Below, piece by piece: positions 1-53,122 of a DNA stretch of 53,122 nucleotides. This stretch comes from an uncultured Clostridia bacterium (GTDB taxonomy: Bacteria > Bacillota > Clostridia > Oscillospirales > Acutalibacteraceae). Both the position numbers and the translations under genes were made by a program. Numbering within the stretch: the first letter of the stretch is position 1; each line of letters starts with the position of its first letter. The stretch lies in contig CAMJOD010000001.1 in the NCBI GenBank assembly GCA_946407465.1, forward strand, positions 1 through 53,122, given 5' to 3'. The notes under the pieces were generated by a model. The model had not been told where the DNA came from. It searched no databases and saw nothing but the letters and a program-made list of their open reading frames with translations.

Positions 1-17
1 AATACATTCATGACCAT

Positions 18-52
18 AGGCTGCCGCAAAATCTTTCGATTTGCGACAGCCT
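18..52 (-). terminator. Stem-loop downstream of MATE gene
   Basis: Imperfect inverted repeat AGGCTGCCGCAAA...TTTGCGACAGCCT just past the MATE stop; U-tract is weak. Confidence 0.45.
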
Positions 53-87
53 CATGCTGAATTGTTTGAAAGAATCTGAAAAGCGCT

Positions 88-1398
88 TCATGATGTAATG
101 GCTTTTGTGCGCCACTTGCCGCTTTTCCAGCGGAGAACCATCAGGACGCCGCGCACACATTCGTCAGCCGCGAGCGCAATCCACATGCCGTAGATTCCCC
201 AGCCGCAGACAACCGCCAGCAGATAGGAGCCGAGCACGCTGAGCGCCCAGTTGGAAAAAATCGCGCAGAGCGTTGGAAAGAACACGTCTCCGGCGCCGCG
301 CATACAGGCAATCACAACCAGGTTGGTCGTTCTGCCAACCTCCAGCACCACATTCATCAAAAGAATTTGAGAGCAAATTGCCGCCACCTCGGCGTTGTCG
401 GTGAAGATGCCGATTAACTGCGTGCGGAACAGCAGACCTGCCGCACAGCAGAGCAGGGTAATCAGCAGGGCGATACCGTGTGAGCGTCTGCCTTGGCGGT
501 ACGCTTCGTCAAATTCCTTGGCACCGACCAGATGCCCGATGAGTATCTGCGACGCCTGCCCGATGGCGACAGCGAACAGATAGAAAAACATGGTGATATT
601 TTGCACATATGTTTTGGCAACCAGCTCATTTTCCGTCAGGCACCGCAGCACAATCGAGGTGATGACCAGCTGCGAGAGGTTGTAGAGAAAGGTTTCCAGC
701 GCCGACGGCACGCCAATCCGGAGCATCTCTTTGAGCCGGTCAAAGGGAAAGGGCTTGAGCAGCCTGAACATAGCAAAGCTCTCAATTTTTTTGAACAGAA
801 TCACCGCGAGCACCACACTGCACACCAGACGGCTGGCGCAGGTTGCGGCGGCGGCGCCGGCCACACCCATAGACGGCACAAGCAGCAGGTCGGCGGCGGT
901 GTTGAAAAGGTTCATGCCCAGCGAGACAAACATCGTAATTTTTGTCAGACCGTGGTTGCGGATAATCACAGAGACCGCACCGATAAACGCCTGCAAAAAG
1001 ATGGAGCCGCCCACAATCGAAAGATACTGTCCGGCATAGTCAAGCAGCTGTCCCTCCGCACCGATGAGCAGCAAAATCGGGCGGTTAAACAGCAGAAACG
1101 CCGCGCTGACCGCAATGCCGAAAAAGAATTGCAGAACAATCGAGAGCGCCGCCACCTGTGACGCGGACTTTTGCTGTTTTGCGCCCAAATACTGCGAAAT
1201 CATCACGGCGCTGGCAGTGGACAAAATATTGAATACAATGGTGATGATAGAGACGGTTTGGTTTGCCGTGCTGACAGACGATGCCGCCAAATCGTCGTAG
1301 CCGCTGAGAATGTAGACGTCCACAAAGCCCAGCAGCATAAACAGAGCTGTTTCGATAAAAATCGGCCACGCAAGACCGAACAGCGTTAGCTTTTTCAT
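88..1398 (-). CDS. MATE family efflux transporter
   Basis: 436 aa, about 12 hydrophobic segments; LAWPIFIE, GVAGAAAAT, IGVPSALE, RGAGD and GIYGMWIA motifs; GAGGAG RBS. Confidence 0.93.
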   Translation of the reverse strand: MKKLTLFGLAWPIFIETALFMLLGFVDVYILSGYDDLAASSVSTANQTVSIITIVFNILSTASAVMISQYLGAKQQKSASQVAALSIVLQFFFGIAVSAAFLLFNRPILLLIGAEGQLLDYAGQYLSIVGGSIFLQAFIGAVSVIIRNHGLTKITMFVSLGMNLFNTAADLLLVPSMGVAGAAAATCASRLVCSVVLAVILFKKIESFAMFRLLKPFPFDRLKEMLRIGVPSALETFLYNLSQLVITSIVLRCLTENELVAKTYVQNITMFFYLFAVAIGQASQILIGHLVGAKEFDEAYRQGRRSHGIALLITLLCCAAGLLFRTQLIGIFTDNAEVAAICSQILLMNVVLEVGRTTNLVVIACMRGAGDVFFPTLCAIFSNWALSVLGSYLLAVVCGWGIYGMWIALAADECVRGVLMVLRWKSGKWRTKAITS

Positions 1399-1589
1399 GT
1401 TTTCTCCTCGTTTTGGTTGATAATACCATTATACTATTTTTTCGGCGCTATGACCAGACCCAAAATCAAAAAGTGACAATTTTATATTTTCTGTCTATAA
1501 ATCTTTACAAATAACGGAATCGGTAGTATAATATTTTTGCAGCAACAGGCATCGCCTGCGGCTGAATTGTGGTATAAAGGAGAATGAAT

Positions 1590-2357
1590 ATGTTCTGTGA
1601 AAAATGCGGTCACAATAATCTTGACACTGCCAAGTTCTGCGCAGGCTGCGGCGCACGGCTGGCAACGCCGCAACCCGACCAATTGCCCTTTGCGGAAGCG
1701 CCAAGCGATACCAACGCCTATGCGCAGCCGGAATACACCCAGCCGACATATACACAGCCCGAAAACGCGCAGCCGCAGTACACCCGGCAGCCGTACACAC
1801 AGCCTGAAAACGTGCAGCCGCCCTACGCGCAGCCTTCTTACGGTCAACAGCCGTCCTACAATCAATACAACGGCTATCAGCCTTCTCCGGCATTGAAGCC
1901 GCAGGGCAAGTCCGTCGGCGCGTTAGTGATTTACATGATATGCGGTGCGATGGCGCTGCTGAGCATTTTGTTTGTGTTTTTGCCGCACCTCACGGTGATG
2001 GGCAGAACATATGCGCCGTTTCAGCTGGTTTCCGACAGTTATGTTTGGGGCTCCTCAAGCGACGCGCGTATTGGCGCCGTCTTTGTGATTATCCTGCTCG
2101 TTATTCCCATGCTGCTGCAGCTGGTCTGGGCGATTCTGTCCTTTCTGCGCACACGGGCGGCAGGCGTTTTGGGCTTGATAGCTTCTATTTTTGCCATTAA
2201 TCACACGATTATCTGGCTGGCACTGCTTGCCGGCATCCGTGAAAGAAGCTATTCGCTTGCTTCCATGACGGCGGTTCCCGTGCTGATGCTGATTTTTGCG
2301 ATTGCCGGTATGGTGCTTGCGATTATCCAGATGACAAAGAAAAACCGCGTTCGCTGA
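1590..2357 (+). CDS. Zinc-ribbon membrane protein with Q/P/Y-rich linker
   Basis: N-terminal FCEKCG...FCAGCG, YTQP-type repeats, four hydrophobic helices; AAGGAG RBS spacing favours the ATG at 1590 over 1584. Confidence 0.8.
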   Translation: MFCEKCGHNNLDTAKFCAGCGARLATPQPDQLPFAEAPSDTNAYAQPEYTQPTYTQPENAQPQYTRQPYTQPENVQPPYAQPSYGQQPSYNQYNGYQPSPALKPQGKSVGALVIYMICGAMALLSILFVFLPHLTVMGRTYAPFQLVSDSYVWGSSSDARIGAVFVIILLVIPMLLQLVWAILSFLRTRAAGVLGLIASIFAINHTIIWLALLAGIRERSYSLASMTAVPVLMLIFAIAGMVLAIIQMTKKNRVR

Positions 2358-2389
2358 TAACGGTTTTTGAATAAAAGTTGACGCGAAGC

Positions 2390-2434
2390 AGCGCCGGCTC
2401 ACAACCCTTGCGGTTGGAGCCGGCGCTTTATTTT
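2390..2434. terminator. Terminator between convergent genes
   Basis: AGCGCCGGCTC...GAGCCGGCGCT hairpin followed by TTATTTT. Confidence 0.75.
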
Positions 2435-2444
2435 GTCAGAAATA

Positions 2445-3851
2445 TCAATCATCTTCGGGCTTGGCAGGAGGATTGCCGCCGCCGTGACCGCTTCCTGTGC
2501 TCTGTACTTCAATCGGATTGCCGAACGACGCGCTGCCCTCGGTATAGGAGGTGCCGTCGATAAAGAGCTTGTGACCGTTGAGGTTCACCGCGTTCGCGCC
2601 GCAGGTCATGCCGGTGATATAGCTGTCTGCGGTGAGCGTCCAGGTGGAGCCGTCCTCAATTTCCACATACACCTCGCCGTCCTGACCGCCGCTGTTAATC
2701 GCGCCGGTAAACGAAGCGTTGCCGCTGAGGTACAGGTTCAAATGCGACACGCTGTCCACAAGCATAACGCCGTTAATGGTCTGGTTGACGGCGTTGAGCG
2801 TCACCTGACCGCCGTTGCTGCCCTCGCTGCCCCAGCCTGCCGCGGCAGCACGGAGAAACACGCCGTCGCCGTTGTTGGTAATCTGAGCGTTATTGAGTGT
2901 AATCTCGGTCGCGGTGTTATTGACAAAGAACATATCTCCGTTTTGGTTGGTGAGCGTACCGCCGTTCATGGCAAAGCGTGAGACGCCCTCCGCCGCGTCG
3001 CCGGACATGGACTGATAAATCATCACCGCTTGATACCAATCCGATTTGTCGCTGTTCTTTTTGTTGTTATCGGCGGTAAGGTTGACGTTATTGAGCGTGA
3101 CGGAGTTCTTGCCCTCCACCACAACACCCTGCGAGGCGGTTGAGGTCATGGTCGCGTCGCTGACGGTGATGTCCGCCGTCGAGTAGATGACAGGCGAGCC
3201 GGTGCCGCTCGTTGTATAGTCGCCGCCGGTGACGTTGACGGTGCCGCCGCCTCTGTCGGAGCGGATAGCCGCCGACGAATTGCCGGAGGTGGTGATGGTG
3301 AGATTCTCGGCGTTCATGGTGCCGCCTCCGGTCGTCATCAGACCGCCGGAGCAGTTGCCGCTCGTCTCAATATAGGAGTTTGAGATATTGACGGTCGTTC
3401 CCTCGCCGTAGCTGAACACGGCGTTGGCGTGGGTGCCGTCGGTTTTTACGACCATATCCTTCAGGCTAAGAGAGCCGCCGTCTGTGGCAAACACAGCGGC
3501 ATTCTCGCCGTAGAAGTCTGCTTCGTCGCCGTCCGCTTCACCGGTCTTATTGACGCGCACATGAGCATAGTTCAAGGCGTCACCGTCCGCAAGAATCGCG
3601 TGACCGCCGTCCTCGGTGTTTTCGATGGTTTCGTTAATGGTAATATCGCTTTCCGTCAGCTTGGCGGAGCCGCTGCCCTCGGGCAGTGAGTTTTCCGCGG
3701 ACTCGTCCTGCGTAGCGGCGGAAGCTGCGGCAGTCGTTGTCTGCGGAGAGCTTTCGTCACCCTTTCGGCAGGAAGTGAGCGCCACCGTTGTGGCAATCGC
3801 CGTCAAAACAGCGATAAATACCAAATAAGTTTTACTGACCTTTGCTTTCAT
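2445..3851 (-). CDS. Secreted lipoprotein with beta-helix-like G/T/S/N-rich repeats
   Basis: AAGGAGG RBS before MKAKVSK, lipobox-like ALTSC, repeated TSGxxS/GGxL units. Confidence 0.75.
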   Translation of the reverse strand: MKAKVSKTYLVFIAVLTAIATTVALTSCRKGDESSPQTTTAAASAATQDESAENSLPEGSGSAKLTESDITINETIENTEDGGHAILADGDALNYAHVRVNKTGEADGDEADFYGENAAVFATDGGSLSLKDMVVKTDGTHANAVFSYGEGTTVNISNSYIETSGNCSGGLMTTGGGTMNAENLTITTSGNSSAAIRSDRGGGTVNVTGGDYTTSGTGSPVIYSTADITVSDATMTSTASQGVVVEGKNSVTLNNVNLTADNNKKNSDKSDWYQAVMIYQSMSGDAAEGVSRFAMNGGTLTNQNGDMFFVNNTATEITLNNAQITNNGDGVFLRAAAAGWGSEGSNGGQVTLNAVNQTINGVMLVDSVSHLNLYLSGNASFTGAINSGGQDGEVYVEIEDGSTWTLTADSYITGMTCGANAVNLNGHKLFIDGTSYTEGSASFGNPIEVQSTGSGHGGGNPPAKPEDD

Positions 3852-3943
3852 AATAAACGCCTCCTTTGGCTTTTCCAAAATCATACACCCACACCCTTAA
3901 AAAATCCTTAACCCGCGTGTCGCGGGAGCCAATCCGCGCTTCT

Positions 3944-4275
3944 ATTGTCGTTGGAAACGGAAAAGTTTTTCGCACGCGTTATGATGCGGCGTTTTGCAAG
4001 CGTTTATGGACTATGTGTCTTTCCAAAGCCGCGCCGAATGGAACGTCACGTTCCCGCGTTAAAACGTGTGATAATGAACACGGATTGCTGTAACAGCAGG
4101 AGCCGGATTGTCTGTGAAAACGGAAGAGTTTTTCGCACGCGTTATGATGCGGCGTTTTGCAAGCGTTTACAGACTATGTGTCTTTCCGAAGCCGCGCCGA
4201 ATGGAACATCACGTTCCCGCGTTAAAACGTGTGGGGTAACGAACGCGGCTTGCTTGCTGTTGCGGCAGGAGCCGT
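3944..4275. repeat. Two tandem ~163 bp intergenic repeats carrying the palindrome GGAACGTCACGTTCC
   Basis: 3944-4070 and 4107-4233 are near-identical, with more degenerate 3' tails. Confidence 0.9.
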
Positions 4276-4294
4276 TGCCTGTGGTTTATTGTCA

Positions 4295-4338
4295 AAAAAC
4301 AAAAAGCACACCCGTCAATTCTTTGAAGGGTATGCTTT
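4295..4338 (-). terminator. Intrinsic terminator of the PqqD/S26 unit
   Basis: AAAGCACACCC...GGGTATGCTTT hairpin; the preceding A-run gives a U-tract on the minus strand. Confidence 0.6.
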
Positions 4339-4346
4339 GCAACGCG

Positions 4347-4847
4347 TTATGTATCTGTTTTATTCTCTTTGTCTTTTTTCTTCTTTTTCTCGTCGGTGAA
4401 GCCCAGCCTGCGCTTGACGGCGCGGAAAATTCGGCGCGGCAGGCGCGTATAATACCAAAAATTCACATAGATGCGGTAGCGGTAAAAGGACGGCAAATAG
4501 GGGACGCCCTTGCGGCAGAAGGAGGTCATCACGGCGATGACTTGGCTGTCATGAATCCCCTTTTCCTTGGTGAACTGGTTGTCGCCGCACATCACATAGG
4601 AGCCGTCGTTGCCGTAATCTATGACGCGGTGCAGCACATACTGTCCGTTTTTGCGGCGGTAGAGCGCCACGTCAAACAGATGGAGCCTGCCTTTTGGCTT
4701 GGACAGCACCACCACATCCTCTCCGTCGCGCAGCATGGGCAGCATGCTGGTGCCGTTAGGTGTAAAGGTGACGTTGCCGCCGGCGTCGAGCTTTTCGAGA
4801 ATCAGCTCCATGACCTCGTCGAGCGTGGTTTCTTTATTCAAGGACAT
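4347..4847 (-). CDS. S24/S26-family (signal peptidase-like) peptidase
   Basis: GTSMLPML (catalytic Ser), VLHRVI (His) and GDN motifs; overlaps the upstream PqqD gene. Confidence 0.85.
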   Translation of the reverse strand: MSLNKETTLDEVMELILEKLDAGGNVTFTPNGTSMLPMLRDGEDVVVLSKPKGRLHLFDVALYRRKNGQYVLHRVIDYGNDGSYVMCGDNQFTKEKGIHDSQVIAVMTSFCRKGVPYLPSFYRYRIYVNFWYYTRLPRRIFRAVKRRLGFTDEKKKKKDKENKTDT

Positions 4848-5097
4848 CGGCTTCCTCTGCTTTTTTCAAAAAGACGTCAATATCCGCAGCCGCCTTTTCG
4901 GGCGTCACGTCATATTCCTCCAACATTTTTTGGAGCAAATCCTCCTTTTCGGCGCCCTCCTGGAGCAGTCCGAACAAAAACGCGCCTGTTTCGTTAAGGT
5001 TGATAATGCCGTTAAAGTCGAGCGTCAGCTTGCCGACCGGCACGACCACATAGGAATCCGCCACCTTGCGGAGAATAAAGTCCTTTTTTATTTTCAT
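4834..5097 (-). CDS. PqqD-family (RiPP recognition element) protein
   Basis: 87 aa; FILRKVAD...LNETGAFLF...EYDV...ADIDVFL pattern typical of the PqqD family. Confidence 0.85.
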   Translation of the reverse strand: MKIKKDFILRKVADSYVVVPVGKLTLDFNGIINLNETGAFLFGLLQEGAEKEDLLQKMLEEYDVTPEKAAADIDVFLKKAEEADVLE

Positions 5098-5126
5098 GTC
5101 GCCACTTCCTCGCTGTTGATAAGGCT

Positions 5127-5155
5127 ATTATAATATAGTTTGCAAAAAATTGCAA
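5127..5155 (-). promoter_or_regulatory. Sigma-A promoter for the pqqD-S26 pair
   Basis: Minus strand TTGCAA-17 nt-TATAAT. Confidence 0.6.
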
Positions 5156-5217
5156 GAGCATGCGCCGGGCGGAATACTGTCAAAACGGATTTATAACCGC
5201 CTTGTGCCGAAACCGTG

Positions 5218-6360
5218 TCATTTTTTGGCAATTTGCATGCCCGTCTGTATCAGCCTGAACAGCCGCACCGCTGCGTCGTAATAGAGCGCGGCGGCGTTTT
5301 GCATAGCTTCGTCCAGCGTCATGGGACGGCTCACGGTTGACATCAGGGAGTTGACGCCGTGTTCGTACAGCAATTGCGCGCCCTCGTCCAGCGAGCCGGA
5401 CAGACCGACAACCGGCACGCCCTTTTCCTTGGCGCGTCTGCCAACGCCTGCCATCACCTTGCCGCACATGCTCTGCGCGTCGGTTTTGCCCTCGCCGGTC
5501 ACAACCAAATCCGCCTGCGCCAGCGCGTCGTCAAAGCCGGTCAGGTCGAGCACGGTTTCGATGCCGGAGCGCATTTCGCCGCCGAGAAAAACGCGCAGCG
5601 CCGCGCCGAGTCCGCCGGCAGCGCCTGCACCCTCCATTGCGTCGCAGTCTGTGCCAAACTGTCTGCGAATAACGTCGCGGTAGCGGCACATGCCCTGCTC
5701 CAGCTCATTCATTATGGCAGGTGTCGCGCCCTTTTGCGCGGAAAAGATGCGTGTGGCGCCGTTTGCGCCGCAGAGAGGATTTTTTACGTCGCACAACACA
5801 GTGACTGCCGCCTTCCGCAAAAGTGGCTCCAAGCCGTCCAAGGCGATGCGGTCAACCGCCGCCAAATCCCTGCCGCAGCCGAAAAGCTCCTTGCCGTCTT
5901 TATCAAAAAATTTGCCGCCCAGGGCGCGCACGCAGCCCATGCCGCCGTCGTTGGTCGCGGAGCCGCCGATGGCAACAACAATCTCGCGGCAGCCGCGGCG
6001 CAGCGCGTCCCGAATCAATTCACCGGTGCCGTAGGTGGTGGTGTACAGCGGATTGCGCTCCTGCTCCGGCACCAAGGGCAAGCCCGATGCCGCCGCCATT
6101 TCGATAATCGCCTTGCTGCCGCTGACGCCGTAACGCGCCTTTATCGGGCGCATCAGCGGATCGTGCACCTCGGCTGTGATGATTTTTCCGTGTGTCGCCG
6201 CCGTCACCGCCTCCACCGTGCCCTCGCCGCCGTCGGCAACGGGCAGACTCATGCAGGTGCAGCTGCCGAACACTTCATTTGCCGCCTTTGTCAGCAGCGC
6301 AGCCGTCTCACTGCTCGACAGGCTTCCCTTGAAGCTGTCCGAAACAAATAACAGTCTCAT
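5218..6360 (-). CDS. Glycerate kinase (GlxK/GarK family)
   Basis: DSFKGSLSS, ADGGEGT, IEMAAASGL, GGSATNDGG and TGEGKTD motifs; start taken at MRLLF. Confidence 0.95.
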   Translation of the reverse strand: MRLLFVSDSFKGSLSSSETAALLTKAANEVFGSCTCMSLPVADGGEGTVEAVTAATHGKIITAEVHDPLMRPIKARYGVSGSKAIIEMAAASGLPLVPEQERNPLYTTTYGTGELIRDALRRGCREIVVAIGGSATNDGGMGCVRALGGKFFDKDGKELFGCGRDLAAVDRIALDGLEPLLRKAAVTVLCDVKNPLCGANGATRIFSAQKGATPAIMNELEQGMCRYRDVIRRQFGTDCDAMEGAGAAGGLGAALRVFLGGEMRSGIETVLDLTGFDDALAQADLVVTGEGKTDAQSMCGKVMAGVGRRAKEKGVPVVGLSGSLDEGAQLLYEHGVNSLMSTVSRPMTLDEAMQNAAALYYDAAVRLFRLIQTGMQIAKK

Positions 6361-6464
6361 TTTGCCACCGCCCTTTCTGCTGCTATTATAGCATGAAAAC
6401 CGGCGCATGGCTATCCCAAAATGTCGAAATCAACGAAATACTTGTTATAAATTCATAAAATCTA

Positions 6465-6493
6465 TTGCGCCGATAAGATAATAATGGTACAAT
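6465..6493 (+). promoter_or_regulatory. Sigma-A promoter (extended -10) for the accessory locus
   Basis: TTGCGC-17 nt-TACAAT with TG one base upstream of the -10, in an AT-rich intergenic region. Confidence 0.55.
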
Positions 6494-6530
6494 AAAGTAT
6501 ATTTATTATTCCGGTAAAGGATGTTATAGC

Positions 6531-7316
6531 ATGAATATCCCCTTCAGCGGCAGAAGCTTTTCAAACTCGGGCAAACGCCTGTTGATTACCTTTTGTCTGG
6601 ATGTGTCTCCCTCGATGGGAAGTGAAATTCTCGGCAAAAAATCCGCGATTGCCATTTTGAACGAAACCGTGAGCGGCATTGCGGAGGAGCTTTCCAAGGA
6701 CAAAAAGCTCCGCAGCATGGTGGAGCTGATGTTTGTCACCTTTTGCACGGACGTGCTGCATGTGGAGCGCATGCCCCTGAATCAGTTTTCACACAGAGAG
6801 TTTACGGAGGAGCCTGTCGGCGGCTCCGATATTCCCAACGCGGTGCTGTCTACCTTTCGGCTGATTGACGAGCGCATCGGCGACTATCAAAAGGCGGGCA
6901 TCCGCTATCACAGCCCGATTTTTGTGCTCATCAGCGACGGCAACCCCGACTACGAGGAGGCTGACGAGACCGAGCGCCGCGCCATGCGCATGGTCAACGA
7001 GCGCTGCCGCAGCGACGTTACCGGCTCGGTGTGTCCGTTTATTATCGGCATCGGCGACGAGCTCAACGAGACCACGCGCAGCACGATGGCAGGCTACGCA
7101 AGGGGCTTTATGGACGGCTATTTCCATATTATGGGCGACGAGGAGCTGCAAACCAGAATTGCCAAGATGATAGTCAAGCTGTTCGGTAGCAGCGTCAAAT
7201 GTGTGGCGCAGAGCAGCAACCAGACCGCCCGTTCGCTGGGAGAAACGGCAGGCGAGATGAACCGCGTACACACGCAAATCAACGCCACCATTCAGGAATA
7301 CAGAAATTTGGTGTAG
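6531..7316 (+). CDS. terY: TerY-like vWA domain protein (copy 1)
   Basis: MIDAS LDVSPSM, VELMFVTF, PIFVLISDGNPD; followed by PP2C and kinase genes. Confidence 0.82.
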   Translation: MNIPFSGRSFSNSGKRLLITFCLDVSPSMGSEILGKKSAIAILNETVSGIAEELSKDKKLRSMVELMFVTFCTDVLHVERMPLNQFSHREFTEEPVGGSDIPNAVLSTFRLIDERIGDYQKAGIRYHSPIFVLISDGNPDYEEADETERRAMRMVNERCRSDVTGSVCPFIIGIGDELNETTRSTMAGYARGFMDGYFHIMGDEELQTRIAKMIVKLFGSSVKCVAQSSNQTARSLGETAGEMNRVHTQINATIQEYRNLV

Positions 7317-7325
7317 CAGGGTTTC

Positions 7326-8300
7326 GTGATGCGGCAGTGGAAATACGGATATACTATCCGAATCGGCGAAAAGCACCTGCGGACAGGAGCCGTCTGTCAG
7401 GACAGCGTGTTTGCGCTGGAGGATGAAAAATGCATTGTGATGGCGCTTTGCGACGGAATCGGGTCGCTGCCCCTGTCGGGCAGAGCCGCTCAGCTGGCGG
7501 CTGCGGCTGCCTGCCATATTCTGCGCAAGTGTGCCGATATAAATTTTTATCATCACGCCGAGGTGCCAAACGGCATGATGAAGGATTTGCTCGAGAGAGT
7601 TGACCGCTTTGTCACCGGCAAATTCAGCGAAGAGGGCGCCGACCGCTCGCAGGGCGACAGCACGCTGGCGTTTGTGTTTGTGTCCAAGCTCTTTGACTTC
7701 GGCTTTGCCGGCTGTCTGGGCGACAGCGCCGTCTGCCTGATTCGCAAATCGGGCAACATCTGTCTGACCGAGAGCAACGCCAATCTGGAGAGCACGGCGA
7801 GCCTCCACATCCGCGAGCCGTGGCGGCTTGCCAAGTCCGAGGCGTTTCGGCTGGGTGATGATTTTTTTGGCGCCATACTCACCTCCGACGGCATGGACAG
7901 CGAGATTTATACAAAAAATTCTTCGCAGGTTTTTCGCCGTGCGCAGGTGTATTTTAATGCCGCGCAGAGCGGCAATGTGGAGCAGACGCTCGCAGCGCTG
8001 GCGGAGCGTGCCGTCCGTCAGTCCGGCGGCGAGCTGGATGACGACATCAGCATCGCGGTGCTCAGCCGCGCTGTCGGCGACGTGATTTTTCCGCAGGACG
8101 TCACCTGGCTGTGCGCCTGCGGTGCGCGCAACCGGCTGGAAAACTCCTATTGCTTTCGCTGCGGACGCGATTTTTTGACACTGTACAGCCGCGTTTCGTT
8201 TGCCAAATACGGCGGCAAAACACAGTTCTTCCGCTATGCCAACCAACATGCTGCGCTGGAGCGGAGAATTTTGGACGGTATCACCAATCAAAACAAATGA
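7326..8300 (+). CDS. PP2C-family phosphatase with C-terminal zinc finger (copy 1, soluble)
   Basis: CQDS, LCDGIGS, LGDS, LTSDG and DDISI motifs; WLCACG...N...CFRCG. Confidence 0.87.
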   Translation: MMRQWKYGYTIRIGEKHLRTGAVCQDSVFALEDEKCIVMALCDGIGSLPLSGRAAQLAAAAACHILRKCADINFYHHAEVPNGMMKDLLERVDRFVTGKFSEEGADRSQGDSTLAFVFVSKLFDFGFAGCLGDSAVCLIRKSGNICLTESNANLESTASLHIREPWRLAKSEAFRLGDDFFGAILTSDGMDSEIYTKNSSQVFRRAQVYFNAAQSGNVEQTLAALAERAVRQSGGELDDDISIAVLSRAVGDVIFPQDVTWLCACGARNRLENSYCFRCGRDFLTLYSRVSFAKYGGKTQFFRYANQHAALERRILDGITNQNK

Positions 8301-8321
8301 GTGCTGCAAAGGAGACGCCAA

Positions 8322-10037
8322 ATGGCAGAGCAATATGAACAATATAATGTGGTGGTGATTGATTCGTCGCTCTTTCCGTGCAAGCTGAACGACGAGATGA
8401 TGAACTGCCTGAAAAGCGCCAGAAGCATTTATGTGTCGGGCACCTTCCACTCGGAAATACGCGAGCTGAAGGAGCTGCTCTCCGAGGAGGACAGAAAAAA
8501 CTGCGACAGCAACATGAAGCAGCTCAATACGATCATTCATCCCAAGGTGATGAATCTCAGCGCGTATCCGGAGCTGAACAGCGATATTTGGGATTTTTTG
8601 GAGCTGTGTTCCACCAGACCGCACGCGGACAAAATGCTGATTATCACCGCCAACCGGCTGCTGCTGCAGCGCGTGGTATGCAACCATTTTCCGATGGATA
8701 TTTATAACCTCAACACGAATCACTACCTCAGCCACAAGCTCTATCCCACCATTGAGCGCCACTACACGGTCGATAACAACGACACGCCGGTCAGCGCCAA
8801 GGCTGCGGTGCGCTTTGGCAAGGGCACGCGTCTGTATGCGGAGCGCCGAAACGGCAGGCGCAGCGAGCCGGTCGTGCTGGGCGATATGCTCGGAGACGGT
8901 CAGGGAGGCGAGGGAAATGTCTATCACCTCACCGGTGAATTTGCCGGAGAGGTGGCAAAAATCTACAAGAACGGTCAGTTTCCGACCAACAAATATATCG
9001 CCACGCGCGAGATGGTGCAGAACCGGCGCTTTGGGGAGATTGTCTGGACGGCGTTTCCGGCAGGTATTCTGTACGCCGACAGGGGCTTTACGCAGCCGGT
9101 CGGCATCATGGAGCGCTACACCGAGACCCACAGCAGCCTGTATGACGACGAGCTGTTTTTCGGCGACACAGGCAACTGGACGCCCTCGCTGCTCAGCGTG
9201 CGTGTGTCGGATTTGCTCTATCTGTGCAAGTGCGTGACGCGCCAGATTTGTTATCTCAACATGCTGGGCGTGACGGTTGCCGATTACAATATCAAAAACT
9301 TTGACTATCCGCTCTCGCAGCGCCAAAGCAGCCGCAGCGGTCTCGACTTTATTCAGATGTGGGACTCCGACAGCTTTGGCTACAACAATTATTTCAGCGG
9401 TTATATGGCGGACGTCAACCGCAAAAACTACGACATTAAAAAAAAAACCGATATTCTGGATTTGTGCAACGACGAGCTCTACAGCTTTTTGTTCCAGATT
9501 TTGACGCTCGGCGACAACCCCTACAATCCTGTCACCGGCAGATTTAACTACGAAAACGACAGCTATTATCAATATGCGCGAAAGGACTTTGTTCCGACCT
9601 CGCTGTGGAACGCGTTTGAGGCGTTTTTTACCGGCAAGTCCAAGGCGTCGCCGCAGATGATGCTCCATCTGCTGCACGAGGAGCTGGAAAGGCGCCTGCG
9701 CACCGGCGAAACTGACGTCACCTACAGGGAGCTTGTCAGCAGAATCGACGCCGGCTTTTTTGATGAAGCCGCCGACGCCGTACCTCCTGTCTATTCACCG
9801 GCGCTCAATTTTTTTCCGTATGGCAACCGCGTTATACCCGAGGTGAACGGAGGAGATAACGGTCAGCCTCCCGAGACAGGCGGCACATCCGGCAAAGGGC
9901 AGGAGCCGGGTGAAATCGCAGATACGGGCAAGGAGTCCGGCTTGCCGGATAAGCCAAGGCGCAAGCTCGGTTGCCTGACCGCAAGTCTGATTGCCGTTGC
10001 GGTTATGGCGCTCGTCATACTTTTACTTTTCTTATAA
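8322..10037 (+). CDS. YegI-like Ser/Thr kinase with N-terminal PIN-like domain and C-terminal TM helix
   Basis: GQGGEGNVY, VAKIYK, VADYNIKNF and WDSDSF motifs; hydrophobic C-terminus; AAAGGAG RBS before the ATG at 8322. Confidence 0.82.
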   Translation: MAEQYEQYNVVVIDSSLFPCKLNDEMMNCLKSARSIYVSGTFHSEIRELKELLSEEDRKNCDSNMKQLNTIIHPKVMNLSAYPELNSDIWDFLELCSTRPHADKMLIITANRLLLQRVVCNHFPMDIYNLNTNHYLSHKLYPTIERHYTVDNNDTPVSAKAAVRFGKGTRLYAERRNGRRSEPVVLGDMLGDGQGGEGNVYHLTGEFAGEVAKIYKNGQFPTNKYIATREMVQNRRFGEIVWTAFPAGILYADRGFTQPVGIMERYTETHSSLYDDELFFGDTGNWTPSLLSVRVSDLLYLCKCVTRQICYLNMLGVTVADYNIKNFDYPLSQRQSSRSGLDFIQMWDSDSFGYNNYFSGYMADVNRKNYDIKKKTDILDLCNDELYSFLFQILTLGDNPYNPVTGRFNYENDSYYQYARKDFVPTSLWNAFEAFFTGKSKASPQMMLHLLHEELERRLRTGETDVTYRELVSRIDAGFFDEAADAVPPVYSPALNFFPYGNRVIPEVNGGDNGQPPETGGTSGKGQEPGEIADTGKESGLPDKPRRKLGCLTASLIAVAVMALVILLLFL

Positions 10038-10058
10038 AATTGCAAAGGATAGATTACT

Positions 10059-10826
10059 ATGAGTCAAACAGGAAGATTCGGCAACACCAGCAAGCGGCTC
10101 CCGATTGTGTTTTGTCTGGATGTTTCGCCCTCGATGAACTGGGACGTGGACAACAGCGACATTATTCCGATTGAGCTGCTCAACGATTCGGTCAACACCT
10201 TCATTCGCGAAATCAACAGCGACGGCAGAACCAAGTCGTCGGCAGAGGTGGCGTATGTGACCTTTTCCACCAATATCGAGGTGGATTCGCAGTTTATGCC
10301 GGCGCGCAATCTGGACAACATCCACCTCAAAACCGTCAGGGAGGGCGGCACCAACATGGCGCAGGCGGTGCTGCGTGCCTACGAAAAGCTGGAGCAGCGC
10401 GTCGCCATGTATGAGCAGATGGGACTGCGCTACAATGTTCCGTTTTTTGTGCTGGTGACAGACGGCAACCCAGATGATAATGATGACAACGAGCTGCAAA
10501 AGCGCGCGATAGAAACCGTCAACGCCCACTGCCATTCGCACCACGGCGCAAGCGGCATCATCATTCCGTTTATCGTCGGCGTCGGCAGCCGTGTGGACAA
10601 AAATACCCTGCTGCGCTATTCGGAGGGCTTTACCAACGGCTTCTTTCACATCAGAGGTAATTCCGAGCAGGTGCAGACCTGCTTTGCGGACGTGTTCCGC
10701 GTCATCAGCAACAGCACCAAGGCGAGCGTTCACCTGAATCTGTCCGCCGGAGAGATTGTGGAGACCATTCGCACCACCATGAACAAGGGTGTGGAGGAGC
10801 TCGACAGAGAGCTGGCGAGATTATAA
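10059..10826 (+). CDS. terY: TerY-like vWA domain protein (copy 2)
   Basis: RLPIVFCLDVSPSM, GGTNM, VLVTDGNPD; paralog of 6531-7316. Confidence 0.87.
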   Translation: MSQTGRFGNTSKRLPIVFCLDVSPSMNWDVDNSDIIPIELLNDSVNTFIREINSDGRTKSSAEVAYVTFSTNIEVDSQFMPARNLDNIHLKTVREGGTNMAQAVLRAYEKLEQRVAMYEQMGLRYNVPFFVLVTDGNPDDNDDNELQKRAIETVNAHCHSHHGASGIIIPFIVGVGSRVDKNTLLRYSEGFTNGFFHIRGNSEQVQTCFADVFRVISNSTKASVHLNLSAGEIVETIRTTMNKGVEELDRELARL

Positions 10827-10846
10827 TACCGCATCGGGGTTTGCTT

Positions 10847-12322
10847 ATGAAAAACTGGAAATACGCGTTTTACCGGCAAACGGGACTCAGCCACGGCGTC
10901 TGTCAGGATTCTGTGGACGTCTATGCGGATGATACGCGCATGATCGCCTGCCTTTGCGACGGTCTCGGCTCGCTGAAAAATTCCGATGTGGCAGCGGAGG
11001 AAACCGTCAAAAATGTGATAGATTTGTTTCGCGCCGTTCCGAACGCGCCGACGCCTCAAACCGATTTGGCGCCGTTCCGGCGCAAGCTGACGGCGGAGCT
11101 GCAAAGGCGGCTCAAGTCGGCTGCGGCAGAGAGGAATATGGCGCCGGACAGCATGGACTGCACGCTGCTGTTTGCCTGCCTTTTCCTAAAGCAGAACATG
11201 GCAATGATCGGCTGTCTCGGCGACAGTGCGCTCTGCGTTATCCGCGACGACAAGGCGCCTGCACTCTTTTGCGACAGCGACTTTATCGGCACGCGCGCCG
11301 TGCTGGACCATGACGCGGCGGAGCATTTGCATTGCAGTGTCCTTCCGCTCGACGGTCACGTCAAAAGCATTTTGCTGACCTCCGACGGACTGGAAAACGA
11401 AATCTACTACAAGGGCTTGACCTATGTCGCCAAAAATACAGAGCTGTATCTGAACGCCATGCTCAGAGACAAGCCGGAAGCCATCATGCAAAAGCGCATT
11501 GAGGAGCTGACCGCTGCCGGGGACACTGTCTTTGACGACGATATCAGCGTGGCGGTTCTTTCCTGCATGGACCGCCCCATACGGCTGGAGGACGAGCCGA
11601 CATGGCCCTGTGTTTGCGGCGCCGAGAATTTGTTGGTCGATACCTTCTGCACCGAATGCTCGCGCGATTTTCTGGATTTGTATAAGAATATAGATTTCAA
11701 AGGCGACAGAGCAGGCTTTTTCCGCTATATCCGCCGCAATCCGAACGCCAGACAGGCGCTGATGAGCTCTATTTCCGACGGTAGCGTTCCCTTTACTCCC
11801 GAAATACGCCCTCAACCGGCACAGCCGCAGCCGCCGGAGCAGACTGCGCCGCTTCAACTGACCGACAGCCTTGCGCCGGAGCCGCCGGTGACGCCGCGGC
11901 GTGTGGAGGCAAAGAGCGCCAAAAAAAACAACACCGTGATGCTTGCCGTTGTGGCGGCAGCTGTTGTGGCTTGCGCCGCACTGATGACAGTGCTCTTGAT
12001 GGCGCTGCTCCGCAACGGGCAGGAAGAAGCCCAAAATCCGGAGCCTGCCGTTACCGCAGTCGCCAAGCCGCCAACGCCAACGAAGCACCACGAAAAAAAG
12101 CCGACGGAAAACGAAAAAAGCACAGAGAGTGAACAGCCGACGGAAAGCAGTGTGCCCGACGATTCGAGCGTGGGTGAAAGTGTCAATCCGGAGGAAAATC
12201 CATTGCCCGAGAGCTTGGAGGAAATCCTTTCGGGTGCAGAGGGCGGCTGTCACGGCTATAATTCCTATAATCCTTACGATTCCTATGATTTCTATAATGA
12301 CCGGAACGCTTACGGACAATAG
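10847..12322 (+). CDS. PP2C-family phosphatase with zinc finger, Pro-rich linker, TM helix and acidic tail (copy 2)
   Basis: CQDS, LCDGLGS, LGDS, LTSDG, DDISV; WPCVCG...CTECS; TM segment VMLAVVAAAVVACAALMTVLLMALL. Confidence 0.87.
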   Translation: MKNWKYAFYRQTGLSHGVCQDSVDVYADDTRMIACLCDGLGSLKNSDVAAEETVKNVIDLFRAVPNAPTPQTDLAPFRRKLTAELQRRLKSAAAERNMAPDSMDCTLLFACLFLKQNMAMIGCLGDSALCVIRDDKAPALFCDSDFIGTRAVLDHDAAEHLHCSVLPLDGHVKSILLTSDGLENEIYYKGLTYVAKNTELYLNAMLRDKPEAIMQKRIEELTAAGDTVFDDDISVAVLSCMDRPIRLEDEPTWPCVCGAENLLVDTFCTECSRDFLDLYKNIDFKGDRAGFFRYIRRNPNARQALMSSISDGSVPFTPEIRPQPAQPQPPEQTAPLQLTDSLAPEPPVTPRRVEAKSAKKNNTVMLAVVAAAVVACAALMTVLLMALLRNGQEEAQNPEPAVTAVAKPPTPTKHHEKKPTENEKSTESEQPTESSVPDDSSVGESVNPEENPLPESLEEILSGAEGGCHGYNSYNPYDSYDFYNDRNAYGQ

Positions 12323-12348
12323 AAAAACGGCAGATAAACCGAACAGAC

Positions 12349-12390
12349 AAACGCTGTATTTTGCATGGATGTGCAGATACAGCGTTTTTT
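12349..12390 (+). terminator. Intrinsic terminator after the TerY-P unit
   Basis: AAACGCTGTAT...ATACAGCGTTT hairpin ending in a T-run. Confidence 0.7.
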
Positions 12391-12522
12391 ATAATATACA
12401 TAATTGATGAAACGTGCGGATTTGTTGATTTTGGAGAAAAATCCTGCCTTTTTGTCAAAAATTCTGCGTTGTAAATAGATGTGACCCATTTTATGTAAAA
12501 ATAAAAGCAACAATATGGTAGA

Positions 12523-13752
12523 ATGTTTTTTCGCTTGAGCGAACAGGAACGGCAAGAGCACTATCTGGCAAAAAGCACTTCGGATATATTAAAGAGAAAA
12601 AAGCTTGCATTCGGCACCGCACATATGGCGGTGCTGGAGGACGACGGCACCGTCTCCGCCTACGGCGACAACAGCCGCGGACAGTGCGAGGTCGCGGCGT
12701 GGCGCGATATTCAAAAAATCGCGGCAGGTGATTTTCACACCGTCGGGCTGAAAAAGGACGGCACCGTCCTTGCCGCAGGCGACAACACCTACGGACAGTG
12801 CAACGTCGGCGAATGGAGCGGCGTTGCGGAATTGTTTGCCGAAAGGAACCTCACAACCGCCTTTACACAGGACGGCGCCATGCTGGTCGCCGCCGCAAAG
12901 CCGGAGGCAGTGCAGGCAAAAAAAGAAAACGAAGAGGCAGCACGCAGAGAGCAGGCGTTTGCCGCCAAAAAGGAACAGGAAAAGCTGCTTGCCGGCGTCA
13001 ACGCGCGAACGGCGGCGCAAATCTGCGACCGCATGGAGGCGCTGCTGAAGCAGCAGCAGTCCGTCTCCGAAAACAACACCGCCCGACTGGAGCAATTGCT
13101 GAAAAGCAGCCTTGAAAAGCTGGTTCACGAGGTTGCCGCGGCGCCGCAACAGCAGCCGTCTTTGACGCCCAAGCAGCAGAAGCATGTGCCGCCGTCAAAT
13201 TTCGGCTACAAAATCGTCAACGGGCAGGCGTATATTTTGAGCTATACGGGCGACGAACGCGACATGGTGATCCCCGAAACCATCGAGGGCGCGCCGGTCA
13301 CGATGATAGAAGTGCGCGCGTTTGAAAACGACACCTTTATCGAGCGCGTGGTTTTGCCGCCGAGTCTGCAAATCATCCGCAAATACGCCTTTCGCGGCTG
13401 TGAAAATCTGCGGAAGATAGAGATTCCCGGCAACTCCGAGCTCAAGATCATCGGCGAGTGCGCGTTTGAAAAATGTGAAAAGCTCGTCGGCACGGCGGAC
13501 AGCCCGTCCCAAAAGCGGCTGGTGCTGCCAAACGGCATACAAAGCATCGCGCGCTGGGCGTTCGCTCAGTGTCAGTCGCTGCATACCGTGGTGGTTCCCG
13601 AGTCGATACAGACCATCGGCTTCGGTGCGTTCAGCGAATGTACCTCGCTGGACAAGCTCTGGCTTCCGCAGGGAGCACAGAACCGCCTGGGCAGGCTCGA
13701 CCTGATCGTAGACCGCCTGAATTGCCTGCAATGGGGCACGCCGGCTGTTTGA
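12523..13752 (+). CDS. RCC1-repeat + coiled-coil + BspA-type LRR (LRR_5) protein
   Basis: AAGDFHTVGLKKDGTVLAAGDNTYGQC repeats; IPETIEG..VTMI...AF and LPxSLxxIxxxAF repeats; start codon uncertain. Confidence 0.8.
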   Translation: MFFRLSEQERQEHYLAKSTSDILKRKKLAFGTAHMAVLEDDGTVSAYGDNSRGQCEVAAWRDIQKIAAGDFHTVGLKKDGTVLAAGDNTYGQCNVGEWSGVAELFAERNLTTAFTQDGAMLVAAAKPEAVQAKKENEEAARREQAFAAKKEQEKLLAGVNARTAAQICDRMEALLKQQQSVSENNTARLEQLLKSSLEKLVHEVAAAPQQQPSLTPKQQKHVPPSNFGYKIVNGQAYILSYTGDERDMVIPETIEGAPVTMIEVRAFENDTFIERVVLPPSLQIIRKYAFRGCENLRKIEIPGNSELKIIGECAFEKCEKLVGTADSPSQKRLVLPNGIQSIARWAFAQCQSLHTVVVPESIQTIGFGAFSECTSLDKLWLPQGAQNRLGRLDLIVDRLNCLQWGTPAV

Positions 13753-13851
13753 TATACGGGCGTCCAAAAAGATGCCTGCCTGCCAATATGTTTACTTCTA
13801 CTACACAGATCCGTCTGACCGTGCCGTCGGAGAAAGGGTGAGACGAACACT

Positions 13852-15456
13852 ATGTTTGATGCGAACAAAGGATTTTTTTATCTGGTTTTCGCCAACACGG
13901 ATGATTGTTTCTTTACAGAATCCTACATCAAAATGGATTTTGAATCCACTATCAAAATGCACATGCTCGAGAATGATTTCCGGCATATCTGCCTGTTCGG
14001 AAGGGCGCCGCTCTCGTGCGATTACGCCTACCGCCTCGATTACCGCGGCTCGGCATATATCAATCCGATCTCGTTTATCAAAAAGAAGATGAAGTGGCCG
14101 TTCGATGTCAAGCACAAATATATGGCGGACGTCGATGAAAGAAACGAGGAAAACGGCGTCAAAAGGGGACATGCGGAGTTTAACCTTGCCTTTCTTCCGG
14201 AGATTTTGCAATATATGTTTGAGGTCATGGAGAACGAGCGTGATATTGCTGTTGTCTGTCCGCTCAAGATCTGGGCGGAATGCTGCGGTGAGGAGCCGTT
14301 TTTGAAAAAGCTGGCTTCCTGCCGTTCGCACGCCACGCACAACATCGTGGTGCTGACGAGCAGTGTGGACGCGTCGGAAAACGACGTCTATTTCCGCAAT
14401 CCGGCTTATGAGCTGGACGCACCTGCCGAAACGGCGTCGCTGCCGTTCTTTTTTAACGAAAAGCTCTTTCCGTATATGGTCAGCAAGTTCAACAACGGCT
14501 TTTCGAGCACGCCAAAGCTGGTGCACACCTACGACGCGCTGCAGGAGGTTTTTGCCGACCGCATGCTCGTCCTCAATGATCTGAGCTACGAAAAACTGCG
14601 CACAGCAGTCAAATATATTTTTATGCGCCGCAGCGGCGGAAACTTTTTCTATTCGCCCGATCTGTATGCGGCGGTCATTTGGGCTTGGTACGAAAATCCC
14701 GGGTTCAAAGACAAGTATGCCTTCCTGCATCTGCCTGCCAATCCGTTCCGTTCCATGCGGGTCATCACGGACTATATCGGGCGCTACAACATCACCGGCA
14801 TCGCGGATGTGATCATCCGTCAGGAGCAGGCGTGGCAGGTGCGCGAATTTCTTGCGCGCTGGAAATGCGCGGAAAAATGTCCCTCCATCGTCTACGAAAA
14901 CAGCGCCTCGCAGGACAACCACTGCAGCGCGATCGTAGAGATGATCATCGCCTACAAAAAGACGATGAAACGGCACGAGGCGATTTTGGGCGACACCGGC
15001 GCGGCACAGATGAACCGCATCATGCTCTTTTTCAGCAATCCGTCCTACACCTCCTGCCACAACAAGGTCATGCTGCCGCACAAGCGCTTTGCCGAAGAGG
15101 AAAACAAAACCGTTATCACCCAAATGCTCAACAAGCTCCGCGATCAGACGGAGTGGAACAGTTGGGAGGAGGGCGCCATGCTGCTGCTGTACACGCTGTT
15201 TGAGCAGTGCTACCGCCAGTCCAAGGCGATGTGCAGCATCGACCAGTACAACGAGCTGGGCAGATCCGTGTTCGAAAAAGCGCTGCAGGCGATGCAGTAT
15301 TGCATGTACCGCGCGGAGGATGTCTACGGCACCATGGACGAACTGAAGCTGGCGGCAAAGCGCGCCAATCAGTTTGTGATGGAGGCACAGAGCATCCTGA
15401 GCAGCGGCAACAACAAAAAAATCAGAGATTATGTGATATTAAAGGGGGTATCGTAA
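13852..15456 (+). CDS. Hypothetical protein
   Basis: 534 aa ORF with RBS-like GAAAGGGTGA, 3 nt before the next gene; no family recognised. Confidence 0.75.
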   Translation: MFDANKGFFYLVFANTDDCFFTESYIKMDFESTIKMHMLENDFRHICLFGRAPLSCDYAYRLDYRGSAYINPISFIKKKMKWPFDVKHKYMADVDERNEENGVKRGHAEFNLAFLPEILQYMFEVMENERDIAVVCPLKIWAECCGEEPFLKKLASCRSHATHNIVVLTSSVDASENDVYFRNPAYELDAPAETASLPFFFNEKLFPYMVSKFNNGFSSTPKLVHTYDALQEVFADRMLVLNDLSYEKLRTAVKYIFMRRSGGNFFYSPDLYAAVIWAWYENPGFKDKYAFLHLPANPFRSMRVITDYIGRYNITGIADVIIRQEQAWQVREFLARWKCAEKCPSIVYENSASQDNHCSAIVEMIIAYKKTMKRHEAILGDTGAAQMNRIMLFFSNPSYTSCHNKVMLPHKRFAEEENKTVITQMLNKLRDQTEWNSWEEGAMLLLYTLFEQCYRQSKAMCSIDQYNELGRSVFEKALQAMQYCMYRAEDVYGTMDELKLAAKRANQFVMEAQSILSSGNNKKIRDYVILKGVS

Positions 15457-15459
15457 GAC

Positions 15460-17106
15460 ATGGTAAATCTCGGCATGGACTTCGGAAGCACCTATACGAT
15501 GGTTTCCATCTTTGAAAACGGCGAGCCGAGAACGGTGCAGTCGAGTCATCTGATGTTTCACTATCCGTCGATCGTGTGCTATGACGAGGACAAAAACAAG
15601 TATTTTTACGGGACCTCTGCCAGAGACAGGCTCGGCAAAAAGGGCATCATCGGCTTTCGCGGCTTCAAAATGCTGCTCAATGAGCAGATGGATCCCCAAA
15701 TGCTGCGTGAGCGCAGCTACAGCGACAAGCATACGCCGGAATTCATCACGTCCTTTTTCCTGCGCTCGGTGCTTGAAAACACGCTCAAAAAGCTGGGCGA
15801 GGACAAGATCGGGCTCTTGGTCATCGGCGCTCCCGAGTGCTGGTTCCAGAGCATCCGCACCATAGACGCACGCGGCACCCTGCGCGACATCTGCATGGGC
15901 TTCAAGGATATCGTCGAGCGTGTGGAGCTGCGCAGCGAGCCGACCGACGCGGCGGCGTTTTGCGTGTGGAACTACGAAAAAAAGAACAAAAAACAGTTTG
16001 ACGGCTCTATTCTTGTGGTGGATTACGGCGGCGGCACGCTGGACACCGCATTGGTGAGCGTGAACCATATCGAGGACAAGGTGCAAATCAAGCCGGAAAT
16101 GCTCAGTGGTATCGGTGAAAACAGCGACCGCGAGATCGGCAAGGCAGGCATCGCCTACCAGGAGGCGGTGGTGCGCAAGGCGATCAGCGAGGCGCTCGGT
16201 GTGCCGGAGGCGCAAATCAACACCAATCCGTCGTTTGACCGTGCTGTCAAGGATTTGGAGGACGCCCTCATCACCGACTGCGAATTGATCGACGACACCT
16301 TTGCCGATTATGTGGCGACGCCGTCGCAGCTAAAGGACGAGATACTGCTCTCCGTCAAATACAACGGATGGGATGTAGACATCGATTTTGCTCAGATGAA
16401 GCAGGCGTATGACGAGACCATCCGCAGCCAGCTGCAGCGCGTACTGGAGGAATCCAGCCGCGAGCTGGGCGAGGGCGAGCAGCCCTATCTGGCATTGGTC
16501 GGCGGCTTTTGCAACTTCTATCTCGTGCGAGAGCAGATCCAGGATCACTTCAAGCTGGGCGGTGTCAATTCAAAAGTCAGAACATTATTTCACAAGGAGG
16601 AGGACCGCGAAAAGGCGATCGCCTACGGCGCGTGTCTGATCGCCAACAGGGTGATCGACGTGTGCTGCGTTGCCAACTTCGGCATCGGCATGTATATCAA
16701 ATTCAGCAACCGCGACAAGGTATTCATGCGCTACGCCATCAACTACGGTCAGGAATATATCCCCGACAAAATCTATTTTGCACGGGACAAGGACGGCACC
16801 ATCGCGCCGATGATCCTCACCGAGGCGGACACCTTCCTGTTGAATTTCAATAAAAATCCGGAGCTGGGCTTTCCTGCCCGTCCGAAAGAGAGATTTGCCG
16901 CCGCGCTCAACAAGGCAAAGCACGACTCCATTGCCGTGGTCGGATTTTCCATCGACGCCGCCGAGCGCATCAGCGTGCATATCTTCAACTACAGCTACGA
17001 AGCCGGAGACGACGGCTACGGCAACACCATTCAGCCGGCTGCCGTCATTTCGCTATCCACCTTTAAGGGCAGCTTTGACAATATGGTAATTCCGAAGAAG
17101 GGGTGA
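15460..17106 (+). CDS. Hsp70/DnaK-like actin-fold ATPase (divergent)
   Basis: LGMDFGSTYT, EPTDAA, VVDYGGGTLD, LVGGFC and AIAYGA motifs; non-canonical C-terminal domain. Confidence 0.88.
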   Translation: MVNLGMDFGSTYTMVSIFENGEPRTVQSSHLMFHYPSIVCYDEDKNKYFYGTSARDRLGKKGIIGFRGFKMLLNEQMDPQMLRERSYSDKHTPEFITSFFLRSVLENTLKKLGEDKIGLLVIGAPECWFQSIRTIDARGTLRDICMGFKDIVERVELRSEPTDAAAFCVWNYEKKNKKQFDGSILVVDYGGGTLDTALVSVNHIEDKVQIKPEMLSGIGENSDREIGKAGIAYQEAVVRKAISEALGVPEAQINTNPSFDRAVKDLEDALITDCELIDDTFADYVATPSQLKDEILLSVKYNGWDVDIDFAQMKQAYDETIRSQLQRVLEESSRELGEGEQPYLALVGGFCNFYLVREQIQDHFKLGGVNSKVRTLFHKEEDREKAIAYGACLIANRVIDVCCVANFGIGMYIKFSNRDKVFMRYAINYGQEYIPDKIYFARDKDGTIAPMILTEADTFLLNFNKNPELGFPARPKERFAAALNKAKHDSIAVVGFSIDAAERISVHIFNYSYEAGDDGYGNTIQPAAVISLSTFKGSFDNMVIPKKG

Positions 17107-19076
17107 TGCAGGTGCGCTTTGAAAAAACAACAGGGGATTTGAGCCTTGTCGGCAGCATGCCGCCGCGTGACGTCGGACTCTATGAGATATTCAACATCAT
17201 GCTCGACCTGCTGCTCGACGTCCGTACCGAAACAGGCAGAGAGCCGAGCGCCTTGCCGGTCAATGCGGACGCGGCGGCAAAATGGATAGCTGTCGCCAAC
17301 GCGCTGCTGAGCGTTCCCATCGAGGCGGACAACCTCGCTGTCACCGAGCACCGCGCCAAGCGGCTGACCAAGCTGCAAAACGAGCTGCGTCAAAAATCAC
17401 AAAAAATGGAGGCGCACAGGGGAGAGATTGACCGTCTGCTCGAGGAAGAACAGCAGATGAATCAAAAGCTGCACGCATATGAGCAGACGCACGCGCGGTT
17501 CCTCGCGTTGGAAGAAAAGCGAAAGGAGCAGCAGGCGGAAGCGGAGGAGCTTGAAAAAGAAATCGCCGCGCTCGACAAAATAGATTTTGAGACTGTCTCC
17601 GAGCGGCGCAGACAGCTTTTGCAGACCAAGGCGGAAAAGCAAAAGCGGCTGCAAACATATACCGAATATGCCGAGCAGCTCAACGTTCTTTTGGGCGAGC
17701 TGGAGCAGACAAACAGCGCCGTCGCCGATGTCAGCCGCCAAATCGACGAGGCGGCACAGCAGCACCAAGCCGCACAGCAGGCGCTGCGCGACAAGCTCCA
17801 AGACGTCAAGCGGCAGCAGGAGGAAGCCGACAAAGCCGCCGAACAGCTCGAAGCCGAAACCGACGCGCAGCAGGCGGTTCTGATTCAAAAGCAAAAGGAT
17901 TACGCCGAAGCCTGCGACAAATTGCAGGCACTGCGCGAAAAGAAAAAGACACAGGAGGCGTCGCTCGCCGCTGTCAGCGAACAGACCGAAGCGCTGCATG
18001 TCAAAATTGCCGACATACAAAAGAGTATAGCGGACGGCGCCAAGCTGGCGGAGGCACTGCAGGAGGAGCTTGACGGGCTGACGGCGCAAAAGGAGCAGGC
18101 AACAGCCGAACAGCAGGCGCTCAACGGCGACATCAAAACCCTCAAATGGGAAACGGAAGAAATACAGGAACGCGAAGCGGCGTTCCGTCAAAAATATGAG
18201 GAGCTGCTCGAAGAAAAGAGCAAGCTCGACCTTGACCTCAACACCTGCCGCGCCAATATCAACCAAACCAATCTCGACATAGCGCGGCTGCAAACGCAAA
18301 TCAAGCAGGAGCAGGAGCAGCTGGACGAAAAAGAAGAGGAACGCGCCTTTGTACAGTCGCGTCTCGAAAAGACGCAGCAGGAATTTGTGCGGCTCACCAG
18401 CAAAATCGACGCGCTGCGCGGCGAGCTGGTGACCGTCAACAACCAAATTGCCGCCGCCGGTACCGAGGAATCGGAGCTGCGCGCCAAGCTGGCAGTGCAG
18501 AAGGACGAGCTGAACGCCGTTATCGGCAGCAAGAGCGAAGCCGTTCGGCAATTGAGCGGTGAGATAGAGAGTCTGAAAACACAGCTCGCCAACGTGACGG
18601 AGGTCAGCGACACCCTCGCCTGCGAAAAGACCGAGGCAGCCAAGCGCCACGCCGACAAGCAGACACAGCTGACGGCGCTGCAGCAGGAAATCAGGCACCT
18701 GCACGCCGAGACAGAGGCGCTGCAGCAGGAAAAGCTGGATTGCGCCAAGAACAAGGAGCAGATGGAAAACAAGCTGACGGAGCTGAACAAGGACATCCGG
18801 CTCTATCAGGAGTTTTTTGATTCGGACGAATGCAAGCGGACGCAGCTGGAAATTGACCGCCTCGGACGGATTGCGCATCTCTATCAGGACGGCGTCAAGA
18901 AGCTGTTCAACGGCATGACGCCGCCGGCGGAGCATCTGGGCAACCTGCGGCAGTATTATTACGAAATGCGCAGCAAGCTCAGCGCGCAGCTCGCCGCGGT
19001 GCGCGGCGGACTCGATACCCTCAGCACGGGTTATCTTGATTTGATAGCCAGGATTGAAAAAGAGGTGAACGGATGA
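17103..19076 (+). CDS. Long coiled-coil protein without ATPase motifs
   Basis: About 500 aa of continuous E/Q/K/L heptads; overlaps both neighbours (GTGA/ATGA coupling). Confidence 0.82.
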   Translation: MMQVRFEKTTGDLSLVGSMPPRDVGLYEIFNIMLDLLLDVRTETGREPSALPVNADAAAKWIAVANALLSVPIEADNLAVTEHRAKRLTKLQNELRQKSQKMEAHRGEIDRLLEEEQQMNQKLHAYEQTHARFLALEEKRKEQQAEAEELEKEIAALDKIDFETVSERRRQLLQTKAEKQKRLQTYTEYAEQLNVLLGELEQTNSAVADVSRQIDEAAQQHQAAQQALRDKLQDVKRQQEEADKAAEQLEAETDAQQAVLIQKQKDYAEACDKLQALREKKKTQEASLAAVSEQTEALHVKIADIQKSIADGAKLAEALQEELDGLTAQKEQATAEQQALNGDIKTLKWETEEIQEREAAFRQKYEELLEEKSKLDLDLNTCRANINQTNLDIARLQTQIKQEQEQLDEKEEERAFVQSRLEKTQQEFVRLTSKIDALRGELVTVNNQIAAAGTEESELRAKLAVQKDELNAVIGSKSEAVRQLSGEIESLKTQLANVTEVSDTLACEKTEAAKRHADKQTQLTALQQEIRHLHAETEALQQEKLDCAKNKEQMENKLTELNKDIRLYQEFFDSDECKRTQLEIDRLGRIAHLYQDGVKKLFNGMTPPAEHLGNLRQYYYEMRSKLSAQLAAVRGGLDTLSTGYLDLIARIEKEVNG

Positions 19077-19567
19077 GGTGCATATGCTGCCGCAGTCCGG
19101 TGGAGGAAGAAAAGGTTTGCTGTCCGCGCTGCGGCTTTCCGCTGTTGGGCGGCGACCGGGAGAACAGACAGAAGATTGCCGGCGACTACCGCAAAAAGCT
19201 GCTCGGCGGCACGTTTCTTTCCGTCCGGCAATATTATTACGGCTATGACGGCAACGGCGATTTGCAGGAGCTGAAAAGCGAATATGTCCGCGCGGCATGC
19301 GCCGGTGAGCTGCCGCCGGAGGGCATTCTGTGGCTCGACTGCGCATTTGCGCCTCTAGCGTCGGGACGGGATGTGGAGCTGGATATACAAATTCAAAACG
19401 GCAGCCGTTCGCACAGTGCCAGGCTGCTTGTCGCGGCAGGCAAGCTGGACCGGATGACGCGGCTGGGCATTTACAGCGACGAGGGCTTGCGCATCCGCTT
19501 TGCGGTCGGAAACGGAACCGAAGCCGTTTTGTCGGACAGCGTGCCGTTACTTATTAATCAGAACTAA
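19073..19567 (+). CDS. Zinc-ribbon protein with beta-rich C-terminal domain
   Basis: MRCICC...CCPRCGFP; ATGA overlap with the upstream stop and GAGG RBS. Confidence 0.75.
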   Translation: MRCICCRSPVEEEKVCCPRCGFPLLGGDRENRQKIAGDYRKKLLGGTFLSVRQYYYGYDGNGDLQELKSEYVRAACAGELPPEGILWLDCAFAPLASGRDVELDIQIQNGSRSHSARLLVAAGKLDRMTRLGIYSDEGLRIRFAVGNGTEAVLSDSVPLLINQN

Positions 19568-19584
19568 ATCGGAGGTATATTTCA

Positions 19585-21027
19585 ATGGGATTTTTTTCAA
19601 AAAAAAGCAAAGACCCAAACCCTGTCAACGATGCTGTCAAAAAGAGCATCCAAGAGGCGGAGCAACAGCAGGAGACCCAGCTGAAGCTGGTTGAGGTTCG
19701 CAAAACAAAGGAAGACATCGACAATGATTTCTTTGATTTGGTCACCAGCCGCGAAGTGGCGGAAAAGAGCCACAAGGCAGCGCAGGCAAACGAAAGCAAG
19801 CTCGAAAAGCTGGAGCAGGCGGACGCCGCCAACAAGGCGACCGGCAAGGAGAATGTCAGCAAGCTCTGGGAGATGGAAAAGGATATTTACATCATTCCCG
19901 GCGGCTATGCAGAAGCGCCCGGCGAAAACAACGATGTTCCGCGCAACAATCTGGACGTCTACAACCGCGCCGTTGAGCAGCTGGCGCGTCAATACAAGGC
20001 AAAAACACCGGCTGAGGCGGTGGAAACGGGAGCGGATCAGCTCTATCCCTATATCAAAAAATACGTCAACAGTCTCCGCAGCGCTATCGAGAGCGGACGC
20101 GCCATGAAGGCGAACGCCTGCATCGACATGCTCCGTTATGTGCTGAACATCGGCTACCGCTACGAGGACGCCGCGACGCCCGAAAAGTTCAATGAGCGCG
20201 TGAGAAAAAAGGTAGAATTTATGGAGAACACCGGCAGCTACCTTCTCAGTGACATCGACTACTACTACCAGCTTTTGGCGAACTACGAGCTGGAGGAAGC
20301 CGCCTACGCGCAGTACCTCGAAGAATTTGACAGAATCGTGGGGCCGTATCTCCGCGACTGTCCGCCCGAAATCAAAGAGAAGCTCAATCATCTCGGCTTC
20401 AAGCGCGCCATGCGCGAGCTGCCTGCCGGTGACGACGCCAGAAAATATCTGGGTATTCTGATTGCCTCCGAGGCATTCCTGACCCGTGCGCTGATGAGCA
20501 GCCTGCGTCTGGAGGCGTTCTCCATGGAGATTCTCCGCATGCGCGGCAATATTCAGGAGCTTGTCAACGAGTGCAAAAAGGCGTTTGTCGCGTCGGGCGA
20601 CGACTTTGACTACAACGCGCAGTTCCGCGCGATGGAGAAAATCCGTCAGAAGAACATAGCCGAAATCAACCGTCTCAACGATATTGTCGCCGAGGAGGAG
20701 GACTTTACCAGAAGAACGCAGTCGCTCCTCAAGGAGGCAGCCGAGAACGAAAAGCTTGCCCTCGCAGTGGCGCGTGCGGCGGAGTCAATCGAAAAATACA
20801 ACAAGCTGCAAAAGCGCAACGAGAATTTGAGAAAGCGCGAAAACGAAGCGCGCGGCGCCTATATCGAAGAAAAACAGCGACTTGAGGAAGAAATGCTCAA
20901 GGAAAAGCAATTACAGCTCGAGGAGGACGAGCGCCTCAGACGTATTGAGGAGGAGCTGGCGCAGCAGGAGTCGGAAAATGAGACCATGACCTACGAAGAA
21001 CCGGTCGAGGAACTGTATACCGAATAA
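19585..21027 (+). CDS. All-helical/coiled-coil protein with N-terminal MGFFSKK amphipathic peptide
   Basis: GGAGG RBS; 480 aa of helical composition with an acidic C-terminus. Confidence 0.8.
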   Translation: MGFFSKKSKDPNPVNDAVKKSIQEAEQQQETQLKLVEVRKTKEDIDNDFFDLVTSREVAEKSHKAAQANESKLEKLEQADAANKATGKENVSKLWEMEKDIYIIPGGYAEAPGENNDVPRNNLDVYNRAVEQLARQYKAKTPAEAVETGADQLYPYIKKYVNSLRSAIESGRAMKANACIDMLRYVLNIGYRYEDAATPEKFNERVRKKVEFMENTGSYLLSDIDYYYQLLANYELEEAAYAQYLEEFDRIVGPYLRDCPPEIKEKLNHLGFKRAMRELPAGDDARKYLGILIASEAFLTRALMSSLRLEAFSMEILRMRGNIQELVNECKKAFVASGDDFDYNAQFRAMEKIRQKNIAEINRLNDIVAEEEDFTRRTQSLLKEAAENEKLALAVARAAESIEKYNKLQKRNENLRKRENEARGAYIEEKQRLEEEMLKEKQLQLEEDERLRRIEEELAQQESENETMTYEEPVEELYTE

Positions 21028-21045
21028 CAGAAAGGAGAATGCCGT

Positions 21046-21918
21046 ATGTTTTGGGACAAAAACCTCCGCGATGCCAAAAAAGCGGAAAAAAAGATGGAAA
21101 AAAGGGTAAAAGAGGCAGAAAACCTTGTAAAAGCCAATGACACCCTGACCGATATAGCGCAGAAAAAAGAAAAGCTCGGCGATACCTTTGCCAGCGAGAC
21201 ATGGTACAACAAGCACCTCACCCGCACACAGCTGGACGACGAAATCCGCGAGGCGCGTCAAAACCTCTTTATACAGCGCGACCGCCTGCTGTTCAGGCTG
21301 AAAAACGCGACCAAGGAATACAAAGCCGTTCTCCAAAAGCCCAACACCAGCGTCAAGCGCAAGGAGCTGGCGCGCTGCTCTGCTACCGCCAAAAACGCCG
21401 CCTATGCACTGGCGGTTGTGGAGGATGCCATTGACCGTTTGGACAGCATCCGCTCAGAGCAGGAGTGGCGCGACATTATGCGCGATCTGACCAACGGCTA
21501 CAAGCTGGTCAACGCCATCTCCACCGGCTCCGATTTGATGACGCGCTTTGCGTTCTGGCTCCAAAAGGCAAAAAGCGAGATAAAGGGCGACATCTCGGTC
21601 GAGGCGATGGAATACTACTTCGGCAAGCCGATTGACAAGCTCCTCGAGGAGCAGACCGGCACCGAAAAGGCGGCGGACATGCTTGTCAAAAATTCTCTCC
21701 TCGACTTGGATGACGAAGACGAGCTGCTCGAGGCGATTCGCTGGGGCTCGGCGTTTACCGTAACGCCTGCCGAGGCGGCTGATGTGGCGGCGCAGCAGAG
21801 CACCTATGCCGGCAGGCGCGGCGATACGCCCATCTTTAATGAAACGAGAGACATCAAGGGCGTCGGTGATTTGGACTTCTCCGCCATTAACGATGACGAT
21901 ATGCCCACCATGTTTTAA
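21046..21918 (+). CDS. Helical protein, candidate Snf7/ESCRT-III-like
   Basis: AAAGGAG RBS; basic helical N-terminal half, acidic C-terminal half ending DDDMPTMF. The ORF is solid; the fold call is pattern-based. Confidence 0.6.
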   Translation: MFWDKNLRDAKKAEKKMEKRVKEAENLVKANDTLTDIAQKKEKLGDTFASETWYNKHLTRTQLDDEIREARQNLFIQRDRLLFRLKNATKEYKAVLQKPNTSVKRKELARCSATAKNAAYALAVVEDAIDRLDSIRSEQEWRDIMRDLTNGYKLVNAISTGSDLMTRFAFWLQKAKSEIKGDISVEAMEYYFGKPIDKLLEEQTGTEKAADMLVKNSLLDLDDEDELLEAIRWGSAFTVTPAEAADVAAQQSTYAGRRGDTPIFNETRDIKGVGDLDFSAINDDDMPTMF

Positions 21919-21935
21919 GGGGAGAGGAGAGCAAA

Positions 21936-23597
21936 ATGGACACATCTTTGTTGCGCAACCTAAAGAATAAAGAAAACCGCTGCAGCAACTACAAGCGGCA
22001 GGCGGACACCATTTATATGCAGAACAACCGCCGGTACACCGAGGATCAGTGCCTGCTTTTGCAGCGAGCCGCCGATTTGGAGTCCGAGATGGCAAGCATG
22101 ACCATCGGCGCCGAGCGCGAGCACCATATCCGCGAAAAAAATCGTCTGGACTATGAGATCATGCGTATTCGCAGCGTGCTGGACGGCACGATTGCAAAGA
22201 CCGGCGACAAAGAAAAAAAGACCGGCAAGCCTGCGACGGGCAAGGAAAAGAGCAAGGACGAGCAGGAGCTGGACAGCGCCGTCCGCACCTGGTACAAGGA
22301 CAAGCCGCGCCATTCCTTTGAGGATGTCGCCGGTATGGAGGAAATGAAAAAGAAGCTCGCCGGCTGCATTGCCGACGCGCAGGCAGGCGACCTCCGCGAA
22401 TACCTCAAAATACCCAAGCTGAACTCCTATTTCTTTGTGGGACCTCCCGGCTGCGGCAAGACCTATATTGTCGAGGCGTTTGCCCATGAGCTGATGGATC
22501 AGGACTACAAATTCATCTCCATTCTCGGCTCCGACATCATCAGCAAATACGTCGGCGCCGCCGAAAAGAGCGTCACCCGTCTTTTTGAGGAGGCGGTCAA
22601 CAACGCGCCCTGCATCGTGTTTATCGACGAAATCGACAGCCTGTGCAAAAACCGCTCGCTGCCCAACCTTCCCGAATACGCGGCAAACATCACCACCTCC
22701 TTCCTGACAGGCTACAACCGCATTCACAGCGAGGATTCCAAGGTGATTTTTATCGCCGCCACCAACTATCCCAACCGCGTGGACGCCGCCATGCTCGACC
22801 GTGCCGAGATTATCCGTCTGCCGCTTCCCGACAAGGAGGCGCGAAAGGCTGCGTTTGTCCGCTATTTTGAGGGCATTGTGCAGCTCAAAAAGGGCTTGAC
22901 CTTTGATTTGATGGCGGAAAAAACATGGCGCTTCAACTACCGTGACATCGAGCGTCTGACATCCGCGCTAAAGCTGGCGCTGTTCCATGATGTGCTCGAT
23001 TTGTTCGGCGACCAGGCGCTCGCCATCGAAGCGCTGACCTCCGGCAAGTTTAAGCTTTCCGCCGAAAGATTTGACGAGGTGTTCGAAAGCTTCAAGCCCT
23101 CGCCCAAGGAAATGATTATCAACGACCTTGTGGCATGGGAAAAGTCCGTTCAGTCCGTGGTGGACTTTGCCGAGACCGACACCGCCTCGCTCTACGACTG
23201 CGAGCCGATTGCCGCCCACAAGAGCGCAAGCGCCGAAGCGGCACCGGAGCAGGACGAGGAAGAACCGGAGGAGCCGGAGGAAGCCGCGCCTGCCGCAGAG
23301 CCGGAGAACACCGAGCCGGTCTATCCGCTCAGCGAGAGCTTTACCGTTGATCCGCTGCTGGGCGTTGCCGAAATCCGTTTCCGCATCGGCGCACGCAAGG
23401 CAAACGGCGTCAAGGCGTATGTCAACAGCGCTCCCGTTGACCTCGAAACCGACGGCAGCGACTATTGGTTTTTCGTGGAGCCGGACGAGGACAGCGACGC
23501 GCTCGATGTGTTTGTCAAGGACGAGGCAGGCTATATCGGCGCCTTTACCGCCGTGATCAACCGCGCCATCAGCGACAACAAGGATTTTGATATTTAG
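21936..23597 (+). CDS. AAA+ ATPase, Vps4/CdvC-like, with MIT-like N-terminus and extra C-terminal beta domain
   Basis: KPRHSFEDVAG, GPPGCGKT, SDIISKYVG..EK.V..LF, IVFIDEIDSL, AATNYP, LPLPD. Confidence 0.85.
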   Translation: MDTSLLRNLKNKENRCSNYKRQADTIYMQNNRRYTEDQCLLLQRAADLESEMASMTIGAEREHHIREKNRLDYEIMRIRSVLDGTIAKTGDKEKKTGKPATGKEKSKDEQELDSAVRTWYKDKPRHSFEDVAGMEEMKKKLAGCIADAQAGDLREYLKIPKLNSYFFVGPPGCGKTYIVEAFAHELMDQDYKFISILGSDIISKYVGAAEKSVTRLFEEAVNNAPCIVFIDEIDSLCKNRSLPNLPEYAANITTSFLTGYNRIHSEDSKVIFIAATNYPNRVDAAMLDRAEIIRLPLPDKEARKAAFVRYFEGIVQLKKGLTFDLMAEKTWRFNYRDIERLTSALKLALFHDVLDLFGDQALAIEALTSGKFKLSAERFDEVFESFKPSPKEMIINDLVAWEKSVQSVVDFAETDTASLYDCEPIAAHKSASAEAAPEQDEEEPEEPEEAAPAAEPENTEPVYPLSESFTVDPLLGVAEIRFRIGARKANGVKAYVNSAPVDLETDGSDYWFFVEPDEDSDALDVFVKDEAGYIGAFTAVINRAISDNKDFDI

Positions 23598-23606
23598 GGT
23601 GAGCCG

Positions 23607-25076
23607 ATGGATGCAGAAAACACAGCCTCCCTGCCCTTTGAGCAGCGGTTCCGCACCTGCTTCGGCGATATGCTCGTCTGCAAAACGCCTGCCAACTCCA
23701 AGCTGTTTGCCGAGATGAATCTGCCGTCGTTTATCCGCGACTGGCTGATGATGCGCTTCTCCGACAAAAACGGCGCCGTTGACCAAAAAAAGCTGACAGC
23801 GTATATAAAAAAGACCATACCGGACAAGGCGCAGTGGAACAACATGCTGGTGGACATGCTCTGCCACAACCAAACCGCGCGGTTTCTTGCCAAGGTCAAA
23901 ATAGATTTTGATATGAAAAAAAAGCAGGCGCTGTTCTCGCTGCCTGCGTTTCAGGTGCCTGCCCGCAAGGGTGAGGCGGTGGTGGACTGGCAGGTCATCG
24001 AGAAGCACCGCGACGAGCTGCTGTCCTCCGCCGACGTGTGGGGCATCGTCAGTATTCGCTGCGAGTCCGACGCCGAGGGAAAGAACAATCTCTTCAAGCT
24101 GATTGATTTCACACCCTTTTGTCCGTATAACATCGACCTGAATTACTACATCAGCGCGCGTCCGTTCTTCTCCGTCTCCGAGTGGATTGACATCGTGCTG
24201 TCCGCCATGGACTACAACCCGAACGGCTATCAAAGCGAAGCCGAAAAAACAGCGGTGCTCAAACGCCTGCTGCCCTTTGTGGAAAAGCGCGTCAACCTGG
24301 TTGAGCTCGCGCCCAAGGAGACGGGCAAGTCCTATATGTTCTCGCGCCTGAGCCGGTACGGATGGCTCATCAGCGGCGGCAGCATCTCACGCGCCAAAAT
24401 GTTTTATGATATTTCCAAGCGCACCAACGGTCTTGTTTCCAAGTACGACTATGTGGCGCTGGACGAGATTTCGAGCATCAAATTTACCGATAAAATGGAA
24501 ATGCAGGGCGCCTTAAAGGGCTACCTCGAAAGCGGTGACTACCATGTCGGTGATTACCGCGGCGTGGGCGAGGCAGGCGTGGTGCTGCTCGGCAACATCA
24601 GCAGCGCCTCCATGGACACCAATCTCAATATGTTTGAGCAGCTTGCCGATTTCTTCCGTGATTCCGCGCTGCTCGATCGCTTCCACGGCTTTATCAAGGG
24701 CTGGGATATTCCCAAGATGCACGAAGGGCTGAAGGCAAACGGCTGGGCGCTCAACACCGAATATTTTGTGGAAATCCTGCACGCCCTGCGCACGTGCTCC
24801 GTCTACCGTTCGGTGGTGGACAGACTCATTGAGGTGGAGCCGAACGCCGCGGTGCGCGACACCGAGGCGATCAAGCGTTTGGCGACCGCCTATCTCAAGC
24901 TGTTGTTTCCGCATGTGACAGAGCCGGACAAGATTGCTCCCGGGGAATTTCGGCACTATTGTCTGGAGCCTGCCATGGAAATGCGCGGCATCATCAAAAC
25001 CCAGCTCGGCATCATTGACCCGGGTGAATTTGGCGGCAAGACCATTCCTGCCGTTCGGCTGCGTGCGGAGGTGTAG
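23607..25076 (+). CDS. brxL: BrxL-like protein lacking the Lon protease domain (short TIGR02688-like form)
   Basis: LPSFIRDWL, RLLPFVEKRVNLVELAPKETGKS, DYVALDEI, LKGYLESG and SALLDRFHGFIKGW motifs; 489 aa. Confidence 0.85.
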   Translation: MDAENTASLPFEQRFRTCFGDMLVCKTPANSKLFAEMNLPSFIRDWLMMRFSDKNGAVDQKKLTAYIKKTIPDKAQWNNMLVDMLCHNQTARFLAKVKIDFDMKKKQALFSLPAFQVPARKGEAVVDWQVIEKHRDELLSSADVWGIVSIRCESDAEGKNNLFKLIDFTPFCPYNIDLNYYISARPFFSVSEWIDIVLSAMDYNPNGYQSEAEKTAVLKRLLPFVEKRVNLVELAPKETGKSYMFSRLSRYGWLISGGSISRAKMFYDISKRTNGLVSKYDYVALDEISSIKFTDKMEMQGALKGYLESGDYHVGDYRGVGEAGVVLLGNISSASMDTNLNMFEQLADFFRDSALLDRFHGFIKGWDIPKMHEGLKANGWALNTEYFVEILHALRTCSVYRSVVDRLIEVEPNAAVRDTEAIKRLATAYLKLLFPHVTEPDKIAPGEFRHYCLEPAMEMRGIIKTQLGIIDPGEFGGKTIPAVRLRAEV

Positions 25077-25079
25077 GCG

Positions 25080-26726
25080 ATGGCGAACGAAAACTTCCTT
25101 GACCTTGAGCGCTTCCGTATTCCCTGCGGCGCTGTCAAGCGGCTGGGCATCTTTGCGGATGAGAGCTTGGGCGCCAGCCCCAACCGCCTGATTGGCTACA
25201 CGGATTATATTGACGTTTTTCGCAGTCTGGTGCCGCTTGCCGCGTTTGACGACAGCGGCGATATAAGCGACTGGGATGATTTTAACGAGATTTTTCCCGA
25301 CACCTCCTTTGGCGGACAGACGACCGGAGCAGCTGTTCTGCTTTCGGGCAAGGGCGGCTGCGGCAGACATACGGCGGACAAAACGCTGATGAGCACCGCG
25401 GTTTCCTGTGTGGAAAACGCCGCTTCCGACAGGGATGACGGAGACGATATGTTCGCTTTTATGGACGAGCCGGATCCGGAAGATTTTCTCCATATCTACC
25501 AAATCGACCTGCGCGCCTTTGCGGCGTTCACGGAGCGCGCGCTTGCCCGAGCTGTTGACGACTTGTTTGACGGGCTGACACAGACCGCCGTTTCGTCGCC
25601 GAAGGTGATTCACTACTATTCGCTGGGCAACGTGACGGCGCTGTTGAAGAGCGAAAAGCTCGCGCCGCGCTTTTTGTACCGCGTGGAGCAGCTCAAAAGC
25701 AACGCCTATGCGCACTGCATTGTGACCTGTATCTTTGACGGAGACGCGAGCACGCTGCCCGAGAAGAAAAAAACACCCTTTTTTGTCCTGAATTTTGACC
25801 TGCCGAATGCGTCGGCACGCACCGAGTATTTCAGCTATCTCTGCGACCGCTACCTGAACATTCAGATTGATTATACCGCCGCAGAGCTGGCGGAAAAGAC
25901 GAAGGGCTTCACCTTTGCCATGATCAAAAAGCTCGGCGCTCACATGATGATGGCGGTCAAAAACGAGATTATCGAAAAGGGACTGAACCCCAAAAATTAC
26001 GTTCATCAGGCGACCATCAACAAGCTGGAGGTGCTGATCGTCGATAAAAAGAAAATCGACGCGCTCCTAAAGCAAATCGGCGGCACAAAATATGTCGCGC
26101 CGGTCTCGCAGGACAGACAGGTGGTCATACAGCCGGTGTCCGGCGGCTACAGCGGCACACCCGTCAGCGGAGGCAGCGGCACGCAGCCGCCGCAGCAGCC
26201 ATCCGGACAGAGCGAAACGCCTGACCGCGAGCTGAGCCATGAGGAGCTTGCAAAAGAAATGGTCAAAAACATCGACAAGCCGGATGATATAACCAAGCTG
26301 CGCGACGGCATGCTGGTGCCGACCGGCTACGGTCCCGCTATTCTGATGAATCACGGCACGGTATTTCCCGATAAATTCCGTGAAAAAGACATTTCGCTGC
26401 CGCAGTTTTTGCGCCGCTGCCGCGAGCTGGGCTATCTGTCGCTGGACAATATCAAAACCGCGTCCGTCGATCCGCGCACCGGCGAGGTGGAGCTGTTCCC
26501 GATCGACGAAAAAGCGCTGCAGCCGACCGCCGACGTGCCCGACGGCATGCTGTTCGGCGAAGTCATCATGGAGGGACAGGTCTTGGAGGCAAATCTCCAA
26601 AGCCTCGGTCACGACGCCGACTGGCTTGGCTATCAGCTGCGCCGGAAGAATATCGGGTCACCCAAGGAAATCTTCCTCGCCGTGTGCAAGTCCGACGGCG
26701 AGCCGGTGCTCTATGCCTATCAATAA
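25080..26726 (+). CDS. Degenerate AAA-like domain fused to DUF421/YetF C-terminal domain
   Basis: Altered Walker A LSGKGGCGRHT; AAA lid pattern FDLPNASAR...LAEKTKGFTFAMI; C-terminal GPAILMNHG...VIMEGQVL...WLGYQL matches DUF421. Confidence 0.7.
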   Translation: MANENFLDLERFRIPCGAVKRLGIFADESLGASPNRLIGYTDYIDVFRSLVPLAAFDDSGDISDWDDFNEIFPDTSFGGQTTGAAVLLSGKGGCGRHTADKTLMSTAVSCVENAASDRDDGDDMFAFMDEPDPEDFLHIYQIDLRAFAAFTERALARAVDDLFDGLTQTAVSSPKVIHYYSLGNVTALLKSEKLAPRFLYRVEQLKSNAYAHCIVTCIFDGDASTLPEKKKTPFFVLNFDLPNASARTEYFSYLCDRYLNIQIDYTAAELAEKTKGFTFAMIKKLGAHMMMAVKNEIIEKGLNPKNYVHQATINKLEVLIVDKKKIDALLKQIGGTKYVAPVSQDRQVVIQPVSGGYSGTPVSGGSGTQPPQQPSGQSETPDRELSHEELAKEMVKNIDKPDDITKLRDGMLVPTGYGPAILMNHGTVFPDKFREKDISLPQFLRRCRELGYLSLDNIKTASVDPRTGEVELFPIDEKALQPTADVPDGMLFGEVIMEGQVLEANLQSLGHDADWLGYQLRRKNIGSPKEIFLAVCKSDGEPVLYAYQ

Positions 26727-26740
26727 TTCCATATTCTTCA

Positions 26741-26780
26741 AAAAAGCGGAACACAGCCCTGTGTGGGTTGTGTTCCGCTT
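26741..26780. terminator. Terminator at the end of the accessory locus, between convergent genes
   Basis: AAGCGGAACACAGCCC...GGGTTGTGTTCCGCTT stem-loop; the A-run before it gives a minus-strand U-tract. Confidence 0.8.
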
Positions 26781-26807
26781 AAAAAATGCTGTTTTTTATA
26801 CGTTGTC

Positions 26808-27254
26808 TCAAATATTGCTGTGGATATAATACAGTACGCAGGAATCCGTATCAAAGAAATACACGGAATAATTGTCATATTTTCCGTAAAAGCTGTCGCC
26901 GATGGGCTTGCCTTCCTTGGTTTCAATCAGCACATAATCGCCCTCGGAGATGCTGTCGGGATTGAAATCATATGCATTGGCTACATCTGTAGCTGCCGAC
27001 GACCGAAAATGCGCAAAGTAATTGCTGATGGCGGCAATATCCGCTTTTGAAACACGGTTGTATCGCGCGTCATTTTCAACCGCCGATTTGTCCTGATAGT
27101 AATACTTGCAATAGTCCGTATAGTCTTGAAAGCTCTCTGTGTCAAAGTGCTCTTCCGCGTTGATATATCCTTTCGGCACCCTTTGACCGAATGTACATGC
27201 GGTCAGAATGAGGGTCATCATAAAGACGAGAATAAAAGTTATTATTCGTTTCAT
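26808..27254 (-). CDS. Hypothetical lipoprotein
   Basis: MKRII..., hydrophobic core, LTAC lipobox; AT-rich. Confidence 0.75.
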   Translation of the reverse strand: MKRIITFILVFMMTLILTACTFGQRVPKGYINAEEHFDTESFQDYTDYCKYYYQDKSAVENDARYNRVSKADIAAISNYFAHFRSSAATDVANAYDFNPDSISEGDYVLIETKEGKPIGDSFYGKYDNYSVYFFDTDSCVLYYIHSNI

Positions 27255-27297
27255 ATTCCGATCCTTTCAAGTTTTTTTATACGGCGAAAAGCCCGCT

Positions 27298-27819
27298 TTA
27301 CTCACACGAGCCGTAAATCTGCCGAAAAACATCATCAGGTACATTTTCGGAAAAGAACAGCTTGTAGGTGTAGCCTCCCTTTATTTCCTGATCAGAGAAC
27401 GGCTGCGGATTGAACTCGAGGTATTTCAATTGCTTTTCTTCCGTGTTCGCCGAAATCAAATCGACGCCGCATGCCGTGCCGACAGCGGGACCTATCTCGC
27501 TGTGCTTTGACGCGATACCCTGAAAAGAATCGGAGTAAGCGTTTTTTTCGACCGTTTGCTTATCAAAGAGGTCATCTGCCGGTTCGACGTGACTTTGAAA
27601 AGCCATGACCGTTTTTGCTCCGTTTTCATTGGTTGTATAAAAATAGAGCAAGCCGTTTTCCGTCGTTGCGGCTTCCCAGTCTTGGGGATAAGAAAAGGAA
27701 TGTTCGTTTGGAAAAACATAGCTTTTCCAATTCGCGTAATCATATTTTTGGTTGGCACAACCGGCGCACAGCAAGAGGGCGGTCAATGCGAGTAATAAAG
27801 CTACTAAAATTTTTTTCAT
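27298..27819 (-). CDS. Hypothetical lipoprotein
   Basis: MKKIL..., CAGC lipobox, AAGGAG RBS; AT-rich. Confidence 0.75.
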   Translation of the reverse strand: MKKILVALLLALTALLLCAGCANQKYDYANWKSYVFPNEHSFSYPQDWEAATTENGLLYFYTTNENGAKTVMAFQSHVEPADDLFDKQTVEKNAYSDSFQGIASKHSEIGPAVGTACGVDLISANTEEKQLKYLEFNPQPFSDQEIKGGYTYKLFFSENVPDDVFRQIYGSCE

Positions 27820-27851
27820 GTTAATGTCTCCTTGCTGCCGCTTTTGGCAGC

Positions 27852-28226
27852 TTACATCTGATAGCGCGCGATCAACTGTCCGATTTGCAGGATATTGCTC
27901 TTGCCTGCAAACTCAAAGCGCACCTTGCCCAAGCCGCTGAACCACAGCTCCAGCTCGCTGTCAATATCGCCCACACCGGCGGTCTCCACCGAATAGGCGG
28001 ACAGCTTGGCGTAGGGGAGAGAGCTGTAGTCACGCTTTTTGCCGGTCACGCCCTGCACGTTCACGGCAATCGCGCGTTTGTCGGTAAATATCACGCAGTC
28101 GCGTACGCTTTTGTAGGCGGAAATCACCTGTTCGCCGTCAATGAGCAGCGGCTCGACCAGCGGCATCACGCTCTGTGTGTCGGTTTGCTTCAGCTTAAAT
28201 ACACTGCCGTTTTGAAAATCAATCAT
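27852..28226 (-). CDS. Bacterial PH-domain protein (bPH_1)
   Basis: RDCVIFTDKRAIAVNVQGVTGKKRDYSSLPY...SVETAG..DIDSELELW. Confidence 0.88.
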   Translation of the reverse strand: MIDFQNGSVFKLKQTDTQSVMPLVEPLLIDGEQVISAYKSVRDCVIFTDKRAIAVNVQGVTGKKRDYSSLPYAKLSAYSVETAGVGDIDSELELWFSGLGKVRFEFAGKSNILQIGQLIARYQM

Positions 28227-28356
28227 CGTTTTGGCTCCTTACCGTTTTGTTGGCTTCATTATACACAATTTGCACAGCAGATTCAAGCGGTTTCTGCTTT
28301 ATTTCCTTCGACATCTTTCGCCAAAGCACCGTCCGTTGCCGGAGGATAGAGCGCGT

Positions 28357-30327
28357 TTAGGGAACATAGCTGCCGTCATAGTCCGTTGCGCCTCCATAGT
28401 AATTATTAAGATCATAGTAATACGTTTCCGTATTCGCCTTGCCGTTCTTTGTCACGCCGATCTCCTCCAGCACCCTGCGCGTCCGCGTGTATTCCTTGGG
28501 AACAATGATGTCGATGCCCTGAGCGCCGTTCAGAGCAATTGCCGATTCGGAGGGCATCATCAGCGCAAACGCCGTGACGCTGCTGTGCGGAACGGTCTGC
28601 CTGAGGTAGATAGTCATCTGATAACCGTCTCCGCTAAAATCATTGGAAAAGCCGTGCTCCTTAGCATCTGCCTGAATTGCCTGCAGCAGCTTTTGGGGTT
28701 GATCGCCGTTGGACGGAACATTTTTTACGCTATATGGGATGCCGCCAATGTTGATGTAGGTAGACTCCACGTCCTCGATCCCGATTTGCAGAATGCCGCT
28801 GTACTTTTTGATATAGCCGGCGCTGTTCGTGATGGGGCTCATGTAGTTGGCGGCAAAATAATCCGAGTAGTTGACGACGGAGTCGCTCTCGTCGTAATAC
28901 ATGATGCTGTCCATTATCCACATGTCATCAAAAGCACGCGTCACCACGGAGCCGTCGTTCAGGGTATAGGCAAACAACTCGCTGCTGTTCGGATATGCGC
29001 CGGTCAGCACGGTTGCCACATGATACAGCGAGCCGGAGATGACATGCCGGAACTTTGCGCGGCTGCTTGCTTTGTCAAAATAGCCGACAAGCCTTTTGTG
29101 TTGATCCCAAATCAAGTCGATGTCGTCGGGGTCGTCAAAATCCGCGGCGGCGCCACGTGCCGTCTGCGATATGCCGTCCAAAAGAACGGCGTTATACCCC
29201 ACGTAGCCGGCGCTTTTGACGTCCTCGCGCGCCGGAAGATAGCTGTTGTAGGCAGGCGAAGCAAAGACGCACACAGCAGCAAAGCCGACCGCCGCCGCCG
29301 AGACCGCGCCATAGGCGATCAGGCTGCGCAGAATATGTGTAAAACCATGAAACAAAATGACGTGCGCAATGATGAACGCCGTGCCGCCGCCGAGCACAAA
29401 GCCGAACGCGAAGCTGCCGAGCGAGCCGTCGAGCACGCCGGTAGAGCTGAAGATCACACCGGTCATCATGCCGGCGATAAAGGTCACCAGCACCTCCACA
29501 GCGTAGCAGGGCAGACGGTAGGCAAAGCTCGTCTGCGCACGTTCCGCCTTTCTGCGCCGCAGCAGGAGCACGCTCAGCACAAAGCAGCCGAGGGTGAACA
29601 GGAGCCAGTAGACCGCGTTCACGCCGTCATATGCCGCCATGGGATTGAGTGCGTCCGTAATGAAGCTGTGGCTTGTCCGCTCAAACGGCGCCGCGTAGAA
29701 GAACGCCTTTATCATACCCTTGACAAACGCAGCCGAAAAGGGATAGCAAAAGCTGATGCCCAAAAAGCTGAGCACCGTGTTGACGGAGCTGCCGCAGCAG
29801 ACCGCCAGCAGTCCGTAGAACGCGATACAGGCGATTGAGCCGAGCGGAATGCCGAGAAACAGCCGCAATATTTCGCTGTTCACCGTTTCGCCGGAGCAGG
29901 CGGTGATGATACAGATGATGCCGATAAACACCAGCGCAGGTACCACTGCCGCCGCGAACGCCGCCAGCGCCTTGGCGACAAACAGCACGCCCGACTTGAC
30001 GGGCAGCGGATTGATCCAGTCCGCCTTGCGCTTGCTGTGCAGATAAGAAAACACGCGCAGTGTGTAGACAATCGTAAAAACACAGGTGAGGAAGAACACC
30101 GCCAGCGCCGCGTAGGTCGAAAAGCTCTGGATTGCGTTGACCCTGTCCACCTGATAAAAGCGGTTGACAGAGCGTGCGTTCATCGCCGTCAGCGCGAATA
30201 CTGTCGTGCCGAAAAACACTGCCAGTACCGCAAACAGGATCAGCGGCGTGCGGCTTTTTTTGAGCTGATAGAAAAAGATCGTTGCGCCTTGGCGCAGGTC
30301 TTGCTTAACAGATGTGGTTCGCGTCAT
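28357..30327 (-). CDS. ABC transporter permease with large C-terminal soluble domain
   Basis: Multiple TM segments, FSYLHSKRKAD...LPV motif; overlaps the ATPase gene; start taken at MTRTT. Confidence 0.8.
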   Translation of the reverse strand: MTRTTSVKQDLRQGATIFFYQLKKSRTPLILFAVLAVFFGTTVFALTAMNARSVNRFYQVDRVNAIQSFSTYAALAVFFLTCVFTIVYTLRVFSYLHSKRKADWINPLPVKSGVLFVAKALAAFAAAVVPALVFIGIICIITACSGETVNSEILRLFLGIPLGSIACIAFYGLLAVCCGSSVNTVLSFLGISFCYPFSAAFVKGMIKAFFYAAPFERTSHSFITDALNPMAAYDGVNAVYWLLFTLGCFVLSVLLLRRRKAERAQTSFAYRLPCYAVEVLVTFIAGMMTGVIFSSTGVLDGSLGSFAFGFVLGGGTAFIIAHVILFHGFTHILRSLIAYGAVSAAAVGFAAVCVFASPAYNSYLPAREDVKSAGYVGYNAVLLDGISQTARGAAADFDDPDDIDLIWDQHKRLVGYFDKASSRAKFRHVISGSLYHVATVLTGAYPNSSELFAYTLNDGSVVTRAFDDMWIMDSIMYYDESDSVVNYSDYFAANYMSPITNSAGYIKKYSGILQIGIEDVESTYINIGGIPYSVKNVPSNGDQPQKLLQAIQADAKEHGFSNDFSGDGYQMTIYLRQTVPHSSVTAFALMMPSESAIALNGAQGIDIIVPKEYTRTRRVLEEIGVTKNGKANTETYYYDLNNYYGGATDYDGSYVP

Positions 30328-31201
30328 AACCGGCTGCCTCCATTTCACTGATAAATACTTCCTCCAGCGTCAGCGGCATGGCGGAGATGAACGCAGGCTG
30401 CAAGGCCTCCAGCTGCGGCATAAAGTCCTCCTCCTTGCCCTTTAGCGTGAGGTTAAACACGTTGCCGCTGCGCCATACGCCGACGACAGGTACATTGTCA
30501 AATATCGCGTCCTCCTGCGGCTCTGAAAAGCCGATTTGCACCTTGCGGTAGTTTTCGCGCAGCGAGTCGATGTCGCGCTCCACCACCACCTTGCCCCGGT
30601 GCAGCAGACAGATGTTGTCGCACAAATCCTCCAGCTCGCGCAGGTTGTGCGAGGCAATCACCACGGTCAATTGCTGTGCGTCCACACGCTCAGCGAGCAG
30701 GCGCTTGAGCACCAGACGCACCACCGCGTCCAAGCCGTCAAAGATTTCGTCGAGAAACAGATATTTCGGGCAGGTGCTCAGCGCGATGATCAGCGCCGCC
30801 TGCCGCTGCATGCCCTTGGACATGTTCAAAATTTTTTGCTTGCGGTCGATCGGGAACATCGCGCAGCAGCGCTCAAATTCCTCCTCGCTCCAATGCGGAT
30901 AGAGCCTGCGGTACAGCGCCGCGGTATTGCTGAGGGTGCTGTCGCTGTAGAAAAACGGATAGTCGCTCACAAAATAGCAGTCGCCCTTGATTTTCGGATT
31001 GTCAAAGGGGCGTTCACCGTCGATCAGCACGCTGCCGCTGTCGGGGCGAAACACGCCTGCCAAAATGCGCAAAAGCGTCGATTTGCCGCCGCCGTTGCTG
31101 CCGATCAAGCCCGTGACCGAGCCGTTTTGCACGGTCAAATCGAGCGCGTCGAGCGCTGTTATCTTGTCAAATTTCTTTGTCAGTCCGCTGATTTCAATCA
31201 T
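30305..31201 (-). CDS. ABC transporter ATP-binding protein (YtrB-like)
   Basis: GSNGGGKST, MSKGM, LFLDE, SHNL. Confidence 0.93.
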   Translation of the reverse strand: MIEISGLTKKFDKITALDALDLTVQNGSVTGLIGSNGGGKSTLLRILAGVFRPDSGSVLIDGERPFDNPKIKGDCYFVSDYPFFYSDSTLSNTAALYRRLYPHWSEEEFERCCAMFPIDRKQKILNMSKGMQRQAALIIALSTCPKYLFLDEIFDGLDAVVRLVLKRLLAERVDAQQLTVVIASHNLRELEDLCDNICLLHRGKVVVERDIDSLRENYRKVQIGFSEPQEDAIFDNVPVVGVWRSGNVFNLTLKGKEEDFMPQLEALQPAFISAMPLTLEEVFISEMEAAGYDANHIC

Positions 31202-31574
31202 GCTGCCTGCCTCCTTCATAAATGCTGTCGATAATCTGCTTGAGCTGTGCGGAGCTCAGGCGCTCCTTGTATGCCTGCTGCACGGCGCTGCGAAAGCTCT
31301 GCAATGCCGCCATCTGCGGCACCGTCACGTCCTCCTCGGCACGTTCCGAGACAAAGCTGCCCTTGCCGTATATCGAATAGATAAAACCGCGCGTTTCCAG
31401 CTCGCGGTATGCCTTGGCGACCGTGTTGGGGTTGATGCCCAGCTCCACGGCGAGCGAGCGCACCGAGGGCAGGCGGTCGTGCGGCTTGAGTACGCCCGAG
31501 TCCCTCAGCCGTGTCACATTGTGAATCAGCTGTTCATAAATCGGGACGCCCGAAGCGGTATTGATCTGAAACAT
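31194..31574 (-). CDS. GntR family regulator (YtrA subfamily)
   Basis: PIYEQL...LPSVRSLAVELGINPNTVAKAYRELE...GKGSFV; 126 aa, upstream of ABC genes. Confidence 0.93.
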   Translation of the reverse strand: MFQINTASGVPIYEQLIHNVTRLRDSGVLKPHDRLPSVRSLAVELGINPNTVAKAYRELETRGFIYSIYGKGSFVSERAEEDVTVPQMAALQSFRSAVQQAYKERLSSAQLKQIIDSIYEGGRQHD

Positions 31575-31587
31575 GCCACCACTCCTT

Positions 31588-31902
31588 TCAGTGAAATAGT
31601 TCGTTTAGCTTGTACAGGATGGTCTCCCACAATAAAATCGCCGACGGCGCCAAAGAAACGGCATTCAGCACGAATCCCCAAACGCTCAGTTTTTTATACT
31701 TCGTGCGGTGCTTTTGCGCGAGCACGCCCAGCACCAAGCCCGGCACTGCCCACAGGCAGCTTGCCAATACCGTTGTACCGATGATGGGAATACCGTCCTT
31801 GGTATTGAACAAGCCGGAGAAGGAAAAAACAAGGAACAGAACCGGCAGTATCAAGCCGGTGACAAAGGATATGACCGAAAAAACGGACGCGGTTTTCTGC
31901 AT
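31588..31902 (-). CDS. Small membrane protein, first gene of the GntR-ABC operon
   Basis: Three hydrophobic segments; GGAGG RBS before MQKTA. Confidence 0.65.
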   Translation of the reverse strand: MQKTASVFSVISFVTGLILPVLFLVFSFSGLFNTKDGIPIIGTTVLASCLWAVPGLVLGVLAQKHRTKYKKLSVWGFVLNAVSLAPSAILLWETILYKLNELFH

Positions 31903-31919
31903 AGGGGAGCCTCCCTGTT

Positions 31920-31965
31920 GTGTATAGTACACTATAATAGTACACCGTAGTACACAACTTGTCAA
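31920..31965 (-). promoter_or_regulatory. Sigma-A promoter overlapped by YtrA-type operator repeats
   Basis: Minus strand TTGACA-17 nt-TACTAT; three TAGTACAC copies at 31925, 31938 and 31948. Confidence 0.7.
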
Positions 31966-32053
31966 TAGCTTTTTCCGGTTTTTGAAAAAAATACACAGGA
32001 GCACACCAAAAATCAGTGTACTCCCGTGCATAAAGAATTGGATATAGGTGAAA

Positions 32054-32623
32054 TCAACTTTTTCTCACCGGCGCCAGCGCTTTGTTGACGCCCAGCGCAA
32101 ACAGCGATGCAACCACGCATTTGATGAGATCAATCGGAATAAACGTCGCGGCAACCAGCATAAACGCTGTGCCGAAATCTCTGCCCGTGGCAAACATAAA
32201 GCCGAGAATACCCGGCAGATAGATGCACGGAATACCGATAACAACCGATGCCGCCAGATAGCGCACAATTGTCCACTTGCCGTTATCCTTGCCCTTGGCG
32301 AGACTCACAAAAAAGCTAGCCAGAATAAAGCCGATAATAAAACCGCCGGTGGGGCCTGCAATCACGCCGAAGCCGCTTTGATAGTTAGAAAAAACTGGCA
32401 GTCCGACAATGCCCAGAAGCGTGTAGATGACCTGTGCCGTCAGCGCCTGGAGCGGTTTGAGAACCAGCGCGGTCAGCAGGACGATGAGCACCTGCAGCGT
32501 GAAGCCGATGCCAAACGGCGTGGGAACCGACAGCGGCGAGAGCACACAGAGCAGCGCCGCGCAAACGGCGATTTCGCACATCGAAACGGTGGTTTGTCTG
32601 ATATTAATTTTTGAGTTTTGCAT
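32054..32623 (-). CDS. bioY: Biotin ECF transporter S-component BioY
   Basis: FTLQV, YTLLGIVGLPVFS, GPTGGFIIGF, FIPIDLIK. Confidence 0.93.
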   Translation of the reverse strand: MQNSKINIRQTTVSMCEIAVCAALLCVLSPLSVPTPFGIGFTLQVLIVLLTALVLKPLQALTAQVIYTLLGIVGLPVFSNYQSGFGVIAGPTGGFIIGFILASFFVSLAKGKDNGKWTIVRYLAASVVIGIPCIYLPGILGFMFATGRDFGTAFMLVAATFIPIDLIKCVVASLFALGVNKALAPVRKS

Positions 32624-32707
32624 AATGTCAACCTTTCTTCTTGATTCAGTTGACATTATAACACCTGCACACGCAATTGTCAACCATTTATAAAAATCGG
32701 TTGACAA
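32624..32707. promoter_or_regulatory. Two tandem BirA-type operator palindromes
   Basis: AATGTCAAC-N16-GTTGACATT (32624-32657) and TTGTCAACC-N13-GGTTGACAA (32677-32707) upstream of bioY. Confidence 0.8.
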
Positions 32708-32766
32708 CAAAGTGGTTGAAATCTTTCTCCGTTCATGCTATAATAATAAGAGGAAAGAGGGATATA

Positions 32767-33144
32767 ATGAAAAAATGTGACTATTGCGCCAAAGAAATAT
32801 CTAATTTTGAACAGTATTGCTGCGAGGAATGTGAGCAAAACACGGTGCGCTTTTACCGCGGAAGCGAGCGCTATTCCAAAATATTCTTGATTATCAACAC
32901 CGTCTGCGTGTTCGGTATTCCGGTCGGACTGTTTTTCGCGGCGTTCAATCCGCCTGTCGGCGTCACCGTCGCCACGCTGTCCTGCTTTGTTTTGGGCGCG
33001 ATGCTGATTCTGCTGCCTTTTCCGACCGAGGGCATGATCAAAAAGCACAAGCTCAAAAAGGCAATCAAAATCAGCCGCATCTTTGGCTGCGCCGTTATCG
33101 GCATGGGCATTTTGATTATCGGCTTGCTGTTCGTTTTAAAATAA
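32767..33144 (+). CDS. Zn-finger membrane protein
   Basis: MKKCDYC...YCCEEC followed by three TM helices; GAGG RBS. Confidence 0.75.
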   Translation: MKKCDYCAKEISNFEQYCCEECEQNTVRFYRGSERYSKIFLIINTVCVFGIPVGLFFAAFNPPVGVTVATLSCFVLGAMLILLPFPTEGMIKKHKLKKAIKISRIFGCAVIGMGILIIGLLFVLK

Positions 33145-33149
33145 AAACT

Positions 33150-33178
33150 GCATAATTCAAAAAAATCCGTCAACACTA
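33150..33178 (+). promoter_or_regulatory. Possible forespore (sigG/F-type) promoter
   Basis: GCATA-17 nt-AACACTA upstream of a DUF378 (YuzA-like) gene. Confidence 0.4.
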
Positions 33179-33207
33179 TTATCATCATTCTGTAAGGAGG
33201 CTTAGGA

Positions 33208-33435
33208 ATGTTAGATAAAATAGCGTTGACGCTTTTGATTATCGGCGGTCTGAACTGGGGCAGCATCGGCATTTTTCAATTCGATTTGGTTGCCTTTATC
33301 GGCGGCGGTCAAAACGGCGTCATCAGCCGTATCATCTATATTGTTGTCGCGCTGGCGGCAATCTGGTGCATTTCGCTCCTGTTCCGCGACACCGACGACA
33401 CCGTCGTGAAGGACAGAAACCTAGTTAATTCTTAA
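33208..33435 (+). CDS. DUF378 (YuzA-like) membrane protein
   Basis: LLIIGGLNWG.IG.FQFDLVA...SRIIYIVV.LA. Confidence 0.9.
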   Translation: MLDKIALTLLIIGGLNWGSIGIFQFDLVAFIGGGQNGVISRIIYIVVALAAIWCISLLFRDTDDTVVKDRNLVNS

Positions 33436-33474
33436 TGCGTAATGCGTAATGCGTAATTAGTTGATAGGAAAATA

Positions 33475-33511
33475 AAAAGCAGGGACGTGAGGTGAATCGC
33501 GTCCCTGTTTT
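33475..33511. terminator. Bidirectional terminator
   Basis: AAAAGCAGGGACG...CGTCCCTGTTTT between convergent genes. Confidence 0.75.
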
Positions 33512-33557
33512 ATATCTTGATTTGATTGAGCGATAATTAAGAATTATGCATTACAAA

Positions 33558-34766
33558 TTATAAATTCGCCACAATGTCTCTTGTGTCTCTTGCGATAACC
33601 ATTTCCTCGTCGGTAGCAATCAGCTCCACGCGGATTTTGGATTCGGGCTTGGTGAGCATGCCCTGCTTGCCGTGAATGGTGGCGTTGTTGACGTCTTTGT
33701 CGAGGTCAACGCCGAGGCAGGCGAGGTAGTCGCAGACCTTTTCACGCAGCACAGGCTGGTTTTCGCCCAGACCGGCAGTGAAAACAATCGCGTCGCAGCC
33801 GCCCATAGCGACAAAGTAGCTGCCGACATACTGCGCAATCTGATAGTAGAGCATCTCGTGCGCGAGCTTGGCTCTGGGATTGCCCTCGTTCTCGGCGGCG
33901 GTCACGTCTCTGTCGTCGGAGGAAACGCCCGAAACGCCGAGCAGACCGGACTTTTTGTTGAGCATGTCAGACATTTCGCCCATGCTCATGCCTTCCTTTT
34001 CACCGATAAAGGTGACAACGGACGGGTCGAGAGAGCCGGAGCGCGTGCCCATCATAAAGCCGCCCAGCGGCGTCAGGCCCATGGTGGTGTCTACCACCTT
34101 GCCGTTCTTGACGGCGGTGATGGAGGAACCGTTGCCGATGTGGCAGGTGATGATTTTGAGCTCCTCAATGGGCTTGCCCATCAGCTCCGCCATTCTGGCG
34201 CTGACATAGCGGTGAGAGGTGCCGTGGAAGCCGTACTTTCTCACGCCGTACTTTTCGTAGTATTCATAGGGAACCGCAAACATATATGCCTTGGGGGGCA
34301 TGGTCTGGTGGAACGCGGTGTCAAATACAACGACCTGCGGCATTTCGGTGCCGAATACCTCGGTGCAGGCGTCAATGCCCTGAATGTGAGCGGGATTGTG
34401 CAGCGGAGCCAAGGGAGACAGCTCCTTGATTTTGTCGAGAACGTCCGCGTCAATCAGCACGGAACGGTCAAAGTAAGCGCCGCCCTGTACGATGCGGTGA
34501 CCGATAGCGGAAACCTCGTCAAGGCTCTTAATCGCGCCGTATTCGGGGTCGAGAAGCGCGTTCTTGACTGCCTCAAACGCCTGGGTGTGATTCTTCATCT
34601 CCGTCTTGCGCTCAATCTTGCCGCCGTCGGGCGCCTTAAAGCCGATAAAGGCGCCGTCGGTGCCGATTCTTTCACAGTTTCCCTTTGCGAGTACGCTCTC
34701 GTCGGTCATATCAATCAGCTGATATTTGAGCGACGAGCTGCCTGCGTTGATAACTAAAACTTTCAT
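33558..34766 (-). CDS. ackA: Acetate kinase
   Basis: VLVINAGSSSLKYQL, GHRIVQGG, LAPLHNP, FDTAFH, YGFHGTSH, TDEE. Confidence 0.98.
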   Translation of the reverse strand: MKVLVINAGSSSLKYQLIDMTDESVLAKGNCERIGTDGAFIGFKAPDGGKIERKTEMKNHTQAFEAVKNALLDPEYGAIKSLDEVSAIGHRIVQGGAYFDRSVLIDADVLDKIKELSPLAPLHNPAHIQGIDACTEVFGTEMPQVVVFDTAFHQTMPPKAYMFAVPYEYYEKYGVRKYGFHGTSHRYVSARMAELMGKPIEELKIITCHIGNGSSITAVKNGKVVDTTMGLTPLGGFMMGTRSGSLDPSVVTFIGEKEGMSMGEMSDMLNKKSGLLGVSGVSSDDRDVTAAENEGNPRAKLAHEMLYYQIAQYVGSYFVAMGGCDAIVFTAGLGENQPVLREKVCDYLACLGVDLDKDVNNATIHGKQGMLTKPESKIRVELIATDEEMVIARDTRDIVANL

Positions 34767-34902
34767 CTGGAACAATCCCTCCACTTGATTATTGAAAAAA
34801 AATCATGTATAATTATAACAATATACTTTAATATAATACTACATTAATAGCCGGTTTTCAAGTATTTTTTTCATTTTTCAAAAAAACATTGACGGAGAAG
34901 CC

Positions 34903-36063
34903 ATGGTAGCCATCATTTGCGAGTTCAACCCCTTTCACAACGGACACCGTTATATAATAGAAACCGCCAAGCGGCTGACAAACGAGCCGGTGCTGGCGGT
35001 CATGTCGGGCAGCTTTTGCCAGCGCGGCGAGGTCGCCGTATGCTCCAAATTTGAGCGAGCTGCCGCGGCGCTGCGCTATGGCGCGGATATTGTCGCGGAG
35101 CTGCCGGCGGTGCATGCCGTGTCGTGCGCACAGCGCTTTGCGCAGGCAGGGGTGCATATTGCCACGGCTTTTGAGAGCACAAGCTGCCTCGCCTTCGGGT
35201 GTGAGGACGACAACTTGCCGGCACTGCAAGCTGCGGCGGACGCGTTTCAAAACGAGGCAGTCAACCGCAAAATTGCTTTGTTGATGAAAGGCGGCGCCTA
35301 TTATCCGCAGGCAGCGGAGCAGGCGGTCAGAGAGGTTTGCGGCGACGCGGCGGCGGATATGCTCACGCAGCCAAATTCTGTTTTGGCGGTGGAATATCTG
35401 CGCGCGCTGGGCGGCAGCTCCGTCAAGCCGCTGCCTGTCCGCCGTGTCGGCGCAGCGCACGACAGCCGCGAGAGCTGCGGCGGCTATCTTTCCGCTTCGG
35501 CAATCCGCGAACGCCTGCGCAGGGGAGAGGACGTCTCGGCGTTTATGCCCGAGCCGCCTGCGGACGTCACGTATCCGGCACTTCTGGAAAGAGCGGTGCT
35601 CTGCCGTCTGCGCACCATGACAGCTGCGGATTTTCGCGCGTTGCCGGAGGTGGGCGAGGGCTTGGAAAACCGCCTGACAGCCGCCGTCAAGACCTGTCAT
35701 TCCGTGGAGGACATAATCGCCGCCGTCAAAACCAAGCGCTACACCCATGCGCGGCTGCGGCGGATTCTCTGCTGTGCGCTGCTCGGTGTCACCGAGAGCC
35801 TGCAGGCGCAGAGGGCGGACTATGTGCGCGTGCTCGGCTTTTCACAGACAGGCGCCGCGCTGCTAAAGACCTGCCGTCTGCCGGTCGTCACCTCCGCTGC
35901 CAAGGCGATGAAAGCGGACAGCACGGCAGCCGAATTTCTGCGCCGCGATATTCTCGCCACGGACATAGCCGCGCTGGCATATCAGGCGGTCAAGCCCTGC
36001 GGCGCCGACTATCACACCAAGCTGATTCGCTCTTGGCAGCCTGCGGCGCCGGATGAACGATAA
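34903..36063 (+). CDS. tmcAL: tRNA(Met) cytidine acetate ligase
   Basis: EFNPFHNGH, MSGSFCQRGE, SASAIR, EGLENRL, KTKRYT; divergent from ackA. Confidence 0.9.
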   Translation: MVAIICEFNPFHNGHRYIIETAKRLTNEPVLAVMSGSFCQRGEVAVCSKFERAAAALRYGADIVAELPAVHAVSCAQRFAQAGVHIATAFESTSCLAFGCEDDNLPALQAAADAFQNEAVNRKIALLMKGGAYYPQAAEQAVREVCGDAAADMLTQPNSVLAVEYLRALGGSSVKPLPVRRVGAAHDSRESCGGYLSASAIRERLRRGEDVSAFMPEPPADVTYPALLERAVLCRLRTMTAADFRALPEVGEGLENRLTAAVKTCHSVEDIIAAVKTKRYTHARLRRILCCALLGVTESLQAQRADYVRVLGFSQTGAALLKTCRLPVVTSAAKAMKADSTAAEFLRRDILATDIAALAYQAVKPCGADYHTKLIRSWQPAAPDER

Positions 36064-36310
36064 TACTTTTTGCGATAAAAGCATTAAGATTTTTTGCGGA
36101 TGGCGGATATACAAAAATCAACCTTTGTAATTGTGCACTATAACGGAAAAATGCGTTATATGTACAAATTTGTCCAAAAATATTTACATAAAAATTTTAT
36201 TTAACCCTTGTATTTTTGGATAAATTTAGGTATAATATAATAAATAGTTGTAAATCTATTACCATTGCATTTACAGATTATCAATTCTATCTTAAGAAAT
36301 GAGGTATATT

Positions 36311-38623
36311 ATGGCATTCTCTATTAATGACAACAGACCTCCGCTCGAGCAATTCTTGCAGGGCGAGGCGGCAAGAGCTTATCATTTCCTCGGATCTCAC
36401 TTTGAAAACTGGGACGGCCGCCAGGGCGTCGTTTTCAGAGTATGGGCGCCGAACGCAAAATCCGTTTCCGTCGTCGGCGACTTCAACGACTGGAACCCCG
36501 ACGCGCACTATATGTACAGAATTTCCGACTCCGGCGTCTGGGAGCTGTTCATTGAGGGCGTTTGGGAATTTGCGTGCTACAAGTATTGCGTAGAGACCCC
36601 GTGGAACGAGCGCATTATGAAGACCGATCCCTATGCGTTCCATTGCCAGACCCGTCCCGACAACGCTTCGCGCACCTATCATATTTATGACTATCAGTGG
36701 AATGACGGCGCTTGGGTTCAGTGGAAAAAGGACCATCCCCACAAGACGCAGGCAATCAACGTCTACGAGGTCAACGCCGGCTCCTGGAAAAAGTATGAGG
36801 ACGGCAACTTCTACAGCTACCGCGCATTGGCGGACGAGCTGATTCCCTATGTAAAAAAGATGGGCTACACTCACATTGAGTTCATGCCTCTCACCGAATT
36901 TCCCTTCGACGGCAGCTGGGGCTATCAGGTAACCGGCTACTACGCCGCTACCTCCCGTTACGGCGAGCCGAAGGATTTGATGTATTTTGTTGACCGCGCT
37001 CACCAGGAGGGCATCGGCGTTATCCTCGACTGGGTTCCGGCTCACTTCCCCAAGGACGCTCACGGCCTTGCACGCTTTGACGGCACCGGCTGCTATGAGT
37101 ATGAGGACTGGAGAATCGGCGAGCACAAGGAGTGGGGCACCTACATCTTCAACTACGGCAGATATGAGGTCACCAGCTTCCTGATTTCCTCCGCTATGTT
37201 CTGGCTCGATATGTATCACATCGACGGTATCCGTGTGGACGCTGTCGCTTCCATGCTCTACCTCGACTACAACCGCAAGGACGGCGAGTGGATTGCCAAC
37301 GCCTACGGCGGCAGAGAGAACCTAGTGGCGGTTGACTTCCTCCAGAAGCTCAACAACGTTGTCCACATGTTCTATCCCGAGGTCATGATGATCGCCGAGG
37401 AGAGCACCGCCTGGCCGAACGTTACCCGTTATCCCATCGAGGGCTTGGGACTCGGCTTTGACTACAAGTGGAACATGGGCTGGATGAACGACATGCTGTC
37501 CTACATCTCGCTCGATCCCCTGTGGAGAAATTATCACCACGACACCCTCACCTTCAGCATGGTTTATGCTTTCTCCGAGAACTTCATGCTGCCCATCTCG
37601 CACGACGAGGTTGTGTACGGCAAGGGCTCGCTTATCAATAAAATGCCCGGCGGCTACGACCAGAAGTTCCAGGGCGTCCGCGGCTTTGTTTCCTACATGC
37701 TCGCGCACCCGGGCAAGAAGCTCATGTTCATGGGCTCCGAAATCGGTCAGTTTGACGAGTGGAACGCCAATACTCAGCTTGAGTGGAACCTCCTCGAATA
37801 CGAGAAGCATCAGCAGCTCCAGCACTTCTTTGCCACGGCGAACAAGTTCTATCTCGACACGCCTGCCATGCACGAGAACGACTACGACTGGAACGGCTTC
37901 CGTTGGGTCGCGCTCGACGACTATCAGAACAGCGTCATCGCGTTCCGCAGAATTGCGCTCGACGGCAGCGAGATTTTGGTTGTCTGCAACTTCCAGCCCG
38001 TTACCCGTGAAAACTACCGCGTCGCGGTTCCCGTTTACGGCATCTATGAAGAGGTATTCAACTCCGAGGCGGCTGAATTTGGCGGTACCGACATCAAGAA
38101 CGAGGGCGACATTCAGGCAATCAATGAGAAAGAGCATGATTTGGATTACTGCATTTCCATCACCCTGCCTCCGCTCGGCGTAACCTATTACAAGCTTAAG
38201 GAAGAGCTGCCTGTTCCGAAAAAGCCCTTTCCGGAAGAGGAAGAAGAGCCCGAGGCAGAAGCCGTAGAGGCGACCGCTGAGGAAGCTGCGGTTGAGGAAG
38301 CCCCTGCCGCTGAAGAAGCGCCCGTTGCGGAAGAAGCTCCTGCCGAAGAAGCAGAGGAGCCGAAGGCGGAAGCACCTGCCGAAAAAGCAGAAGAGCCGAA
38401 GGCGGAAGCACCTGCCAAAAAAGCAGAGGAGCCGAAGGAAGCACCTGCCAAAAAAGCAGAGGAGCCGAAGGAAGCACCTGCCGAAAAAGCGGAAGAGCCT
38501 GCCAAGAAGGTGGCTCCCAAGAAGAAGGTGCCTGCCAAGAAGGCGGCTGCCAAAAAGGCGCCCGCAAAGAAGGCACCTGCCAAAAAGGCCGCACCCAAAA
38601 AGGCTGCCAAAAAAGACAAATAA
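36311..38623 (+). CDS. glgB: 1,4-alpha-glucan branching enzyme with low-complexity C-terminal tail
   Basis: FRVWAPNA, SWGYQ, LDWVPAHF, DGIRVDAVASM, AEEST, SHDEVV. Confidence 0.97.
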   Translation: MAFSINDNRPPLEQFLQGEAARAYHFLGSHFENWDGRQGVVFRVWAPNAKSVSVVGDFNDWNPDAHYMYRISDSGVWELFIEGVWEFACYKYCVETPWNERIMKTDPYAFHCQTRPDNASRTYHIYDYQWNDGAWVQWKKDHPHKTQAINVYEVNAGSWKKYEDGNFYSYRALADELIPYVKKMGYTHIEFMPLTEFPFDGSWGYQVTGYYAATSRYGEPKDLMYFVDRAHQEGIGVILDWVPAHFPKDAHGLARFDGTGCYEYEDWRIGEHKEWGTYIFNYGRYEVTSFLISSAMFWLDMYHIDGIRVDAVASMLYLDYNRKDGEWIANAYGGRENLVAVDFLQKLNNVVHMFYPEVMMIAEESTAWPNVTRYPIEGLGLGFDYKWNMGWMNDMLSYISLDPLWRNYHHDTLTFSMVYAFSENFMLPISHDEVVYGKGSLINKMPGGYDQKFQGVRGFVSYMLAHPGKKLMFMGSEIGQFDEWNANTQLEWNLLEYEKHQQLQHFFATANKFYLDTPAMHENDYDWNGFRWVALDDYQNSVIAFRRIALDGSEILVVCNFQPVTRENYRVAVPVYGIYEEVFNSEAAEFGGTDIKNEGDIQAINEKEHDLDYCISITLPPLGVTYYKLKEELPVPKKPFPEEEEEPEAEAVEATAEEAAVEEAPAAEEAPVAEEAPAEEAEEPKAEAPAEKAEEPKAEAPAKKAEEPKEAPAKKAEEPKEAPAEKAEEPAKKVAPKKKVPAKKAAAKKAPAKKAPAKKAAPKKAAKKDK
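38330..38620 (+). repeat. Coding tandem repeats (EAPAEKAEEPK, then AKKA/PAKK)
   Basis: GAAGCACCTGCC.AAAAAGCAGA.GAGCCGAAG units of 33-39 bp. Confidence 0.85.
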
Positions 38624-38638
38624 TGTGATTGCATAATC

Positions 38639-38668
38639 AAAGCGCCCTGTTTCGGACAGGGCGCTTTT
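38639..38668 (+). terminator. glgB terminator
   Basis: AAAGCGCCCTGT-TTCG-GACAGGGCGCTTTT. Confidence 0.85.
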
Positions 38669-38699
38669 GCCATGTGCGAAAAAAACTGCCTGTTACCTC

Positions 38700-38768
38700 T
38701 TGATTTTTTTAACATTTTCGTATATAATGAAACAAAAGGTGTCATTTCGTGTCATTTTGTGTGTTTTA
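38700..38768 (+). promoter_or_regulatory. mraZ promoter with 10-bp-period repeats (putative MraZ boxes)
   Basis: TTGATT-17 nt-TATAAT, then GTGTCATTTC GTGTCATTTT GTGTGTTTTA. Confidence 0.6.
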
Positions 38769-38820
38769 TGAACGAAATGGCACCGATGTTTAACATTCAA
38801 GAACAGAAGGAGGTGGGCAG

Positions 38821-39240
38821 ATGTTCTCCGGCATGTCGAATCACGCGGTTGACACAAAGGGAAGAATCGTCTTGCCCGCCAAGTTTCGTGAAGAGCTGGG
38901 AGACAGCTTTTATATAGCGCGCGGCTTCGGCAACACCTGCATTCAGGCGATGTCAGCCGAGGAGTTCGACAGACTTTCGGCAAAGATTATGGAGCTGCCT
39001 GCCGACAAAGCCATGGCGCTGCAATACGCCTTTACCGCGACGGCGGTGGAGGTTTCGCCGAATGCGTCGGGCAGGGTCATGCTGCCGCAGGCGCTGCGCG
39101 AGTTTGCCAAAATCGACGGCAGCGCGCTGGTAATCGGTATGAACAATCGCATAGAAATCTGGTGTCCGCAGCGCTTTGACGCATTTATCAGCGCCCAGCA
39201 GGACACGATTGCGGAAGCGCTTACTCTGCTCAGACTCTAG
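38821..39240 (+). CDS. mraZ: Transcriptional regulator MraZ
   Basis: VDTKGRIVLPAKFRE...GRVMLP...IEIW; first gene of the dcw cluster. Confidence 0.95.
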   Translation: MFSGMSNHAVDTKGRIVLPAKFREELGDSFYIARGFGNTCIQAMSAEEFDRLSAKIMELPADKAMALQYAFTATAVEVSPNASGRVMLPQALREFAKIDGSALVIGMNNRIEIWCPQRFDAFISAQQDTIAEALTLLRL

Positions 39241-39249
39241 GAGGATGAC

Positions 39250-40173
39250 ATGGAATTTTCGCACACGCCCGTCCTTCTGCGAGAGACGATAGAAGGACTT
39301 GCCATAAAAGAAAACGGCATTTATGTGGACGGCACCGCCGGCGGCGGCGGTCACAGCACCGAAATACTCAAGCGTTTGACGACGGGAAAGCTGATTTCAA
39401 TCGATCAGGATCCCGACGCTATTTCTGCGCTTACCCAAAAATTCAAGAAAAACGAAAATGCCATTGTCATCAAGGGCAACTTTGGCAACATGAAGGATTT
39501 GCTGGAGCTGCGCGGGGTGCGCCGCGTGGACGGCGTGCTGCTTGATATAGGCGTTTCGTCCCATCAGCTCGACACGGCTTCGCGCGGGTTTTCCTTTCAT
39601 GAGGACGCCAAGCTCGACATGCGCATGAGCCGCAGCGGCGTCACTGCCGAGGAGCTGGTCAACACCCTGCCCTATGAGGAGCTGCGCCGGATTATCGCGG
39701 AATACGGCGAGGAGCGCTTTGCCGCCTCCATTGCCAAGGGCATTATCGCAGCGCGTGAGCAGGCGCCTGTCACCACCACGCTGCAGCTTGCCGAAATCGT
39801 CAAGGCGAGCGTGCCGCAAAAGGTGCGCCGCGACGGGCATCCGGCACGCAAGACCTTTCAGGCGATTCGCATTGCCGTCAACGACGAGCTGAACGTGCTC
39901 AGCCGCGGCCTGAACGACGCGTTCAAGCTGCTCGGAAAGGGCGGCAGACTGGCGGTTATCACCTTCCATTCGCTCGAGGACAGGATTGTCAAGCAGCAGA
40001 TGGCGGATTGGTGCCGGGGCTGCACCTGTCCCAAGGATTTCCCTGTTTGCGTATGCGGAAACAAGCCGAAAGCGCGTCTGGTGAACAAAAAACCGGTTTG
40101 TGCAAATGAAACAGAATTGGCTGATAACCCCAGAGCAAGAAGTGCAAAGTTGAGAATTTGCGAAAAAATTTAA
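39250..40173 (+). CDS. rsmH: 16S rRNA C1402 methyltransferase
   Basis: HTPVLL, DGTAGGGGHS, DIGVSSHQLD, FHSLEDR, NPRARSAKLR. Confidence 0.97.
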   Translation: MEFSHTPVLLRETIEGLAIKENGIYVDGTAGGGGHSTEILKRLTTGKLISIDQDPDAISALTQKFKKNENAIVIKGNFGNMKDLLELRGVRRVDGVLLDIGVSSHQLDTASRGFSFHEDAKLDMRMSRSGVTAEELVNTLPYEELRRIIAEYGEERFAASIAKGIIAAREQAPVTTTLQLAEIVKASVPQKVRRDGHPARKTFQAIRIAVNDELNVLSRGLNDAFKLLGKGGRLAVITFHSLEDRIVKQQMADWCRGCTCPKDFPVCVCGNKPKARLVNKKPVCANETELADNPRARSAKLRICEKI

Positions 40174-40447
40174 AAAATTTTCTCTCAGGACTGGACAAAT
40201 CCGGGAATTTGTAGTAAAATTATAACAAAGTTGTAAACAGTTTGGCGACCACAAGCGATAGTAGTGATGGGGTTCCAAATCCCAAAATGTTTGAAATATA
40301 CCTGTTTCTCTAATGAATTTCGCCAAATTGAGCGGTTCTTGTGGAAACGAATTGTTAAAATTTTGAAACTTTTTTGCTTTATAGAATTATAAGGCGACCG
40401 TGTGTTTTATGATATTTTTCGATAGATAGTTTGGAAAGGTGCATAGT

Positions 40448-40996
40448 ATGGCATATTCTAATCCTAATGCAGCCTATGATTTGAGTCTGTTTGACGATGA
40501 TTTGCGTTATTCCGCTGCGGCTCCCAAGCGTCACAGGACGGAGGAGGAGCGGCGCTCGCATAAAAAAAGACAAAACCGCAAGGCTGAGGTTGTGCAGCTG
40601 CCCACCGAGGAGCTGAACAAAATCCGCCGCCGCAAACATAATCCGTTCAAGCTTGCCGCCGGCGCGGTCGGAGCAGGCATCGTCACCTTTGTGATCGGCG
40701 TTATCATTGTCGGTCAGGTGCAGCTAACCGAGCTGAATCAGGAGATTATTACGGCTGAAAAAACTCTTGCCGACACCGAGAGTATCTACATTCAAAATCA
40801 AATGAAGGTGGAGACCGCTCACACCAAGGCGGAAATCGAAAAGTACGCCACCGAGGTGCTGGGCATGACAAAGGCGTCCAACACGCAAAAGGAGTTTGTC
40901 GCGCTGGAAACAGACGACAAGGCGGAGGTTTCAAATCAGCAGGACACCAATATTTTTACCCGCTTCTTTGAATCTTTGTCCAGCCTTTGGTCATAA
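40448..40996 (+). CDS. ftsL: FtsL-like cell division protein
   Basis: Single TM followed by coiled coil, IEKYATEVLGM; lies between rsmH and the PBP gene. Confidence 0.7.
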   Translation: MAYSNPNAAYDLSLFDDDLRYSAAAPKRHRTEEERRSHKKRQNRKAEVVQLPTEELNKIRRRKHNPFKLAAGAVGAGIVTFVIGVIIVGQVQLTELNQEIITAEKTLADTESIYIQNQMKVETAHTKAEIEKYATEVLGMTKASNTQKEFVALETDDKAEVSNQQDTNIFTRFFESLSSLWS

Positions 40997-41030
40997 TGCG
41001 GAGAGCAGGGAAATACATATAGTATGGAAA

Positions 41031-41064
41031 AGGAGAGTTAAGACGGTGTCTTGACTCTTTTTTC
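41031..41064 (+). terminator. Terminator after ftsL
   Basis: GAGTTAAGAC-GGT-GTCTTGACTC followed by a T-run. Confidence 0.6.
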
Positions 41065-41263
41065 TTCATAAGCCATACGCTGCAAAAGATACAAAAGTAA
41101 TCAAAAGAAATAGCGGACTTTCTCGCGCAAAATGATTGAAAAACACGCATGAATCTGCTATAATTATAATTTAATGAATATACTGTATTATTCTCCGAAA
41201 AAACGCCCTGAAAGGACTTTTCGGAAGATAGTATCAGCACAGACAATATCGGGAGGGACCTAA

Positions 41264-43576
41264 TTGCAGGAAAAGAAATCGTCTCCTAAGGATTTTTTCA
41301 AAAGATTTTCAAAAAATTCAACTCCGAAAACCGCCAAGCATGCCGCCAAGGGACCCAACCAGCGGCTACGGCAGCGTGCGGCTGTTTTGATTATCGTCAT
41401 TCTGGTCATCGGCTTCGGCGCTACGCTGCTCCGTCTCGGACTGCTGACGGTCGTGCAGGGCAGCGATTTGCAGGAGCGTGCGGTTGACCAACAGCTCGCC
41501 GACACCACGCTGACCGCCAAGCGCGGCACCATCTACGACGAAAGCGGCAACGTGCTTGCCGAAAGCGCGTCGGTGTGGCAGGTGGTAATGTCGCCAATCA
41601 ACTTCAAGAACGACGAACAGCGCGCGGCTGCGGCAAAGGGTCTTTCGGAGATTCTGGGCGTGGACTACGACAATGTCTACGAAAAGACCCAACAAAAGAG
41701 CTACTACTCGGTTGTCAAGCGCAAGGTGGAGGCAGAGCAGCGCGACAAGGTGATTGAGCTTGTCAACATGCTTGCCAAGGAGTATGACTGCGGCGGCGTC
41801 ATCTCGCTGCTCGACGATTACAAGCGCTACTATCCGCACAGCACGCTGGCTTCGAGCGTGATCGGCTTTGCCGGCGCGGACGAACAGGGCTTGGAGGGCG
41901 TTGAGTTTCAGTATGACAAATATCTCTCCGGCACGCCCGGCAGAATTGTCACCGCCCAAAACGCGCGTGGCACCAACATGCCCTTTGCCTATGAGCAAAA
42001 CATCGACTCGCAGGACGGCGACAACATCTATCTGACAATCGACCAGAACATTCAGGAGATTTGTGAAAAATACATGCTGGAGGGCATTCAGACCTACAAC
42101 GTCCTCAACAAGGGCGTCTGCATTGCCATGGACGTCAACACCGGCGCTATCAAGGCGATGGTCACCTCTCCCGGCTACGATCTAAACTCGCCCTACACGC
42201 TGCCCGAGGCAGACCAAAAGGTGATTGACTCCCTGCCCGAGCGCGACCGTGAGCGTGCCGAGAGCGAGGCGCTGTCGGCTATGTGGCGCAACAAGGCGGT
42301 ATCCGACACCTACATGCCCGGCTCCGTCTTTAAGATGTGCACTGCCTCCATGGCGTTGGAGGAGGGCAAAATCAACGATGACAGCACCTTTATCTGCAAC
42401 GGCTCCATCGTCATCAAGGACAAGGAAATCCACTGTCACACGCTTGCCGGTCACGGCGTCGAGAACTTTACGCTGGCAATCTGCAACTCCTGCAACCCGG
42501 CGTTTATCCAAATCGGACAGCTCGTCGGCATGCAAAAATTCCGCGACTACTACAAGGGCTTTGGCTTTGCCGACAAAACCGGCATCGACCTGCCCGGTGA
42601 GTCGGACGACACCTTCTGGGCGGAGGGCGCCATGGACGAGGTTGACTTTGCGGTTGCGTCCTTCGGACAGAACTTCGGTATCACGCCGATTCAAATGATT
42701 ACCGCCTGCTCGGCAGTCGCCAACGGCGGCTACGTTGTGCAGCCCTATGTCGTGTCCAAAATCACCGACGCCAAGGGCAACGTTGTCAAATCCTACGAAA
42801 AGAAAATCAAGCGGCAGGTTATCTCCAAAAACACCTCCAAGGCAATCAGCGAGATTCTCGGCTACAACACACAGCGCTCGCGTGCCACGGCAGGCTATGT
42901 CGCGGGTTATCGCGTCGGCGCCAAAACCGGTACCTCCGAGAAAATCGGCGTTATCCGCAAGCAGAGCGTATTTGAGGAGGACTACATCGCCTCCATCTGC
43001 GGCTTTGCGCCGATAGACGATCCGCAGATTGTTATGCTGCTGTTCTTCGACACGCCGTCCGCCGACAAATACTACGGCTCCGTGGTCGCGTCTCCGGTCT
43101 TTATCAATATCATGACCGAGGTGCTGCCTTATCTCGAAATCAAAACCGACTATTCCGACATCGACGTCAAATATCTCGACGCTTCCGCAGGCGACTACAC
43201 GGGTCTTGAGCTCAAGGAGGCGGTCAAGAAGGTTGAGGCAGACGGCTTTACGTGCAGCATCAAGGGCAACGGCGACACGGTCGTTTCGCAGCTGCCGCTC
43301 GTATCGTCCAAGGTTTCCCACGGCGGCAACATCGTCCTCTACACCGACGACGCAAGCCGCAGCGAGACTGTCACGGTGCCGAACTTCTACGGCTACACGG
43401 CGGAGGACGCCAACTATGTGGCGAGCCAATACGGACTCAATATCAGCTTCAAGGGAGCTGTCGGCTCCGGCGGCACCTGCTCGGCGCAGGACATCGCCAT
43501 GGGCAATATTGTGCAGCCCGGCACGGTTATCACACTGACCTTCAGCGCGGTCGCCAGCGAGGGCTTCAACGACTAA
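41264..43576 (+). CDS. Class B penicillin-binding protein with PASTA domains (FtsI/SpoVD type)
   Basis: AKRGTIYD, PGSVFK (SxxK), SCN, KTGT; TTG start after GGAGG. Confidence 0.93.
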   Translation: MQEKKSSPKDFFKRFSKNSTPKTAKHAAKGPNQRLRQRAAVLIIVILVIGFGATLLRLGLLTVVQGSDLQERAVDQQLADTTLTAKRGTIYDESGNVLAESASVWQVVMSPINFKNDEQRAAAAKGLSEILGVDYDNVYEKTQQKSYYSVVKRKVEAEQRDKVIELVNMLAKEYDCGGVISLLDDYKRYYPHSTLASSVIGFAGADEQGLEGVEFQYDKYLSGTPGRIVTAQNARGTNMPFAYEQNIDSQDGDNIYLTIDQNIQEICEKYMLEGIQTYNVLNKGVCIAMDVNTGAIKAMVTSPGYDLNSPYTLPEADQKVIDSLPERDRERAESEALSAMWRNKAVSDTYMPGSVFKMCTASMALEEGKINDDSTFICNGSIVIKDKEIHCHTLAGHGVENFTLAICNSCNPAFIQIGQLVGMQKFRDYYKGFGFADKTGIDLPGESDDTFWAEGAMDEVDFAVASFGQNFGITPIQMITACSAVANGGYVVQPYVVSKITDAKGNVVKSYEKKIKRQVISKNTSKAISEILGYNTQRSRATAGYVAGYRVGAKTGTSEKIGVIRKQSVFEEDYIASICGFAPIDDPQIVMLLFFDTPSADKYYGSVVASPVFINIMTEVLPYLEIKTDYSDIDVKYLDASAGDYTGLELKEAVKKVEADGFTCSIKGNGDTVVSQLPLVSSKVSHGGNIVLYTDDASRSETVTVPNFYGYTAEDANYVASQYGLNISFKGAVGSGGTCSAQDIAMGNIVQPGTVITLTFSAVASEGFND

Positions 43577-43621
43577 TCAATCAGAGAGACATGAGAGAGA
43601 AACACTGAAAGGAAGATAAAA

Positions 43622-44665
43622 ATGGTAGTTTACGGCATATGGACATTTTGCGCGGCGATTCTCGCGTTTGTCATTTCGGCAGTGGTGGGAAGATTTTTGA
43701 TTCCCTATCTGCACAAGCTCAATTTCGGACAGACGATTCTTGAAATCGGTCCCAGCTGGCACAAAGAAAAGCAGGGCACTCCCGTCATGGGCGGCATTAT
43801 GTTTATTATCGCGATTACCTTTGTCACCATCGTCAGCACGGTTGTCTATATTCTCACCGGCAGCGAGTTTATCAACACCTACCGCGCCGATATTTCGAGT
43901 GAGGTTGTCTATATTTTCGCCGGTCTCGGCTTGGCGCTCGCCAACGGCATCATCGGCTTTGTGGACGACTACACCAAGGTTGTCAAAAAGCGCAACCTCG
44001 GTCTCACCGCGCCGCAAAAGCTGGTTTTCCAGTTTGCTTCCGCGGCGGCATATCTGGCGATTCTCGGCTTTTCGGGCTGCGGCACCGAAACAATCATTCC
44101 GTTTGTCGGCAAGGTTGACCTCGGCTTTTTCTACTACATTATCTCCGCTGTTGTCATCGTCGGCATTGTCAACGCTGTCAACCTCACGGACGGCGTAGAC
44201 GGTCTCGACGGTTCCATCACCTTCTTTGTGGCGGTGGCTGTCATGCTGATTTCCAGCTCTCTCTACTGTCTCGGTCTCACCGCGTTCAGCGCGGCGGTTG
44301 CCGGTGCGTGTCTCGGTTTCCTTGTTTGGAATTTCCACCCTGCCAAGGTATTCATGGGCGACACCGGTTCGCTCTTCCTCGGCGGCGTTGTCTGCGCCTT
44401 GGTGTTTGCCACCAAAATGCCCATTCTGCTGCTGCCGCTCGGCATCGTGTATCTTTGCGAAATGTTCTCGGTTATCCTGCAGGTGGGCTACTTCAAACTG
44501 ACCCACGGCAAGCGCCTTTTCAAGATGAGCCCGATTCACCATCATTTTGAAATGTGCGGCTGGAGCGAGGTAAAAATCGTCGCGGTATTCAGCGCGGTAA
44601 CGGCGCTGTTCGGCGCAATCTCCTTCCTGCTCGTTATCTTCGGCGTAAAGGTACCGGTATATTAA
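43622..44665 (+). CDS. mraY: Phospho-N-acetylmuramoyl-pentapeptide transferase
   Basis: [37 protein letters not shown]. Confidence 0.97.
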
Positions 44666-44724
44666 CAATCATTCATGACTCTTTTGACCCTGCCTTTGCG
44701 GCAGGCAAATTGGGAGGAAAAAAT

Positions 44725-46002
44725 TTGGCTTCTTCACCCAAAAACAAAATGCTTTTTCGCGGCGACTTAAACCGTATTTATGACGAAAAGGTGCGTCAAA
44801 AGAAAAAGCCACACCGCGAACAGGACAGAGAACGCTTTTTTGTCCGTCCCGTTCGCAGGCGCGAAAAAAACGCAAAATGGTTTGACGTCGGCATGGGAAT
44901 CGACCTGCCGTTTTGCATTATCATTTTGATATTGCTGATTGTCGGAACGATTATGATGTTTTCGGCAAGCTACGCCTTTGCGTTTTACACGCAGGAGGAC
45001 AGCTTCTACTATCTCAAACGCCAGATTCTGTTTATCATTGTCGGCATTATCGGCATGGCGGTGCTGTCGTTCTTTAACTACAACAAACTGCACAAGGCAG
45101 CGCCCATCGTCATGGGTGCGGCGTACTTTTTCCTGCTGCTGGTATTGGTTCTGCCCTCCGGCGAGGGCGGCGTCAAGCGCTGGATACCGCTCGGCATCTT
45201 TAACATTCAGCCCTCCGAAATCGCCAAGTTTGCCGTCATTCTCTTTTTCTCGCACTGGTGCAGCAAATATTACAACAAAATGCAGCTGCCCAAATACAGC
45301 ATTTTGCCGGGCGTCATCGTCTTTGGCTCTATTTCGGTGCTGCTGCTCTTGGAGCCGCACTATTCGGGCATCGTTATCATCGGCGTGCTCACGGTCATTA
45401 TGCTCTACGTCGGCGGCATGAAAACAAAATATCTCGTTGTGGGCGGCATCGCGCTCGGCGTTATTATTCTGCTGCTCGCGGTCACGGGCGGACTCTCCTA
45501 CGCAATGACGCGTATGGACGGTTGGGGACAGGCGCTTTCCGCCGAACGCGGCACCGATTTGTGGGACTCCACCTGGCAGACGCGCAATTCTCTCTACGCC
45601 ATCGGCTCCGGCGGCTTCTGGGGACTCGGCTTGGGACAATCGCGTCAGAAATATCTGTATCTGCCCGAGCCGCAGAACGACTTTATCTTTGCCATCGTCG
45701 TCGAGGAGCTGGGACTGATTGGCGCAGCGATTATTCTTTTGATATTTGCCCTCTTGGTATGGCGCGGCATCACGCTGTCGCTGCGTGCCAAGGACAAATT
45801 CGGAAAGCTTCTCGGAATCGGTCTGACCTCCCAAATCGGTATTCAGGTAGTGCTCAACATTCTGGTTATCACCGACTGGCTCCCGAACACCGGCATCAGT
45901 CTCCCGTTCTTCAGCTACGGCGGCTCCTCTCTGATTATGCTCTTGGCTCAAATGGGCATCATCCTCTCCATTTCCCGAACCGCCAACATAGAACGCCAAT
46001 AG
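44725..46002 (+). CDS. ftsW: SEDS peptidoglycan polymerase FtsW/SpoVE
   Basis: KRWI, QPSEIAK, GLGLGQSRQK, LPEPQNDFIF, PFFSYGGSS; TTG start after GGGAGG. Confidence 0.92.
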   Translation: MASSPKNKMLFRGDLNRIYDEKVRQKKKPHREQDRERFFVRPVRRREKNAKWFDVGMGIDLPFCIIILILLIVGTIMMFSASYAFAFYTQEDSFYYLKRQILFIIVGIIGMAVLSFFNYNKLHKAAPIVMGAAYFFLLLVLVLPSGEGGVKRWIPLGIFNIQPSEIAKFAVILFFSHWCSKYYNKMQLPKYSILPGVIVFGSISVLLLLEPHYSGIVIIGVLTVIMLYVGGMKTKYLVVGGIALGVIILLLAVTGGLSYAMTRMDGWGQALSAERGTDLWDSTWQTRNSLYAIGSGGFWGLGLGQSRQKYLYLPEPQNDFIFAIVVEELGLIGAAIILLIFALLVWRGITLSLRAKDKFGKLLGIGLTSQIGIQVVLNILVITDWLPNTGISLPFFSYGGSSLIMLLAQMGIILSISRTANIERQ

Positions 46003-46211
46003 CCGTTGCCACGGTGGGCAGCGCGCCTTTGGACAGCGCGGCTGTTTTGGCAGCCGTTGCGAAACGGCGCGTCATACCGTTGCCGCGGTGGGCAGTACCG
46101 TTGCCGCGGTGGGCAGTACCGTTGCCGCGGTGGGCAGTACCGTTGCCACGGTGGGCAGCGCGCCTTTGGACAGCGCGGCTGTTTTGGCAGCCGTTGCAAA
46201 ACGGCGCGTCA
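46003..46211. repeat. Composite intergenic repeat: two 72-bp copies flanking three 21-bp tandem units
   Basis: 46003-46074 matches 46140-46211; TACCGTTGCCGCGGTGGGCAG x3 at 46075-46137. Confidence 0.9.
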
Positions 46212-46386
46212 GAAAAGGCTGTTTCGGTAGTTTTTCTATCGACCTTTCAAAAAGATTTTAAATTAGAAACGTTTCCATAAGATATATTTTCAACGCGTGA
46301 ACGAATGGCTTGTTTTTACACACAACGCTTTCTTGCGCGACCTTCACTCAACTCTCAACTCTCAACTCTAACAAAAGCGGTGACTT

Positions 46387-47505
46387 ATGAAGATTTTATT
46401 AGCAGGCGGCGGCACAGCCGGACATATCAATCCAGCGCTCGCAATTGCGGGCTACATCAAGCAGAAAAGACCCGACACGGAGTTTTTGTTTATCGGCAAC
46501 AAGGACGGCATGGAACAGCGCTTGGTGCCGCAGGCAGGCTTTCCGATTGAGTCCATCACCATCAGCGGCTTTCAGCGCAGTCTGTCGCCCAAAAGTGTGG
46601 CGGCAAATCTGCGCACGGTGCGGCGCACCGTGACCTCGTCTGCCGCCGCGAAGAAGATTATCAAGGCGTTTCAGCCCGATCTGTGCATCGGCACCGGCGG
46701 CTACGTGTCGGGACCGGTTGTCCGCGACGCGGCTCGGCTCGGCATTCCGTGTCTGATTCACGAGCAGAACGCTTATCCCGGTGTGACAAACAAAATGCTC
46801 GCGCACCGCGTGAAAAAGGTTATGCTGGCTGTCGAGGCGGCAAAGCCGTATTTCAAGGATGTTCCCGTTGTGGTGACAGGCAATCCCGTTCGCGGCGAAA
46901 TTCTGACCGCAGACAAGGCGGAGTCGCGCAAACAGCTCGGACTTGACCAGCGTCCGGTCATTCTGTCCTTCGGTGGCAGCCTCGGCGCGCAAAAAATCAA
47001 CGAAGCGCTTGTTGACCTCATCGCGCGCAGCGGCAAAAATGGCCGCTATCAGCACATTCACGCCTACGGAAAATACGGCGGCTGGTTCCCTGACAAGCTG
47101 CGCGAGGCAGGTGTGGAGCCGGACAACTGTCCCAATCTGGACATTCGCCCCTACATCGACAACATGCCCACCTGTATGGCGGCGGCGGATTTGGTCATCA
47201 GCCGCGCAGGCGCCATTACGCTCAGCGAGATTCAGGCGATGGGCAAGCCGGCTATCCTGATTCCCTCTCCCAATGTTGCGGAGAATCACCAGTACCACAA
47301 CGCCATGGCGCTGGTTGACGCGGGAGCGGCGGAGATTATTGAGGAGATCAACCTCAGCGGCGCGGCTGTCATTGAAAAGGCGGACGCTATGCTGCATGAT
47401 GAGGAGACGCTGGCAAAATTCAGCGAAAACTCCAAAAAAATGGCGATTACCAACGCAAATGAGCGCATTTATTCCGTTGTCAAACAGGTATTAAATCTGA
47501 TATAA
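46387..47505 (+). CDS. murG: MurG glycosyltransferase
   Basis: GGGTAGHINP, GTGGYVS, HEQN, GNPVR, GGSLGA, SRAGA, HQYHNA. Confidence 0.97.
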   Translation: MKILLAGGGTAGHINPALAIAGYIKQKRPDTEFLFIGNKDGMEQRLVPQAGFPIESITISGFQRSLSPKSVAANLRTVRRTVTSSAAAKKIIKAFQPDLCIGTGGYVSGPVVRDAARLGIPCLIHEQNAYPGVTNKMLAHRVKKVMLAVEAAKPYFKDVPVVVTGNPVRGEILTADKAESRKQLGLDQRPVILSFGGSLGAQKINEALVDLIARSGKNGRYQHIHAYGKYGGWFPDKLREAGVEPDNCPNLDIRPYIDNMPTCMAAADLVISRAGAITLSEIQAMGKPAILIPSPNVAENHQYHNAMALVDAGAAEIIEEINLSGAAVIEKADAMLHDEETLAKFSENSKKMAITNANERIYSVVKQVLNLI

Positions 47506-47601
47506 TATAAGAACAGCGGATTTCAAATAACATCCGAAAAAATCACACACCCTTTGCCTTTCGTCATAGAATAAACTATGATGACAAGAGAGGGTGTTTG
47601 T

Positions 47602-48855
47602 GTGTCAAAATTGTATATGACGGGACAAAAGCGGCTCAGCGGCGACGTGCGGCTCCAGGGAGCAAAAAACAGCGCGCTGCCGCTTTTGGCGGCAACGGTG
47701 CTGGCGCAGGGTGAGAGCGTGCTCTACAACTGTCCGCAGCTTTCGGACACCGAAGCCTCGCTGCGGATTCTCCGTTGGCTGGGCTGCACAGCGCAGCGCT
47801 GCGACGGCACGGTTATTGTCAAAAACGGCGGCGTCACGCGGCACGATATTCCCGATTCATTCATGCGTCAAACGCGCGGTTCTGTTTTGTTTTTGGGAGC
47901 GGTGCTCGCCAAGCAGGGGAGAGTCAGGCTCAGCCTGCCCGGCGGCTGCGAAATCGGGCAGCGGCCGATTGATATGCACCTCAAGGCGTTGCGCCGTCTG
48001 GGTGCGGTCATAAAGGAGCGCCACGGCTGGCTCGACTGCCGCGCACCGCACGGTCTAAAGGGAGCGGACATTATCCTGCCGTTTCCCAGTGTGGGCGCGA
48101 CCGAGGAGGTTGTGCTGGCGGCTTGCACCGCCGAGGGCGTCACTACGCTGACGAACGCGGCACGCGAGCCGGAAATCACCGACCTTGCCGATTACTTAAA
48201 CCGCTGTGGCGCACGGATTTACGGCGCCGGAGAGAGCGTGATTCACATCGAAGGCGTCCGTGCGCTTCACGGCTGTGCGCACGCGGTCATTCCCGACCGC
48301 ATTGTCGCGGCGACGCTGATTGCCTGCGCTGCCGTCACCGGCTCCTCTGTCACGCTCAAAGGCGTGATACACAGCCATTTGTCGGCGGTTTTGCCGGTGT
48401 TTGAGGACGCCGGCTGCACTTTTTCAGCCAAGGAAAATGAGCTGCGTGTGACGGCTCCCGACCGTCTGCGCTCCATGAAAATCGTACGTACCATGCCGTA
48501 TCCGGGCTTTCCCACGGATGCGCAGTCGCCCTTGCTGGCAGCTGCAGCCGTTGCGGACGGCACGACGGTATTGATTGAAAATATATTTGAAAACCGCTAT
48601 CGCCATGTCGCGGAGCTGACGCGCATGGGAGCGGACATCAAAACCGAGGGCAAGTTTGCCGTGATTGACGGCGTGCCGCAGCTATACGGCGCGGCGGTTG
48701 AGGCGACGGATTTGCGCGGAGCGGCGGCGCTTGTCGTCGCAGGCTTGTGTGCCGAGGGCAAAACCGAGCTCGGCGGTGTAAAATATCTGGATCGTGGCTA
48801 TGAGCGTTTTGAGCAGGCGCTTGCTTCGCTCGGCGCGGACATAAAAAGAGTATAG
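47602..48855 (+). CDS. murA: UDP-GlcNAc 1-carboxyvinyltransferase
   Basis: GAKNSALP, LPGGCEIGQRP, SVGATE, NAAREPE, YPGFPTD, LDRGYE; GTG start inferred. Confidence 0.95.
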   Translation: MSKLYMTGQKRLSGDVRLQGAKNSALPLLAATVLAQGESVLYNCPQLSDTEASLRILRWLGCTAQRCDGTVIVKNGGVTRHDIPDSFMRQTRGSVLFLGAVLAKQGRVRLSLPGGCEIGQRPIDMHLKALRRLGAVIKERHGWLDCRAPHGLKGADIILPFPSVGATEEVVLAACTAEGVTTLTNAAREPEITDLADYLNRCGARIYGAGESVIHIEGVRALHGCAHAVIPDRIVAATLIACAAVTGSSVTLKGVIHSHLSAVLPVFEDAGCTFSAKENELRVTAPDRLRSMKIVRTMPYPGFPTDAQSPLLAAAAVADGTTVLIENIFENRYRHVAELTRMGADIKTEGKFAVIDGVPQLYGAAVEATDLRGAAALVVAGLCAEGKTELGGVKYLDRGYERFEQALASLGADIKRV

Positions 48856-48924
48856 GATAATTGCAATATAGTGTCAAATTGTAGTGTCAATTTTGTCGGA
48901 AACAGGAAGTTAGGAGGATAACTG

Positions 48925-50316
48925 TTGGATTCCAAGGACAAAAAACAGCTTGCCAAAAAGCGAAAGGAAGCGGCAAAGCAGGCGCAGAAATTTCACAGAG
49001 AACAGGATAAACAGGAAAAACAGAATAAAAAAGCCTCCCAAAAGATTTTGAAGGCTAACAGTGCCGTCTCCAAAAAAGCGGAGAACGCCACCAGCAAAAT
49101 CAAGGAAGCTGTTTCCGCAAGACGTGACAAGCGGCAGGCTGAGCGCCGCAGCAACCTCAGCCGCGAAGAAAAGTTTCGCCGGGAGGGCAAGGAAAAAATC
49201 CGCAATCTCCGTCCGCAGGATCATGAGGACGGCTACTATGTGGATGAATACGCCGAAAAGCAGCGGCAGGAACGGCGCGCCAAGGTGATCCGCCGACAGG
49301 AGCGCGAGGTTATTCGCCGCAACAAAAAGCCGCTCAGCCGCAAACAGGTGCGCTTTAAGCATATTCTGCTGTCGGCGACAATTCTGCTCGGCGTGCTGCT
49401 GGTCGGCGTTGTCCTCTGCTTTACGGTTCTCTTCAAAACAGAAAAAATTGAGGTCGAGGGCGATATTTACTATGACCGCCAGCAGATTATAGATTTTTGC
49501 AATGTTGCCGAACAGCAGAATATTTTTATCGGAACGTGGAACAGTACACCTGAGGAGGTTGTCAAAAACCTTCCCTATATCGAAAAGGCAGATGTGAGCT
49601 TCTCCATTCCCGATACCATAAAAATCACAGTCAAAAACGCGGTTCCGACCTACGCCATTCGGGACGGCGAGGGCTATTTGACCGTCAGCTCCAAGGGCAG
49701 GATTCTTGACACGACGCCTGTTATTACCGAGAATTTGGTGGAGCTGAAATGCGGCGAAATCAAGGACAAAACCAAGGGCAATTATATTGACTTCGGCGAC
49801 GAAACCGTTTCGGATATTCTCCACAGCGTCGCCAAGAGCTTTGCTGCCTACGGTGTTGACAAGGTGACGGCGTTTGACATTACCAATTTGTCGGGTATTA
49901 TTATTACTTACGACAACCGTATTGATATTAATATTGGATTACCCGATGATATTGAGTACAAAATCAAGACGGCTTTTACCATTATCAACGAAAAGCTCGA
50001 CCCCAACCAAACCGGTATGGTTGCCGGCACGCTGGATGTTTCTACCTGCAACAAAAACAAGATGTCGCGCTACAAGCCGTCACCCACAACGCCGGCGCCG
50101 GTTCCCACCCTGCCGCAGCCCACAACCTCACCGTCTGACAGCGGCGGCAACGGCGGCGCGGGCACCTACACCTATAACGATAACCTCAACGGTGCGAACA
50201 GCAGCTCCGCCAACGGTTATGCAAACGGTGTTTCCGGCAATACCGGGGGAGTCAATAACAACGCGAATACCGGCGAATACGGTCAGGCTGCAACTTATAA
50301 TCCGCAGGCGCAGTAG
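48925..50316 (+). CDS. ftsQ: FtsQ/DivIB-like POTRA protein
   Basis: Basic cytoplasmic N-terminus, TM, FKTEKIEVEG...LPYIE...IPDTIKITV; directly upstream of ftsZ. Confidence 0.8.
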   Translation: MDSKDKKQLAKKRKEAAKQAQKFHREQDKQEKQNKKASQKILKANSAVSKKAENATSKIKEAVSARRDKRQAERRSNLSREEKFRREGKEKIRNLRPQDHEDGYYVDEYAEKQRQERRAKVIRRQEREVIRRNKKPLSRKQVRFKHILLSATILLGVLLVGVVLCFTVLFKTEKIEVEGDIYYDRQQIIDFCNVAEQQNIFIGTWNSTPEEVVKNLPYIEKADVSFSIPDTIKITVKNAVPTYAIRDGEGYLTVSSKGRILDTTPVITENLVELKCGEIKDKTKGNYIDFGDETVSDILHSVAKSFAAYGVDKVTAFDITNLSGIIITYDNRIDINIGLPDDIEYKIKTAFTIINEKLDPNQTGMVAGTLDVSTCNKNKMSRYKPSPTTPAPVPTLPQPTTSPSDSGGNGGAGTYTYNDNLNGANSSSANGYANGVSGNTGGVNNNANTGEYGQAATYNPQAQ

Positions 50317-50532
50317 AAAAATGGGATTTAGCCATGATTTTACCGAAAAAATCTCACGCAAAACCATTGATATTTTTTAAAAAGTATGGTAGTATAGATA
50401 CAAAGTATGTATAATGACAATTATGGAGAGTTAACCTGTCGCGGCGGCGCTGTGATAACGCCGAATGCGCTCGCGACGGGGACGCCCCTCGGCGTTGTTT
50501 TATAGATTCTCGAAATTAAGGAGGAAGTTAAA

Positions 50533-51651
50533 ATGGCTTTTGAACTGGAACTGGAAAGCGAGTATATGCCCAAAATTAAGGTAATCGGTGTCGGCGGCGG
50601 CGGCGGAAACGCTGTAAACCGCATGGTTGCCATGGATGTTAAGAACGTAGAGTTTATCGCTATCAATACGGATGACCACGTGCTGAGACTTTCAAAGGCG
50701 TCGCAGAAGATTCAGATTGGTGAAAAGCTGACACGCGGAAAGGGCGCAGGCTCCAATCCCTCAATCGGTCAGAACGCCGCTGAGGAGAGCAAGGATGAAA
50801 TCGCCGCGCTTCTCAAGGATACCGACATGGTATTTGTCACCGCCGGTATGGGCGGCGGCACCGGTACGGGCGCAGCGCCTGTAGTGGCAAAAATCGCAAA
50901 GGATATGGGCATTCTCACCGTCGGTGTTGTGACCAAGCCGTTTGCGTTTGAGGGCAAGAGAAGAATGGCACAGGCTGAACAGGGCATTGCCGAGCTGTCC
51001 GCCTGCGTTGACTCGCTGATTATCGTTCCCAACGAAAGATTAAAATATGTTTCCGAAACCAGCATTACCCTGCAAAACGCGTTCGCTATCGCGGACGACG
51101 TGCTCCGTCAGGGTGTGCAGAGTATCTCCGACCTTATCCTGCTGCCGGGTCTGGTGAACCTCGACTTTGCGGACGTCACCTCCGTTATGAAGGACGCAGG
51201 CTACGCGCACATGGGAATGGGCTCTGCCGCAGGCAAGGATAAGGCGACAGTTGCCGCAGATATGGCAATTTCCAGCCCGCTGCTCGAAACCTCTATCGAC
51301 GGCGCCAAGGGCTTGATTATCAATATTACCGCTTCGTCCGACGTCAGCCTCGACGATATTGACGCAGCTTCCACTATGATTAAGGATAAGGTTTCCGACG
51401 ACGCGAACATCATTTGGGGTGCTGTTATTGACGACAGAATGGACGACCAGATGAGCGTTACCGTCATTGCAACCGGCTTTGGCACCGGCGACGATGCATC
51501 TGCCGCACAGGAGCCGCCGATGGACAACGTAATCGTTGACACGCCCGAGCCCACCGCCAGAACCACCAGAAGAAACAGCCGCGCCGTAAAGGATACCACC
51601 GACGACGAGGACGATACATTCTATGACATCATGTCCATATTCAATAAATAA
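50533..51651 (+). CDS. ftsZ: Cell division protein FtsZ
   Basis: [29 protein letters not shown]. Confidence 0.99.
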
Positions 51652-51666
51652 GCAACATGCAACGCA

Positions 51667-51700
51667 AAGGGCGTGCGGATTTCCGCACGCCTTGTTTTTT
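51667..51700 (+). terminator. ftsZ terminator
   Basis: GGCGTGCGGA-TT-TCCGCACGCC followed by a T-run. Confidence 0.85.
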
Positions 51701-51806
51701 GCACATTTTTGAACGATTCTAAGTTTTGTCTATTTGGTTTGATAAGGGTTTTAAAATAATACGCTGACAACACTGACGATAAACACCCATTTAACCGCAA
51801 AGCATT

Positions 51807-52035
51807 GACACGCCGTTTATCAAGCTTACCTAACAACAAAACCTTTCAAAAGGCGGAGTGGGTGAAACGTCACGCTTCCGGAGTGGATGAAACGTCACGC
51901 TTCCATTGTTTGAATAACTGCAATTTTTCGACACGCCGTTTATCGAGCCTACCTAACAACAAAACCTTTTAAAAGGCGGAGTGGATGAAACGTCACGTTT
52001 CCGGAGTGGGTGAAGCGTCACGCTTCCATTTGTTT
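51807..52035. repeat. Two ~105-bp copies (123-bp period), each with two 25-bp palindromic units
   Basis: GGAGTGG(G/A)TGAA(A/G)CGTCACG(C/T)TTCC x4; the last copy overlaps the spoVT stop. Confidence 0.9.
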
Positions 52036-52560
52036 GCCAAGGAAGGCGGCGGCGGACTGGGCGAGCTTGATTTCGGTGTTGGTCGGCAGCTTAACATTCT
52101 CACCGCTGAGCATCACCACCGCACCCATCACGTCTCCCGAAGAAATAATCGGAAAGATGACCGCCGCGTTGTGCTCCAATCCCTCAATCGGCTGCACGTT
52201 GTCCAGCGTCTGCTCACTCGCGGTATAGCTACGCCGCGCGTCCATCAAATTCTCCAAAACCGCGCTGACGCGCCGCTCCAAAAACTCACGCTTCGAAACA
52301 CCTGCCGCCGCAATCACATGATCTGTGTCACAAATCAGCGTCGGCATGCCGCTGATTCGCGCAATCACATCCGCATACTGCGCCGCAAACGCCGACAGCT
52401 CGCCCACCGGCGAATACTTCTTGAAAATAACCTCTCCGTCGGTGGCAGTGTAAATCTCCAGCGGGTCGCCCTCGCGGATACGCAGGGTTCTTCTTATTTC
52501 CTTTGGAATGACAACCCTGCCCAAATCATCAATTCTCCTGACTATTCCAGTAGCCTTCAT
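52018..52560 (-). CDS. spoVT: Stage V sporulation protein T
   Basis: MKATGIVRRIDDLGRVVIPKEIRRTLRIREGDPLEI (AbrB domain) plus GAF domain ending FLGKQME. Confidence 0.96.
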   Translation of the reverse strand: MKATGIVRRIDDLGRVVIPKEIRRTLRIREGDPLEIYTATDGEVIFKKYSPVGELSAFAAQYADVIARISGMPTLICDTDHVIAAAGVSKREFLERRVSAVLENLMDARRSYTASEQTLDNVQPIEGLEHNAAVIFPIISSGDVMGAVVMLSGENVKLPTNTEIKLAQSAAAFLGKQMEA

Positions 52561-52779
52561 ATCTAATATCTCCCTTGCCTGATACATTTTAGCAAAATAA
52601 TTGCAAGGTTATTGTATGTTTTTGAGTTTCCTTTATGCGGAATAATTGGTTGATGAAAAAACTGGAAAACAAGAATATGTTGTCCTCGATTTCTTTCATC
52701 AATTCTCCGTCGGCGGTTTCCTGACGGCTCAGATAAAACAAAACCGGCTTCGGCTTTTCTTTTACCTCGATTCTGATAG

Positions 52780-53122
52780 TTTGTCACCTCATGGATATTA
52801 TTACCTATAATTCTTTACCGCTGTGAGAGCTTGCACGAGTTTTTAGAGCTTGAATTCAATAAGCTGATAGAGTACGGTGTGAAGCTAAAACGCTGCGAAC
52901 GCTGCGGACAGTTCTTTACCGTCAAGGGCAACTACGACGCGCGGTATTGTAACCGGATTCATCCGGGAGAAGTCCGCTCCTGCCACGACCTCGCCGCCGA
53001 GGAGAACTACAAAAATAAAATGGCGGAGGATAAAGCAATTCCAATTTACCGAAAGTATTACCGCCGCTATTCCGCGCGAGTGAAGGTCAATCAAATCAAG
53101 CAGCCTGACTTCAAAAAGTGGA
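52780..53122 (+). pseudogene. 5'-truncated DUF6076-like zinc-finger fragment running off the window
   Basis: Open frame after TAG at 52777: ...KRCERCGQFF...YCNR...RSC...YRKYYRRYSAR...FKKW; no good start codon or RBS. Confidence 0.55.

Follow-up and report, generated by a model that had tools for sequence, protein, structure and literature searches.

Which system, if any of those described, was encoded by 15 tightly packed genes of an uncultured Clostridia bacterium (GCA_946407465.1, contig CAMJOD010000001.1), and what could it do? The genes (g01-g15) occupied positions 6531-26726 of the window, that is, of the whole stretch of DNA that was analyzed (positions 1-53,122 of the contig). A comparison with described systems had been proposed in a sequence-only reading of this DNA, and it returned none: PADLOC models matched no protein of the locus except BrxL. 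The results supported an undescribed ESCRT-III/ATPase-like multiprotein system. In our leading interpretation, to which we gave a probability of about 40%, g07-g15 formed an ESCRT-III/ATPase membrane-remodelling machine that likely responded to invading phage DNA.

Organization of the locus

The sequence-only reading had described 15 co-oriented genes in two units, split by a terminator and closed by a hairpin, with no integrase or transposase nearby. All of this was borne out. The ORF listing placed 15 ORFs on the plus strand, and none of 200 shuffled controls was as stable as the hairpins found between and after the units (Table 1). A domain scan of the 26 other window ORFs and five flank ORFs detected no integrase or transposase family. 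Intergenic gaps were 0-21 bp, except for 200 bp between g05 and g06 and 99 bp between g06 and g07. The start-stop overlaps (ATGA/GTGA) reported earlier as several did exist, but just at g08/g09 and g09/g10. From the earlier parts list, Pfam supported the vWA, two PP2C, RCC1 plus LRR, Hsp70, AAA, BrxL without Lon and DUF421 assignments, but the kinase had no family support. Domain searches found no nuclease or toxin effector among the locus proteins.

Table 1. Genes and terminator-like hairpins of the locus (positions in the window)
Feature	Positions	Strand	Basis
g01 vWA (TerY-like), accessory unit	6531..7316	+	PF00092 E 0.0075, below cut-off; 33% identical to g04
g02 PP2C phosphatase + zinc ribbon	7326..8300	+	PF13672 E 5.6e-19
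g03 predicted atypical Ser/Thr kinase, membrane-anchored at the C-terminus	8301..10037	+	motifs; hydropathy 2.88
g04 vWA (TerY-like)	10059..10826	+	PF00092 E 9.4e-11, over cut-off
g05 PP2C with a zinc ribbon, a single predicted TM helix and a tail rich in Pro/Glu	10841..12322	+	PF13672 E 2.5e-21; hydropathy 2.76 at 368-386
Terminator-like hairpin and U-tract separating the two units	12349..12387	+	-20.5 kcal/mol, z -6.0
g06 RCC1-repeat + BspA LRR protein, variable accessory	12523..13752	+	PF13540, PF13306
g07 first gene of the core; inactive AAA+ fold with a helical bundle at the C-terminus	13852..15456	+	structure model pLDDT 86.6
g08 dedicated Hsp70-family ATPase, 548 aa	15460..17106	+	PF00012 residues 4-395
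g09 long coiled coil	17103..19076	+	coiled-coil-type matches only; 447-1066 aa in relatives
g10 beta-rich domain preceded by a Cys zinc ribbon at the N-terminus	19073..19567	+	sequence; position conserved
g11 helical/coiled-coil protein, basic-aromatic N-terminus	19585..21027	+	alignment A9
g12 predicted Snf7/ESCRT-III-like protein	21046..21918	+	language-model neighbours, CdvB/Snf7 fold matches, charge pattern
g13 AAA ATPase with a helical N-terminal domain of ~85 aa, an intact AAA core, an acidic linker and an Ig-like domain ending in an F-D-I tail	21936..23597	+	
g14 BrxL, short type-4 form, optional	23607..25076	+	TIGR02688 414 bits (cut-off 329); PADLOC BrxL 669 bits
g15 inactive AAA, paralogue-like to g13, + DUF421	25080..26726	+	PF04239; hhalign probability 97.6% against the g13 profile
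Bidirectional terminator-like hairpin closing the locus	26745..26779	.	-31 kcal/mol, z -7.2

A conserved core with changing neighbours

The conserved unit was the 3' block at 13852-26726 (g07-g15), which encoded a dead AAA+ protein, a lidless Hsp70, a coiled coil, a zinc ribbon, a helical protein, the ESCRT-III-like protein, a helical-bundle AAA ATPase, an optional BrxL and a second dead AAA; hydropathy indicated no TM helix in any of them. We mapped 17 related loci from gut Clostridia, leaving out L012, an apparent duplicate of another locus, and placing two G132 genes by position and alignment only. The order g12-g13-(g14)-g15 was kept in all 17, and g07-g13 were complete in 14; the remaining three ended at contig or locus ends.

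The patchy presence across Clostridia that was to be checked was evident, since the core occurred in 2 of 200 family genomes and in 0 of 398 class genomes. It was likewise absent from 400 others in a phylum sample, and a DNA-level comparison of positions 1-20000 gave no core-gene match in 18 genomes of the same genus. Flanking genes changed between loci, and no empty insertion site was identified. A metagenome scan (1 of 64 parts) returned the family loci L033 and L034 among 80 loci. On viral contigs, a close ATPase was encoded in one of 79 loci (L113), next to a dead AAA; the rest of the system was not in the DNA examined. The window also contained the host's own FtsZ/dcw cluster, and a role in cell division was therefore rejected, given also the rarity of the system.

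The same ESCRT-III/ATPase machine could instead have repaired the envelope or released vesicles when cells met physical or antibiotic stress, replacing PspA, with BrxL and the phospho-unit as later passengers. We considered this rather unlikely, although more probable than the other alternatives. Such very patchy occurrence, the variable repeat-protein neighbours and, in one lineage, the strict association with a BREX motor that binds DNA argued against it. Two absences agreed with it: PspA_IM30 had no match in the genome (91% complete), and there was no effector domain. Passages of PMC7619361 describe bacterial ESCRT-III relatives acting in membrane repair. Contigs from four metatranscriptome runs, which covered 14-30 of 30 bins, also fitted a repair function, but such contigs alone were no proof of transcription or of its level.

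The predicted ESCRT-III-like protein

Central to the membrane-remodelling interpretation was g12, which likely encoded a Snf7/ESCRT-III protein, as predicted from language-model neighbours, fold matches to CdvB/Snf7 and a basic-then-acidic charge pattern. Its structure model (pLDDT 80) had a helical hairpin at 60-132 and later helices. The best Foldseek match was an archaeal CdvB (E 0.16), and CdvB2 chains aligned over residues 60-221 of the model, while most other rows ended at 162. In a structure search of 48,161 chains, ESCRT-III proteins accounted for six of the best 50 rows (ranks 3, 6, 9, 13, 18 and 30). The Z scores against CdvB2/Snf7 were 7.5-8.6, with BAR domains ranked equal or higher and all Z below 13, a range common for helical bundles. 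The ESM Atlas neighbours of g12 included Snf7 clusters (score 0.91). For its relative P0197, such clusters made up 22 of 30 named Atlas matches (score 0.92), in a search filtered to named clusters and with recognition below the tool's trust level. ESCRT-III proteins have a basic N-terminal part and an acidic C-terminal part. The same signs were seen in g12 (+10/-16) and in 19 of 19 short relatives; among the other 14 proteins of the locus, they recurred in g13 and g14 only. A profile search reached relatives of ~210 aa, and in L033 two tandem g12-type genes lay directly before the ATPase gene.

Sequence comparisons gave no such link. Neither Pfam Snf7 (PF03357) nor PspA (PF04012) matched g12, any of 25 aligned members or any of 36 distant relatives, g12 had no PDB sequence match, and hhalign against two archaeal CdvB proteins scored 17.2, with block-shuffled controls reaching 19.2. 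However, the Snf7 model of Pfam did not detect one genuine archaeal CdvB at E 1e-4 either, and a second one scored below the cut-off. Thus, the Pfam miss was a weak argument against g12 being Snf7-like.

The AAA ATPase

The Walker A, Walker B, pore-loop aromatic, sensor-1 Asn and Arg289 residues of g13 were conserved in 17 aligned sequences (L015 was left out). VPS4B aligned to the g13 profile at 23-348 in one stretch that spanned the N-terminal helical domain (139 bits), against 105-108 bits for single Cdc48 domains among the matches listed. The N-terminal ~85 residues may represent an MIT-like domain, but this domain alone had no MIT match and its hhalign score against three CdvC-like N-termini was below that of shuffled controls. 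A Vps4-like ATPase had been claimed previously, and the layout was likely alike, but membership in the Vps4/CdvC clade was not supported. Namely, g13 scored 112 bits against a curated cut-off of 650, and in a tree of 33 of the 85 AAA candidates plus six system rows the g13 ATPases formed their own clade (support 100/100) on a long branch. A joint clade with three CdvC-like rows was marginally rejected (p-AU 0.035), with few references and no eukaryotic Vps4. In a weak test, none of 41 candidates was a longer protein bearing g13 residues 460-553.

It was also conceivable that g12 was an unrelated helical hairpin and that the block had no membrane role, its Hsp70, its active and dead AAA proteins and its coiled coils making up a chaperone/unfoldase conflict complex of the cytoplasm by which invader proteins were trapped or unfolded. 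This was unlikely in our judgement: three kinds of evidence (fold matches, Atlas neighbours and charge pattern) favoured Snf7/CdvB over it, and the negative HMM tests for Snf7 and MIT, on which it drew, included a Snf7 model that also failed on true CdvB controls. It was nevertheless consistent with the best whole-protein scores of g13, which were to Cdc48, with the lack of a TM helix in the core, and with Hsp70-plus-AAA neighbours that recurred in unrelated loci.

Of the known systems, archaeal Cdv (CdvB/CdvC) and Asgard and eukaryotic ESCRT-III + Vps4 came closest to the membrane-remodelling interpretation. Here as there, one or two (predicted) ESCRT-III-like genes directly precede an AAA ATPase that has a single AAA domain and, at its N-terminus, a small helical one. 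As in CdvB/Snf7/CHMP, the predicted polymer subunit was basic, then acidic, with a terminal amphipathic helix. In contrast to those systems, the locus was bacterial, the ATPase had its own long-branch clade, the host kept FtsZ, and the partners were two dead AAA+ proteins, an Hsp70, a zinc ribbon and BrxL rather than CdvA or ESCRT-II. Passages of PMC11188069 and PMC7619361 confine systems with both vps4 and ESCRT-III to archaea and eukaryotes, and part of PMC11237479 describes bacterial Vps4-like ATPases with snf7 displaced. PspA/Vipp1 shared the predicted ESCRT-III superfamily fold, but the Atlas neighbours of g12 were on the Snf7 side and a dedicated AAA ATPase was adjacent here; disassembly of Vipp1 by an Hsp70 is reported (PMC12798727).

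BrxL and the tail of the ATPase

The g14 protein consisted of BrxL_N and an MCM-like ATPase. The protease-less BrxL pointed out earlier was thus present without a Lon domain, and this is the known type-4 BREX form (PMC12839542). BrxL was found in 12 of the 17 loci and missing from five. Its presence was tied to an Ig-like domain and an acidic F-D-I tail on the ATPase (12/12 loci with BrxL, 0/5 without), an association that is new here. Since the loci were kin, this link may reflect one gain and few losses.

The tail weakly matched the PglZ C-terminus of type-4 BREX (Pfam DUF7862, E 0.0043 in 1 of 12), with an hhalign E of 0.006 and a probability of 6% against a PglZ-tail profile built without the poorly aligned L030. 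Together with the co-occurrence, this match suggested that one sub-lineage had likely captured a pglZ-3'-end/brxL piece of type-4 BREX. There too, the gene before brxL ends in an Ig-like domain and an acidic-aromatic tail, and g14 was ~50% identical to the BrxL of type-4-like loci. Unlike type-4 BREX, the locus lacked brxC, PAPS reductase and cysteine desulfurase, and its BrxL was optional. Pfam and PADLOC detected neither pglZ nor brxC in the locus, and PglZ (PF08665) was not found in the 91% complete genome.

Other core and accessory genes

In a wide structure search, AAA+ proteins made up 37 of the best 50 rows for the g07 model (Z up to 7.9), and the Walker A motif was absent in alignment A2. 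The sequence-only reading had left g07 without a name. In g15, the Walker A Lys was replaced by Arg and Walker B was lost. The dead AAA-DUF421 fusion announced earlier was confirmed as to the dead AAA, but DUF421 was confined to one sub-lineage, where 7 of the 17 g15 proteins aligned carried it. The Hsp70 motifs were present in g08, which matched DnaK over the nucleotide-binding part only; a housekeeping DnaK was ruled out by 37 bits against the curated full-length model (cut-off 822). The g11 gene was triplicated in L018, and no profile link to g12 supported it as a second ESCRT-III. In 8 of 17 loci, a co-oriented g06-type gene, in up to three copies, flanked the core upstream or downstream; it likely encoded a sensor.

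The 5' unit had the order vWA-PP2C-kinase-vWA-PP2C, with paralogue identities of 33% (g01/g04) and 30% (g02/g05). Of the duplicated TerY-P proposed earlier, the second vWA-PP2C pair stood, but there was one triad only, with a single kinase-like gene. The likely true start of g03 was 8322. Its Gly loop, Lys, D-Y-N-I-K-N and W-D-x-D-S-F motifs were kept in four of four aligned sequences, all of which ended in a Pro-rich linker and a hydrophobic helix; its N-terminal ~130 residues may be PIN-like, judging by a motif. The predicted kinase assignment came from motifs in the alignment alone, since Pfam, PADLOC, NCBIfam, PDB and hhalign gave no support (hhalign against canonical kinases was not significant). 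The ~100-aa hydrophobic tail of three relatives (426-443 aa) was missing from g02. The unit resembled TerY-P triads, which occur standalone and in CoCoNuT operons, in its order of vWA, PP2C and predicted kinase, and CoCoNuT III-A operons carry duplicated genes for vWA proteins at their 5' end, according to passages of PMC11090510. It differed from TerY-P/CoCoNuT by zinc ribbons on the phosphatases, the extra vWA-PP2C pair, no PADLOC match and no McrBC. Moreover, TerY-P kinases bear a C-terminal zinc ribbon or OB fold in the same passages, whereas g03 ended in a TM helix.

A vWA query found this unit in 3 of 15 core-bearing genomes (L016 and L022 were left out), contiguous in two. G983 and G984 had all 15 genes, identically ordered and at different sites in their genomes, so the linkage of both units was upheld as co-occurrence, but not as one obligate machine. 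Such a phospho-switched machine of all 15 genes was very unlikely: despite the shared order, RNA runs in which strain-level sequences from both units appeared together, and predicted membrane anchors on the kinase and one phosphatase, 12 of 15 genomes gave no vWA match (draft genomes, single query), a strong terminator-like hairpin separated the units, BrxL was missing from 5/17 loci, RCC1-LRR genes moved or were missing and DUF421 was in 7/17. The membrane-anchored vWA/kinase/phosphatase unit was likely a regulator added in a smaller sub-lineage that included this genome.

Proposed function and implications

In the preferred membrane-remodelling reading, the predicted ESCRT-III protein g12 would assemble into a polymer on the inner membrane. 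The g13 ATPase would pull this polymer apart by its acidic tail, the N-terminal helices of g13 perhaps gripping the terminal amphipathic helix of g12. The g07 and g15 proteins might be brakes or scaffolds. Holding or releasing the polymer could fall to the Hsp70, the zinc-ribbon protein and the long coiled coil, and the variable RCC1-LRR proteins may sense the trigger. In one sub-lineage, with the captured pglZ 3' end and brxL, the DNA-binding BrxL motor would dock on the new tail of g13; in the smaller one, the added phospho-unit would probably regulate the process.

A defence role was our lead guess, because the system was rare, its flanks changed, the host had its own FtsZ/dcw cluster, and both BrxL (PMC12839542) and TerY-P (in passages of PMC11090510) are known from defence loci. 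We regarded as doubtful the fuller version, an antiviral ESCRT made up of a Snf7-type polymer, an independently evolved Vps4-like ATPase and a BREX motor grafted via the captured PglZ tail, in which foreign DNA would trigger ATP-driven membrane constriction or scission.

For BREX itself, a testable idea is that BrxL docks on the little-understood C-terminus of PglZ, with its Ig-like domain and acidic tail; invader recognition has been proposed as the role of this C-terminal part (PMC12839542). If our interpretation is true, such a pair in a bacterium, with an ATPase from a separate clade, would show that bacteria too have ATP-driven turnover of ESCRT-III, whether by descent or by convergence.

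Organization of the locus

The locus was real and, in the sources searched, undescribed; it consisted of a conserved nine-gene core (g07-g15) and two optional modules. All fifteen genes of the sequence-only reading were present, as were its two hairpins, both far stabler than shuffled sequences. The tight packing it had described was also seen, but the "several" overlaps amounted to two of 4 bp, with two wider gaps of 200 and 99 bp. The sequence-only reading had seen no integrase or transposase nearby, and neither family was found among the flanking genes scanned, which were of housekeeping types. The GC content was 55.4% at the locus versus 53.3% in the genome. A complete-looking dcw cluster with FtsZ was located in the same window.

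Positions of the features discussed
Feature	Sequence	Position	Description
Fifteen-gene locus	window	6531-26726	+ strand
Core g07-g15	window	13852-26726	
Hairpins	window	12349-12387; 26745-26779	
Stretch just 5' of g06	window	12459-12531	about 70 bp
dcw cluster with FtsZ	window	50533-51651; 38821-50316	
Third PP2C gene	source genome, contig C80	6389-8344	44% to g05
Hsp70-ATPase loci	L039, L043, L047, L056, L076, L086, L114, L115, L119	about 5600-10900	Hsp70-like gene (~830-850 aa) 5' of ATPase gene (~590 aa)
Viral-collection contig	L113	1-8409	dead AAA, then 845-aa family ATPase; then several proteins with N-terminal zinc ribbons
Repeated-gene locus	L018	4801-9952	g10 in two copies, g11 in three
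Variant locus	L034	1054-8293	zinc ribbon, g07-like, two similar helical genes, ESCRT-III-like, ATPase, dead AAA

Conservation and distribution

A scan of species genomes with the alignment of g12, the predicted ESCRT-III-like protein, returned 16 loci, whose titles named Ruminococcus, Oscillospiraceae or Clostridia, and 15 of these were mapped together with the loci of genomes G037 and G132 (n = 17). The order g12, ATPase gene g13, brxL (g14, where present) and g15 was kept in all 17. The genes from g07 to g13 were complete in 14, and the other three were truncated where the contig or the locus ended. BrxL was encoded in 12 loci and missing from five, DUF421 occurred in 7 of the 17 aligned g15 proteins, and RCC1-LRR genes adjoined the core co-oriented, on either side, in 8/17. 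In the variant locus L034, an Hsp70 gene was not found within the 8.3-kb contig.

The system was rare: the core was present in 2 of 200 other genomes of the family and in none of the class (0/398) or phylum (0/400) genomes sampled. The g13 family was larger in metagenomes, where the best 120 profile matches listed all had E <1e-179 and 73 of them lacked the C-terminal domain. Where labelled, the sequencing runs holding the DNA were bovine, sheep or gut metagenomes. Contigs from four RNA runs (four studies) spanned 24, 14, 29 and 30 of 30 bins, which was compatible with expression without proving it.

The 5' unit

A duplicated TerY-P system had been proposed upstream of the core. The actual order was vWA-PP2C-kinase-vWA-PP2C and thus represented one triad with an extra pair. 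The motifs of the kinase-like gene g03, which we take to be kinase motifs, were conserved in four sequences; the kinase call came from these motifs, because no kinase match was obtained from Pfam, PADLOC, NCBIfam, PDB or hhalign. Transmembrane helices were predicted in this putative accessory kinase and the second phosphatase. The vWA of the unit was found in 3 of 15 genomes searched. The two units did co-occur in relatives, being contiguous in G983 and G984, where none of eight window flank proteins matched upstream; in G993 the vWA was on a contig separate from the core. A third PP2C of the same type sat behind three large co-oriented genes elsewhere in the source genome. The stretch 5' of g06 matched four same-genus genomes at 83-95%, and none of the four matched the core genes; it may represent a common promoter or a regulatory element.

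The predicted ESCRT-III-like protein g12

The predicted structure of g12 was a long helical hairpin followed by further helices, and its top Foldseek match was the S. islandicus CdvB (E 0.16). In a second structure comparison, three CdvB2 chains aligned over model positions 60-221 or more (Z 7.5-7.7); BAR domains outranked them but aligned only to ~162. A wide structure search placed ESCRT-III chains in 6 of the best 50 rows (Z 7.6-8.6), tied with BAR domains, two of the ESCRT-III rows being at 18% identity. Among the Atlas neighbours of g12 was a bacterial cluster, 16% of whose members carried Snf7, and Snf7 clusters made up 22 of the 30 named neighbours of its relative P0197. No HMM or hhalign test linked g12 to Snf7, and two archaeal CdvB controls were likewise missed or fell under the Pfam Snf7 cut-off. 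A g12 profile search yielded 68 representatives, about 20 of them 204-235 aa long. All 19 short relatives tested were basic and then acidic, with tails terminating in an amphipathic helix that presumably resembles MIM1 motifs. In locus L033, two g12-type genes stood in tandem before the ATPase gene. We consider it probable (about 0.7) that g12 belongs to ESCRT-III.

The ATPase and the dead AAA proteins

The alignment showed an intact AAA core in g13. Its profile scored best overall with two-domain Cdc48 proteins, VPS4B matched it in a single stretch that included the N-terminal region, and the M. sedula Vps4 matched up to position 414. Searched by itself, the N-terminal domain gave no match to an MIT model. 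A 44-row tree separated the g13 family, as a long-branched clade of its own, from three CdvC-like rows, and joining it with these rows was marginally rejected (p-AU 0.035). The earlier label "Vps4-like" therefore suited the layout but not the membership: g13 was arranged like Vps4 without being filed as Vps4. The g15 protein was a dead relative of g13, and g07 had an AAA+ fold without Walker A.

Nine further loci carried an Hsp70-like gene before an ATPase gene, three of them on viral contigs. Their ATPases adjoined the system clade under midpoint rooting, and L039, the one scanned, was a kinase-AAA fusion.

BrxL and the C-terminal tail of the ATPase

Of the 17 aligned ATPases, 12 had at the C-terminus an Ig-like domain whose tail read F-[DE]-I or F-I-I, and brxL was the next gene in 12/12. 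Four ATPases had no such domain and that of L020 retained it but had its tail replaced; brxL was found in none of these five loci. Since the 17 loci are kin, this tally does not represent 17 independent events.

The nearest BrxL proteins in the class sample (48-52%) were preceded by a gene carrying DUF7863 and DUF7862, and two of their loci had a cysteine-desulfurase-like gene downstream, as described for type-4 BREX in PMC12839542. An annotated BREX-4 pglZ-brxL pair had the same layout. With a g13-tail profile, two upstream DUF7863/DUF7862 proteins ranked first among local ORFs (E 0.005); Pfam DUF7862 matched 1 of 12 g13 tails (E 0.0043), and hhalign aligned the tail with the PglZ end at E 0.006 and 6% probability. 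The apparent similarity was weak but consistent, and capture of the pglZ 3' end together with brxL is a somewhat favoured explanation. The source genome (91% complete) had no match to the PglZ or PspA families.

Possible role

The sequence-only reading knew of no named system with this gene set, and the open-access full text searched agreed: no paper in it described the set, none combined BrxL, Vps4 and ESCRT-III, and the passages of PMC11237479 covered mentioned neither Hsp70 nor vWA. No effector domain was found, and the core (g07-g15) contained no transmembrane helix. Because g12 resembles ESCRT-III, the core would remodel membrane via ESCRT-III-like activity. The rarity of the system, its variable repeat-protein neighbours and the recruitment of BrxL and the TerY-P-like unit suggest that it may have a role in defence.
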